The notes under the pieces are model-generated. The model searched no databases and was not told the origin of the DNA. It was given only the letters and a program-made list of their open reading frames with translations. Both the position numbers and the translations under genes were made by a program. A stretch of 64,000 bases of DNA, taken from the NCBI RefSeq assembly GCF_028641065.1, contig NC_073392.1, positions 44,578,001 to 44,642,000 of the forward strand, read 5' to 3'. The stretch's first letter is position 1; every line of letters starts with the position of its first letter. The DNA comes from Leucoraja erinacea. Lineage: Eukaryota. Below, one piece after another: positions 1 to 64,000 of this stretch.

Positions 1-664
1 AGAATAAAAGGACGTACCTCTAGAATGGTGATGAGGAGGAATTTCAGGGCTCTGGCTTAACTATTTTTCCCTCTTGCCAGCCAGGCAACCGTGACAGCAT
101 TTTAGGTTGCCAAATGACAGTTTAGGTGGTCATTTAAGACGGTTTGCATGAAGCGTGTGATAATGTGCTTGGACGAAGTGCATGGTTACCAGTTGGAATT
201 ATGCTCAATGAAGCAATCACATATTATGTTCAAGAAGGAACTGCAGATGCTGGAAAATCGAAGGTAGACAAAAGTGCTGGAGAAACTCAGCAGGTGCAGC
301 AGCATCTATGGAGTGAAGGAAATAGGCAACGTTTCAGGCCGAAACCCATCAGTCTGAAGAAGGGTTTTGTCCCGAATTTGGCAAAATTATAATACAATAT
401 CTCAACTCTTTTTACATACTGCAATTGAAGCAAGCATGTTTTTCTGTGAAGGACCGAAAATTACCATGACATGGCCATAGCATGGGTCGTCATAGCTATT
501 GGCACAGAAACACTCTGACTTCCCACATAATTTATCCATAACAAAATATATAGGTTGCAAGGAAATTTCTAAAAGCATTTTATGATAATAACTGTTAAAA
601 CCGACTATACCTATCTGACAGGTTGAACATTACACTAACTGACGAGATGACCAAAGGACATAAC

Positions 665-1512
665 TGCAACGATACTGCATCGGAAATGTCCTCGCTCTTC
701 AGGGAACGGGGATTCCCCTCCTCCACCATAGATGAGGCTCGCACCAGGGTCTCTTCCTTACCACGCAACACTACTCTCTCTCCCCATCCCTGCACTCGCA
801 ACAAGGGCAGAGTCCCCCTAGTCCTTACCTTTCACCCCGCCAGCCGTCACATACAACAAATCATCCTCCGCCATTTTCGCCACGTCCAACGTGACCCCAC
901 CACTCGCCACATCTTCCCATCTCCCCCCATGTCTGCCTTCCGCAAAGACCGCTCCCTCCGCAACTCCCTTGTCAATTCTTCCCTTCCCTCCCGTACCACC
1001 CCCTCCCCGGGCACTTTCCGTTGCAACCTCAAGAAATGCAACACCTGTCCCTTTACCTCCCCCCTCGACTCCATTCAAGGACCCAAGCCTTGTTCCAGGT
1101 GCGACAAAGGTTCACCTGTATCTCCTCCAACCTCATCTACTGCATCCACTGCTCTAGATGCCAGCTGATTTACATCGGTGAAACTAAGCGGAGGTTGGGC
1201 GATCGTTTCGCCGAACACCTCCGCTCAGTCCGCAAGAACCCACCTGAACTCCCGGTGGCTCAGCACTTCAAGTCCCCCTCCCATTCCCAATCCGACCTCT
1301 CTGTCCTGGGTCTCCTCCATTGCCAGAATGAGCAACACCAGAAATTGGAGGAACAACACCTCATATTCCGCCTGGGTAGCCTGTGTCCGGAGGGCATGAA
1401 CATTGAATTCTCCCACTTTTGCTAGCCCTTGCTGTCTCCTCCCCTTCCTTAACCCTCCAGCTGTCTCCTCCCATCCCCCCGCCTTCGGGCTCCTCCTCCC
1501 CCCTCACCCCTT
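665..1512 (+). mobile_element. Penelope-like retroelement fragment (RT C-terminus and GIY-YIG endonuclease), frameshifted
   Basis: RVPLVLTFHP, CxxxxCxxC, NLIYCIHCSRCQLIYIGETKRRLGDRFAEH..HF..E..LI..LGSLCPEGMN. Confidence 0.88.
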
Positions 1513-1673
1513 CTATATAAGAGAGAGAGACAGAGAGACAGAGAGAGAGAGAGGTCAGCGCTCCTCGACAACATCGCCCCGCTGCCTTGGCCGTCATTGT
1601 CCAACGCCAAAGTGCCGCCGCCTCCACGCCACCCCTCCTTCGCCAGGAAGGTGCGGGGCCGAGCGGTGCAGCT

Positions 1674-1701
1674 CAGAGATCCTATAGCTATAGGATCTGT
1701 C
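1674..1701. mobile_element. 28-bp palindromic mini-element with 8-bp TSD
   Basis: cagagatcctatagctataggatctgtc flanked by GTGCAGCT on both sides. Confidence 0.6.
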
Positions 1702-2549
1702 GTGCAGCTGCTTCAGACGGCGGAAGGAGGCCTCCGCCTCCCTCTCCCCCTCCTCCCGGCCTCGGCGTGCAGGAGGGGTTGTGAAAGCGCCTTTGGCGGA
1801 TTTGCAAGCAGTGGCCGTTATCAGCGCGATAGCGGTCTCTGCTAGTAAATCCGCCAACGGCGCTTTCACAACCCCTCCCGCACGCCGAGGCCAGGAGGAG
1901 GGAGGGAGAGGGAGGTTCCTTCCGCTGGGCGGGGTGCGGGAGGAGGAGGCGATGGAGCCGCTGCTGCCACTGTTCGGGACCCGTCATTCGCTCCGATCCT
2001 TCGCCACCACGCACCTAGTATATTTGCCACACAATCAAAGATACTAGGCGAATACAGCCGCCGCCGCCAACACGAAACGTCACGTTCCTATTCTCCAGAG
2101 ATGCTGCCTGACCCGCGGAGTTACTCCAGCTTTTTTGTGTCTATCGGTATAAACCAGTATTTGATTGCCAAGCCGGGCAAAATGAGTCGGCATTTAGGTT
2201 GCCCGGCTGCACTTTGAGTGGTCAATGGCACCCAGGCAACCGCTAATTTCGAGCCCTGAATTTGTTTAATCATGGAGTAGTGAATCTGTGGAATTCATTG
2301 CCACTGATGGCAATGGAGGCCAAGTCATTGGGTATTTTTAAAGTGGAGATTGATAGGTTCTTAATTAATAAGAATTAAGGGTTACAGGGAGAAGGCATGA
2401 GAATGGGGTTGAGGGAAAGATAGATCAGCCATGTTCAAATGGTGCAGCAGACTTGATGGGCCAAATGCTGTTCTTATGGTCTTATTAAACCAGACAATTT
2501 CTCCATAAGAATTAAAGGATATAGAACTGTCACTCATGGGCATACTTAC

Positions 2550-2693
2550 TGGATCTACAGTTGGGACATTGGCAACTTTCCTTCTTTTTCTGCTTGATCC
2601 TGCATTGCTTCCAGAAACATGATGGCCATCATCACAGTCTCCACCACTAATGCTACTTGAAGGAGAAGTTGCTCTTTTTCTTTTTGAACCCAT
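2550..2693 (-). CDS. PBRM1: Polybromo-1 (BAF180), first coding exon; gene continues beyond the window start
   Basis: Encodes MGSKRKRATSPSSSISGGDCDDGHHVSGSNAGSSRKRRKVANVPTVDP, matching the PBRM1 N-terminus. AG acceptor at 2709-2710 after a T tract (exon 2550-2708); GTAAGT donor at 2549-2544. Head-to-head with GNL3. Confidence 0.93.
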
Positions 2694-3106
2694 TGGAACT
2701 GGTAATATCTTTAAAAAAAAAGGTGTTCAACAGTGAGTACAGACAAACCAATATGCTCATAAGTTTTGTAATACAACTAGAAACTTCAATATCTAGTTTT
2801 TCACAATATAACACTGTTTAAACATTCACAACATTATTTGGTTTTAATATCCAATTCAAACTATGAATCCTTTTTTTTTGTTTAAAAACAAATAACAGTA
2901 ATTCTTGGTTGATTACAGATTTTCTACATGGATAGACACAAAATGCTGGAGTAACTCAGCAGGACTGGCAGCATCTCTGGATAGAAGGAATAGATTCCAC
3001 ATGGATAACCTGTTCTAATTGCATTCATGTTGGAAAGAGTACAGCTGTTGCTAAAGTGCTACAGCGTTTTCGGGTACTTTGTCTGAATCCTTTAACTTCG
3101 ATGCTT

Positions 3107-3536
3107 ATTAACAAGTTAGGGCTTTATTCTTTGGAGCGCAGAAGGTTAAGGGGGGACTTGATAGAGGTTTTTAAAATGATGAGAGGGATAGACAGAGTTG
3201 ACGTGGAAAAGCTTTTCCCACTGAGAGTAGGGAAGATTCAAACAAGGGGACATGACTTGAGAATTAAGGGACTGAAGTTTAGGGGTAACATGAGGGGGAA
3301 CTTCTTTACTCAGAGAGTGGTAGCTGTGTGGAATGAGCTCCCAGTGAAGGTGGTGGAGGCAGGTTCGTTTTTATCATTTAAAAATAAATTGGATAGTTAT
3401 ATGGACGGGAAGGGAATGGAGGGTTATGGTCTGAGCGCAGGTATATGGGACTAGGGGAGATTATGTGTTTGGCACGGACTAGAAGGGTCGAGATGGCTTG
3501 TTTCCGTGCTGTAATTGTTATATGGTTATATGGTTA
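3107..3536 (+). mobile_element. CR1 LINE 3' end
   Basis: [34 protein letters not shown]; (gttatatg)n tail. Confidence 0.9.
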
Positions 3537-3692
3537 TTAATTTCAGAATTATCAAAAAAATATTTTTACCAATATGAGGCTATATCACATATTCTGAGCA
3601 ACAAATTGGAACTCATTATGACATTGAATATGCAATAAACTCTAGTCACAGTGTCCTCCATAATGTTTGGGACAAAGACCCATCATTTATTT

Positions 3693-3824
3693 TTCTGAAG
3701 AAGTGTTTCGGCCCGAAACGTTGCCTTATTTCCTTCGCTCCATAGATGCTGCTGCACCCGCTGAGTTTCTCCAGCATTTTTGTGTACCTTCGATTTTCCA
3801 GCATCTGCAGTTCCTTCTTAAACA
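3693..3824 (+). mobile_element. Short Penelope-derived element with minimal hammerhead ribozyme motif
   Basis: CTGAAGA-stem-GAAACGTT at 3695-3722; 15-bp TSD ACCCATCATTTATTT (3678-3692, 3825-3839). Confidence 0.7.
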
Positions 3825-5650
3825 ACCCATCATTTATTTGTTTGCCTCTGTACTCCATAATTTGAGATTTGTAATAGAGAAAAAAAATCATGTGTGGTTA
3901 AAGTGTGCATTATCAGATTATATTAAAGGGTATTTTTATACATTTTGGTTTCACCATGTAGAAATTACTTTTTGGAGGACAGGATAATTGCTGGACAGAT
4001 TTAATACGTGGAATATATTCCATACATGTCAATACATTTGTGCTTTTATTGGTCAATTAATGATTATCAAAAATAATTATTTTATAAATCTCCAGCCAGT
4101 CACTCAGAGCAAATAGGATATTTTTAATTTTCTCTTCTTTACCTGATGAGAACTCTTCAATAAAAGTCTCCAACCAATTGAACAATACATTACATTAGGA
4201 TAAATGATCATCCAATTCATATGCAATATTCGTCTAGTTGCAACTTCAGTTTTGTAACTAAGCAAACTCCCAAACTCTGAGGCCTGGACAAAGTTGAAAG
4301 CATGTGTGTGTGGAGGGTGGGGGGGAGAGATACACAGTCATGATACCTTAAAGCTCTGCACTTGAAACAATACATACCGTTACAAATTTCAAGCAACATT
4401 TAAAAGATCAATAGCACACATTGTTACATACTTCATATATCACTTTTGGGGTGAAGAAAAATGATATGAGAAAACAAGACAGTGACAAATGGCCATATAT
4501 TTGGCATCACTCTCATAATCATGTGTAATCTAGTGTTTGGAAGCAAGAACAACACTTCTCACATTGAAGACAAGGGACCAGGTACTGCTGGTCCAGACCT
4601 GCACCCTTCTCACTCAGTAACAGATCACTAGACCTGTCCATTCAGGCCACCAGTGGCAAGGTCTGACCCGCATCAAGGCTTCCCCAGCAGCACATTCAGA
4701 AAGCTTTGCCCTCAAAACACATTTAAAAGCATTGACAGCCAGAAAATCCGCACACCCTCATTCATCGGCTCAAAATACTGTATCAATTAGTAGTTTAAAA
4801 AAAAATCCCTAATAGCCAGAGCTATTTAAAAATTAGTTAAACAATAGAATAACTTTCTCTCTTCACAAATGAAGACTGGCCAGTAGAGTGTTTCCGGAAT
4901 TTCCTGTTTTTATTTCAGATATCCCACAGACACCCTTGCTTCATATCTGTAATTCAACTATCCCCAGTGAAATCAATAGGTCTGTGTACCTTGTATTACG
5001 AGGTCAAACCTGGCTTAGATTCTGAGAGGTAACTAATGGGCATTCTCAGCCAGGCACCATGTGATGAGTAGCAGCGTGAATGAACTAATTTGGCCTTACA
5101 AATCCGACAGTACACGTACAATAAGGCTTAGATTTGCTTCCATTTAAATGGTCTAGGCTGGCAGTATTGTTTTGAACTTACCAAAGATTGGGTTTATGAG
5201 GGTAGGGGAAAAGATGGGAAAGAAATCAAACAGCATCTTCCTATCATAATGCATGAAGATTGACCTTACCAACGAAAAAGTTCTCATGTAACCTGACAAA
5301 AGTTTGCTCTGGTGAATATCCCAGCTCCCATCATCATTCTGGTTGCAGTATATGTTAACTGCTAATGTTATTTTCCTAACCAGCTTGTCTGTAAAAATTC
5401 AACAGATTTAAGACCAATTTAATGGAATTTGTTTTGTTGCCAAGCATTGGGTAAGAATTTGGTGGCAGAATGAATCCCATGGGAAGCTATCATTGCTTGT
5501 TTATTTCCTCACCCTTCAGATCAAAACATTGCAGAACGTGCAACTGCTATTGATGAGGCATGACCCAAAGGGCAATCAAAGAATAATTGACAGTACGCTA
5601 CTTTTCTGAAAGACCCAAGTAATTTGGGGCAATTTACAACTTAATGATAT

Positions 5651-6643
5651 GGGGGGGGGGGGGGGAGAAAAGGGGGGAGAGTGTGATGAGGGGTGAGGTG
5701 AGTGAGGGGGGGGAAGGGAGGGGGGAAGTGGGGAGAAGGGGGGGGGGAGGGGGTGAAGGGAGATAGTGAGGGGAGTGGGGTGAGATATTGAGGAGTGAGG
5801 GGAGGAGTGGAGTGAGTAAGGGAGTGGGGTGAAGGGGGGGGAGTGGGGTGAAGGGGGAGGGAGTGGGGTGAAGGGGGAGGAATGGGGTGAAGGGGGGGAG
5901 TGGGGGGTGAGATATTGAGGAGAGTGGGGGGGGAGGAGTGGGGTGTGGGTGAGGGAGTGGGGTGAAGGGGGGGAGTGAAGGGGGGGAGTGGGGGTGAAGG
6001 GGGGGGAGTGGGGTGAAGGGGGAGGAATGGGGTGAGAGGGGGCGTGGGGGGATATTGGGGAGAGTGAGGTGAAGGGGGGGGGTGGGGTGAGGGGGGGGAG
6101 TGGGGTGAAGGGGGGGAGTGGGGTGAAGGGGGGGGGAGTGGGGGTGAAGGAGGGAGTGGGGTGGGGGGGGGGGGAGGGGGTGAGGGGGGCATGGGGGATA
6201 GTGGGGGAGGGGGGGGAGTGGGGTGAAGCGGGGGGGAGTGGGGTGAAGGGGGGGGGGGGTGAGGCGAGGGGGGGGGGGGTGGGGTGAAGGGGGGGGGGGG
6301 TGGGGGTGAAGGGGAGGAGTGGGGGGGTGGGGGGGGTGGGTGGTGGGTGTGAGTGGGGGGGCGTGGGGGATATGGGGGAGAGTGAGGGGGAAGGGAGTGA
6401 GGGTGGAGGGTGAAGGGAGGGGTGAGGTGAGGAGTGAGGCGAGGGGAGGGGGGGGGGGGGGGGGTGGCGGGGGGGGTGAAGGGGGTGAGGAGGGGGGAGG
6501 AGGAGGGGAAGGGGGGATTGAAGGGGGGGGGGGGGTGGGGTGAGTGGGGGCGTGGGGGATATTGGGGTGAGGTGAGGCGAGGCGACGCGGGGGGGGGGGA
6601 GGGGTGATCGGGGGGGTGATGAGAGGGAGGAGGGGAAGTGGGG
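5651..6643. repeat. G-rich minisatellite (about 18-20 bp unit, GGGGGAGTGGGGTGAAG)
   Basis: About 1 kb of G-runs in PBRM1 intron 1. Confidence 0.85.
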
Positions 6644-6659
6644 CCTGATTGACACAACA

Positions 6660-7010
6660 AAAGAAAAGGCGGCGCTGCGCGTCACAGGCCCCTTCGCCGC
6701 CGCCCGGGCAAAAACTCGCCCAGAAACACCGCCCCAACGCGGCATTCCCTTTACTACAGCTCCGCCATCGCGGCTGCCCTTACCGCGCTTGGACGATCAG
6801 GAAGGAATGGGTATAATTATGCGGGTAATGGCGACGACAGCGGCGATCCCCCGTCTGTCTGTCTCCCTCCCCCCCGCTGACGCTCCACCCACTCCGGTCC
6901 CCGGCGCCGCCGTAAAGCGGGCTCGCTCTTGGCGACACTGACGCGAGCGCGCCTGTTTCCGGCGGAAGTCACGTGGTGCTGCAGCCCAGCCTTTGGGCGC
7001 CATCGCCATG
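6660..7010. promoter_or_regulatory. Bidirectional CpG-island promoter of PBRM1/GNL3
   Basis: CpG-rich; inverted ETS/GABP pair TTTCCGGCGGAAGT (6956-6969) abutting E-box CACGTG (6970-6975), about 35 nt upstream of the GNL3 ATG. Confidence 0.75.
6784..6900 (-). other. PBRM1: Candidate non-coding exon 1 of PBRM1
   Basis: CG|GTAAGG donor at 6783-6778 inside the CpG island; TSS is a guess. Confidence 0.45.
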
Positions 7011-10000
7011 AGGCGGCCAAGTAAGTGGGCTCTTCCATTCCCACCTCCCCCCCCGCCGGTCACCCCGTCACCCGCCGGCTCCTCCACCCCCCCCCCCCCC
7101 CCGTCACACCGCCGGCTCCCCCCCCCCCCCCCCCCCCCCCCCCCGTGCACCCGCCGGCTCCTCCTCCCCCCCCCCGCCGGCTGCACCCGCCCTCCATTCC
7201 ACCGTGCCCCGCCGGCTCCTCCATTCCCACCCCCCCCCCCTCACCCTCGGCTCCCTCACACACGCTCTCTCAACCCCCCGCCCGCCGGCCTCACGCTCCC
7301 ACACTTATTCTCCTGTCCTCTTCTATTTTTTAACAGAATTAAAAAAGGCCAGCAAGCGCCTCTCGTGTCACAAGCGCTTCAAGATCCAAAAGAAGGTGAG
7401 TGAGTCAAGGCCAAGCCACGAGTTTGGAGACGCGACCACGTGGGTTAAATCTCTTTGGGAAGTTTTTCCTTTAAAGTTCGACAATCGGTTTTTATTACGT
7501 GTTCCCCGGATATACAAGGGTTGATGTAATACAATTGGGGGGGGGGGAGTTCAATGTTGAGCTTTTCCTGATATGTGCGCTTCAGATCGTCGCCGCGGCC
7601 TCACTCACGGTGTCAGACCCGGGTTCAATCCTGGCCTCGCTCCCTGTTTGGAGTTTGCACGTTCTCCCCGTGGGTTGTCTCCTCACCGTGGGTGTGCTCT
7701 GGTTTTCTTGGTTCCTCCCACATACCAAAGACGTGCGGGTTTCTAGATTAATTGGCCCTCTGTAAATTGCCCCTGGAGGGTGGGGAAGTGGAATAACAGA
7801 ACTCGGGTGAAGGGCTGATCGACAGTCGTCGTGGACTTGGTGGGCTGAAGGGTCCTCATCCATGTTGTCCATAAACTTTGAAAAAACATAATCACTATTG
7901 TAGACATACATTTTTTTAAATCATCAATCTACACACAATACCTCATAATAAAAAAGCAAAAACAGATGTTTAGAAACGTCTGCAAAGTAACTCAAAATAA
8001 ATAACTGAAACATCACATTTACATGAGTATTCAGACCCTTTACTCAGTACTTTGTTGAGGCACCTTTGGCAGTGATTACAGCCTCAAGGCTTCTTGGGTG
8101 TGAACCTACAAGCTTGGCACACCTGTACTTGGGTAATGTCTCCCATTCTTTGCAGATCCTCTCAAGCTCTGTCAGGTTGGATGGGGAGTGTCGATGCACA
8201 GCTATTTTCAGATTCCTCCAGAGATGATCGATCGGGTTCATGTCTGGCTGGGCCACTCAAGCACAGTCACAGACTTGTCACAAAGCCACTCCTGCGTTGT
8301 CTTGTCTGTGTGGTTAGGGTCGTTAGCCTGTTGGAAGATGAACCTCCGCCCCAGTCTGAGGTCCAGAACGCTCTGGAGCAGGTTTATCAAGGATCTGAAC
8401 TTTGCTCTGTTCATCTTTCCCTTTATCCTAACTAGTCTCCCAGTTCCTGACGCTGAAAAATATCCCCACAGCATGATGCTGCCACCACCGTGCTTCACTG
8501 CAGGTATGGTGTTGGCCAGGTGATGAGCGGTGCCTGGTTTCCTCCAGACATGACGGTTGGTATTCAGGCCAAAGAGTTCAATCTTGGTTTCATCAGACTG
8601 AAGAATCTTGTTTCTCATGGTCTAAGAGTCCTTTATGTGCCTTTTGGCAAACTCCAAGCGGGCTGTCGTGTGCCTTTTACTGAGGAGTGGCTTCTGTCTG
8701 GCCACTCTACCATAAATGTCTGGTTGGTGGAGTGCTGCAGATATAGTTGTCCTTCTGGAAGGTTCTCCCATCTCCACAAAGGAACTCTGGAGCTTTTTCC
8801 AGAGTGACCATCGGGTTCTTGGTCACCTCCTTGTCCAAGGTCTTTCTCCCCCGATTGCTCAGTGTGGCCGGTCGGCCAGCTCTATGAAGAGTCCTGGCGA
8901 TTCCAAAGTTGTTCCATTTAAGAATGACGGAGGCCACTGTGCTCTTCAGGACCTGCAATGCTGCAGAAATTGTTTTATACCCTTCCCCAAATCTGTGTCT
9001 CGATGCAATCCTGTCTCGGAGCTCTACGGACAATTCCTTCGTCTTCATGGCTTGGTTTCTGCTCGTCAACTGTGGGACCTTATATAGACAGGTGTGTGCC
9101 TTTCCAAATTGTGTACAATCAATTTAATTTACCACTGGTGGACTCCAAGCAAGTTGTAGAAACATCTCAAGGATAATCAATGGAAACATGATGCATTTAA
9201 GCTCAATTTTGAGTGTCATAGCAATGGGTCTGAATACTTATGTAAATGTGATGTTTCAGTAATTTCTTTTTAATTACTTTGCAAAAATTTCTAAACACCT
9301 GTTTTCACTTCTTCATTCTGGGATATTGTGTATAGATTGATGATTAATAAAATGAATTTAATCCATTATGAAATAAGGCTATAACGTAACAAATTGGAAA
9401 AAGTGAAGTGGTCTGAATACTTTCTGAATGCACTGTATATAGTTAATGAGGAACGATGGTGAGCGATCTCCCGTCTCTTTAAAGGGAATTTAGAAGTTTG
9501 GTCTTAGCAGAATCTGGTCAAGACGTATCAAGGTGTCCCTATTCTTGTAGTCTATCTGTTTTTCACTAAAAACAAACACATTCATATTTGGAGCCTTATT
9601 TTTTGTATATTCGCACTTTAAAAAAAATCCCATATTTGGAACAACTGGAACCTGCTACCTGTAAAAGTGGCAAAGGCAGACAGCCTTGACATAAGTTAAA
9701 AAAATATATACTTGGATGAGAATTTGGAAAGCCATAATCTGACAATAGACCAAAAACTAGGAAATTTCTATGATTCTTTAACTGTCTGGTAATATAAGTT
9801 CAGAATATTGTTTGGGTACCCACGCATTTTGAAATATTCTTGGAGGACTGTGAAACCAATCTCACCAAAGCAATGGTCAGGGGTCTAGACCTGAAACGTC
9901 ACACATTCCTTCTATTCAGAGATTCTGCCTGTCTGCTGAGTTACTGTGTCTCATCACTAGAGCAGGAGGGATTTCTGCAAGTAATGTCTAGTCAAGAAAT

Positions 10001-13000
10001 ATATAGTCCACCGAGGGGGAGGTGGGGGGAGTAACACTTCCTTTAACAGGTGGTAGAAGTGAAATAAAATGGCCATGGTTGCCACTTTGATTAGGGTTTT
10101 AAGAGTATTTGGTGATAAGGAACCAAAATCTTTTAAAGGCGCTGAGGAAGCACATTTATATGGGTTTATTGGTGGAATGGGCTTAAGGGGTTGAATGGTG
10201 TTATCCTGTTACTATTCCTGTACTGTGATAACTCTGCTAACGTGCAACATTTTTTGATTATTGCAATGCTTAATATTTCAATTGCGTGTCCAGGTTCGTG
10301 AACACAAACGGAAAGTACGAAAGGAAGCAAAGAAGCATGGAAATAAAGGCAAAAATTTGCGAAAAGACCCTGGTGTTCCAAATGATGCTCCATTTAAAGA
10401 AGACATTCTTCGCGAAGCTGAAAAAAGGAAACAAGATGTAAGGGGGCTGTCTTGAAATATGAATTATTCTGTGATACTTTAGGGTATTTGGCAAGTTTTC
10501 ACTGAGCAAATTTATTGTTTTAATTTACCTTGCAACTCCTTTAAGATTTGGCCTCAACACGCACAACCTTCCCTTTAATCCAGAATTCTTCTTGGCCTTG
10601 CAAATATATAATCAATTTGCAGCCCTCTAGGGTAGGGATTTCACAACTCAGAAGAAATAGCCTCGCATCTGTGACTGAACCCTTCTCCTGATTCTAGATT
10701 ATTCCATGTGAGAGTAGACTGCATGAAGTATCCTTCAATTTCATGATGCTAAAAGATAATTTCCATACAGGCGACTTTATTTTCTGATGTTCAGGGTCCA
10801 CGGCCTCGAAATAAGAGGTGGCTATTCAAGGTGGATCAGGAGAGTTTTTTTAACCACATTATACTAAATATTGGGAATTCTCTGGCCAGAGGCACTAGGA
10901 GGCTTTGTCCCTGAATATATTGAAGACAAATATATGAATCTTTTTTGGGTTAGTGCAGGAATATGGCACTGGTATAAAAGTTCAATTGTGAACTTGCAAT
11001 GCGAAGCAGGCATGAGGGTCTAAATGGCATATTTTCCTCATGTAACTGTCGTGCAGGAATTGATCTGAATCTGTTGCACGGCCTTTTTGGGAAGTATTCC
11101 TTAAAGATAACTTAATTGGTGATTTCATTATTCAATAATTTGAGATGCATATTTCAAGTTGTTATTTGGAAATTCTTTGGATGAAAGGTTTGACCAATAG
11201 TAGTTGGCTTTGTAAATCTATCAGGACCTGGTGTATTTTTAGTTTTGAGATACAGCCCAAAAACAGGCTTTTTGCTGACCATTGGTCACCTGTTCACATT
11301 AGTCCTCTGTTATCCCAACTTTCTCATCTATTCACTACACACTGGGGGCAATTTGAAGGCCAGTTAACTACAAACCCATGGAGAACGTGTAAGCTCCATA
11401 CAGACAGAATCCAAGTCAGGATCAAACCTGGGTCTTTGGCACTGTGTGGTGGCGGTAGCTCCACCAATTCCTTTAGTTTAAACAAGGATATTGGCACAGG
11501 AATCATTTCTGTTTCTTGTTGCTTGTTAGTTTTTGTACAAAAAAAAGTAAATGAGAGGGGGTGGCAATGTGATTGGTGTGTCCATTGTTTGTTTTTATTG
11601 CAGATGTTTGTATTTTCAATTTGTATGCAGATCGGGCAGCCTTTTTTATTATTTTTAGTACGTTAAAAGTGTGTAGTCAGGGGGTCTAATCTTTTTATGT
11701 GTGGGGGGAAACTGCTTTTCAAGTCCCAACCTGGTCGGAGGGGTTGCCTTCCTCCGAGCAGCGTCTTCGCCTCGTCCTCAGGGCCTACCAGCGGGTCCTG
11801 GAGCGACGTTTCCCTGAGGGGACCTGGCCAGAACCTCGGCTTTGGCGGCGCAGTGCTGGAACGCTGTCGCGGAGCAGGCGATGCCTTTCTTGGGTCGCCG
11901 TGCTGGAACTCCAGTATGCTGGGACTGCCGATAAGAACATTGTGGAGCCGCGGTTCTGTGGAGCGGCCAGCTGCGACGCTGAACTTTACATCCCGGAGCC
12001 TGGGATCTCTCGCCGAGATCGCCAGTGTGTGGAGCTCCGTCCGGCGCGGTCTGTTGGCTTGGAAGCTGTGGTCTCCGGTGGGAAGGCGTCGTTCCTGGTA
12101 CCCAAGCTGCTGGGGGTTCTCCCCAACGCCGGAGCACCATCACCCGGCAAGAACATCGAGCGCCGTGGCGGCGACTGTGGAGGCCTCAATAGGCCCGACT
12201 GGGTGGACAAGAGGATGGGGACTGGACTTTGTGCCTTCCCCCACAGTGAGAACCACTGTGGGGGGATGTTTTTGTGTTTCGGTGTTGAACTTCTTGAATG
12301 CTATGTTGTATTTTTATTAGTGTGCTGCAAGGACATCTGAATTTCCCCTGAATAAGGGGATTAATAAAGTAAAAATCTAATCTAATCTAATCTGCAGAGA
12401 TAGAAAATAGATGGTTGAAGGCATGGACACATTTGAACCTGAAACATTAAGTTTGTTTCTCCTATCCACTGTTACAGAGCTCACAAATACTATGCATTGT
12501 GTGTCTTGTATTAACATTTTATGCAGTGTTTTGAAGTGTGTCTTTTAATGTGATTTTAGAAATATAAATTTCTAGACAATGGCCAATAATTTTAACTGGG
12601 CAAGACGACCAAATTGGTAGGTGGGTGTAGCTCGAAGGGCCGAATGCCCTACTCCTGCGCCTATTTGTTTTTAATGTTTCTACATCTATACAATTAGAAA
12701 TATAACAAAGTGCTGGAAATGTTTGTCAGGCAGACTTAATATAATTTAACTTCTTTTAGCGGGAGGAGTTGAAGGAGAAACAAAAGCTTGCCAGACAGAA
12801 AGAAGTTGCAAAGAAAAGGAAACTGGATGCCAAGAAGGGAAATTCTGAAACAATTGAAAAACCTCTAAAGGTACAGATTTATCTGAGTTTTTTCAATTTC
12901 TGGAGTGGCAAAGGAGTTAACTTAAACTTCACACCGTACTCGTACATACTTTTTAACTGCTACCTCTTTTCAGCCTGCATCTGTAAGTGAAAAGAAAAAG

Positions 13001-15336
13001 CCAGTCAAGTTTGAAGAGAAAAGTACATCTCTATGCAATGAGCTGTATAAGGTTAGTGTGCAGTTGAGAAGTGAAAATGTATTTACCATCATAACTGCTC
13101 ATTTGTGTTTCACTTAATTTAGAACAGTATTCTAAATTATGTGGGGAATCTAATTTGGTTTGCTGAAGTATAATTGCTGTTGGAAATTGAGGCTTAAATA
13201 TATCAACAAGTTGAGCAACAGAAGATACAGACTTAACAGAATAAATAGTGCAGTGCTGGCTCAAAGGGCCGAATGGCCTCCTGCACCTATTTTGTATGTT
13301 TCTCTTTATGCATTCCATGAAAGCTTTTTTTAGAAATCAGGTGGGGTAAAGCTTGATTTTAAGAAATTATTTTACCTGAGTTACTGCACAATTAACCTCT
13401 AATCTGTTTAGATACAATCACTGGTAGGAAGTAACTATTAAATATGAGAAGATTGTCAAATCCGGTTTTATAGCACCAGCAACCAATGTTTATTAGTTGC
13501 ATCATTGGGATTTGGGTATTATAATAGTTTCATGTAATTAATAGGTGATTGATGCTTCAGATGTGGTTCTAGAAGTGGTTGATGCCAGAGATCCTCTTGG
13601 TTCCAGATGTCCTCAGGTGGAGCAGGCAATCTTGCAGTCTGTGGGAAAGAAGCAACTAGTTCTTGTAATGAACAAAATTGGTAAGATAATATGTTAACTG
13701 CGTAGTTTTATTAATTAAATAACAAAATTATTAAACAGAATTGGGAATGGAGAGGGTGTGCATGTTTAGAATTTTGCCATTTGCAAAGTAAGTATAACTT
13801 TTTTTACTGTTTAGATTTGGTGCCAAAGGAGAACACAGAGAAATGGCTGAAATATTTGGGAAATGAGTTTCCTACTGTAGCTTTCAAATCGTCCACACAG
13901 CTGAAAGACAGGACAATGGTATGTTTCCCAAGAGGTTCTAATTTAACCCAATGAAGTGCTTTGTTTGTTTGACTGCCATAAAAACTGATGAAAGTTGTAA
14001 AACTCTTGATTTGTATGAAGAGAAAGTTCCAACTCTGATTTTATGCAGTTGATTAAAAAATATTTTTCCAACAATTTATCTTCTATGCAATTAAACAACT
14101 TTGTTTCTTTCCAAACAAAACAGTATGATACAAGCCCTTTGGCCCACGCTGTCAATGCCAAACATGATATATTTCCCTCCATCTCCATGTGGGTTTCTTA
14201 ATGCCACTATCGTGTCTGCCTCTGCCACCACCCCTGGCAGTACATTCCAGGCATTGACCACTGTGTTGGGGGAAAAAAAACCTTTCGTATTTTCTTAAAC
14301 TGAAAGCTTCTAAAATATTGGCCTTGTTTTAAGATGAACCAGAATGATGCAGAGCCTATTTTCTGCAAGTGTGCTAAAGGTTGCAGTGACCAATGTAATC
14401 AAATTGGCTGTATGGAATTTGTGTCTTGAGATATTATTGCTTTATTTGTAGCCCCTTTTACATACCTTATGCTATTTAAGTTGCATGTATGCTAATTCAA
14501 AATAGTTATTCAGATACCCAACACTGATTCCTCTCTTTATAGAGATGTAATGGGCTGCCTCATGGTTGTTCTCCAGTTCAGCAGCATAACTAAACCAGCA
14601 CCAGCATAACTAAACTGTTGTGGTACCCAGGAACAGCAAAGATTTGGGGTTGGGGTATTAGCATGTGGAAATAAGAGTTTGGTATTCCGACTGCGCATGC
14701 CCAGGTCATAGCTCACTCGCCATAAACATTATTGGTAGCTGAGCAGCTGAACCTTCGTTTCATCGTATTTTCCAGCTTTGATTCTTCTAGGTAGGAAAAT
14801 ACTGCTTTCAAACAATGAATTAGTTGTATTTATTGTTCCTTTGAACAAGCTACGATGATTTTCTCGTCTTTATTGCTTTATGGTTCGGTGAGATTGTGCT
14901 GCAGGGTGGGGTCTGGGGCTGGGTCCAGGTTTCCGGCATTGTAGGCGATGTTGAGTTGCTGCTGGGCCGTTCCCGTCAACTCCCGGGTGTCCAGGGTGGC
15001 CCTGGGCTGGCTGGGGCATCGGCCCACGCTTGCAGCCTGCGCAGGGGAAGAGGTACTGGCTCCAGCTCGGCTCTGCTCCGGGATCCATCGGCTGTGCCTT
15101 TCCTTGTCCAGTGGCTGTCAGCTGACCCACTCGGTGCCGGGGGGGGGGGGGGGGGGGGGAATCGCCGGGGATGCACACGGGATGCCGCGGTGGCTCGGCA
15201 GATTAGGCAACATCTCTGGAGAAGGGTCTCGACCCGAAATGTCACTCATTCCTTTTCTCCCAGGATGCTGACTGTCCAGCTGAGTTGCTGAACGGTTTAT
15301 GCTTATCCCCGTTGATGGTTGATGCTCATCTTGCGT

Positions 15337-15371
<35 letters not shown>

Positions 15372-18300
15372 CGTGGCGTGGCGGTGCCCCGGCCCGACGG
15401 GGAACGGGTTCCTCCGGAGTTGGAGTGGGGTTAGGCCGGAGTTGGAGCTTCTCCACACTGGCTGTGGGCCTGGGGCACACAGGAGTCCTGTTGGTCCGGG
15501 GTAGCCCCGGATATCACCTGCTGCCCAGTGGCGGTTCATAAGCGCTTGCGGTGCCGGGGATCCGGGTTTGATCCTGGCTGCGGATGAGGCAGGATTACCT
15601 GGAACCCCCGTTCCTCAGTTTTAATATATTTTTACACATAAATTATGAATAAAGATAAACATTTATACAGTTTATTCAGCCAGCGCTTTGTTTGCTTTTT
15701 CTTCATTGTGATTTTCTTTATTATTTATTCCTTTGACAAATTCCATGATTCCTTCGTTATTCGGAATACCGAACTCGCTTATTCAGTCTTCCATTTCCTC
15801 ACAAAATATAATGGGTTACTAATGTATTGCAACACTTGTGTTTAAAATGTGTGAACACAGTTAATGATTTAATTACAGCATAGCCAAAGAAGTTTCCATT
15901 CTAATTTTTATAAATTACTTTCACTTGAATAGGCACTGAATAAAAAATTGAGGAATGCTGTGGAGATATCCCGTAGCAATACCTGTGCAGGCGATGAAAC
16001 TCTTTTAAAATTGCTTGGGAGCTACTGCAGAAATCAAAATTTGAAAAGCATTAATGTTGGTGTTCTCGGTGAGTGTGTACTTACAAATTTAAGTCAATTA
16101 CTTAATGGTGACTTTAAATTTTCAAAATTTCTCTATCAAAATGGCTTTAACCATATAACAATTACAGCATGGAAACAGGCCATCTCGGCCCTACAAGTCC
16201 GTGCCGAACAACTTTTTTTCCCTTAGTCCCACCTGCCTGCACTCATACCATAACCCTCCATTCCCTTCTCATCCATATGCCTATCCAATTTATTTTTAAA
16301 TGATACCAATGAACCTGCCCCCACCACTTCCACTGGAAGCTCATTCCACATCGCTACCACTCTCTGAGTAAAGAAGTTCCCCCTCATGTTACCCCTAAAC
16401 TTCTGTCCCTTAATTCTGAAGTCATGTCCTCTTGTTTGAATCTTCCCTATTTTCAAAGGGAAAAGCTTGTCCACATCAACTCTGTCTATCCCTCTCATCA
16501 TTTTAAAGACCTCTATCAAGTCCCCCCCTTAACCTTCTGCGCTCCAGAGAATAAAGACCTAACTTATTCAACCTATCTCTGTAACTTAGTTGTTGAAACC
16601 CAGGCAACATTCTAGTAAATCTCCTCTGTACTCTATTTTGTTGACATCCTTCCTATAATTGGGCGACCAAAATTGTACACCATACTCCAGATTTGGTCTC
16701 ACCAATGCCTTGTACTAGACTAATTGGGACCCATTGGGTCTCTGTCACACAGGAAGCCTGGTCCCCCAACGCAAACCATTCCCCAATGCAAACCGTTCCC
16801 CAACGCAATATTCCACCACTCACCCGTTCCCCCAATGCAATATTCCACCACTCACCCATAGCCCACAGCTTCTATACTCAATGCTCTGATTTATAAAGGC
16901 TAGCATACCAAAAGCTTTCTTTACCACCCTATCTATATGAGATTCCACCTTCAAGGAACTATGCACGGTTATTCCCAGATCCCTCTGTTCAACTGTATTC
17001 TTCAATTCCCTACCATTTACCATGTACGTCCTATTTTGATTTGTCCTGCCAAGGTGTAGCACCTCACATTTATCAGCATTAAACTCCATCTGCCATCTTT
17101 CAGCCCATTTTTCCAAATGTCCTAAATCACTCTGTAGACTTTGGAAATCCTCTTCATTATCCACAACATCTTGGTATCATCTGCATACTTACTAATCCAA
17201 TTTACCACTCCTTCATCCAGATCATTGATGTACATGACAAACAACAAAGGACCCAACACAGATCCCTGAGGCACCCCACTAGTCACCTGCCTCCAACCCG
17301 ATAAATAGCCATCCACCATTACCCTCTGGCTTCTCCCATTCAGCCACTGTTGAATCCATCTTGCTACTCCTGCATTTATTACTCTACTAGTTTCCCTTAC
17401 CTCACATAATTTAATATCCTTCTCCTTGGTGAATACCGAAGAAAAAAAATTGTTCAATATCTCCCCCATCTCTTTTGGCTCTGCAGATAGCTGTCCACTC
17501 TGTCTCTCCAATGGACCAATTTTATCCCTCGTTATCCTTTCGCTATTAATATAGCTGTAGAAACCCTTTGGATTTACTTTCACCTTAGCTTTGTGGGCAT
17601 TTCTCAAATATCTTTGATTAAAAATTATGAGCAACTCTTGTTACAATATTCTTTTACATCCCTCATTCGTCCAATAAAATTAAAAATCATTTGATTTGGT
17701 TACTTGCTAATCATGCTGGTAAATTCAAATTTCCTTTGTGAGTGGAGACGCAAGATGGCAGATGCTGGAATCGGGAGCAAATCATAAACTGCTGGAGGTA
17801 TTTAAGTGGCATCTATCATGGCAAAAGTAGTCGATGTTTCAGATTGTGACCCTTCATCAGACTCTCTATTAAGAACTCTACGGATTTAGAATTTGAATTG
17901 AATCTAAAACAACAGTTCCCTAATAGTTGTCTCACGATATAATTCAAAGCATGCAATATATTCAATATTTTGTCCTTACCGATCCTTTTTGTTTCAGGCT
18001 TTACAAATGTAGGGAAAAGCAGTATAATTAACAGCTTGAAGAAAATGAGAGCTTGCAACGTGGGACAATTAAAAGGACTTACAAAGTAAGCTGTGATTAT
18101 GTTTGGAAATTTGTATATTTAAATGAAACAAAGTAGTTTTGGCCCAAATTTTCAGGATAACCCATACTATGTTTCTGCAGATGTTCCAAAGTTGCAAATT
18201 AAAAAAAAAAAATCAAATTAGTTGCACAGTAACATTAATTAGATTTTAGAATGCGCTTGAGAGTAGTTTTATTTCTTATAATACTTTTATTGGAATGTGC

Positions 18301-21209
18301 ATGGTTTAGTGCTCTACATTTGATTTCAATTAGGTTCTTGTGGGTCTATTAGGACATGGTGTGAGAGGACATTCTATAAATTAGTTTGGAGATTTGTATA
18401 TTTAAATGAAACAAAGTAGTTTTGGCCCAAATTAGTGCCTGGTCAGACAGGAGGAGTTTGTAAGGTCTCTTGAAACCTGTCCTTCAACTGTAAATATATT
18501 TTGATTGTTTAACATTCTATTAATATCCTTCAATGCAATAATAGCAGGTGTGAAACTGTCTTGCTTGGTAATATTTCCCTAACTTTGGGTATTGGTATTT
18601 TTTTTTTGCTTAAACTAATTTTAGCCAGGTTACTGAGTGAAAAATGAGGACAACTTACTTAGCCTGATTTTCTATGACTGTTAAAGATCCAACTCTGATT
18701 TCACTCGGTGTCATTATGCCTGCTTTATCATGGTATAGAACTATTGACTTTCTTCACTGTGGTAACTGTAGTGTTATGAATACAGAACTATGCAGGAGGT
18801 ACACATCAACAAGCAGATCAAATTATTGGACTGTCCAAGCATTATTCCTTCACCGTCAAACTCTCTCGTTTCCTTGGCCTTGAGAAACGTTGTGGATATT
18901 CAGGCACTTGAAAATCCTACTGCCATAGTCGAACTCATCGTGAAAAACTGCAATAAACAGCAGGTACTGATTATCGTTTATTCCCCTGTGCTGCTGTGAA
19001 CATTTAAAATTATATGGTCTCATTTAATAGGAAAGTAATTGTATTTTGAGTGAGAAATGAGGAAACTTGCATTTTCTGAAACTGTGTGACTGCTAAAGAT
19101 CCAACTCTGATCTCGCTCTGATTTTTGGCCAAATTCAACGTAGAATAATGTATCAATTTATTTGTAACACCTATGAGCTTCATTTCTTATGTGATGCTGA
19201 CTGCAGTGAATCTGTTCTTTCAGTATCTGTAAAGGTGGCATTGATCTTAACTGTAATGACAACTTGTTTGTGTCATCTTCAAATCACATTCTGTCATTTC
19301 TAACTTCTTACACAGCTCATGTTGCAGTATAATATCCCAGATTTTCGAACACCACTGGAGTTTTTTATGTTGCTGGCTCAGAAAAGGAGATTGTTGAAAA
19401 AAGGAGGGATGCCTAATCTTGAGAGTGCAGCAAAAATTATCCTTTGCGATTGGACGGGGTAATTAAAATGTTGCTATCTGAACTATAAATGCATGATTAA
19501 AATAATTGACTATATAAATAAATGGCAAATCTTGAATGAAGAAATCCAAAATAGATTCATACATACTTTGGAGTAAAATGTGCACTGTATATAACATTGG
19601 AATATTTCCTTATTTAAGGGCGAAGATTAGTTATTATACACATCCGCCTGAGAAAGATATCTCCGAAAAACTTGTGGACGGAGCAAAAATAGGCTTTAAT
19701 ATTGCAGAACTAATAAAAGGAAATGTGACTACATTGAAAGGTAATTAATTTGTGGTACAAGTGAAATGTCAATGTCTGAATTTTCTAATGTATTGGTTGT
19801 AAAGGCAAATTAGCAATCCCATTGTGAGGAGAATATATACAGACTCTTGTTGCACAGCTGTAAATATAAATCATTTGCAGATAAAGCGGCTTCAGTAGTG
19901 GAGATGAAAATGGGTCACAGTGGAATTTCAGTTTATTGATGTTTTCCAAGGAAGAACGGGCTGGGAAAATGTGTTCCTGGGATTTGAACAACTTGGGATA
20001 TAAAAGGCTGTTGGCTCTTAACTGCGTGTCGCTCCCTGCAAATCACCTCTGTTAGTACATACCAGCCTTCAATTAATAGTCCCAAATTTGCCCTTTTTGC
20101 CTCCCCGCTAGTCGTTAAATGTCCTAATGTGGCCAGCAGCATAGTATTCCAATCTATGGGACCAACACATGGGCTGCTTCCAGAAGGAAACACTGAGAAA
20201 TTGCAGGATGTGGAAGAGGGAGAAGAGAATGATGAAGATTTGGAGGTAATAACTGCTGCGTGCATCTTTGGGGCTACTACAACAGTCCTTAAATCGTATG
20301 CTTAATCTAAGAATGGCATCGGGCACTATATTAAGTACTGGTGTTTACAATTTGTATATCTCAATTTGCCATTTATTCCTCTTTAAAAAATAAAAAAATA
20401 ATAAAAATAGTTGAAACATTTAATTTAGATATAAATTTTAATATTAAAGTGGATGACATATTCTGACGCTTCCTAAAATGAGGAATGCCAAAACAAGGGA
20501 TATTAAATGAATCTATCCCTCTCATCCATGGTCCAGCTTTGTGGTGTTTTTGTTTCTAAGAATGATTGTAACAAGTATTGGTGGGGTTGGGGTTTATAAA
20601 AGGTTAAGAGAAATTTATATATGAGGTCACTTGTTTTCTTTTTAAAAACTTCTCAGGCAGAATATGTTGAAGTAGATGAGAGTACAATTGAACGGTTAAA
20701 AACAAACAGATGTTCAGCAGACAACCAGTTGCAAGGAAAAGATAAAGCAATGCCCTGCAAGAAAAAGCAACACGATTCAGGTCAGTTTTTCTTTTGGTCT
20801 TAAGCTGTGAATGTAGAAAGAGCTTGTTTCACCTCTGCAATTGCAAAAACAGGAACAATGGAGGAAGTATATAAACGCAGATTAAAGTTAATACTGATCC
20901 AAAAATGGAAATAATTAAAAATTATCTTTTACAATTGTTCTGAAATATATATATGTGTGCGGGTGTGTGTATATATATATTATACATATTCATATTGCTT
21001 GGAAAAAAGGTTTTGTATTTGTAACATTTGTAAATACTGTTGTATTTGTATGGAGGAAACTTCAAGGATTTCTCATTCTCAAAATAATGAACTTTTATTT
21101 TTGCCTTTCAGAGAAAAGCGATCTCCCAAGTCAAAAACATATAAATATTGATCTCTCCTGTGAAAGACCAATGGATGATGCGTATAATTTCAACACTGAT
21201 TATGTTTGA
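7008..21209 (+). CDS. GNL3: Guanine nucleotide-binding protein-like 3 (nucleostemin), 555 aa, 15 coding exons
   Basis: Exons 7008-7020, 7337-7395, 10294-10437, 12760-12870, 12974-13051, 13545-13680, 13815-13918, 15933-16068, 17998-18085, 18786-18963, 19316-19458, 19619-19740, 20112-20245, 20657-20780, 21112-21209. All GT-AG with matching phases, 1668 nt. Protein starts [35 protein letters not shown] and has permuted GTPase motifs [21 protein letters not shown]; ends [11 protein letters not shown]. Confidence 0.96.
7030..7300. repeat. C-rich tandem repeat (CCCGCCGGCTCCTCC-based) in GNL3 intron 1
   Basis: Repeated cgccggctcc units separated by C-runs. Confidence 0.75.
7597..7878 (+). mobile_element. 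tRNA-derived SINE (HE1-like); further copies on - at about 11250-11462, 27145-27345, 35890-35990, 44005-44278
   Basis: B-box-like GGGTTCAATCC and core tggagtttgcacgttctccccgtg..ttcctcccaca. Confidence 0.7.
7920..9435 (-). mobile_element. Tc1/mariner IR-DR-type DNA transposon; transposase pseudogene 9048-8044
   Basis: [14 protein letters not shown] paired-like [32 protein letters not shown]. Long TIR with two GGTCTGAATACT DRs ending CACTG|TA at 9435; left TIR lacks its outer part. Confidence 0.9.
11697..12392 (+). mobile_element. GC-rich non-autonomous retroelement with Rex1-like 3' tail
   Basis: Homologous to 36760-37462; ends gaatttcccc..ggggattaataaagt followed by (tctaa)n. Confidence 0.6.
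13973..14048 (+). ncRNA. SNORD19: C/D box snoRNA, divergent SNORD19-family copy (GNL3 intron 7)
   Basis: Terminal stem ctgccataaaa/ttttatgcag, box C TGATGA, guide AAAGTTCCAACT directly before box D CTGA (14035-14038). Confidence 0.7.
16148..17588 (-). mobile_element. CR1 LINE fragment interrupted by a Helitron end
   Basis: [28 protein letters not shown]; internal deletion. Confidence 0.9.
16715..16865 (-). mobile_element. Helitron 3'-terminal fragment
   Basis: Hairpin GACCC-AAT-GGGTC followed by CTAG|T on the - strand. Confidence 0.6.
18635..18706 (+). ncRNA. SNORD19: C/D box snoRNA SNORD19 family (GNL3 intron 9), guide for 18S Gm683 (human numbering)
   Basis: 8-bp terminal stem gagtgaaa/tttcactc, box C ATGAGGA, D' CTGA, guide AAGATCCAACT complementary to 18S AGUUGGAUCUU, box D CTGA 18695-18698; about 80 nt upstream of the 3' splice site. 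Confidence 0.9.
19048..19118 (+). ncRNA. SNORD19: C/D box snoRNA SNORD19 family (GNL3 intron 10)
   Basis: Stem gagtgaga/tctcgctc, box C ATGAGGA, D' CTGA, guide AAGATCCAACT, box D CTGA 19107-19110. Confidence 0.9.
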
Positions 21210-21310
21210 GGATCCACCAAGGTGCACAGCTAGAACATTTGGACTACACAATATATTGCATTTATTAGTGAACCAATTATTTTCAATGTTTGAAAAGGAA
21301 GTATTTTAAT

Positions 21311-21330
21311 ATTAAATATGAAACATTAAA
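21311..21330 (+). terminator. Probable GNL3 polyadenylation signals
   Basis: Two ATTAAA hexamers (21311-21316, 21325-21330) about 100 nt after the stop codon. Confidence 0.5.
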
Positions 21331-22426
21331 TAATTTAATGCTACATGATGTTGCTTATTTATTTAATCAATTTACAAAATGGAAGTAGAAAATAACCTGC
21401 AAGAATGAGCATGAGAATTTGGAATATTTTTGTTTTACTCCAGCTTGATAATCCTAGTATTTTGTAATTAAGATGACAAATTCTGATACAATTTAGGAAA
21501 AATTGAGAAGATTTAACAGCCCTTGTTCATACGACACAGCATTTAAATTGAGGATTTTTAATCCAGCCATGCAATATGGAGAAAATTTGAAATGTTCTAA
21601 TTGGTGGCACCATTGTAACATTTTAATATAAACTAAATACTGTGGGTGCTGAAAGTCTGATTATAACATTCTATCTAAACAAATCTTGGATTCATTTATC
21701 TAAATAAATGTTAGATTCTGATGTAATTTAGATTCTAAATTAGATCTCAATTTAGAAATCCAAAAGGTGCTTCAATATGAACTACCTTTCAAATGCCTCT
21801 TAATATACTCTTATCAGAACCTACATGAAATGCCTCAACTGACCCACAGGAATACGTTTATTTCATAGTGATCGAAGTTTTAGTCGAGTTAAAAGCAAAT
21901 TAGTTTCAGTACCTTCCTACAGGTTGTTGAAACAATCTGTTCCTAATTCAGTTTGCAATTCAACTAAGCTAATGTAGTTTATATGCTCGATAACATTTTG
22001 AATTCTCACACTATGAAAATTACCAGAACCTAGTAATAAGGTTCATTTTTAAATGGCTTCTGTCCTACCCATCTAATAATAGGAGGACAAAAACTTACCC
22101 AAGTGATAAACATATTGCTACGTTTTCCTTAAACAATTGAAGTGCAATTTGTACACCACAATAAAATTCTTCAAGAACTCAATATAAACATACTCTGGGT
22201 TAAAATATGTACGTTATGGTCATTCTTTTGAGCTGGTTTACACAGGCTTTGAACAGTTAATGACAATTATGAATTTTAAAACACTTCACTGTAGGTAATG
22301 TCGTTGACCATAATTAAAACAGAATCTAAAAGCACTAATTGAATGTTAATTCAAGAAATAAATTCCTGAGTGGAAGTTTTTTTTTCACAAACTCATGAAG
22401 TTATTAGTTTAGAAGTCTCAATTTTT

Positions 22427-23678
22427 CTAATGAGCATCCTCTTCCTCTGGGTGTCGACGTACTGGGTGGAATTTTCCAGTAGGGTCTGGAATATACCACC
22501 TATCCCAGATTTCACTGTAAGGGGAAGTGCGACCCCAGGGTTTGAACCGCCCATTCCAATGCAGCAACTTGGCAGCGTTAATAAAATGTGGTGAATATCT
22601 GGTACCGGCACTAGACCCTACAAGAGGGGAAAAAATGCATAAATAGAATGTTAATCTTTATCTGAAATATGCTGGTAGTTATATTACAGTTGAATACAGC
22701 TCTGGTGAGACTATCTGGACTACTGCATTCAGTTTTCCCCTAACGATAACTTGGATAGCAAGGTGTTTTCTTGCTTGGTTATCTTGTAAACTAGACTAAG
22801 TGGGACCTGTTGGGTCCCATGTTCACACAGGAGGGCTGGTCCCCTGACGCAATATTCCACCTCTCCACCAATTCCAATATTGGTGGCTGGGGGGGGACGG
22901 GGGGGCTTTCTGGAGCGCTGGTATGGATGTTGTTGGCTGCAGGGACTACTGGTCTCCAGAGGGCTAGCATGAATATTGTGGGCCAAATGAATTATTGGGC
23001 TCAAACCTGATGTGCTGGCAGCTCACAGCTGGTGGGCTGGCAGTTGACTCACGGCTATTCCTTGAAATTCCATTTCAAGCAAGGTGCTAGACAACCAAAT
23101 TCAAATCCATTTTCCTACCATTTCAAGCAGGGTGCAAGGCCACCAAATTCAAGTGCAGTTTCATACCACTTCATGCAGGGTGCAACAACACCACATTCAA
23201 ATGCAGTTTTGTGCTATTTCAAGCAGGGTGAAACCACACAAAACACCACACAGTTCAGTAGACATTCAGTGTGTTCATTTGATTCACAGCTCAGACAGAG
23301 TCGTGACTCTCCCTCCCCCATCATGCAGAGACTGAGCCACACCCACACTTCCAGGTTTTATAATCCCTCCCCCCTCCCAACAGAAAAGGTGTGGCCTTCA
23401 TGGCGTGATTGACAGGAGATAGATTCTCAACATTTTTTAAACACTAATAACACTTTTGTTTTTCATTGATGGGAAGAATCCTCTGCACCTGATGAGCGGA
23501 GGGGAACTGAGTAAGATGGCCAAAAATCAGAGCCATAGGTGGTAGCGTTTTATCTAAATTCAATTTAGTGCAAACAGGAAGTTGTCAAGTTTAAACAAAC
23601 AACCATTTCCAGGCAGTGCCATTTCACTTCAACACATACCCCCCAAACCACTATTTGCATGCAGTGCCTTTTCACTTC

Positions 23679-23740
<62 letters not shown>

Positions 23741-26700
23741 ACAACCATTTGCAGGCAGTGTCTTTACTTCAAACTAACCATATTTTCATTTTCAAATCAC
23801 ATTATGGGCACTCACAGTTGAGTAGACATGTGTTCAGTGTTATTCAGAGCTCGGAGAGATGTGACCCTTTGGCTTCCTACATCTTGCACAGACTGAGTGA
23901 AGCACACCACTTCCTGGTTTTATTGTCCCTCCCCCTCCCTCCAGCAGGGGCAACAGAGAGAAAGGCAGTTTAAAAAACCCCATTAATATCTCACTGATCT
24001 TTCATCGATGGGAAAAATCCTCTGATCCCGGAAGGAAGATGGGGGCTCTGAGCGAGGTTGCCAGAGCACCATTTGCAGTAAGTAGTGCCTTTCAACTTCA
24101 AGCCAAAACATCCAAGCCACCATTTGCAGTAATTAGTGCCTTTCAACTTCAAGCCAAAGCTCCCAAGCCACCATTTGCAGTAGGTAGTGCATTTCAACTT
24201 CAAGCCAAAGCACCCAAGCCACCATTTGCAGTTAGTGCCTTTCAACTTCATGCCACCATTTGCAGTAAGTAGTGCCTTTCAACTTCAAGCCAAAGCATCC
24301 AAACAACCATTTGCAGGCAGTGCCTTTTTATTTCAAACAAACCATATTTTCATTTTCAAACCACATTAAGGGTACTCACAGTTGTGTAGACATTTGTTCA
24401 GATATTCAGAGCTCAGAGAGACGTGACCCGTGGCTTCATCCATCTTGCAGAGAGTGAGTGAGGCACACCACTTCCTGGTTTTATAATCCCTCCCCCTCCC
24501 TCCAGCAGGTGCAGCAGAGAGAATGGTGATTTTTTTTTTAAACTTCAAGCCAAAGCACCCAAGCCACCATTTGCAGTAAGTAGTTCCTTTCAACCTCATG
24601 CCACCATTTTCAGTAAATAGTGCCTTTCAAGTCCAAGCAAAGCACCCAAGCGACCAATTGCAGTAATACCTTTCAACTTCAAGCCAAAGCACCCAAGCCA
24701 CCATTTGCAGTAAGTAGTGCCTTTCAACTTTAAACCAAAGCTCCCAAGCCACCATTTGCAGTAGGTAGTGCCTTTCAACTTAAAGCCAAAGCACCAAAAA
24801 CAACCATTTGTAGGCAGTGCCTTTTTACATCAAAAAAAAACATTTTCATTTTCAAACCACATTAAGGGTACTCACAGTTGTGTAGACATTTGTTCAGTCA
24901 TTCAGAGCTCAGAGAGACATGACCCTTGGCTTCATCCATCTAGCAGAGAGTGAGTGAGGCACACCACCTCCTGGTTTTATAGTCCCTCCCCCTCCCTCGA
25001 GCAGGTGCAGCAGAGAGAATGGTGATTTGTTTAAACTTCAAGCCAAAGTTCCCAAGCCACCATTTGCAGTAAGTAGTGCATTTTGAACTTTAAACCAAAG
25101 CTCCCAAGCCACCATTTGCAGTAAATAGTGCATTTCAACTTCAAGCCAAAGCACCCGAGCCACCATTTGCAGTAAGTAGTGCCTTTCAACTTCATGCCAC
25201 CATTTGCAGTAAGTAGTGCCTTTCAACTTCAAGCCAAAGCATCCAAACAACCATTTGCAGGCAGTGCCTTTTTAGTTCAAACAAACCATATTTTCATTTT
25301 CAAACCACATTAAGGGTACTCATAGTTGTGTAGACATTTGTTCAGTGTTATTCAGAGCTCAGAGAGACCTGACCCTTGGCTTCAGCCATCTTGCAGAGAG
25401 TGAGTGAGGCACACTAATTCCTGGTTTTATAGTCCCTCCCCCTCCCTTCAGCAGGGGCAGTAGAGGGAATTATTATTTTTTTTTAAACATTAATATCTCT
25501 CTAATTTGTCATCGATGGGAAAAAATTTCCGCACCCGTAAGGCGGAGGGGGGCTCTGTGCGAGGTGGCCAAAAATGACGGCCGTAGGTGACGGCGTTCTG
25601 TCGGAAATCGCAGCACAGTAGGCCAAAAGCGGTCAAGATCAGAGATTTAGTAATATAGATAGATAACAATCCAGAGCCTGCTTTCACATGGACATTTTAT
25701 TGACATCTGCCTTGATCCTTAACTGCAAGCAAGCAATCCTATATCAAATTATATAATAAAATGTCAATGTGCTGACTTACTATTACATCCTATCTGAAAA
25801 CATGTTTCTCAGACTCTTTCTATTCATAGATTTTTAGACTGAGAATAACTTGCTTCCACTACAGATTTGTGAGTTCTGGGGTGGTTAAAGAGGTCCATGT
25901 TGGAACTGCAGAAATCCACATGTGGGGTGGGTAAATAATGTGAGTTTACGCAGTTTTTAAGCCACTCGCACAGGAATTTTGTGTGCTCTGTGCATGGTCC
26001 AGATGTTAATACCATCCAGAAGCTCCACCACTTCAAATGGCTATGGGCAGATGTTCTCTGGAGCCAGCAAGGCTATACCTATTTCAAATACATTTGCAGA
26101 CTTTTTTTCCCCTGTCCATTTGCCTGTTTCAGAGTAGGGTGTTGGGCATGCAAATGATGCAGCTTGCCAAAATGTAGCAGATAGTAACTAAATGTTAATG
26201 TTGATCTTGGATTCCAAAGCATTGCTAACTGCATAAATATCATTTATATTTTTTTAGTGCCTTTAGGTGCCATTGTCGGTCTTCCAGCTTACAGAAGCGT
26301 ACTGCTTGCTGGCTGATTTCACGGGTTTTGTGCTGGATTTGAGGTCAATACCTTCAAACACCATTTTCCTTAATTGTCCAAAGGCTGTGCTTACATTGAA
26401 AGGGGTGGTGAATTTAATAGATATTTGCAGTCACAGAGGGATGGCTCTATAGATGTCAAAAGTGGTCTATGTTTTCAACGGTCTTGTGAATCCTTGTCAA
26501 TGGGAAGGATGACAGAAGACCTTGGTATTGCAAATACAGAGTGTAAAACCCATTCTCTCATATACCTCAAGTAGCAAGTCAACAATTTATTGGAGCTTGC
26601 CCTCTGCCAATGCCATTTGCCACTCCATCAGTTCTGAGGTTCCTCCATTTCCATAGAAGTTTGTTAAGGATGAGGTGCTGCATTGCGATGGGAAGAGGCC

Positions 26701-29700
26701 TTATTGGACACTGATAAGCTCTTGAATGTTAAGCCTTTTGGTTAGTATTCAAGACTTGCATGCTGGTGTGGATTAAAAGTAAAGTGAAGGATTATTTTTC
26801 CAGTTCCACAGTCCCACTAATTAGTGGAGTCAAATGTTTCAGTCAAAAAAGGTCAGGTGTAATGTTTGGTGTTGCTTCCTGCATTTTAATTTGAACTGTG
26901 AAACAGTCAAGTTTATGTCCACTGTATCTCCAGATAGAATTTACACAGAAATTGGGTAATCTATTCATAGGCTGCAGGAAGACGGCATTTGAGGAGACTG
27001 AGGAGGGGAGCCCCCTGCTTACCACAGCCGGACCCTCCCATCTTGAGAAATTATGGCATCTCCAAGGTTTCCAGACACATCCTCCTCTTCCCGGAGGTAG
27101 ACAAATGATATTGTGCCGAAGAGTTTCAGTCAGAAACTCACCGTTTAGTTTAGATACTGTGTGGAAACAGGCCCGTAGGTCCACTGAATCCAGGCTGATC
27201 ATCAATCACCTGTACACTAGTTCCATCCAACATACTATGGAATATTTTACAGGCCATTTAACCTACAAACCTGCACATCTTTGGAAGTCCCGAGAAAACC
27301 CATATGGTCACAGGGAGGGTCAGCGCCCAAGGTCAGGATCAACCCATTTCTCCTTACGGGGTCCTTGAAAGCTTCATCATTGATCTTCTGACACCACTAC
27401 TGTTGCCACTGATGTTTCAGTAACAGGTTGATGGACATAATAGGGAAGATTAGGTGGTGCTCAATCCAGATGTTTTCAGTGTCTGTCTTTGATTGCTTGC
27501 ACAACAATGACCTAGCCGGTCTGAAGAAGGGTCTCGACCCGAAACGTCGGCAATTCCTTCTCCATAGATGCTGCCTCCTGGAGAAACCTGCTGAGTTTCT
27601 CCAGCATTTTGTGTCTACCTTCGATTTTACCAGCATCTGCAGATCTTTCTTAAACACCTAGCGGGTCCGAATGCTCCCATCAGAAGTGTACATCTTTTGC
27701 TTGTCTCTCTGACAAAGCGATGTTACAAGTAAGTCAAGAGAAGCTCTGAAGTTGGCATTCCTTTTCAGTGTGTCCTCCAGAAAGTGGTGTGCATGTTTTC
27801 ACTCAGTGCAACTGTTTTGAGTTCAAAACATCTGAGTACACCAATGATGATAAGAAAACTGTATTCCCATGAGGGTCCTGGCATTGTTCGGAACTGTGGA
27901 GTGGAAGGTACCTTTGCGTGTTTTTTTAAAAACAAAGGTCAGGATGGCTTCCATGAGCCAGCGTACTGTCCTAATAACCTCTAGTCCATTGCGGATGTTG
28001 AACATTGTCTACGGAACTAATCCACTACAATGTTGAGAACTATATTTTGCACTGTGTATCTTCCCCCTTGCTCTACATGAGATTGTATTTATGTGTAGTA
28101 TTATCTGATTTTACTGGATAGCATGCAAATCAAAGCTGTTCACTGCACCTCGGCACGCATAATAGTAATGAACCTAAACCGCGCAGTCTATTCTCAGCTG
28201 CAATACTGGGTTTCCATTATTAGACACTGCAATATATATTTATATATTGTTTTGAAAAATATTTCTGATAAAACTAAACTTACCAAGATGCCTGACATGC
28301 CACAATGGATCAATGGATGAGTGTTGTTTATAGAACACCAAGAGCATAGGTGGTGTCGTAACACTACCGGCCAGAGCACCCCCATACAAGTTCTCCCTGT
28401 GAAAATAAATGATGTGGCTATTAACTCCTGATTGCAAAGATATGCTGACATTTTTCATCGATTAATCAATTCCATTAAAGTCTGTAATTTGAATTAAATG
28501 TTTTGTTTTTTTTTGACTTGAGGGGTAAAATATCCCATAACTTATAACGATCTTTAATTATGTAGTCATCTACCTGCAGCAATGAAAATGTAAGTAATGG
28601 GGGTATGATTGCTCAGTGTTCTGCTGCGACTCGCCTTCTAACTCACTTTACACTAAGAAAAAGGTGTGGAGAAATACTTCTCCTTTAGCCAGATGGGTAC
28701 ACCAACAACACTCAGTATTCACCAATCAAAGCAAAGCAGCCCACATGATCAGATCTCTATCCTCCACATAAACTATCCTTTCCTCCACCCTTGCTGCAGT
28801 TCCATTTACAGAACTCTATTATAGTAACTCACCAAGTTTTCAAAAGCAACTTCGAAACTCATGATGTGCACTTCCTAGAAAGAGAGGGAGAGCAAACTCA
28901 TGGGAACGTTACCATCCCAATATCTCACATGAGACTGACTTGGACTTGATGCCTTTTCATCGTCATCACCAGGATAACACCCGGGAAATGGTTAATTAAT
29001 AGCCATTCATCCACAGTGATCCCTCAGCAGTTTATCACATTCAAAGTCAATTAGAAATGGGCAATAGACCATATTTCATGTATGAATTAAAAAAATAAAA
29101 TACAGAACATTTGAGAATAAAATATAAATACTTAAAAATTGAAGAACTTAAGAATTGCCATGATTATGAAAATAGTTTATTTGTAATTTTCTGTTATTCT
29201 TACACTGCAAACTTCCCTGTTCATCTATTATAGACACAAAATGCTGGAGTAATTCAGCAGGACAGGCAGCATTGCTGGATAGAAGGAATAGATAGAAGAA
29301 TGAAGAATGGTTTCGACCCAAAACATCACCCATTCTTTCTATCCAGAGATGCTGCCCGTCCCGCTGAGTTACTCCAGCATTTGTGTCTGTCTTTGGTGTA
29401 AACCAACATCTGCAGTTCCTTCCTACACTGTTCATCTATTGTGCTGCAATACTTCTGCTTTAACCTGAAAATAAGGAAAGGTTAGTTTAACAGCAAATTA
29501 ATATTTCCATGAAGATTGATATGCTTACATTGTAATTATTAGAAACTTACACCACATTGATTTCCATCCATTTTTCAAGCTGTTCTGTGATGTTTTGTTG
29601 TTTCCATTCTGTAAGATTTGCTACAAAGACACCAGGATTGAAGGAGCATGTGCCTGCCTTCATACCAAGTTTTCTAATTGTTTCCTTTTTATAATCAAGG

Positions 29701-32700
29701 AAGCCCAAATATGTGTTCTAGAAAACATAAGAGTTAACATTTCTTGTGGGTTATTTTATTTGAAATGTAGTGATTTCAGTCTCACCCTCTTCTCTTCTTC
29801 ACTTCACTTCCTTCTCCCCTCTCTCATCAGGCAAGAGTAACAGAAGGTTGAAGATGCATACTTCCAGATTCAGGAACAGTTTCTTCCCAGCTGTTATTAG
29901 ACAACTGAACAGTCCTTTCATCAGCTAGGGTGCAGTCCTGACCTCTGGAGACTTCTGAACTATCTTTAATCAAACTTTATTGGATTTCAATGTTAAATCT
30001 TGCACTAAATGTTGTACCCTTTATCTGTGCCCTGTGGATAGCTTCATTCTATTCATGCATAGTCTTTTCTTTGACTGGATAGCACGCAACCAAAAGCTTT
30101 TCACTGTACCTCGGTATATGCGACAATAATAAACTAAACTAGAGCATTGTTGCTGCCTGATCTGTTGTGTCTCCAGTACATTCTGCTTTCTTTTCTTCAC
30201 CCAGTGTAAACACCTCATTAGGGGTAAAGTTAATACTTGTTATGAGCCTACTCTAATTTACAAGTTATGTAAATACTTTTGGAAGAGCTGGGGATCAGAA
30301 AATCTTATGGTGGGGGCTAAACTGATCTCTTGGATAACTGATATCCATACTAATTTATTTTAGCTTTTTATATTGAATGATTTTTTTTTTTCAAGATGGT
30401 GCACTCAAAGCTCATGAAACGACATGATCCTGAATATACTCCACTCTCCTTACTTATATCAAATATCATATGAATATTTGTCCAGTATCTGCTAACAGCA
30501 AATTCTATCATGATTAAAAAATACCTGACTTCCAGCACCTCTGACCAGCACCTTGGAAGATATTTCACAATCTTCAGAAAAAGCAGCAGCATGACCTGGC
30601 TTTAGTTCAGTGTCATAAAGTTCGCGGATGTCTCCTAATGCAACAAATATAAGAGAGAAATAAATACATAGTGTTGTGTTAGGCTCTAATGTCTCAAAAG
30701 TGCTTCATGCATTGAATTTTGAAAAGCTGTCTTGTCCATGATTAATTAATTTTCAGGCTTGTTAGTTTACAGATAGTGCTGGGCATAGAGATTTCAATAA
30801 AAATAGAATAAAACTAGAATGAACCTCCCATGAATTGTTGATTGTTGGAAATAAATAATAATAAATAAATATAACAGAAAGTTCAAACTAGAAAGTTAGT
30901 GCACATTATTGAGCACTTCACTAAATTATGGAAAACATAATTCCTCTACACAACTCCGCATGTCATAAGTACATAGTTTAAAATTGAAGCAATAAAAGAT
31001 TACCTTGTACTATCACGTCATCATCCAGGTAAATGGCTTTCGCTGTGCCAGAAATCAACATCGGAAGGTAGAATCTTGCAAATGTCAACTAAAACAATGA
31101 AAGTTACCAAGCAAGATAAAAGTTTTAATTTTTCTTTCAAATGCATTTAATAAAAATATCTGAGATTATCAAAACAAACTGCTGTAATGGTTTAATTTCA
31201 GACATCATCTTTCACTATTAAACTTGTCAGAAATTATTGAGATAGCCATGTCTTATTGTATGTTGTATGTTTGTCTTATTTGTCTTTTTCAGTTATCAAA
31301 ATACTGACGTGGAAGGTATGAACACATCTTTGAAGGTAATGATGCGATTGAAAAATGTATGAAAAAAAGACACAAACTTTAAGATAAAATAAAAGTATTT
31401 AATATAAAATCTGGAAAGATATAACCATATAACAATTACAGCACGGAAACAGGCCATCTCGGCCCTACAAGTCCGTGCCGAACAACTTTTTTCCCCTTAG
31501 TCCCACCTGCCTGCACTCATACCATAACCCTCCATTCCCTTCTCATCCATATGCCTATCCAATCATAGATATGATTAACTATTATAAAACAATGGCCTGC
31601 TCTAAGGTGCAGGATTTTTTCCATTCTTTTTCCACTGCGATACAGGGAGGATTTCAAGAGCTTGGGGCCGGTTCAAGAATGATTTACACGAATGGTACCA
31701 GAGTTGAGAGACTTTGATTTTGTGGAAGGTCTGTAAAAGCTACATTTGTTCATGGAACACAGGATGGTTTATAATATGTTCAAAATTATATAAAATTCGC
31801 AAAGAGTGACTATGGAAAAACTGTATTCAAGAGGGTCAGTAGCAATATCTCCAGATTTAGAGTACTTGGTAAACGATGTGAAGAAAATGAATTTTCTTTT
31901 AAATATAGTAAGTTGTTATGATTCAGATTACTGTCTGATGTTGACAAATATGTTGGCAACTGAAAAAGGAAATGAACAATACATATGCTGAATTTGAAAA
32001 GTAAAATCTTATTGTGTTCAGCAAGGAGGACAGACTATTTGAAATGTTTATTGAAGATAAATAAAAGCAGATAATGCTGGAATCACTCAATAAGTAATCC
32101 AGTCGATGAGAAGCAGAATTAATGTTTCTGATTAAAGACCATTCGTCAGAACCAAAACACATAATTTACAGTTTCTGGATCTTGAATAAATCTTCCAAAG
32201 ATTGAGGCCTAGTACAAAGGGACAAATGCTCATCTATGCTGCACTTTAACCCACACAAACTCACAAACGGGGTACTCACTGATTTTACTTCAGGTGAATC
32301 ATCATCGTCGCTTCGGACTTTGCCTTTTAAAATGCGCAGGTCAAATTCTAGAATTTTATACTTAATATTCATCAGTTCTCGTCTCTGAAGCCAAGAGCTA
32401 AATCAGATGAAAAGAATAATTACAACCGCTCCATTCTGGAGTCAGATTAGAGAAGGTACAGAAAATATGAAGAAGATTGATTGATATTTGCAATTATTTG
32501 ATAATCATGTTCACCTTAAGTGACTCATTGTGTCATTTGTAGTAATTATATAAAAGACCACATTTGATCTGGTGTTACTATATATACTGTTGATAGCTGC
32601 TATTACACCTCCCAGTCGCTCTTCAACAGCAGGGATCAGAATTGGAATCTCTTCACCAGTCCTCTCTTCTGTAATTCTCAAAAAGTCATCCGGTTGTACT

Positions 32701-35700
32701 CTATCATATTCTACAATATTAAATGCGAAAATTAGGAGGAAGTCATTTACTACATGCAAAGGTGACGTTTTAAAAATCTTTAATGGTAGTTTTTACAGAG
32801 CAACTATAGGTTCTTATTCTCAGTGAATGGATTGCAATTCCTGCTCTAAATGAATTTTTCAAAGAAAAATTAATTTGAGGATTCATTTATAAAGCAATGG
32901 GGATCCAACGCAAAAGGATAGCTCATGCACAAATGATTGTAACATGACTCAGTCAGAGTTTTAATTTTCCACTTGTTGAAGTTAAATCATTTTTCAAACA
33001 TAAAGATTTATGAATTTTAAATTTGGTCATTCAAATGTTCAATTACTGACAATATTCCTATAATAAAATAGATTGAACCATATTTTCCCTTTGCTGTGTC
33101 AGCCAGGTAAGCAGTGCAAATATTGCTTCAAGAGAACGTAATACAGGTCCACCTCCGATTTTCCGGCAACTGGTGGTCTGCCACCCCTCTTTTAAATCTG
33201 GCCAAAATCCCTCACCTGCAGGTCCCCCCGAAACTGGCACTGAGGCTGGGTGAGCCCACCGATCTCAACCTCATTGGGACAGCAGCACCAATCAGCGGGT
33301 TGAATTTCCCCCCCTGCGACCAGCGCTCTAGAACTCTGGCCTGGCTGGAGGCGACAGAACCGTACCCATAGCCGACTTTGTGGGCCAGTCTCCCGGCTAT
33401 ACAAAGCCATGGCCTCTGCTGGTCCGGCAAAATGGACAATCCAGAAAGGCTCTGGAACCAAGGGTGCCAGAAAATCATGGTGGACCTGTACTAACAAAAA
33501 CATCACACTTAAGTTGTATAATATTTATTATTAATAAATGGTACTTCTGTTGGAGGGAAGATTATAATTTAACAGATAAACCTCTAAAAATTAGAACTCT
33601 GAAGTTAGTGGTATAACCGAAATCCGGACACATGCAAAATGCCAAGCTGAGCAGGAATGCAGAGTATCAGTAAATGTTGTTACTTACCCGTGTTATCCTT
33701 GTTTAAAAGATCATGCACATTAATTAGATTATGCCGTACAACTATCAAAAACACTATTGCAACAAGCAAGATCACCAGGATGTGAACTGTAAAAGAAAAA
33801 AATAAATAAATGAATTTCTCCACGTTTCACTCTATTTATCTTCCTCCTCGCACAATGTCCTCTTTGATCCATGTACAGAAACAGGGTTTGACAGATACCA
33901 ACATCCCTCCATCCCTTACTCATGAACTCTTACCAACAGGCTTTTAAACTGTGATTCAATCATACCATATAACCATATAACAATTACAGCACGGAAACAG
34001 GCCATCTCGGCCCTACAAGTCCGTGCCGAACATCTTTTTTTTTTTCCCTTAGTCCCACCTGCCTGCACTCATACCATAACCCTCCATTCCCTTCTCATCC
34101 ATATGCCTATCCAATTTACTTTTAAATGATACCAACGAACCTGCCTCCACCACTTCCACTGGAACCTCATTCCACACCACTACCACTCTCTGAGTAAAGA
34201 AGTTCCCCCTCATATTACCCCTAAACTTCTGTCCCTTAATTCTGAAGTCATGTCCTCTTGTTTGAATCTTCCCTATTCTCAAAGGGAAAAGCTTGTCCAC
34301 ATCAACTCTGTCTATCCCCTCATCATTTTAAAAGACCTCTATCAAGTCCCCCCTTAACCTTCTGCGCTCCAGAGAATAAAGACCTAACCTATTCAACCTT
34401 TCACTGTAACTTAGTTGTTGAAACCCAGGCAACATTCTAGTAAATCTCCTGTGTACTCTCTCTATTTTGTTGACATCCTTCCTATAATTGGGCGACCAAA
34501 ATTGTACACCATACTCCAGATTGGGTCTCACCAATGCCTTGTACAATTTTAACATTACATCCCAGCTTCTATGCTCAATGCTCTGATTTATAAAGGCTAG
34601 CATACCAAAAGCTTTCTTTACCACCCTATCTATATGAGATTCCACCTTCAAGGAACTATGCACGGTTATTCCCAGATCCCTCTGTTCAACTGTATTCTTC
34701 AGTTCCCTACCATTTACCATGTACGTCCTATTTTGATTTGTCCTGCCAAGGTGTAGCACCTCACATTTATCAGCATTAAACTCCATCTACCATCTTTCAG
34801 CCCATTCTTCCAAATGGCCTAAATCACTCTGTAGACTTTGGGAATCCTCTTCATTATCCACAACACCCTCTATCTTGGTATCACCTGCATACTTACTAAT
34901 CCAATTTACCACACCTTCATCCAGATCATTGATGTACATGACAAACAACAAAGGACCCAACACCGATCCCTGAGGCACCCCACTAGTCACCTGCCTCCAA
35001 CCTGACAAACAACCATCCACCATTACCCTCTGGCTTCTCCCATTCAGCCACTGTTGAATCCATCTTGCTACTCCTGCATTTATACCCAACAGTTGAACCT
35101 TCTTAACCAACCTTCCATGAGGAACCTTGTCAAAGGCCTTACTAAAGTCCATATAGACAACATCCACTGCTTTACCCTCGTCAATTTCCCTAGTAACCTC
35201 TTCAAAAAATTCAAGAAGATTAGTCAAACATGACCTTCCAGGCACAAATCCATGCTGACTGTTCCTAATCAGACCCTGTTTATCCAGATGCTTATATATA
35301 TTATCTCTAAGTATCTTTTCCATTAATTTGCCCACCACTGAAGTCAAATTAGCAGGCCTATAATTGCTAGATTTACTCTTAGAACCCTTTTTAAACAATG
35401 GAACAACATGCGCAGTACGCCAATCCTCGGGGACTATTCCCGTTTCTAATGACATTTGAAATATTTCTATCATAGCCCCGGCTATTTCTACACTAACTTC
35501 CCTCAATGTCCTTGGGAATATCCTGTCAGGACCAGGAGACTTATCCACTTTTATGTTTTTCAAAAGTGTCAGTACTTCTTTTACTTTGAAACTCATAGTA
35601 TCCATAGCTACTCTACTAGTTTCCCTTACCTCACATAATTCAATATCCTTCTCCTTGGTGAATACCGAAGAAAAGAAAACTTGATGAGACTTCCTGGATT

Positions 35701-36659
35701 TCCATGTGAACATTCCAGCAAACGTGACAAGAGAATGAATAACTCGCTAATTTATCAAATAATATTCCATCAATGCTAAGCAACAATGCGCCCGATTAAT
35801 GATCAATTAATTATACAATTCACGTTGCAGTGAACATAAGGGCACAAAGCTTTATTTCCATATGTTTCCGATGAAAAGACATTAACTTTATAGATACAGC
35901 ATGGAAACAAGCCCTTCGGCCCACTGAGTCTGCGCTGACCAGCTATGACCCGGTACACTAGCACTATCCTACACACTTGCGACAATTTACTTGACTTGAA
36001 GCATTTTTCTCTTCAAAGACCTTGCATAGGATCGGACCCCATTTATTTCAAAAGGGATTTTTGATCTAGACAACATGCAAACCCAGTGTTTTCTTTTAAT
36101 TAATCTAATTAATTTGTTTTCATATTTTTGGATGTAACTCTCCTTTCTGGTATTTTAAATATTTTTAATTATGTTACTTGCAGTAGTTCCTAAAGGCTCT
36201 ATCAATGAGAAAAAATGCAAAATAAAGCTCCATGCTTTGACAGAAGACCAAGGTCCATCCATCCCCAGCTAACATCCTAAGCAGAGGGTCAAGCCACCAC
36301 ATCCAGCTCAAACAGGTGTGGATGGGAGGGCCAGCAGTGCTGAATACAGCATGGTCCAATGCTGTGTATTCGGGTGCAAATACACCATCTCTCTATGTAC
36401 ACAGTTCCACTAGACCATTTTATCCATTCAGCAGGACCACTGATGCCATAACATCCCCTGATCTCTGTCACTTGTGTGGCAGGAACTACCAAGCCCAGCC
36501 TGCTCTAATCAGCCATGTCCGTACAAATCATAACACAATAGATTATGTGTCATGGAGGCAAACACCAACATTAATGGGCACAAGGGATGGCTAATTCACG
36601 ATTTAAGTTTCTTTATATATTTATAATATCAAATCTTGCATACCTTTTCTGAATGCCAT
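22427..36659 (-). CDS. GLT8D1: Glycosyltransferase 8 domain-containing protein 1, 364 aa, 9 coding exons
   Basis: Exons in transcript order: 36659-36644, 33786-33688, 32710-32515, 32397-32280, 31088-31004, 30634-30525, 29717-29551, 28396-28284, 22617-22427. GT-AG, 1095 nt. MAFRKV plus TM anchor, LTFARFYLP, YLDDDVIVQG (DxD), CSFNPGVFVANL, LLHWNGRFKPW. Position between GNL3 and SPCS1 indicates D1 rather than D2. Confidence 0.95.
22791..25663 (-). mobile_element. Non-autonomous Helitron with internal higher-order satellite
   Basis: 5' TCTATCTATATTAC at 25663/25659; 3' hairpin GGGACCCAACAGGTCCC plus CTAG at 22791-22794; inserted between A and T, no TSD. Confidence 0.75.
23740..25490. repeat. 51-bp minisatellite arranged in about 450-560 bp higher-order repeats
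   Basis: catttgcag recurs at 24070, 24121, 24172; spacer block (tcaaaccacattaagggtactc..) at about 23792, 24356, 24852, 25300. Confidence 0.85.
27521..27655 (+). mobile_element. Short Penelope-derived element with hammerhead motif
   Basis: CTGAAGA A GGGTC TC GACCC GAAAC GTC; near-perfect TSD acctagc(c/g)ggt. Confidence 0.7.
29230..29427 (+). mobile_element. Penelope-derived element with inverted 5' segment
   Basis: Inverted arms; degenerate hammerhead; 13-bp TSD CTGTTCATCTATT. Confidence 0.7.
33144..33488. mobile_element. Tigger/pogo-type MITE
   Basis: TA|CAGGTCCACC..ATTTTC...GAAAAT..GGTGGACCTG|TA. Confidence 0.75.
33963..35680 (-). mobile_element. CR1 LINE, 5'-truncated RT region
   Basis: [34 protein letters not shown], 3' tail. 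Confidence 0.92.
36260..36595 (+). mobile_element. Old RTE-clade LINE 3' end
   Basis: C-terminal CHLCGRNYQAQPALISHVRTNH zinc-knuckle-like motif. Confidence 0.5.
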
Positions 36660-36759
36660 TTTGATATTCTGTTGCGATTGAAGTCCTGAGCCTTCACATC
36701 TGGAGAATGAAGCAAACAAATTCCTCATATTTTCTTTAGCAAGTATGAATTCAGTTGTT

Positions 36760-37462
36760 AAAACTGCCTTTCAGGGTCCCTACCTGGTCGGAGAGGCAGC
36801 TTTTCTCCGGGCTGCAGCTTCGACCCGTCCTCGCGGCCTACCAGCGGGCCTGGAGCGGCGTTTCCTGTCGCGGACCGCCAGAACCTCGGCTTCGGCGGCG
36901 GCACAGCGCTGGAGCGCTATCGCGGAGTGGGCGATGCCTTGCCTGGGTCGCCGCGCTAGAGCTCCGGTGAGCTGAGACCACCGGGAACAACATCGCGGAG
37001 CTGCGGGACTGTGGAGCGGCCAGCTGCGGCGCTGAACTTTACACCGGGAGCCTGGGATCTCGCAACGAGATCGGCAGTTGTGGAGCTCCATCCGGCGCGG
37101 CCTTGTCGGCTTTGGAAGCCGCGGCATCCAGTACGGAGGCGGCCGTTCCAGGGTTCCCATACTGCTGTGAGGACTCTCCCGACGCCGGTGCACCACCACC
37201 CGGCGAGAACGGCCAGGAACATCGGGCCTCCGTAGAGGCAACTGTGGAGGCCTCAATAGACTCGACTATGGGTCAACTGGGGTTGGGGACTGGACTTTGT
37301 GCCTTCCCTCATGGTGGGAGCCATTGTGGGGGGATGTTCTTTGTGTTTAAGACTCTCATTGGTGTTATGTCTGTATTCTTTTGTGTACTGCAAAATGGCA
37401 AAAAGCATTTCACTTCATTACACCTCAGTGTATGTGAATGTGACTAATAAAAACCTTTGAAT
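36760..37462 (+). mobile_element. GC-rich non-autonomous retroelement (second copy of the 11697 family)
   Basis: Shared blocks cctggtcggag, gctgaactttaca, ggaggcctcaatag, ggggactggactttgtgccttccc. Confidence 0.6.
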
Positions 37463-37605
37463 ACTTCATTCGAGATTAATACTGCATAATACAGCCACTG
37501 AAGCAAGAAACATTATTAATGAAGTTGCTGCAAAAACAGAAAAGCCACTTCAGAAATGTGGGATTTTTGTAAGGACTTCTGGTGGTACATAGTCTTTCCA
37601 ATTTA

Positions 37606-38768
37606 CTGGAAACAAAAACTCATATGTCAGGCTGTTATTCATTGACTACAGCTCGGCGTTTAACATCATCATCCCCTCCAAGCTGGTTACCAAGTCTCAG
37701 ATCTGGGTCTCTGCACATCCCTCTGCAATTGGATCCTCGACTTCCTCAACCACAGACCACAGTCTGTCCATATTTGTGAAAATGTGTCATCCTCGATAAC
37801 AATCAGCACGGGAGCACCTCAAGGCTGCGTGCTCAGCCCCCTGCTGTACTCACTCTATACTTATGACTGTGTAGCCGGACATAGTGCAAACTCCTTCATC
37901 AAGTTCGCCGACGACACCACTGTTGTGGGACAAATCACTGATGGTGACGAGTCAGAGTATAGAAGTGAGATCGACCGATTGACCAAATGGTGCCAGCACA
38001 ATAACCTGGCTCTCAACACCAGCAAAACCAAGGAACTGATTGTGGACTTTGGAAGGGGTAGGATAGGGACCCACAATCCCATTTATATCAACGGGACGAT
38101 GGTGGAAAGGGTCAAGAGCTTCAAATTCCTGGGTGTGCATATTTCCGAAGATCTTTCCTGGTCCCAGCACACTGATGCAACTATAAAGAAAGCATATCAG
38201 CGCCCCTACTTCCTGAGAAGATTACGGAGAGTCGGTATGTCAAAGAGGATTCTCTCGAACTTCTACAGGTGCACAGCATGCTGACTGGTTGCATCATGGC
38301 TTGGTTCGGCAACTTGAGCGTCCAGGAGCAGAAAAGAATGCAGAAAGTTGTGAACACTGCCCAGTCCATCATCGGCTCTGACCTCCCCACCAACGAAGTG
38401 ATCTATTGCAGTTGGTGCCTCAAAAAGGCTGCCAATATCATTAAGGACCCACACCATCCTGGCCACACACTCATCTCTCCGTTGCCATCAGGTAAAAGGT
38501 ACAGGAGCCTGAAATCTGGTACATCCAGGTTCAGGAACAGCTACTTCCCCACAACCATCAGGCTATTAAACTCGTCATCAAACAAACTCTGAACTACAAC
38601 AGCCTATTACATTCTATCTGTTTATTTATGTGTATATATATGGTCTATGCCATATAGACACACTGAACTGTTCTGTATTTATGCTTACGCTGTTGTGCTG
38701 CAGCAAGCAAGAATTTCATTGTCCTATCTGGGACACACATGACAATAAACTCTCTTGACTTGACTTGA
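37606..38768 (+). mobile_element. Rex1/Babar-like LINE fragment
   Basis: [37 protein letters not shown]; (cttga)n tail. Confidence 0.85.
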
Positions 38769-39244
38769 AATGAGTGATGGAACACCATATAATAACATAA
38801 AGAAACAAAAGCAGAACCAGCTAATTCAGATCCTCTCATCAAACCAGCCATTCAATAACACTGTTAATCTTTTACACAATATGTCCTGATTCGTTTAATA
38901 TCCAAAGCTGTTAAATAAGCTCAGTGACTGCGCCTCCACTGCTCTTTTCGATAGAGAATTCCGAAGATTTAAATGGTCTATGTGAAGACATTTCTTCTCA
39001 TATCAGGCCAACCTCTTATTTTGAGACTGTGCCCGAGGGAAAACATCAAAACCGTAATTCTTCATGGAGCTTGTTAAGAATTCTGAATGTTTCAATAGAA
39101 CCACCTTTCATTCACTGGAAATATAGATCCACTCTGTTTAATCATGGGAAAACATCTTACAACCCTGGTGAAACTTTGTTGCAGTCCCTCGAACTACACA
39201 CTGTCAGCAAATAGTAAGAGCTTCTCTACATATATAAATAGGTA

Positions 39245-40050
39245 GAAGGAGGCTAAGGTAGATGTGGAATCTCATGACAATGGGGCTGGTGAATTACTAA
39301 CTGGCAATAAAGAAATGGCAGATAAGTTAAATAAATAAAAGACTTCATGATAGAGGGCAGTTCAAGTATATTTGTAAATTAACAAATGTTCTAATTTCAA
39401 GTAATGGAGAGGAACTTGTTAAAAAAAAACACAATCCCAAGTGCTAATGTATTATAGATACTTAATAGGTTAAAGGCAGACTAACTCGTGGACCAGCTAG
39501 TCTGACCCAAGGTTTTCAAAATAAGTGGCTGCAGAACCCATTGATTGAAATTGTTCAAAACTCTCTAGAATGGTACCAGCAGATTTAATGCTAATGTAAC
39601 GATGTGAAGGATGAGGTTACACTTAGACGTTCATGACAAAATAGGATGAAGTTAGCATGGTTTTATGAGGGGGAGATCTTGCCTGACGAATCTGCTGGAA
39701 TTCCTTGAAGAAGCAAATAGCAGGACAAAGGAGAGCCAGTGGATATTTACCTAGATTTGCAGGGAGCCTTTGATAAGAAGGTGCCACACGTGAGGCTGCT
39801 AAGGAAGGTGAGAGTCTATAGTATCAAAGGGGAGATACCAGCATGGATAGCAAGTTGGCTGGATGGCAGAAGGATGGCAATAAACGGGGCTTTTTCTGGT
39901 TGGCTACCAGTGAGTGGTGGAGTTCTGCAGGGGTCTGTGTTGGGACCGCTACTCTTCGCGTTGTATACTGATGATTTGGATGAGGGGATTGAAGGCTCTG
40001 TGGCCAACTTTGCAGATTATATGAAAATAGGTGTAGGGGCAGGTAGTATA
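39245..40050 (+). mobile_element. Degenerate CR1 LINE fragment
   Basis: [26 protein letters not shown]. Confidence 0.8.
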
Positions 40051-40057
40051 GAGTTAC

Positions 40058-40575
40058 ACGTAAGGTCACTGGGTCATAGGGCTTGATGCACGGAACCGCT
40101 CAATCCATCTGGAGGACATCCGTAACTTCTGGTATATGTTATTAATGCAAGAAACACGTACTTTCCTACCTGTTAAAAAACGCCAAAATGTTAAATTTTT
40201 GCGCTGAAAAAATTTGTGGAAGTCGGGGTAAGTGTGAGAGACATGTACCCAACTTCAGAATTCCAAAAGTGAAGCGAAATGAAGGTAAAGAGAAGCAAGA
40301 GCTGAAGGGACAACAACAGCTAAAGTGCTTGGCGAACATTGGCTGTACAGATATCGCAATTGAAAATATTGGGAATTATCGCGTTTGCTCACTGCATTTC
40401 ATCACCAGTAAGGTATTATTTGTGGTTTTTCTTAATTCCTTTGGTATCTAAAAAGTCTCAGAAGTGATAAATCTGGCTGTAAATTTTTCTTCAGATGCGT
40501 TTTCATTTTGTATGTAAAAACCCACTTGAGAACCATGGGCGATTTAAAAAAATTTACAGCCAGATTTATCACTTC
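40058..40575 (+). mobile_element. DNA transposon remnant encoding a THAP domain (40188-40410)
   Basis: MLNFCAEKIC..FRIP..RVCSLHF C2CH THAP signature. Confidence 0.65.
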
Positions 40576-41029
40576 AGAAGGCTGTGGATGCCATGTCAAT
40601 GGACATTTTTATTGCAGAGATAGATAGATTCTTGATTAATTCGGGTGTCAGGGATTATGGGGAGATGACAAGAGAATGACAAGGACCTGTACTAATCAAG
40701 AACGCTGTGTTCTCAGTCCCTGCTCTATTCTCTCTATACTCATGACCGTGTAGCCAGACATAGTTCCAACAGCCTCTTTAAATTCACCGACAATACCACT
40801 GTGGTTGGATGAATAACGGGTGATGATAAGTCAGAGTACAGGAGGAAGATCGATAAAGTAACTGAAACGCTGCCAGAACAATAGTGCTTGATTTCTGCAG
40901 AGAAAGTCGCGTGTACTCCACTTGTCGTATGTAGCCACATACGGGTCATGGGTCGTGCTTTGCTTCGTGACACAACAGAATATAGTAGGCATAGGGAAAT
41001 GCAGAACAGACTTGGATAGGTGTGGAAAG

Positions 41030-41965
41030 TGGGCATACCAATGGGGACCCCATACTAGTTAGCAAATATGTGGATGATCTGGATTTGGTAGTTGAAGGCA
41101 ATTTCTCCAAGGGGAGAGGATCTAGACACTAAGCTGGGGGGTAGTGTGCGAGTGTGTGAGGAGGATTGCAAAAAGGAGACTGCAAGTCAAACTTGGATAG
41201 CTGGGTGAGTGGGCAAATGTTTGGCAGATGCAGTTTAATGTGGATAAATGTGAGGTTATCCATTTTGGTGGCAAAATACGGGAAAGTCAGGCCATTATTA
41301 TCTAAACGGTGGACCCCGATCTGGGGAAGGGGGATGTGCTGCGAGACCTGAGGAATGGTACACCAGTATTGAGGTAGGCAAGCATGGTGCAGCAGGCATA
41401 AAGAAAGCGAATGGCATGTTGGCTTTCATAGCAAGAGCATTTGACTCCATTGGGGAGGTTCTACTGCATTTAGAGGGATTGGTGAGACCATCACCTGAAG
41501 TATGTGAGCGTGCAGTTTTGGTCTCCATAATCAGAAGGAAGGACGTTCCTTGCCATAGAGGGAGTGCAGAGAATAATTTCACCAGACAGATTCCTGGGAT
41601 GTGCGGACTTATTGGCCACAGAAGACTGGATGGAGGCCATGTCACTCTTTAGAATTTAGGAGATTGAGAGGGGATCTTATAGAAACTTACAAAATTCTTA
41701 AGGGGTTGGACAGGCTAGATGCAGGAAGATTGTTCCCGATGTTGGGGAAGTCCAGGACAAGGGGTCACAGCTTAAGGATAAGGGGGAGATCCTTTAAAAC
41801 CGAGATGAGAAGAACTTTTTTCACACAGAGAGTGTTGAATCTCTGGAACTCTCTGCCACAGAGGGTAGTTGAGGCCAGTTCATTGGCTATATTTAAGAGG
41901 GAGTTAGATGTGGCCCTTGTGGCTAAGGGGATCAGGGGGTATGGAGAGAAGGCAGGTACGGGATA
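41030..41965 (+). mobile_element. CR1 LINE fragment (indel-rich)
   Basis: [32 protein letters not shown]. Confidence 0.85.
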
Positions 41966-42114
41966 CTTTATTGGATGTGTCAGCCAGGATCAATTAAATG
42001 GCTTGCAGGCTTCAAAACAACAGAAATAGGCCTACTAAATAATACAGAACCTAACAGATCAGTTTGACTATGTCTATGTTAATATATATATACACACACA
42101 TAAATAAACAGATA

Positions 42115-43195
42115 AAGTGCTATGGGCTATTAATGATCAGAGTTTTGTTAGAGTTGAGTTTGATAGCCTGATGGCTGCGGGGAAGAGCTATTCCTGAATC
42201 TGCAGGTTGCAGATTTCAGGCTCCTGTACCTTCTACCTGAAGGCAGCGGGGAGATGAGTGAGTGGCCAGGATGGTGTGGATCCTTGATGATGCTGCAAGC
42301 CTTTTTGGGGCCGCAGCTGCGATGGATCCCCTCGATGGTAGGGAGATCAGAGCCGATGATGGACTGGGCAGTGTTGACAACTTTTTGCAGTCTTTTCCAC
42401 TCCTGGGCGCTCAAGTTGCCGAACCAAGCCATGATGCAATCGGTCAGCATGCTCTCTCCATTTATACGAACGGTCTGTGAATGAGGAAGTTGAGGATCCA
42501 ATTGCAGAGAGATGCGCAGAGACCCAGTTCTGAGAGTTTGGTAACCAGCTTGGAGGGGATGATTGTGTTAAATGCCGAGCTATGGTCAGTGAATAACAGC
42601 CTGACATATGAGTTTTTGTTGTCCAAATGGTCCAAAGCGGAGTGGAGAGCCATCGAGATCGCATCCACTGTTGATCTGTCGTGGCGGTAAGTGAACTGCA
42701 GTGGGTCCAGATTTTTGTCGAGGTAGGAGTTGATTTGAACCATGATCAACCTCTCAAAGCATTTCATCACCACCGATGTTGGTCATTGAGGCACGTCACC
42801 TTGCTCTTCTTGACACCGGTATAATTGATGCCCTTTTAAAGCAGGTGGGAACCTCAGACCTCAGAAGTGAGAGGTTGAAAATGTCCGTAAAAACCCCAGC
42901 CAGTTGGTCCGCACAGGTTTTTAGAACAAGACCGGGAATGCCATCAGGACCAGGCGTTTTCCGAGGGTTCACCCCTCTGAAGGATTTTCTGACGTCGACC
43001 TCTGTGACCGTGACCGAAATACCATCACAGCGAATGGGGGCTCGAGAAGGCGCATCAGTGTTCTCCCCATCAAAGCGTGCGTAAAACGCATTGAGCTCGT
43101 CAGGGAGTGATGTTTTGCTGACGTGTGCGCTGCCTCCTGATTTCGCCTTGTAGGAGGTGATTGCATTCAGGACCCGCTGCCGAACATCAGTCTCA
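42115..43195 (-). mobile_element. Rex1/Babar-like LINE fragment
   Basis: [32 protein letters not shown]. Confidence 0.85.
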
Positions 43196-45054
43196 AATGC
43201 TCTACCAAATGCTTCACCAAATACACAAAACAAAATCCACAGGTGGAAGGTAGGTAGCATACTGACTGATTACATCATGGCCTGGTTCAATAACCCAAAT
43301 ACCCAAGAATGAAAAAAGCTGCAGAGAATGGTAGACATTGCCGATATTACAGGTACAGGCATCCCCACCTTCACAGGGATCAACAGGATCTCAAAAAGGC
43401 AGGTAATATCACCAGACCCAGAGCACCTTCACCACATTCTCATCTAGCTGTTATCATGGAAAGAAGGTACAGGAGTTTGAGAACTGTGACCTCCAGGTTC
43501 AAGAACAGCTTCTTCCTATCAACCATCTTGAACCACAGTGCACAACCCTAACCACATCCCTACCTCAGCAACGATATATTATGCAGCTTGTTTAGGTTGC
43601 ACTATACTTTGCTTTGTACTATTATGGTGTGGTTATCTAGTATAACTATATTTATTGTTTAGACAAAAATGCTGGAGAAACGCAGCGGGTGAGGCAACAT
43701 CTATGGAGCGAAGGAAATAGGCAACGTTTAGGGTCGAAACCCTTCTTCAGACATTTTTGCCTACCTTCGATTTTCCAGCATCTGCAGTTCCTTCTTAACC
43801 ATATAACCATATAACAATTACAGCACGGAAACAGGCCATCTTGGCCCTACAAGTCCGTGCCGAACAATTATTTTCCCTTAGTCCCACCTGCCTGCACTCA
43901 TACCATAACCCTCCATTCCCTTCTCATCCATATGCCTATCCAATTTATTTTGAAATGATACCAACGAACCTGCCTCTACCACTTCCACTGGAAGCTCATT
44001 CATTGTTTAGTTTAGTTTACAGATACAGCATTGAAACAGGCTCCGACCAGCGATCCTTGCACATTAACACTACCCTAGACACTAGGGACAATTTTTTATA
44101 ATTATATCAAGCCCATTAGCCTAGAAACCTGTACGTCTTTGGGAGTGTGGGAGGAACCCGAAGATCTTGGAGAAACCAAAGCAGGTCACATGGAGAATGT
44201 ACACACTCCACCAGTAGTCCGGATCAAACCCAGGTCTCGGTGGCTGTAAGGCAGCAACTCTAACGCTGTGCCACCGTGCATTGTGCACATTGATTATTGA
44301 TATTTATTTGTTGTGTTAAGCCTATTGTAACCCTGCAGCAAGCAAGAATTTCATTGTTCCCTGACAATTAAACATACTTGATACTCCAAAGGCAAACCAC
44401 TAAGCTAAGAGTTCAAGAGTTTAAGAGACATTTATTATCACATGCACCAATTGGTACAGTGAGATTTGAATGACCATACAGCCATACAAATAAAAAGAAC
44501 ACAATACACGATAGAATTTAAAATGAACAACCCCACACAGCAGAATCAATGTTTCCCATTGTGGGGGAAGGCAATAAAGTTGTGGGATGTGTGGGATGAG
44601 CGAATTTTTGTTCAATTAAGAGGCTAAACAGTTTAGATCTTTTCGGCCCAAAACGTTGCCTATTTCCTTCGCTCCATAGATGCTGCTGCACCCGCTGATT
44701 TTCTCCAGCATTTTTGTGTACCTTCGATTTTCCAGCATCTGCAGTTCCTTCTTGAACAGTTTAGATCTACGTTTTTTGGAGATTTGACGAATAAGAGGTG
44801 TCCTTATTCAAACATATAAAATCATACGAGGGCTTCACAGGATAGATCAAAGAGTAGATGAGTATAATATCCTCCTCTAGTATCTTTGGGATAGATGTTG
44901 AAATGTTTTAACAAGTGGGAGAGTCATGAACATAGGGACATGGCTGCAAAATAAGGATCCAGTCATGAGGTGCCCGAGGTGTGGAGAAATGTATTCTCCC
45001 AGATAGCAGTGAATATCTGGAATTCTCTGCCCCTGAGCATGGTGGAGGTCAGAC

Positions 45055-45087
45055 CAAAGATCCTATAGCTCCGCTATAGGATCTTTG
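45055..45087. mobile_element. 33-bp palindromic mini-element with 8-bp TSD
   Basis: caaagatcctatagc-tcc-gctataggatctttg flanked by GGTCAGAC on both sides. Confidence 0.75.
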
Positions 45088-45759
45088 GGTCAGACCATTA
45101 GATATATTTAAGGTGGAGGTGAGCAAATATGTGAAAGAAGAAGGAATTGTGAGTCATGGGGAACTGACACAGAAGAGTTGAGGTCATGATAGTTCAGCTG
45201 TGATCATATCGAGTGGCAGGGCAGACTTGAGGGACACAGTAACCTACTCCTGCTTTTATTTTATTTTGTTTTGGGGATGACTATGCATGTCATGTCAATT
45301 TATCCCCAGTAACATTTTAGGAGATTACACAGTAATTCATGTGTTCATAAAAAAAAACATTCAAACATTCCTATTGAGCTAAAACGGCGAAATCTTTAAC
45401 ATAACAATGTAGAACATGATCGTTCTCATCCTATGAATTGCACCGCTCCAAAGAATGTTGTAATTAGTTACTACACTTTCCGTTACATAACTGCAATTTA
45501 CTTCCACAATCTTGGTGAGAGCACAACACTGCCACGAAAACAGACTTTGCTAGGCATCCGTCATACTTTATAAAGAATAAAAAAAGTTAAGATGATAGTT
45601 ATTTTGGAGCGGGATCGATGCACACGTTGGCTGAGTAATCCAAAGAAAGTTGATGCAGGGAACCATCCTGTGGATGAAAATCAACGTCGGCTGTGATCGT
45701 GCAGAAGACAACTTGCCCGGCAACCAACACAAAAACAACATTTAAAAACACAGAAAGAC

Positions 45760-46152
45760 TTTACCTACTTTATTCGGGAAGTTTTGAATGAACAGCCGCC
45801 AACTGCCAACTCAGCATGGGACAGGACAGGCAGCGGGCCGTCTAACTCACTGCCTGAATCATCCGTGACCGTGCAACAAATCTAAAGAAGCGATGGTATG
45901 TCACTTTAGATTGATCCCAGGCTGGGAGTTGGTGGTTGTTATGTTTTATCATTTGTTGGGTGTGCGGGCGTTAGTTGGGCAGGTGGGCTGGTTGCTAAGG
46001 CGAGGGGGCCTTGTGGGGAATGATTGCGTCTCCTTAAGGCCAATGAGCCTATAGGATCTCTGCTTGCGGCGGCGGGAGGACGACGTGGACGGGCGGGCTG
46101 CGAGTGCACAGACAGCGGGGTCGCTGGCGGGAGCGGCGGAGAGGCCTAAAAG
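45760..46152. promoter_or_regulatory. Bidirectional CpG-rich promoter of GLT8D1/SPCS1, with candidate non-coding GLT8D1 exon 1
   Basis: CpG-rich, CCAAT at 46040, GC boxes; minus-strand donor candidates GTAAAG (45764) and GTGAGT (45850). Confidence 0.6.
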
Positions 46153-49100
46153 ATGATTTCCTACTTTAAATCGCTCCCTACTCACATGGTAAGAAGGAAG
46201 TGGAGGAGGAGAAATACTCGAGGCTCAGGCTGTGGCCTGTGGATAGGACGGGGCGGCCTGGCCTCGAGTGAGGGAAACTTCTGACTTTCTGTGTATAGCG
46301 ATTAGCAAACGGCTAGTATTAGTATTATCTCTCAAATACAAGGGGAAAAACGATAGGGGAAAGGCCGTCGGGTCTAGGTTTGAAGAAGGGTCTCGACCCG
46401 AAACGTCACCCATTCCCTTTCTCCAAAGATGCTGCCCGTCCCGTTGAGTTACTCCAGAATTTTGCGTCTATCTTGGGTTTGGGTTTGTTGCATTCGTCTG
46501 CACCGTAAACACCCTGCCCTCATCCCCACAATATGGTGCGATTGAACCATATTCGCGTCAATTGACAGCGTTTTCTCTCTTAAACCAACCCAGTGAACGT
46601 GCAGCTCACTCCAACACCATAAGGCCGCCCAGAGAGCCATTCCAGTCGATCACGGGAGATTTGCACCTTGGAGAAGCCCCTTCTCTTCGAAGATACATTT
46701 GGAAGGAAAGTTAGACAGGGAAGGGGAAGCAAATCAAATAGGCTCAGAAGGTGCTCGATGCGGAGTATAAACCCTGCCGTGGACATGCCGATTTTGTGCT
46801 GCATATATTTGTTTAAATACAGGATGCCGGCCTCTTTGTAGTTTTCAAGTCAGCTCGGAACATACAGATCAAAAATCGGGGTCGACATCTTCTACAACCG
46901 TTAATGACGCTGAGAGAGAGGTGTTTGTTGTATTGTAACGTAAACTGAATAGAACCGTGTTGTCATAGGCAGAGTGTGTTTGGGTTGGTGGAGAGTCAGT
47001 GATGGTGGCGGCGCAGCTAATGTGAACTGAGCAGAATGAAGCTCTCACTTTCTGTGTATGAGGATTAGAAAACGGACCACGATATATCTCATGCAAGGGG
47101 AACACGATGGAGATAGAACATCAGGTTTCGGTTTGTCGCATTAGTTTGCAGCGTAAAAATCTGACCCTTATCCCCACAATATTGAATATGGTGTGAGTGA
47201 ACCATACTCGCGGTATTGACGATATTTTCTCTTTAAATCAATCCAGTCGCCTCGGATGACTGCAGATAGGAATTGATTACATTTTTATCTGTGTCCAATT
47301 ACCCTTGATAATGTTATAATTTAAATATATTTGCTTTACATCAAAAATGTTCATATCGATTAATAATTACAGATGGAAATAGCCTGCCTAATCTTGTACT
47401 TTATCTCTCATCATCAAACTGTGAACAGTTTTGGCCTTCACTTACTGACAGCTGCCCCTTAAAACTAAGTGAAGTATAGTTAAAATTATGTTGACGTTTT
47501 TTTTTTTTAATGCAGTGTTTTTGTAAGTAATGGAAACATTGCATTGCAGTATAATGAAAAGTAAGCTTAAAGCTGAAAAAATTACACTTAACAGCATATT
47601 TCAAAATCAAAAAGTTGAGACATTTTATTTCCATGGATCTGCTTATAATAAGCTGACAAGTGTAGATTTTGAATTAGAAAATTAGATAAATCTACTTCAA
47701 CTGGGAAAGTGGACCAAGAAATAGCAGATGGAATTGAACTTGGAAAATATTCATTTTGTTATGTATTTAGTTAGGCCAGGAATTGCACAGTAAATGACAG
47801 GGCTCTGGAGAGTGTTTTAGAACAAAGGGTATAACTACATAGTTACTTAAAAGTGGTGAAGGTGACATTTGACACGTTTGCCTTTATTGAATACAATAGT
47901 TGGGATGTTATTTTACTGCTATCTAAAATATTGGTGAGACCACATTGTGAGAGTATTGTGTGTAGTTCTGGTTGCTCGACTATAGGAAGAATATCATTAA
48001 GCTTGAAAGGGTGCAGAAAAAGTTTATGAGGATGTAACTGGGACTTGGAGACTTGAGTTATAAGGAGAGACTGAATAAGCTGGAGTATTTTTCCCTGGGG
48101 TATGGTACAGAGGGGTGGGGGGCTTGAATACATTCAGAGATGAATGTCAGCCTTTTTCTCAGGTTTTGGAAATATAAAACCAGAGAATATAGATTTAAGG
48201 TGAAATGTAAAATATTTAAAGGAAACCCAGTGTGCAACTTTTTAACATGGTGCGTGTGGAATTATCTGCCAGAGGAAGTTGTAGAGGCGGGTACAATTAC
48301 ACCGTTTAAAAAGCATTTGGACAGGTGCATGGATAGGAAATGTTTAGAAGGATGGGGACCAAATGCAGATAAACAGGACTACTTTCTTAGTTGGCATGGA
48401 TGAGTTGCGATTGCTTGAAGCAGACTTATTATTGTCATATATACAGAAGTATGTTAGAAAGCTTTTTCGCAACTTTTGAATTGGCATCCAAACAGCAACA
48501 CATTTTCACAAGATATTGTTCCCATTCATATCACTGGATGGTAAGCCGCATCATGAGATGCCAAGATCTGGAGCAAAATAACATTTTTTTTCCCAGAGGT
48601 CAGAGCATTCATGTAGAAGACATATAACCATATAACAATTACAGCAGGGAAACAGGCCATCTCGGTCCTACAAGTCCGTGCCGACACAACTTTTTTTCCC
48701 TTAGTCCCACCTGCCTGCACTCATTCCATAACCCTCCATTCCCTTCTCATCCATATGCCTATCCAATTTATTTTTAAATGATACCAACGAACCTGCCTCC
48801 ACCACTTCCACTGGAAGCTCATTCCACACCGCTACCACTCTCCGAGTAAAGAAGTTTCCCCCTCGTGTTACCCCTAAACTTCTGTCCCTTAATTCTGAAG
48901 TCGTGTCCTCTTGTTTGAATCTTCCCTATTCTCAAAGGGAAAAGCTTGTCCACATCAACTTTGTCTATCCCTCTCATCATTTTAAAGACCTCTATCAAGT
49001 CCCCCCCCCCTTAACCTTCTGTGCTCCAGAGAATAAAGACCTAACTTATTCAACCTATCTGTAACTTAGTTGTTGAAACCCAGGCAACATTCTAGTAAAT

Positions 49101-52100
49101 CTCCTCTGTACTCTCTCTATTTTGTTGACATCCTTCCTATAATTGGGCGACCAAAATTTTACACCATACTCCAGATTTGGTCTCACCAATGCCTTGTACA
49201 ATTTTAACATTACATCCCAGCTTCTATACTCAATGCTCTGATTTATAAAGGCTAGCATACCAAAAGCTTTCTTTACCACCGTATCTATATGAGATTCCAC
49301 CTTCAAGGAACTATGCACGGTTATTCCCAGATTCCTCTGTTCAAATGTATTCTTCAATTCCCTATCTGAAGAAAGGTCCCTGTTTTCCCAGGCGAACATC
49401 ACCATGCTCAACATACATTGCTGGTTTCCCTGAGTGGTTATATCATTCATATCTAAACTCCAAACCAATCATTTAACTCTGAGCTCTGTCACGGCAAGAG
49501 ATTACAAGAGAATGGAGGAAATGCATAAACATTGTTTTGGAGGTTTTGTGGAGAAAAAATATATAATCTTTGCAGACTGGGAATTGCAGCTGTACAAAAC
49601 TTTGTTTAGGCCAGATCTGGAATATCGCGTATGGTACACACTGCATTACAAATACGTGAAGGCCTTGGAGAGGATTATAGAATATTAGCGATAAGGAGAG
49701 ACTGGACAAACTTGGGTTCTTTTCTATAGAGCGTTGGCGACTGAGATGCGATTTGATAGAAATGTATAAAATGATGAGAATCTCAGATGTACTCGGGTTT
49801 TTTCCCCAGTCTGAAAATAACAAGTGCCGGAGGACATAAAAGGACCCAAAGTGCTGGAATAACTGTCGGGCAGCATCTCTAGAGAGACCATGGATAGCTG
49901 ACATTTTAGGTGGAGACCCTTCTCCAGACTGATTGCAGGGGGGAGGGGGAGAAGAAAGCTGGAAAAGGGGAGGCAGGTCAAAGCGTGGTAAGTGATGTCG
50001 ACATAGACAAGGGGGGGGGGGGGGGTTGGATAGGCAGATGGAAAGATGGAAGAAAGGCCAGATATAAGAACAGAAGGTGTGAATTAGAGGGCATAGCTAT
50101 AAGATGATTGGGGTTTTTTTTTAACATGGAGTATGGTACGTGCCTGGAACTGCTACCAATGGAGGTGATGGAAGCTGATACAATAGCAACATTGTGGCAC
50201 CTCGACAGGTACATAGATAAATTACAGATCACATGGAGGCAGATAGGATTAGTTTATATTTCTGGACCTGAAACTTTACTTATTCCGTTTCTCTAGAGAT
50301 GCTGCCTGACCTGCTGAGTTACTCCAGTTTTTTGTGTCTTATCTTCTTTTCTTTTGGTGAGCTAAATCCTTAGTTCAGAGAAAGCTGAGGGGAAACCTGA
50401 TTGATGTATACAGAATTATGAAAATCTTGGATGAGATGGATAGTGAGAAGCTTTCCCCCTTAGCAGAGGTATCAACAACCAGAAGACCTGGATTTAAAAT
50501 CCAGATTTGGACATTTTAAATGGGATTTGTAGATTTTTTTATATTTTTGTCACGCAATGGTTGATTGCAATCTGTAATGTTCTGCTCAAGGTGGTGGTGG
50601 AAGCATGCATGCCCTTAACATTCAAATACAATGTAAATTAGCACTTAACTCCATTACATGGAAGAATATAGGCTGATAACTGTAACATGAAAGTAATATA
50701 GATTGACATTTGATAGGCTGTTGGGTCTCTACCATTGCTTTGTGATTCTAACTCTGAAGGTTTGCAGTAGTCATTGTTGAAATTAATGTAAATGTGGTAA
50801 AGTCTCAAGTAGCAGTAAGATAAAGATTGGAATCTGTTTCTCAACATGGCATGGGAATAAATACTGATCAGTGTGTAGTTGCTGTTGAAATAATAAAGTT
50901 CAAAAAGTTAATTTTAATTTAGAACTAGACTAAGTGGGACCCATTGGGTCCAGTCACACGGGAGGCATGGTCCCCCAATGCAACCCATTCCCCAATGCCA
51001 CCACTCGCCTGTTTCCCCCAATGCAACGGCGGGTGTGTTCTGTAGCCGGGGGACAGCTTCAGACGGGAAACTTCCTGCGGCCAGGGGAGGCGGTTGGCTT
51101 CAAGGGGGCTGGTGGGTGGGTGTGTGTGTGGGATGGGAGGGGGCGCGCTTGGGGGGAGGGGAGGGGGTGCGTGCTCACCAGGCCCCGGCTCTGCTTCAAC
51201 CGCACTCCTGGCTCCAGGACCTGGCTCTGGACTCACACAGCTGCTCCCGTCCCCAGCGCCTGTCGCGCTCAAAGCTCCCGCCCCGCCCGCGGAACAGAGC
51301 CCACACTGCTTCAGCTTTATTCTCGACGGGCTCACAGACTCTGCCCCGCCTCTGGGGTTTTATTCTTCAGCGGGTGCCAGAAGGGACGTTACCTTCATGG
51401 TGACTGGCGGGCGCGAAGACCAATCTGCTGATTTAAAAAAAAAAAAACTTCATAACTTTTGTAATCTTCCACCTATCGGAACAAAACTTGGTGGCTTGGA
51501 GCAGAGGAGAATGGTGAGGTGGCGAGTAATTCTAGCGATTATAGGGTAGTGTTTTTACGCTCATTTAAATACAATGCAGACTGGAAGTGGTCAAGATGAG
51601 ATATTAATAATTGTATATATGTGACTATTCATCGATTTTTGTCTCTGTTAAACTGCACTGCCAAGGGAGCAAGAACAGAAGAATTATTATAAATGCAACC
51701 ATTGATTGTCATGGCTTACAGGTGCTCCTCAACATACGATGGGGTTATGTTCCGATAAATCCATTGTAAATTGAAAATATAATAAATTGAAAATGCATTT
51801 AATACACCTAACCTTTAGTGGCCGCCCGCATTGTCTGGTGGTGGCCAAGAGAGGTTCCTGTCTTCAGATATTTACTTGAAACAGATTTTTTTTTAATTAA
51901 TTTTTTTAAAAGCACAGGTGTCCAGCGAAAGCGGTTGCCACAAGTTTATATTTAATAGCAGCGACTGTGCCTATCCGTGTTGTACGTAGTCGATGCCAGA
52001 GCTCCACTGTCTGCACAAGTTGTTCTGGATGTATCAATGTTACAAAATTTTGAGATTTAAAAAATCAAGTCTAATTTATCCCATCAGATAAAGCATAAAA

Positions 52101-53268
52101 AGAAGTTTAATTTGACACCTAATTCACTTTCATATCTCAAGTATATAAAGTTATGGCCATTTTCATACTCGGAAATTAGCATCTTGTTCCCTATTGATTG
52201 AACTGAATGAAATTTTCAGTTATCGTAGATTGAACCATTCTGAAACAAATATAAAATAATCTTACTTGGATGACCTGAAATTAAAGCATATAATTAGTTA
52301 GTTACCCAAGTGTAGCTAATTTCAAACTTCAAATACTAGATCTAAACATCTATCCATTTCTTAATAAATGATTAACATTTTTAAATAGCCTAAGTGTCCA
52401 AATAATATTCATAAATAATTCACAATAAAACATGATTTTTAAATCTAATTTACATTAATTTATAGGCCAAATGGAAGGAATTCAGTGTTCAATTGCTGTA
52501 AATTAAAGTCCATTTAAAATCGGCTTTCTAGTGGGTTCCTGTGAACGCACTGGGTTAGAACATTCACATTGCGGTGGATTTGAGCCCTCAAATGCCCAGA
52601 AAAATACTGCGGGATATAATGGGCCCAAAATTAGCTACTCGCAATATTAAACTTTGTATAAAGGGATCTTAAGAAGCCCTTTTTAATGTAAAAACAAACA
52701 GCTTACCTTCTGTTGTGTGCTCTATGCGACCCTGACGGCTGCCGGTGGTCACGGGTTTAGAGTGATTTTTAAACTACTATAACTATTATACAAGGCCTTT
52801 AAAACTAATAATAGCTTTTGCGACGGGGTCTTCCAACGATTTCCGTTAATAATTAACTAGGCTGAACATCTTCGATTGGAACAGCCTAGAGAAAATCGCG
52901 TTTTTAAACCCGCCCCCTCTAAACGGCGCCAAAATAGCGCACACCCGCAGCGACAGATTTTCAGCTACGCTTCAGGTAGGCTTTGCAACATACCTACTGG
53001 ATGCTGAGACTCTTTGCAACATACCTACTGGATGCTGAGACTGGCTCACTTCCATCAACTTCCCCCACAAGCATGTTTCTCATCTAACATTTACCATGCA
53101 AGATCCAGCTCAGGACAACGTAATCGTTTAAATCTGCGTAGATCATTGGTCTTAAAGATCATCGTTTACTTAAAATGAAAATAAGGGAAAGGGACAGTTA
53201 TCAGGGGATTAGCGCGGCTGATTGGCGAGGTTATGAACGGTGGCCATCACCCACTGAAGCTGATCTCG

Positions 53269-53310
<42 letters not shown>

Positions 53311-54168
53311 ATTTACACGCATACAATCCATGGTGAGCAATAATGAACAAGCCCAGCATCACGAGAGTAGCGTACCGTATTTCACTAGCCCGGGAAAAGA
53401 TCAAAATTCAAAGTACGGTTTCTATTGAATGTATATTGCTTTTGCACCATCGTAAAGTTGAAATATCATAAGTCGAAGAGCATCTGTATTCATCGTTGAA
53501 CCTACTATAACTGTTTAACTTGCAGGACTATAAGGGACAACAGTTAGCAGAACAAACATTTCAACGAGTAATTATCGCATCTGCTGTAAGTATATTAATT
53601 TTTTTTAAAGATTATCTTGAATTTTGAGTTGGAATTACAGTATTCATTTTCTTTAATAGATTATTGGCTTCATTTATGGTTACATAATTGAGCAGTTTGG
53701 ATGGACTGTTTACATAGTTCTGGCTGGTTTTGCCATTTCATGCTTGGTAAGTTAAATACATTTTCTCATAGTAATTAGTATGCTTGTTGCAATTTGACTT
53801 TAAAAAATTATCATTTTTGTTTATTAACAAAGTGATTTGGTTGGAAAAAAGCTGCAAAAATCAACTTTTTATGGTCTCTTCGCATTTAGTAAAAAATATT
53901 GTTTTTTTGTGTGTGTGTCTCATTGGTAAGAAGTACTTACAATTATTTATGTTCAGCTTTATATTTTAATGAAATCACGTGTTGATTTGGCTAACTATTC
54001 GGTGCAACAGTTGGTATTTTTGTTAGTTAACTCTAGTCCTTTACTTTTCAGCTAACTCTCCCTCCGTGGCCTATGTATCGTAGTCATCCATTGAATTGGC
54101 AGCCAGCAATAGAGCCAGAGGAGAAAAAGCAAACTGAGTGTGCCAAGAAACCTAAAAAGCATAAATAA
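46153..54168 (+). CDS. SPCS1: Signal peptidase complex subunit 1, 99 aa, 4 exons
   Basis: Exons 46153-46188, 53526-53585, 53660-53746, 54052-54168: [12 protein letters not shown]|[20 protein letters not shown]|[29 protein letters not shown]|[22 protein letters not shown]. Confidence 0.96.
46377..46474 (+). mobile_element. Penelope-derived repeat with hammerhead motif (SPCS1 intron 1)
   Basis: ggt-TTGAAGA-AGGGTCTCGACCC-GAAACGTC-acc. Confidence 0.6.
48622..49362 (-). mobile_element. CR1 LINE 3' fragment; shorter copies of this end at about 31420-31560, 43795-44000, 55875-56170
   Basis: Same subfamily as 33963-35680. Confidence 0.88.
50925..51620 (-). mobile_element. Non-autonomous Helitron
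   Basis: Hairpin GGACCC-AAT-GGGTCC plus CTAG|T; 5' end resembles that of the 22791-25663 element. Confidence 0.7.
51719..53486. mobile_element. Tigger-type non-autonomous transposon with a nested element (about 52030-53000) and (TA)n at 53271-53306
   Basis: TA|CAGGTGCTCCTCAACATACGAT...ATCATAAGTCGAAGAGCATCTG|TA. Confidence 0.7.
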
Positions 54169-54210
54169 TATCTTTATTCTGAGCACATCGTTGTTTTTAC
54201 TTTATGGCTT

Positions 54211-54216
54211 AATAAA
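54211..54216 (+). terminator. SPCS1 polyadenylation signal
   Basis: AATAAA about 40 nt after the stop codon. Confidence 0.65.
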
Positions 54217-54717
54217 GTTTGCTGAATTGGAATGTACTTTGATAAGTTGGTTAATTGGTGATTATTCTAGAGCAGATGTCATCAATGCTATGACAAGAGA
54301 AAAACATTTTATGCATTAAATATTTTATTCCTGAAACACAAGTTTGGGGAGAAAATTGAATTTGAAGTCCACTGTCACACGATAAGAAGACATGGAATGT
54401 ATTCAAAGCAGAGATCAAAATGCATTTGAATTAAGGACATTCAGGAGTATGTGGAAAGTGCTGATCTTGCTCAGTGACGGCACAAGCTCAGTTGGCTTAC
54501 TCCTCTGTGTTGAAGCTGTATGAGAATACAATCAATCTTGTGCATGATGGGCAGCAATCCCAGACATCCTGGGTGGTGGGAAAAATACAATTCCTCTCAT
54601 TTGAGAGGTTAACCTATTATTATTATTGCGGAATTGAATACACTATTTCACTCTTGATCCTAAAAACACATAAATGCATATTGCTGCTGAGGTATGTGTG
54701 TAAAATTTAGGAAACAA

Positions 54718-56553
54718 CTAGACCAAGTGCAGACCTGTTGGGTCTGTTTCCCCAACGCGCGTTTGCAGGGGAGGGAGGAGCTGCGGCATCACACTCACAC
54801 TAACCACCCCTCAAACACACAGGGGCGGAGGGGGGGGAGACGGGGTGGGGAGAGGGGAGGAGGAAATGGGAGAGATTTGGGAGGGAGAGCAGTGCGGGGA
54901 TGGGGAGGTTGGCGAGGGCAGGAAGGGAGGGAGCGGGGTGGGAGAGGGGTAGCGGGGAGTGCGGGAAGAGGTGCAAGAGAGAGGGGAAGGGGGGGGGGAG
55001 GGGAAGAGAGAGGGTGGAGGAGGGAGGTGGAGGGGGTGGGGAGGGAGATGGGTGGGGGGAGATAGAGTTGAAGAATGGGGAGGGAGGGGGAGAGGTGTAG
55101 AGTGTGTGAAGTGGGAGAGAGGTAGAGGGAGTGGTGGAAGGGGTGGCGGGGAGAGGGGAAGAGGGTGGGGGGAGGGGAGAGAGGGGAGGGGGGAGGGAAG
55201 GGAGGGGAGAGGGGTAGGGGTGGGAAGGAGGAGGGAGAGGGGGAGGGAAGGGGGGAGAGGAAGGAGGAGGGACGGGAGGGGGGTAGGGGGAGTGGTGGGA
55301 GAGGGGTAAGGGAGAGGAAGAGTGGGGAAGGGGTAGGGGGGGGGAGAGGGGAGTGGTGGGGGGGGATGGGGGGAGGAGGGTGGGGGGGAGGGAGGGGGAG
55401 AGAGGGGTGCAATAGAGGGAGGAGGGGATGGAAGAGGGAAGGGGGGGGTAGGGGGCAAAAGGGTGGAGGGAGGAGGCGTGGGGAGGGGTAGAGAGGGGGG
55501 AAGAAGGGAGATGGGGAGGGGGGAGGGGAGGGAGGGGGAGGAGAGGGAGGGGGTGGGGTGTGGGGGGGCGGGGGAAGGAGATGGGGTGGGGGGGAAAGAA
55601 GGGAGAAGGAGTGGAAGAATGGGGAGGAGGGAGGGGTAGGGTGGAGGGAGAGGGGAGAGGGAATGGGGAGGGGGGGAGAGGAGGGGTGGGAGAGGGAGGG
55701 GGAGAGGTGGGGGGGAGGGAAGGGGTGGGGGAGGGAGGGGGAGAGGGGGGGGGGGGAGAGAGGGGAAATAGTGGGGAAGGAGAGTGGAAGGGGAGGGGTA
55801 GGGACAGGTCCAGGGGTGGGAGGGGGCGATCACCCCCCAATCCTCTTTCTCTATTCCCACACAAGTGATGACACATATAACCATATAACAATTACAGCAC
55901 GGAAACAGGCCATCTCGGCCCTACAAGTCCGTGCCGAACAAATTTTTTTCCCCTTAGTCCCACCTGCCTGCACTCGACCATAACCCTCCATTCCCTTCTC
56001 ATCCATATGCCTATCCAATTTATTTTTAAATGATACCAATGAACCTGCCTCCCCCACTTCCACTGGGAGCTCATTCCCCACACCGCTACCACTCTCTGGG
56101 AGAAAAAGAAGTTCCCCCTTCATATTACCCCTAAACTTCTGTCCCTTAATTCTGAAGTCATGTCCTCTTCGTGGCTGCGGGGGTGGGGGCTGGGGCTGGT
56201 GCAAAGGCATATTTACATGGATCCATTCCGATTGGACATCTGTGAGCATTGGGCATTGTGACATCACACGACGGAACGTTGCATTGTGACATCACACGGT
56301 TGAACGTTCACCAACATGTTATGGCTGAGAGCTGTTTTATTTTTTAATTTTTGGGGGGGAGGGGAGAAGGATTTTATTTAAAAATGTGTACATAAACACG
56401 ACGAAATTTAATCAGGAGTGGATACTTGGAATGGAAAGTGAAATCTCTATCGAAATGGAAAAAATCTCGGCGATTCTGTGTCTGGTGTCGGCGTAGTAAG
56501 GAATCAAAGGCTGGCAGCCACAAGTCAGGCAGCCACAGAGTTTTAAATATAGA
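54718..56553 (-). mobile_element. Helitron unit 1 (G/A-rich tract, nested CR1 end)
   Basis: CTAG 54718-54721 with CAGACC/GGTCTG hairpin; 5' TCTATATTTAAAA at 56553. Confidence 0.75.
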
Positions 56554-57405
56554 TTAGACCAAGTACAGACCCGTTGGGTCTATTTCCCCACAACGGCGTT
56601 TGCGGGGGGGGGGGGGGGCGGGGGGGGGCTGCGCTATCACACTCGCATTAACCACCCCCAAAACACAACAGGGGGGGGGGAGAAGAGGCGAGGGAGGGGA
56701 GAGGAGGAGGAGGAAACGGGACAGATTGGGAAAGGGAAAGGAGAGAGGGGGGTAGGGGGGGACAGAGAGGGGGATAGGGAGAGAGATGTGGGGGGGGGGG
56801 GGGTGAGGGAGGGGAGGGAGGGAGGGAGAGAGGGGTGGGGGAGAGGGGAAAGAGGGGGACGGAGAGTGGAGGGGAAGGGGGGAGGGGAATGGAAGAGTGG
56901 GTATGGGAGAGGGGTAGGGGGAGTGGAGGGGAAGGGGGAGAAAAAAAGGAGGAGTGGGTAGGGGGATAGGGGGGGCGGGGGAGAGGGAAGGGGGTGGGTA
57001 GTAGAGAGTGAAGAGGGGTGGGGGAGAGAGGGATGGGTGTGGAGAGGGAGAGGGAAACAGAAACATAAGATTATAAGATCCCCCCTCAATCTTCTAAATT
57101 CTAACGAGTACAAACCAAGTCTTTCTTCATATGAAAGTCCTGACATCCCAGGAATCAGTCTGGTTAACCTTCTCTGTACTCCCTCTATGGCAAGAATGTC
57201 TTTGGGCATTGGGCATTGTGACATCACACGATGGAACGTCCACCATGGGCTGGGGCTGGTGCAAAGGCATATGTAAATGGGTTCATTCCGATTGGACATC
57301 TGTGAGCATTGGGCATTGTGACATCACACGATGGAATGAATCAAAAGGCAGAAAGGCAGCCGGACGGATGCCGGACGGCGGCAGCCACAGACTTTTAATA
57401 TATAA
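56554..57405 (-). mobile_element. Helitron unit 2
   Basis: 3' CTAA with AGACCC/GGGTCT hairpin; 5' TTATATATTAAAAGTCTGTGGCTGCC; CR1 piece at about 57063-57205. Confidence 0.72.
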
Positions 57406-57985
57406 CTAGACCAAGTGCAGCGTTGGGTCTGTTTCCCCAACGCGCGTTTGCGGGGGGGGGGGGGGGGGTTACGTCGTCACACTAACCACCTGGGTCTATT
57501 GGGTCTGTTCCTCCAAAGCATGGTTGCGGGGTGGGTATCTGGCACCCACAAACACACGCTCATCACACCCCTTGATATTATCTTAATTTTATTGATTGGC
57601 TTCTTTTATCCCATCTCCACCCTATCCACTGACGAATAGCCCTCACCTCTCAGATGCCTCTAGAGGTGGGGGGGTCAGAGAGAGTGTGCACAGACAGAGT
57701 GGAAGAGAGAGAGAGAGAGAGAGAGGGCAGAGAAAAAGATAAAGATCAAAGAGAGCGAGAGAGCAGAGAGCGGCTGACAGGCGCTGCGTGGAAAAGTGAT
57801 TTATTAAATCAAAATGGAAATAACTTAAAATACAACAATTTAAATGGTAAAGATAAAATTTATTCAGTTATGTTCATTTTCGTTGTGTCTCTTGCTCCAT
57901 GTTTTGTGTTCTTTCTCGTTGATCCTCGAGACATTGTTTCTCTTGTCACGGCTGTTCATTACTTTTGTCTTGAATTCCTTTTTTT

Positions 57986-60746
57986 GGAGAATTTGGTAAT
58001 CATGGGGGACTTCAATTTTCATATTAATTGGGCAAACCAAACTGGGCAGGGTAGACTAGAGGAAGAGTTTATAGAATGTATTAGAGACGGGTTCCTAGAA
58101 CAGTATGTCACAGAACCGACAAGGGGGGAGGCAATCTTGGATCTGGTCCTGTGTAATGAAGCAGGATTAATTAAAAATGTCATAGTTAGGGACTCGTTGG
58201 GAACAAGTGACCACAATATGGTCGAATTCCATATTCAAATAGAAGGGGAGCAGGTTGAAACCCAGGCTAGGGTGCTTAGTCTAAATAAGGGGGATTATGA
58301 AGGTATGAGGACTGAGCTGATCAAAGTTGACTGGGATAGCAGACTCAAGAATAAGACGGTACATGAGCAGTGGTGTACGTTTAAGGGTATACTGTATAAC
58401 CTTCAAGAAAAATTTATTCCTATGAAGAAAAAAAGGGGTAAGGGTAAGAACAGTCAGCCATGGCTCAGTAAAACTATAAAGGATAGTATTCGGCTGAAGG
58501 CAAGGGCATATAAGGTAGCCAGAGATAGTGGGAGGGTAGAGGATTGGGAAGCATTTAAAGGTCAGCAAAAAATAACTAAGAGATTAATTAAGACGGGGAA
58601 AATAGACTATGAAAGGAATTTAGCGAACAACATAAAAACTAATAGTAAGAGTTTTTATAGCTATATAAAAAGAAAAAGGGTGGCTAAGGTGAACGTTGGT
58701 CCATTGGAGGGTGAGACTGGAGAGTTGTGGGTGGGGAACATGGAAATGGCAAAGGCATTAAACGAGTATTTTGTATCAGTCTTCACCATAGAAGACACAA
58801 AAAATATTCCAACGCTGGATAAACAGGGGGCGGTAGGAATGGAGGAGCTAAATACTATTAAGATCACCAAGGAGGTGGTATTAGGGAAATTAATGAGACT
58901 GAAGGAGGATAAATCCCCTGGGCCTGGTGGATTAACATCCAAGGGGCTTGAGGGAGAAAGCGGTGGGGATTGTGGATGCATTGGTGATAATTTTCCAAAA
59001 CTCCCTGGAGGCAGGAACGGTCCCAGTGGATTGGAAAATGGCCCATGTAACACCTATATTCAAAAAAGGAAGTAAACAGAAGGCGGGTAACTATAGACCG
59101 GTTAGTCTAACATCGGTGGTAGGGGTGGGTAAAATGTTAGAGACAATTATTAAAGAAACAATAACGGGGCACTTGGATAAACATGACTTCATCGGACAGA
59201 ACCAGCATGGTTTTGTGAAGGGGAAGTCCTGTTTAACGAATCTGCTCGAATTCTTTGAGGAAGTAACAACCCGGGTGGATAAAGGGGAACCGGTGGATGT
59301 GGTATACTTGGACTTCCAAAAGGCTTTTGACAAGGTGCCACATAAGAGACTATTGCTAAAAAATAAAAAAATTATGGGATTGGGGGTAATATATTAGCAT
59401 GGGTAGAGGATTGGCTAACAAATAGGAAGCAGAGAGAGTGGGGATAAATGGTTCATACTCGGGATGGCAACCGGTAACTAGCGGGGGTTCCGCAAAGGGT
59501 CGGTGCTGGGACGCCAGTTGTTCACAATTTATATAAATGATTTGGAGGAGGGAACCAAGTGTAATATATCAAAATTTGCGGACGATACAAAAATGGGAGG
59601 AAAAGTAGGGGATGAGGAGGATAGGAAGAGTCTGCAAAAGGATATAGATAAGCTAGGTGAGTGGGCAACAACTTGGCAGATGAAATTTAATACTAATAAA
59701 TGTGAAGTCATTCACTTTGGGAAGAAAAATGATAGGGCAAGTTATTTTCTAAATGAGGAGGAGCTGCGTTGTAATGCAACGCAAAGGGATCTAGGGGTAT
59801 TAGTACATGAATCACTGAAAGTTAGTATGCAGGTGCAGCAAGCAATCAGGAAGGCCAATGGAGTTTTGGCCTTTATTGCTAGGGGGATTGAGTATAAAAA
59901 CACGGAGGTCTTGCTGCAGCTGTACACAGTATTAGTGAGACCACATTTGGAATACTGTGTACAGTTCTGGGGTCCATACTTAAGAAAGGATGTACTAGCC
60001 CTGGAGGCAGTGCAGCGAAGGTTTACAAGATTAATTCCTGCAATGAGGGGATTGACATATGAGGAAAGGTTAAGTAGGCTGGAACTCTACTCTTTGGAGT
60101 TTAGAAGAATGAGAGGCGATCTCATTGAAACATATAAGATCGTGAGGGGCCTTGATCGGGGTGGATGCACACCGAGGATGTTCCCAATGATCGGGGAAAC
60201 TAGAACTAGGGGACATAGTTGCAGAATAAGGGGGGGCTCTTTTAAAACTGAGATGAGGAAGAACTTCTTCACCCAGAGGGTGGTTAATTTATGGAATTCA
60301 CTGCCCCAGGGAGCAGTGGAAGCAGAAACTTTAAATATATTTAAGACTAAAATAGATGTTTTTTTAGCTGCTAAGGGGATAAGGGGCTACGGGGAGAGGG
60401 CAGGGATATGGACCTAGGTATGGTTAGTATAGTAAGACCTGAGTGATCTCCTGGACAAGTGTCGATCGCCTGGATTGGGGTCGGAGAGGAATTTCCCGGA
60501 TTTTTTTTCCCGAATTGGACCTGGGTTTTTATCCGGTTTGTTGCCTCCCCCAGGAGATCACGAGGTTCTTGGGGTGGAGAGGGGTGATAGCGGTATAAAG
60601 GGGAGGGTAGTGTCTTGTGTTCTGTGTCTTGTGTCTACTGTTTGTGGGTAAGTGTGTCTGTTTAGTGTTCAGCCATGAGCGAATGGCGGTGCGGGCTCGA
60701 CGGACCTGGTGGTCTACTCTCGCACCTACTTTCTGTGATTCTGTGA
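57986..60746 (+). mobile_element. CR1 LINE ORF2 (part of APE plus RT), frameshifted
   Basis: MGDFN, LDLVL, SDHN, NYRPVSLTS, QHGF, KFADDTK, 3' UTR and tail. Confidence 0.93.
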
Positions 60747-60993
60747 GACATTTCTAACGTTATTTCTTGTTGCGTCTTCGTTCCTTTTATGAAGCCAATA
60801 ACATGAATAAAAAGGACAATTTTATCTTTTGTAGATATTTATAAACTTCTATAAACATTGTACTACCGTGTACCGATCTGGCTGTTTTTTGGCAACTTCC
60901 TCTCGTCTCTTGTGCCGTTCTGCTCATTACTGCTTCTCAATGTTGCTTTGTGTTGTTCCTTGAACATCCAGCAACTCGATTGCTCCCATCTCT

Positions 60994-61655
60994 TTGCAAG
61001 AAGGCTCATCAGCGTCTCTTCTTCCTGAGGAGACTGAAGAAGGTCCATACCGCTGCACCATCGAGAGCATCCTTACCAACTGCATCACAGTATGGTATGG
61101 CAACTGCTCTGTCTCCGACCGGAAGGCATTGCAGAGGGTGGTGAAAATTGCCCAACGCATCACCGGTTCCACGCTCCCCTCCATTGAGTCTGTCCAAAGC
61201 AAGCGCTGTCTGCAGAGGGCGCTCAGCATCGCCAAGGACTGCTCTCACCCCAACCATGGACTGTTTACCCTCCTACCATCCGGGAGGCGCTACAGTGTCC
61301 CAAACTCGGGAACCAGGCTCCGTGTGCCGACCAGCTCGGTGCCTCAGGAATTTACAAACAAGATCTTTCAAAGGGAGATATGTATTCGGGCGGCGGCTGT
61401 CACCACCTATACTAAAACAACCCACCTCGGTGACCCCCCCATATTCACCACCCCCCCCCCCCCCCCACAACCCCCCCCCCCCCCCCCCCCCCACCCCCCC
61501 CCCCCCCCCCCCCCCCCCCGGACACTTATTATTTTTTTTTTATTCAAATCGTTTGCTATGTCGCTCTTCAAGGGAGATGCTAAAATGCATTTCGTTGTCT
61601 CTGTACTGTACACTGACAATGACAATTAAAATTGAATCTGAATCTGAATCTGAAT
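60994..61655 (+). mobile_element. Rex1-like LINE 3' fragment
   Basis: YRCTIESILTNCITVWYGN..LLPSGRRY; (ctgaat)n tail. Confidence 0.8.
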
Positions 61656-63021
61656 GATGTGAAAAAAAAGAGAAAGATATTTATCACGATGTAGATATTC
61701 ATAAACTTGTAAAGGTAATTTCATCTATTGTAGACAATTATAAACTTCTAAAGACAATTATTTATATAAATGCATTTACCTATAATTTAAAAAAAACATT
61801 ACACAATTATGTACCATTTTGTCTGTATTTTGGAAGCTTATTGTTGTGTTTCGTTCCATGCAAACTTGCATTAATTTTTGAAGATCCTCAAGAGGTTCAG
61901 TCCTTTCTTGTTCTGTCTCTTGTTCACTTCTGCTCCATACTGTTTCTCAACATCTCTTTACAGTGTCCATTGACCATCCTACAACTTGTTTGCTCCTGCT
62001 TCTGGGCATGAATTTAAAAAAAGGAGATATTTATTACAATGTAGATATTTATAAAATTCCATCTGTCAATCCATCAACATACAAATAAAAAAGAGATTTT
62101 GTATCGTATACCAATTTCGGTGTTTTCTATCAATTTCTTGTTGTGTTGCTTGTTCCCTACTGTCCTTCATTTATTTCTCGCAGATCCCAAAGACGTTCAG
62201 TCTAAATATCTCGGATCCAGAAATGAGGCGACAATGACAGCTTGAGACAAAAAGGCAGCATTTGAATGGTATTAGGGCATTCTGATAAAACTAAAGTAAA
62301 TTTGTATCAAGGATAAAAAAAAACAATGCACGGGTCCCAAATAATTTCAAATACTGACCTTTCATCCATCTTAAGATCTGAAGTTGATTTTCACTGATGG
62401 TTACAGAATTTTCAATTCCATGCAACTCCTGAGAAAATGCAGTCAATCCTTACAAACAAAATAACTCAACAATAGACCAAAGTGGAAAGTAACACTCATG
62501 TCAAACAACAGAAAAGGTAACAATAATTTCTTACAAGGCAGAAATTAACCACATAACCTTGATACGCAATGCCATTACCAACACCAAATTCTCAAACATC
62601 AATATCTCGGCAACCATCATTTACTCAATAATTGACTCAACAATTGAACTGTACCTGATACATATACCCTAGATGTGCAAGCCTGTGGTTTTATATCTTG
62701 CAGCAAATAATCCATCTGCAAGCTTTATCATGAAGCATGAGAACAGCTCCAGCAACTTTCTATCCAAAAATCAAATGCAACTGGCAAGATTTTACATGTC
62801 ACTTAATGTGTCCTTGAAGCTTTTTCTGAGGCAGCATTTTAAACTTTTGTGTGCAGAAATGTGATTCCTGTGTTAAACATCCCTTGTTGAACTGAGGAGC
62901 AATAATCAAAAGTGTCGAAACTCTGGACATTCGGTTCCTTCCTGCATCGCTTGTTGCCATCAGTTTTGCGTTCTTTCATTGACTTGAGGAAAATTTGAGC
63001 ACTTAATGCAGCAGTCATTTC

Positions 63022-63440
63022 TCAACAAAGCATTTGTTTAATTACAACATTCCTGGTTGATGTCCCATCCTTCAGGAACACTTTTACTTGTTCCTTCACC
63101 TTTCCTCTGCTAAGAGCTACATATAGTTGGCCATGTTGAAATACTGGTTTCTCAAGGTATATCAAGACCTTCTCCATGGTTTGTTCTTGTGCCTTATGAA
63201 TTGTCATTGCAAAACTCGACAGAATAGGGAATTGGCTCCGCCTAATGGGAATGTTTTCATCTTCTGACAAATTGATCTTCATCCTAGGAATGAGAACAAT
63301 CTCTTCTTTGTAGGCCCCCCCCATGTTGATTCTGGCAACAATGAGATTATTGTGTAGCTGTTCTACAATCAACCTCGTTCCATTGCATAGCTTTGGGGGT
63401 TGCAAGTTTCTGATTTAAAACAATTGGAGATCCTTTCTTC
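63022..63440 (-). pseudogene. Helitron RepHel Pif1-family helicase C-terminal fragment
   Basis: KLCNGTRL..IPR..RRSQFP..FAMTIHKAQEQT..VFQHGQLYVALSR..TRNVV. Confidence 0.88.
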
Positions 63441-64000
63441 TAGTGGGGAGGGAGTGGTGGAAGAGGGACAGAGGGGTAGGGGGAAGGGGGCGGGGAAGAG
63501 AGTGAGAGAGGGAAGGGGGTAGGGTAGAGAGGGATGGGGGGTGGGGGAGAGAGGAATGGGTGGGAGAGGGAGAGGGTTGAGGAGAGGGAAACAGAAATTA
63601 AGTGCAGGAGTAGGAATCAAAGGAAGAAAGTCAGCTGGCAGCCGGACGGACGGTGCCGGATCTATCTCGTCAATGGAAGAAAGATGCTGGAAATGGTGTA
63701 AATTATACTTGGCCTTTGATCTTGTAAAGCCTGACTGGAACAAGATACAAATGAGCAGACCTCTCAAATTTGCTTGCACAGAGAAATTCCATTTTATTAT
63801 CTGTTGCTGCGTAACAGCATACAAGCTCTGATATTAACTGCTGCATCTACAACAGACCAATCGCGGAGCGGAAATCAAAACTGCAGACAATGGAAATTTG
63901 AAATAAATATAGAAACTGGATACACACAGAGATCAGGCAGCAGTTGCAAAGAAAGACCTGAATTAATGTTGCAGGTTAAAGTCAAGTTTTTTTAATTCTG

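Follow-up and report, generated by a model that had tools for sequence, protein, structure and literature searches.

Short hammerhead-headed insertions in a skate genomic window and their probable origin as truncated products of Penelope-like elements

A 64,000-nucleotide stretch of Leucoraja erinacea DNA (the window) contains a family of short repeats whose insertions start with, or within, a minimal hammerhead ribozyme motif that is mostly decayed. Fourteen insertions, comprising 18 arms and 1687 bp, account for 2.6% of the window, with units of 60-200 bp in length (Table 1). These stubs are probably short dead-on-arrival products of autonomous Neptune-type Penelope-like elements (PLEs) and not a separate ribozyme family, a reading to which a probability of roughly 0.78 is assigned. 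Each stub would comprise the end of the PLE terminal repeat and a 'tail', with the cDNA end either annealing to the target by microhomology or folding back to generate an inverted arm, and the ribozymes within the stubs would be passengers without activity. The observation is for the most part ordinary, i.e. an expected PLE by-product; a literature search found no dedicated description of such stubs in the skate lineage.

Repeat census and the hammerhead motif

A ~130-bp hammerhead repeat had been reported in the preliminary description of this DNA, and was present at 11 of the 11 positions cited there as judged by BLAST, nhmmer and alignment. Additional arms were located at 2068-2163(+), 2935-2994(-), 15205-15225(-), 29230-29292(-), 43745-43801(+) and 50259-50345(+), with an older relative at 32149(-) (E=0.04). 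A strict minimal-hammerhead descriptor matched three sites (i.e. 27521, 17860 and 32149) as compared to none in each of 12 dinucleotide shuffles, and a relaxed descriptor (one core mismatch, palindromic stem III) matched five sites in the window versus a shuffle mean of 0.5. The repeat is real and its density is far above chance. The Rfam hammerhead models matched nothing in the window at E<=1. The internal motif of the repeat was not found in viral_contigs or genome_contigs, a GIY-YIG search of viral_contigs yielded no locus and a protein search with the translated head gave no match. All 14 units were solitary or head-to-head and no stand-alone tail-only fragments were observed among the window copies. 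The family was seen in RNA reads on both strands, the mapping having covered window positions 200-3950 with the SPCS1 copy outside that range. No RNA data set was listed as containing positions 43500-47500.

Table 1. Hammerhead-headed units, an older relative and the PLE fragment in the window
Feature	Position	Strand	Description
PLE 3' fragment	641..1512	+	Neptune/Nematis-type; RT-thumb/linker CX4CxxC; GIY-YIG with CCHH; one frameshift near 1090; stop 1423-1425
Head-to-head unit	227..376	-	minus arm 350-227 (+6 to +130, full tail); short plus arm 345-376 with upstream CCCATCAGT and core; PBRM1 intron
Copy without CUGA	2068..2163	+	starts ~+15 to +17; same strand as GIY-YIG fragment, with another repeat (1513-2067) between
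60-bp copy	2935..2994	-	starts ~+30, 1-2 nt beyond predicted cut site; 13-bp TSD with one mismatch
132-bp copy	3693..3824	+	core intact; stem II broken; perfect TSD (15/15); host is a multicopy repeat with empty site in reads
Decayed copy	9879..9945	+	begins within stem II; GNL3 intron, sense
Inverted-arm unit	15205..15289	+	short inverted arm 15205-15225 joins head via 11-nt overlap; core A6->G
Older diverged subfamily	17752..17863	-	CUGAUGA core intact; palindrome lost; antisense in GNL3
Sole copy with intact core, 4-bp stem II, ACGT and H17	27518..27656	+	stem I 1 bp; ~12-bp TSD running into head microhomology; antisense in GLT8D1
Inverted arm (+30 to ~+90) and direct copy with tail	29230..29428	+	TSD 13/13; core decayed
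Old relative, exact minimal-hammerhead core	32064..32149	-	weak family match
Head arm and inverted tail arm	43660..43801	-	head arm 43752-43660, reaching +92; at its 5' end an inverted tail arm 43745-43801, covering +75 to +130; G12 lost
Young copy	44641..44758	+	starts in loop II; full tail; 10-14-bp TSD (14/14, overlapping tail end)
SPCS1 intron 1 (46190-53525) copy	46378..46480	+	sense; C3->U (T for C3); ends near +100
Old copy	49834..50030	-	preceded by ATCAGT and pyrimidine tract; probably the sole copy reaching upstream into the terminal repeat (inferred extent; no significant homology to 1425-1512)
Decayed copy	50259..50345	+	starts in stem II; SPCS1 intron 1

Examination of the heads upheld their identification as a Penelope-type minimal type I hammerhead with core boxes, stem II and a palindromic stem III. 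Both the CUGANGA and GAAA-NN-UH boxes are present in the majority sequence of 13 heads; CUGANGA and GAAA are individually complete in three of nine tabulated heads, and the core, stem II and palindrome are all retained in one of the nine examined (i.e. 27521). An unpaired A between positions 9 and 10.1 occurs in 9/9 heads, stem II (closed by G10.1-C11.1) has all four pairs in 6/9 with 86.5% of cells paired, and the palindromic 15.2-16.2 ACGT that forms the dimer stem III is found in 4/9 heads and in the majority line. Most of the 5' strand of stem I is lost from the window copies, where this stem measures 0-3 bp, and skate stem I with its native upstream sequence reaches 2 bp only. Stem covariation, proposed as a check, was evident for stem I of related metagenome heads (3 bp in 16 of 34 distinct triplet pairs versus 3.8 when shuffled, with 0/5000 shuffles reaching 16) and did not exceed shuffles for stem I of the 13 window heads.

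Insertion ends and the link to Penelope-like elements

Positions 665-1512 had been described as a GIY-YIG Penelope fragment, and this region is a GIY-YIG PLE end that contains a CX4CxxC linker, consistent with the CX2-5CxxC definition for EN+ PLEs (PMC8557442), and a CCHH motif. By these motifs the fragment is assigned to a Neptune- or Nematis-type EN+ PLE; its full-length relatives carry RT and GIY-YIG domains, and its pyrimidine-rich 3' UTR ends before any hammerhead. Connections between heads and Penelope elements were detected in metagenome loci, where, of 123 matches to the head pattern, 27 follow a same-strand GIY-YIG gene with 37-59% identity to window positions 1090-1422 at a distance of 69-113 nt, some of these loci being repeats of one locus. 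In 11 of 23 hand-picked metagenome loci there were the same micro-insertions, which have direct repeats of 10-15 bp and end near +90 or +140. A link is also suggested by a shark protein model (P0004) whose RT/GIY-YIG region continues into a C-terminal peptide that shares 7 of 11 residues with the translated head, with similar read-through in P0059, P0080 and P0083. In the skate sequence, no joint between a GIY-YIG 3' UTR and a head was seen among the 15 listed of 3427 joints, and the window fragment stops at 1512. Alignment of the tract upstream of 49927 to positions 1400-1515 scored 42 versus a shuffle mean of 43.

The 3' ends of the arms fall into two classes relative to C3, with 6/18 at +129/130 and 6/18 at +89 to +102. 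These classes agree with a tail of 30-40 bp separating two RT start sites (PMC11167929), supporting the PLE reading. Reads at 3824 stop with random loose ends (agreement 0.35). Thirteen of the 14 units have 5' ends between -9 and +30, eight of them within -9 to +2, such that these ends gather at the upstream edge of the ribozyme and not at the cut site; similarly, the consensus was lost ~4 nt upstream of the core at the loose ends of 377 contigs (run X16). The hammerhead's role in PLE transposition is treated as unsettled in two studies (PMC8557442, PMC11167929). The start lies at the upstream edge of the core in 8/14 units, and near the predicted cut site (i.e. ~+30) in only one unit and one inverted arm; these stubs suggest that the PLE template is not usually defined by cleavage, while the two arms beside the cut site indicate that some templates may be cleaved. 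With its very large number of junctions of this kind, the skate genome would allow this role to be tested cheaply.

TSDs of 11-15 bp had been noted for copies starting at the core at 3693 and 27521, and measurement gave 15/15 and 12 with one mismatch, respectively. Across the family, a TSD score of >=10 was obtained for 5/14 units as compared to 5% of 300 random positions. For the copy at 3693, reads from other copies of the host repeat join 3677 to 3825 with 15 letters fitting either side, representing the empty site. Inverted arms occur in 4/14 units and their junctions use microhomologies around C3. No crowded read starts or ends were listed, including at the predicted cut site 3722/3723, in oligo-dT/single-cell libraries (~5%, 1% read) that show such ends poorly, and this absence is given no weight.

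Alternative explanations

Within the truncated-PLE reading, the 5' pile-up could reflect a structured hammerhead or palindrome, bound by protein, at which RT stalls or fold-back occurs, and not the true RNA 5' end; the chances of this fall somewhat short of even. Four of the 14 units begin within stem II or loop II, and another at +30, in keeping with stalling, and the microhomologies around C3 at inverted junctions, the centring of one metagenome family's ends on a palindrome 13-24 nt upstream and published palindromes at inverted junctions (PMC3846280) all point the same way. Most ends, however, lie just beyond the structure and not before it. Head-to-body fold-back pairing reached p<0.05 in only 1/8 copies, with energies mostly no better than those of shuffles, and a strong fold-back of this type thereby found no support.

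More tentatively, the stubs may be strong-stop-like cDNAs. RT would then initiate downstream of the hammerhead, at a distance of ~90 or 130-140 nt, and run off the RNA where the PLE transcript truly begins, at an initiator-like TCAGT lying three bases ahead of the core, with the spacing conserved from skates to distant marine hosts. If so, genomes would contain a natural map, very large in extent, of the sites at which PLE transcription and RT start, and the ribozyme would be copied uncut, serving something other than the making of template ends. An initiator at -3 was rejected as a universal explanation since it is missing from several metagenome families and in one family the ends lie at -13 to -24. 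The 5' pile-up also depends on the family: 17/27 matches in one metagenome family (including three duplicates and at least one internal deletion) stop within 24 nt upstream, as against only 5/30 in another.

A distinct non-autonomous ribozyme-headed family, as previously proposed, would imply a SINE- or retrozyme-like master of ~135 nt that has its own transcription and depends on PLE protein for mobilisation in trans. The 14:1 excess of stubs over ORF ends in the window (one ORF fragment), clustered 5' ends and the existence of non-autonomous PLE derivatives (PMC8557442; bioRxiv 10.64898/2026.07.22.740005) are compatible with such a master, as is a summed read depth that is higher over the heads than the GIY-YIG part, depth not being a copy number. 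This origin is nevertheless unlikely: the 5' ends are ragged (-9 to +30), the same stubs with a common geometry derive from several subfamilies and distant hosts, the tail and inverted arms are those of ordinary PLE insertions, and the units lack both tandem arrays (0/14) and a poly(A) end. There was no tRNA gene in the window, no exact match to a Pol III A or B box consensus in five copies tested and no Rfam match to 5S or 7SL heads in the window.

A further, rather improbable explanation is that the boundary is a 3' splice site, with a pyrimidine tract and CAG ending a terminal-repeat intron and the spliced RNA acquiring another stem I partner. This arrangement occurs immediately upstream of 49928, the 27521 and 46380 heads begin with GGT rather than AGT, and the Penelope intron of D. 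virilis is described as ending at the 5' end of helix I (PMC4209133, PMC2377424). Conversely, the upstream flanks of the stubs share no exon-1 sequence, the acceptor is absent from most metagenome families and no spliced joint occurred among the 15 listed of 3427.

Cleavage of host pre-mRNA by sense intronic copies, another earlier suggestion, is highly improbable because the one head that keeps core, stem II and palindrome (27521) lies antisense and has a single base pair in stem I, the SPCS1 copy (46380) carries the C3 change despite a 3-bp stem I formed by chance with the adjoining sequence, and orientation to the host gene shows no bias (7 sense, 7 antisense; p=1, with low power for 14 units). 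Although half of the units are sense and the family appears in RNA reads on both strands, the three heads with complete CUGANGA and GAAA are all antisense, most of the stem I 5' strand is missing and no copy has a neighbouring partner for a dimer. Such ribozymes are portrayed in PMC4209133 and PMC11167929 as poor cleavers that act only when dimeric or assisted by protein, the former giving low activities and the latter an anole element that is inactive without protein, and 8/9 Xenopus dimers were uncleaved (bioRxiv 10.64898/2026.07.22.740005). There was no sign of an effect on host genes.

Comparison with known systems

The window heads share with the minimal hammerheads of metazoan PLE pseudo-LTRs, as presented in sections of Cervera and de la Pena 2014 (PMC4209133), the core boxes, the extra nucleotide before stem II, the G10.1-C11.1 pair and a palindromic 15.2-16.2 without loop III. 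Dispersed single copies are also recorded there and ascribed by the authors to truncated PLEs. Stem II of 4 bp and stem I of 2 bp (as in D. virilis) differ from the 7-8 and 4-5 bp of the Schistosoma type, and cartilaginous fish are not mentioned in those sections. Insertion units of EN+ PLEs (PMC3846280, PMC8557442) consist of a 5'-truncated pLTR, a 30-40 bp tail and an adjacent inverted copy. The window units resemble these in the tail, the head-to-head inverted arms, the palindromes or microhomology at junctions and the TSDs of ~10-15 bp, but differ in their very small size (60-200 bp), their very high density (14 in 64 kb) and their start at the edge of the hammerhead.

For Poseidon from Anolis carolinensis (PAc), in which RT initiates internally, the relevant part of PMC11167929 reports two 3'-end classes ~35-40 nt apart downstream of the hammerhead, as found here, and an uncleaved RNA as template, as may also apply to the window stubs. 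PAc belongs to a different clade, the window fragment having a linker Zn finger, and clustering of 5' ends is not described for PAc in that part of the paper. Non-LTR retrozymes (bioRxiv 10.64898/2026.07.22.740005) are, like the window units, PLE-derived, non-coding, dispersed as monomers and equipped with a type I hammerhead. Retrozymes, however, form head-to-tail tandem arrays with intact hammerheads, and none of the 14 solitary or head-to-head units of the window is tandem.

Inventory and ends of the hammerhead-headed repeat

BLAST searches with five window copies, together with a profile built from 11 copies, identified 14 insertions (units) comprising 18 contiguous copies (arms) and 1687 of the 64000 bp, and recovered all 11 repeat sites named in the preliminary description. 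A strict minimal-hammerhead descriptor gave three matches in the window as compared to none in each of 12 dinucleotide shuffles. An Rfam scan of the window returned no hammerhead at E ≤ 1, the matches being SNORD19-type snoRNAs and weak miRNA matches. The hammerhead-headed repeat in the window is real.

Relative to core nucleotide C3, the 3' ends of the 18 arms fell at +129/130 (six), +89 to +102 (six) or elsewhere (six). Eight units had 5' ends at -9 to +2, four in stem II/loop II and one at +30, and a further unit probably extends upstream of the head region. Direct repeats scoring ≥10 surrounded 5/14 units versus 5% of 300 random positions. The 15-bp TSD of 3693-3824 was confirmed by reads and contigs showing an empty site. 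The 3693 copy lies in a multicopy host repeat (3540-3950; presumably Tc1-like), and the empty site comes from other copies of this repeat. Inverted arms were present in four units, with microhomology joints at or near the head, an arrangement described for Penelope-like elements (PLEs) in PMC3846280 and PMC8557442. Tail-only profiles detected no stand-alone tail fragments in the window, a result that speaks against truncation at a constant rate. Two arms (2935-2994 and 29230-29292) start at ~+30, 1-2 nt beyond the predicted cut site, and may derive from cleaved RNA.

Loose ends of 377 contigs from one sequencing run (X16) lost the family-wide consensus ~4 nt upstream of the core. Among 23 hand-picked metagenome loci, 11 carried 10-15 bp direct repeats, and in most of these the 3' end lay close to +90 or +140. 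The upstream 5' pile-up was strong in one metagenome family (17/27, with three duplicates and at least one deletion) and weak in another (5/30, mostly censored or indel cases).

Structure and decay of the ribozyme head

The majority head comprised CUGAAGA, a bulged A, a 4-bp stem II with a tetraloop, GAAA, an ACGU palindrome and C17 or U17. The minimal hammerhead with an ACGT palindrome noted initially is thus present, and matches the min-HHR reported for PLEs in PMC4209133. Every element was kept in only one of the nine heads reaching C3 (27521), whose stem I is one G-U pair. Stem II contains a mismatch in head 3695, the palindrome is missing from 17860, 46380 carries C3->U, and GAAA is gone from 43750, 29300, 49927 and 354. 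In the main subfamilies with native upstream AGT, stem I is just 2 bp.

Pairing and covariation across 13 window heads did not exceed shuffles, as expected since the copies are decaying. Metagenome contigs were scanned for the core and stem II, leaving stem I out of the pattern, and yielded 123 matches in 120 loci. In these metagenome heads, 44 of 65 distinct contexts had a stem I of at least 3 bp; of 34 distinct triplet pairs, 16 formed 3 bp, against 3.8 after shuffling. This pairing shows that, across the wider family, the motif is a genuine structure under selection; in skate it is a predicted ribozyme.

Association with Penelope-like elements

Positions 641-1425 encode the end of an RT, a CX4CxxC linker and a GIY-YIG domain with CCHH. 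At 90% identity, the GIY-YIG fragment matches a Leucoraja erinacea protein model, which makes the DNA skate-like. The linker is a mark of Neptune/Nematis PLEs (PMC8557442). A homologous same-strand GIY-YIG ended 69-113 nt upstream of the head in 27/123 metagenome matches, some loci being the same place resampled. Differing from these, metagenome locus L001 (4001-4926) has the reverse order, its same-strand head preceding the GIY-YIG end by ~900 nt. One of 199 homologous proteins, shark model P0004, reads through the usual stop, and its extra peptide agrees with translated window heads at up to 7/11 residues; P0059, P0080 and P0083 terminate in similar peptides. All four being gene models, splicing may be involved. 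The suggested Penelope link was seen in these metagenome loci, and no ORF-head join was found in this genome: the window fragment ends at 1512, the 15 listed of 3427 joints included none from 1512 to a head, and alignment of the tract ahead of 49927 to the GIY-YIG 3' region was not significant. Between the fragment and a same-strand copy at 2068 lies a moderately repeated element (1513-2067) with an 81-bp inverted repeat (1742-1908) and a GA microsatellite; fragment and copy may be one interrupted PLE end.

The short truncated insertions (stubs) are probably PLE by-products (probability about 0.78). In PMC11167929, a Poseidon RT initiates internally at two positions 3' of the hammerhead, the distance between them equals the genomic tail, insertion is normal for hammerhead mutants and cleavage requires the protein. 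Starting from the observed ends, TSDs, inversions and decay, we infer the remaining steps: an endonuclease would nick the target, RT would start internally at one of two sites, uncleaved RNA would be copied through the ribozyme until just upstream of the core, and the cDNA end would then anneal by microhomology or fold back. For such by-products, copying may stop where the RNA itself begins, at an initiator-like TCAGT ahead of the core; alternatively, the RT may stall or fold back at the palindrome, or the stop may be a splice acceptor as in D. virilis. A rotifer PLE terminal repeat is reported to contain an Inr-like TCACT (PMC3846280). Production of the stubs by a separate non-autonomous master, as in the ribozyme-headed family first envisaged, is unlikely, the retrozyme (no tandem units) and SINE tests both being negative.

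Host genes and comparison with known systems

Exon positions come from a scan for splice sites combined with short peptide motifs, and the gene names are presumed. PBRM1 and GLT8D1 would have non-coding first exons; on this basis, introns would contain all 14 units, seven sense and seven antisense, i.e. no orientation bias. Cleavage of host pre-mRNA by intronic copies, raised for the SPCS1 copy, is very improbable, as head 46380 carries the C3 substitution and all three heads that retain both core boxes are antisense to the host gene.

Genes and other features of the window
Feature	Position	Strand	Basis or remark
PBRM1, first coding exon	2704-2546	minus	splice-site scan, short peptide motifs
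GNL3	~7020-21200	plus	splice-site scan, short peptide motifs
GLT8D1	~45800-22430	minus	splice-site scan, short peptide motifs
SPCS1	46153 to ~54150 (intron 1, 46190-53525)	plus	splice-site scan, short peptide motifs
Three SNORD19/19B-type box C/D snoRNAs (GNL3 introns)	13971-14050, 18639-18711, 19052-19123	plus	Rfam
Complex tandem array	23600-25500		51-bp subunits, higher-order units ~450-560 bp
Related LINE-like 3' fragments	3150-3536, 16148-17379, 31422-31563, 33970-35083, 43803-44147, 48626-49517, 55878-56080		up to 97-99% identical; presumably CR1-like
Open frame	63100-63283	minus	presumed PIF1/Helitron helicase C-terminus
Weak profile matches	4854-4916, 30150-30204, 63879-63976		E 0.003-0.4; may be very old copies of the family

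A literature search outside Lunse et al. 2017 and the PMC8557442 supplement, either possibly relevant, turned up nothing published on PLE hammerheads in skates or sharks, nor on a clustering of 5' ends at the ribozyme. As compared to the non-LTR retrozymes of bioRxiv 10.64898/2026.07.22.740005, which include one chondrichthyan, the window units lack tandem arrangement, and they also differ from SINEs. The testable features of endonuclease-bearing (EN+) PLEs were found, except for a direct ORF join and stem I covariation within this genome. In behaviour the stubs resemble the end module of EN+ PLEs; PMC4209133 already attributes dispersed single min-HHRs to truncated PLEs.

Follow-up and report, generated by a model that had tools for sequence, protein, structure and literature searches.

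Three unlike Helitron-family units lie end to end downstream of SPCS1 in the skate Leucoraja erinacea

Abutting Helitrons of unlike sequence are already published for maize and bats, and so is an explanation for them. In the report on the maize r1 locus (Du et al. 2008, PMC2267711), a CTAG end is directly followed by the 5' end of the next element, the two elements are unlike in sequence, and consecutive insertion was favoured, a host-A|T(5' end) site being named as one route. Helibat elements of Myotis also show abutting ends with a matching explanation (Grabundzija et al. 2016, PMC4778049). Helraiser is established to insert between A and T without duplication; it favours AT-rich DNA 3' of the incoming element, and its transposase cleaves exactly ahead of the 5'-TC (PMC4778049). 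In maize helA, according to Dong et al. (2011, PMC3288121), family termini stand in a row with the inner 3' ends damaged and the outer one intact, and these multiple termini were attributed to elements having landed inside or close to other Helitrons. For tandem arrays of bats, in turn, the published interpretation is a concatemer (Pritham and Feschotte 2007, as cited in PMC2267711). No paper on a Helitron in Leucoraja erinacea was found in a search that left most subscription journals and the repeat databases outside.

The window analysed here, a 64-kb stretch of 64,000 nucleotides, holds three Helitron-family units on the - strand, end to end, downstream of SPCS1, and this array is real as sequence. 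Its composition differs from that of the systems above. The r1 pair (PMC2267711) consists of two large gene-carrying elements of a plant whose presence was PCR-tested across maize lines, whereas the skate array, in a cartilaginous fish, comprises three units that are small, lack autonomy and contain LINE pieces, and is known from sequence alone. Helibat and Helraiser belong to another family than the skate elements (PMC4778049), and the bat arrays repeat like units, while those of the skate are unlike. The helA composites transposed again (PMC3288121), but amplification of the skate array is not evident. The features of the locus are as follows.

53526-53585, 53660-53746 and 54052-54168 (span 53526..54168), + strand: last three coding exons of SPCS1, context outside the array
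54705..54717, - strand: host 3' flank, first base the target T, 10/13 A/T
54718..56553, - strand: unit 1, non-autonomous canonical Helitron of 1836 bp, 5'-TCTATATTTAAAA, ending in CTAG and then host T
54730-54746, - strand: unit 1 hairpin, intact, 6-bp stem
54830..55800, + strand: unit 1 G/A-rich low-complexity tract, 91% purine
55873..56169, - strand: 3' fragment of an abundant LINE in unit 1, presumably CR1-like, 87-97% identical to six other copies in the window
56187..56276, - strand: unit 1 internal block of 90 bp with the GCATTGTGACATCACACG repeat, 94% identical to 57247-57336 of unit 2
56553..56554, - strand: junction 1, CTAA|TC, zero host bases between, also read as CTAA|TCTATATT
56554..57405, - strand: unit 2, non-autonomous Helitron of 852 bp, 5'-TTATATATTAAAAG, without TC, 3' end CTAA
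56567-56581, - strand: unit 2 hairpin, 6-bp stem
56680-57060: unit 2 shorter G/A-rich tract
57072..57203, - strand: internal LINE fragment without tail in unit 2, which we take to be CR1-like
57405..57406, - strand: junction 2, CTAG|TT, also read as CTAG|TTATATATT
57406..63660, - strand: unit 3, 5'-truncated Helitron deletion derivative, 3' CTAG, hairpin broken
57499..57535, - strand: 3' subterminal motif of unit 3 repeated in incomplete form, 81% identical to 57423-57459
57992..60746, + strand: nested LINE ORF2 (endonuclease and reverse transcriptase) in unit 3, 5'-truncated and frameshifted, assumed to be CR1-like, edges set by eye
61003..61655, + strand: nested LINE 3' fragment with TGAATC tail in unit 3, PF09004 match, taken by us as Rex1/Babar-like, edges set by eye
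63022..63414, - strand: C-terminal 130 codons and stop of a RepHel helicase, in unit 3
63450-63600: shorter G/A-rich tract in the unit 3 region

Both junctions read on the - strand as the initial annotation had given them, GGTCTAA|TCTATATTTAAAAC at 56554|56553 and GGTCTAG|TTATATATTAAAAG at 57406|57405. Each is one change off the ideal CTAG|TC (CTAA|TC and CTAG|TT), and junction 2 is exact within one base, the first dinucleotide of unit 2 being altered or one base lost. As sequence the junctions are not due to chance: with both strands counted, only four out of 127,972 positions match either 5'-end 14-mer with at most two mismatches, and two of these are the unit 5' ends, each directly behind a family 3' end. 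The outer end of the array, 54718|54717 on the - strand, reads CTAG|T, and a T directly follows all six family 3' ends in the window (6/6). A sister element, solo A, starts A|TC; A also precedes the unit-1-type end in one contig of run X3, and in the array itself the truncation of unit 3 hides the 5' host base.

The family 3' end has the pattern hairpin plus CTTGGTCTAG. A hairpin followed by CTRR, expected of a canonical Helitron (HLE1) and initially ascribed to every unit, was found in units 1 and 2 (6-bp stems; CTAG and CTAA, respectively), while unit 3 keeps CTAG and has 3 nt of the stem deleted; at the position of this deletion, additional letters are present in contigs of three of the four runs. 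Similarly, a TC start was found in unit 1, but unit 2 begins with TT and the 5' end of unit 3 is gone. Homology in unit 3 begins at about 63660, in a subterminal TCCGGC motif, the first ~30 nt being missing, so that 63665, formerly set as the array end, does not mark a genuine terminus. We also discarded the A|TC at 63661/63660 as a terminus, because it aligns about 30 nt inside the 5' end of unit 2. With its two nested LINE pieces subtracted, unit 3 is about 2.85 kb long. The window scan for hairpin plus CTRR gave 20 rows, five at family ends (one duplicating 50925) and 15 unrelated, and passed over unit 3 and solo B, both of which were recovered by motif. The first 5'-end pattern scan gave no match, and a degenerate 3'-end pattern had 0 matches in metagenome contigs.

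Identification as Helitrons was strengthened by the RepHel fragment, which the initial annotation had overlooked and which links the array to a RepHel transposase, as expected for HLE1. Of its 130 residues, 128 (98%) are identical to residues 1100-1228 of the Leucoraja erinacea RepHel LOC129716088 (P0001). The last residues are the same; of the 1228 residues of P0001, no more than the final 130 are present in the window, with one residue inserted and one changed. PIF1 (PF05970), Helitron_like_N (PF14214) and Rep-type (PF23343) Pfam domains were found in P0001, and the best PDB match was Helraiser (PDB 7LCC). No Rep domain was detected in the 64-kb window, and among the three units only unit 3 contains helicase sequence. 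Terminal inverted repeats belong to the definition of Helentron/Helitron2 (HLE2) elements in PMC11417382. When the first 60 and last 80 nt of each unit were compared, no short terminal inverted repeats appeared, the longest perfect inverted match being 4-6 nt in the three units. Neither was an endonuclease domain found behind the helicase, another Helentron trait: the frame stops ~25 residues past the last helicase motif, as it does in P0001-P0003, and no endonuclease Pfam domain follows the helicase in P0001 or P0002. HLE2 membership was rejected on the lack of both traits.

Judged by their sequences, the three units are different variants of the family and not copies of one donor. Outside low-complexity DNA, mutual alignment covers 1-19% of each unit, while the unit ends are 82-94% identical (44/51, 46/49 and 42/51 in pairwise comparison of the 3' ends). 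The similarity is a mosaic in which units 1 and 3 are closest at the 3' end, units 2 and 3 at the 5' end and units 1 and 2 in the interior. The GCATTGTGACATCACACG repeat was correctly described as common to the latter two, with four copies on the + strand of the window, two per unit. The cargo does differ among units, as had been noticed, but consists largely of LINE pieces, and the tracts described as purine-only are 89-91% purine. Contigs of four sequencing runs (of 24 listed) were aligned to 56315-57660 at 88% likeness, taking the best 15 of 52 joints, 32 of 83,646 pieces and 40 of 56 substitution rows, with the CR1 piece dominant. This comparison skipped the repeats around 56594-56848 and had the array flanks outside the stretch compared; depth in it does not equal copy number, and none of the runs is known to be the sequenced individual (best share 0.83). 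The family was abundant in the four runs, and every run (4/4) contained numerous further copies of the interior of unit 1 and likewise of the interior of unit 2, which indicates that both units are pre-existing variants. The CR1-like fragment of unit 2 is likely cargo of a multi-copy subfamily.

The explanation that we favour, with somewhat better than even confidence, is that the elements inserted successively at the A|T that arises where a host A meets the first T of the resident. Each unit would have been mobilised in trans by a P0001-type RepHel, and joining of the incoming CTAG end to the first T of the resident would leave no seam and keep both elements on one strand. Unit 1 would have arrived first, followed by unit 2 and then unit 3, with the LINE insertions, the hairpin deletion and the 5' loss of unit 3 mostly later. 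An exact fusion without host DNA is not decisive between mechanisms, because insertion at host-A|T(resident first base) gives an identical junction (PMC2267711). The A|T at a resident 5' end is a very AT-rich target, of the type that Helraiser favours: A and T account for 12/13 bases behind junction 1 and for 13/13 behind junction 2, and only 515 of 10,008 AT sites (5%) reach 12 A/T in the following 13 bases. In the X3 contig, the unit 1 5' end, exactly at 56553, stands behind an A within the family's own internal repeat, at a point where the window's next base is T. This single contig, with a 26-nt side, independently supports the terminus as well as the A|T rule and insertion of the family into itself. 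Insertion into the family's own TA-rich 5' end, one of the two origins first suggested, fits all the anatomy and is a likely rather than a proven origin. A rough estimate, based on an assumed 2.5 Gb and on the element density of the window, predicts 0.004-0.014 triples per genome if AT sites are used uniformly and 0.4-1.4 if only the AT-richest tenth is used. As a random triple is so improbable, some insertion bias is needed, and composition alone may be insufficient.

The relative ages point weakly in the direction predicted by successive insertion. The helicase piece of unit 3 is 2/130 residues off the full-length protein, and the majority of run X1 differs from the window at 9 positions for unit 1 (~210 bp compared), at 8 for unit 2 (202 bp) and at 4 for unit 3 (255 bp), by a hand count on 40 of 56 substitution rows in which majorities are possibly of other subfamilies; together these give a weak hint that unit 3 is younger. 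Neither an empty site nor an intermediate allele, with unit 1 by itself or with units 1+2, was seen in the contigs, which covered 56315-57660 only. Junction 2, at one base from the ideal, speaks against successive insertion, as does the damage to both inner 3' ends beside an intact outer one, which fits a composite moved whole too.

A more tentative proposal, which we hold possible but doubtful, is that resident 5' ends of the family serve as active docking sites for its newcomers: a RepHel that has bound a chromosomal 5'-TC and nicks there would accept the incoming CTAG end. Docking would be an intermolecular version of the circle-closing reaction. Were it true, polar mixed arrays growing at one end would record the order of subfamily activity, and such arrays would be far commoner than AT-richness explains.

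It is unlikely that two or three units were first combined into a composite at another locus and then came here as one piece by end-bypass. In that case the transposase would have begun at the outer 5' end and passed over the damaged inner terminators, ending at the intact end of unit 1. Damage is present at both inner 3' ends (the hairpin deletion at one, CTAA at the other), whereas stem and CTAG are kept by unit 1 and the three sister elements. This is in line with maize, where 99/100 inner 3' termini lack an intact CTAG (PMC3288121), and with the rise of Helraiser read-through on hairpin loss (PMC4778049). Nevertheless, two of two damaged ends are unremarkable at ~5% divergence. In three of the four runs, a single contig per run connects a 3' subterminal stretch of the family with ...GGTCTA and a unit-1-type 5' end, which looks like a whole-hairpin deletion, but the depth of this joint is 6-22 against thousands for the family, its side measures 26 nt and unknown letters lie between. 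Amplification of junction 1 or 2 is nowhere evident, and an abutting insertion is still required to build the composite.

Rather less probable is the integration, in one event, of a mixed multimer made of circles of different subfamilies fused at CTAG|TC junctions. Helraiser circles have precise end junctions and are precisely cleaved there, which makes them a ready target (PMC5876387, in part), and unlike units with exact joins would result; however, no mixed multimer is reported in that part of the paper, and equal ages are predicted, against the hint that unit 3 is younger. The other origin first suggested, concatemer formation, would here mean a rolling-circle concatemer of one donor that later decayed into three unlike units; this is largely refuted as far as alignment can tell, and we regard it as very improbable. 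One strand, exact joins, common subterminal motifs and the 94% identity of a 90-bp block would agree with it, and tandem arrays of bats and plants have been so read (PMC5876387, same part). Against it, mutual alignment of 1-19% beside ends 82-94% identical makes it unlikely, the similarity is a mosaic, the unit-specific interiors are multi-copy elsewhere and helicase is confined to unit 3. Least credible is that high-copy, G-rich repeats were wrongly assembled here. The long G and C runs near the array and the lack of a piece bridging junction 1 or 2 among the 32 of 83,646 listed could be quoted for such an error, but a mis-join is expected within a shared repeat and not twice at a terminal base, the junctions carry private changes, and the bridging blank is uninformative with few pieces listed, records filtered and the repeats around 56594-56848 skipped.

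As a single locus, the array carries little weight; it does warn against taking a seamless CTAG|TC join as evidence for rolling-circle concatemers. Should counting across the genome reveal strong self-targeting, skates would be good for studying Helitron target choice and composite origin, because the family is recently active and very abundant. The array itself is most likely without function and, as its outermost 5' end is gone, dead as a whole.

The identity of SPCS1 was corroborated by Pfam SPC12 matches on three exons; exon 1 was not recognised in 46500-47140. From the stop codon (54166-54168) to the array start there are 550 bp. The stop and two polyadenylation-like hexamers (54211 and 54315) precede the array, and nothing suggests an effect on SPCS1. 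All four Helitron loci of the window lie on the - strand, which is not significant (p = 0.125). Finally, TCTATATTTA occurs near 63913, inside an old repeat, and by eye is a chance match.

Three 3' ends of a single Helitron family, with closely related subterminal sequences, were found on the minus strand at 54718, 56554 and 57406, and the array which they define starts 550 bp past the stop of SPCS1, a gene whose identity was confirmed by SPC12 matches on three exons. The units and their joins (a slash marks each join) are the following.

Units and junctions of the array
54718-56553, minus strand, unit 1, carrying a 297-bp LINE 3' fragment
56554-57405, minus strand, unit 2, carrying a 132-bp internal LINE fragment
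57406 to about 63660, minus strand, unit 3, carrying a 2.75-kb endonuclease-RT LINE piece and a 0.65-kb tailed LINE piece
56554/56553, minus strand, junction 1: GGTCTAA/TCTATATTTAAAAC, inner 3' end and then family 5' end, nothing between
57406/57405, minus strand, junction 2: GGTCTAG/TTATATATTAAAAG, inner 3' end and then family 5' end, nothing between

Both junctions read exactly as the initial annotation had described them, and sequences with at most 2 mismatches to either 5'-end 14-mer occurred at only 4 of 127,972 window positions, 2 of them being the junction ends themselves; the abutment is therefore beyond a chance sequence match. No junction-bridging contig piece was present, for either junction, among the 32 listed of 83,646 pieces, and neither an empty nor a partial site was seen. 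The description of each unit as ending in a hairpin plus CTRR holds for units 1 and 2, which fold a 6-bp terminal hairpin, but the stem of unit 3 is short by three bases, and extra letters were seen there in contigs of other copies from three of the four sequencing runs. Unit 3 does not run to 63665 as proposed: it lacks the terminal 5' sequence, and its start near 63660 falls within the subterminal TCCGGC motif, some 30 nt inside the equivalent of unit 2, whose first bases are TT. The tracts reported as purine-only were 89-91% purine.

An open frame of 130 codons (63025-63414) in unit 3 had the Helraiser transposase as its best solved relative (E 1e-24), and 128 of its 130 positions match the last 129 residues of a 1228-residue Leucoraja erinacea RepHel, the Helitron transposase. 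Because of this match the units can be firmly assigned to Helitrons, and the species of the matching protein suggests a skate as host; further RepHel parts were not found in the window. Since neither terminal inverted repeats in the units nor an endonuclease past the helicase in the unit 3 frame were detected, the units would be classified as canonical HLE1 elements by the definitions in the relevant part of PMC11417382. Physella acuta (snail) RepHel proteins, at 67-69%, are nearly as close to the helicase piece as a Rhinoraja longicauda (skate) one, at 71%, most other matches being near 50%; this is a lead for horizontal transfer, or may just reflect separate families.

The cargo of the units differs, as had been noted, but much of it is LINE DNA, in pieces which we take to be CR1 and Rex1/Babar. 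Two contigs of run X15, with 6 and 10 differences, cross the edge of the LINE fragment of unit 2 by 18 and 27 letters (threshold 31), which weakly suggests that this fragment is cargo of a multi-copy subfamily. The noncoding part of unit 3 (60800-62200) contains degenerate internal repeats of 40-80 bp with 73-85% identity, broken up by the LINE piece at 61003-61655.

The array is a genuine pile-up, ordinary to uncommon, of three different non-autonomous canonical Helitrons, and we favour with moderate confidence the view that it was built by consecutive insertion at the resident 5' end. A Helitron lying between host A and T, with T as its own first base, forms with the host A a new A/T target, and insertion at this target gives a seamless same-strand CTAG/TC join; the predicted order of insertion is unit 1, then 2, then 3. 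This route is named in a passage of Du et al. (2008; PMC2267711) for two unlike adjacent maize elements, where consecutive insertion is favoured, and abutting insertion is listed among the sources of new ends in bats in a section of Grabundzija et al. (2016; PMC4778049), which also shows that Helraiser favours AT-rich DNA 3' of the incoming element and cuts just before its own 5'-TC. Insertion at the family's own TA-rich 5' end had been proposed initially and fits the anatomy. Directly past junctions 1 and 2, 12/13 and 13/13 bases are A or T, a level found at 515 of the 10,008 AT sites of the window. In one contig of run X3 a unit-1-type 5' end, terminating exactly at 56553, lies behind an A in the internal repeat of the family, the next base being T (26-letter side). 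The helicase piece of unit 3 departs from the L. erinacea RepHel at 2 of its 130 residues, and comparison of the window with the majority of run X1 gives 9 differences over about 210 bp for unit 1, 8 over 202 bp for unit 2 and 4 over 255 bp for unit 3 (counted by hand, 40 of 56 rows listed). These divergences agree, as a weak hint, with the order 1, 2, 3 that we infer.

By a rough estimate assuming a 2.5 Gb genome and 4-6 elements per 64 kb, a genome would carry 31-70 doubles but only 0.004-0.014 triples under uniform use of AT sites, and 312-703 doubles with 0.4-1.4 triples if a tenth of these sites alone were used. Doubles are ordinary; to account for a triple, one has to invoke bias, true self-targeting or luck over the many windows scanned.

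A less likely alternative is that a composite was moved by read-through past damaged inner ends: the two inner 3' ends carry damage and the outer end does not, a pattern shared with the maize multi-terminus elements described in part of PMC3288121. A further head-to-tail-like joint, from 56562 to 57427, appeared in one contig in each of three of the four runs (three organisms; depth 6-22; unknown letters between) and looks like a 3' end without its hairpin joined to a unit-1-type 5' end, the hairpin having been removed at a 2-base microhomology. It suggests that head-to-tail joins recur and is possibly a second such locus common to skates; however, it does not show junctions 1 and 2 amplified. 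Systematic docking of the family on its own 5' ends, the boldest reading of the array, appears rather unlikely. Finally, a rolling-circle concatemer of one donor, also proposed initially, predicts like units and is therefore not supported, the units being unlike: outside low-complexity DNA only 1-19% of each aligns to another, similarity is mosaic (closest at the 3' end for units 1 and 3, at the 5' end for 2 and 3 and in the interior for 1 and 2), and in each of the four runs many further copies cover the interiors specific to units 1 and 2. Identity over the last ~50 bases of the units was 44/51, 46/49 and 42/51.

Three Helitrons of a sister subfamily, with 3' ends at 16715, 22791 and 50925, all CTAG/T and apparently solo, share with the array units only the pattern of the last ~30 bases.

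Sister-subfamily Helitrons of the window
16715-16865, minus strand, 5'-truncated 150-bp 3' end of a Helitron, lying within a CR1-like LINE
22791-25659, minus strand, apparently complete solo Helitron; A/TCTATATTACTAAA start, 7-bp hairpin, CTAG/T end
50925-51620, minus strand, solo Helitron, likely intronic, upstream of the SPCS1 exons found; 5' boundary uncertain

A passage of PMC5876387 cites tandem arrays of Helitrons in plants and bats, part of PMC5148889 discusses for Fusarium, too, how composite Helitrons may arise by self-insertion, and a section of PMC4224331 reports one composite bat element in support of end-bypass. The host 3' flank of the 50925-51620 element, TTCTAAATTAAAA, has A or T at 12 of 13 bases and resembles the family 5' end, hinting that targets may mimic the left end. 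The LINE around 16715-16865 seems to have lost ~20 bases on the 5' side, by eye against other window copies, and nested tandem repetition, at periods of ~51 and 450-500 bp, makes up the interior of the 22791-25659 element.
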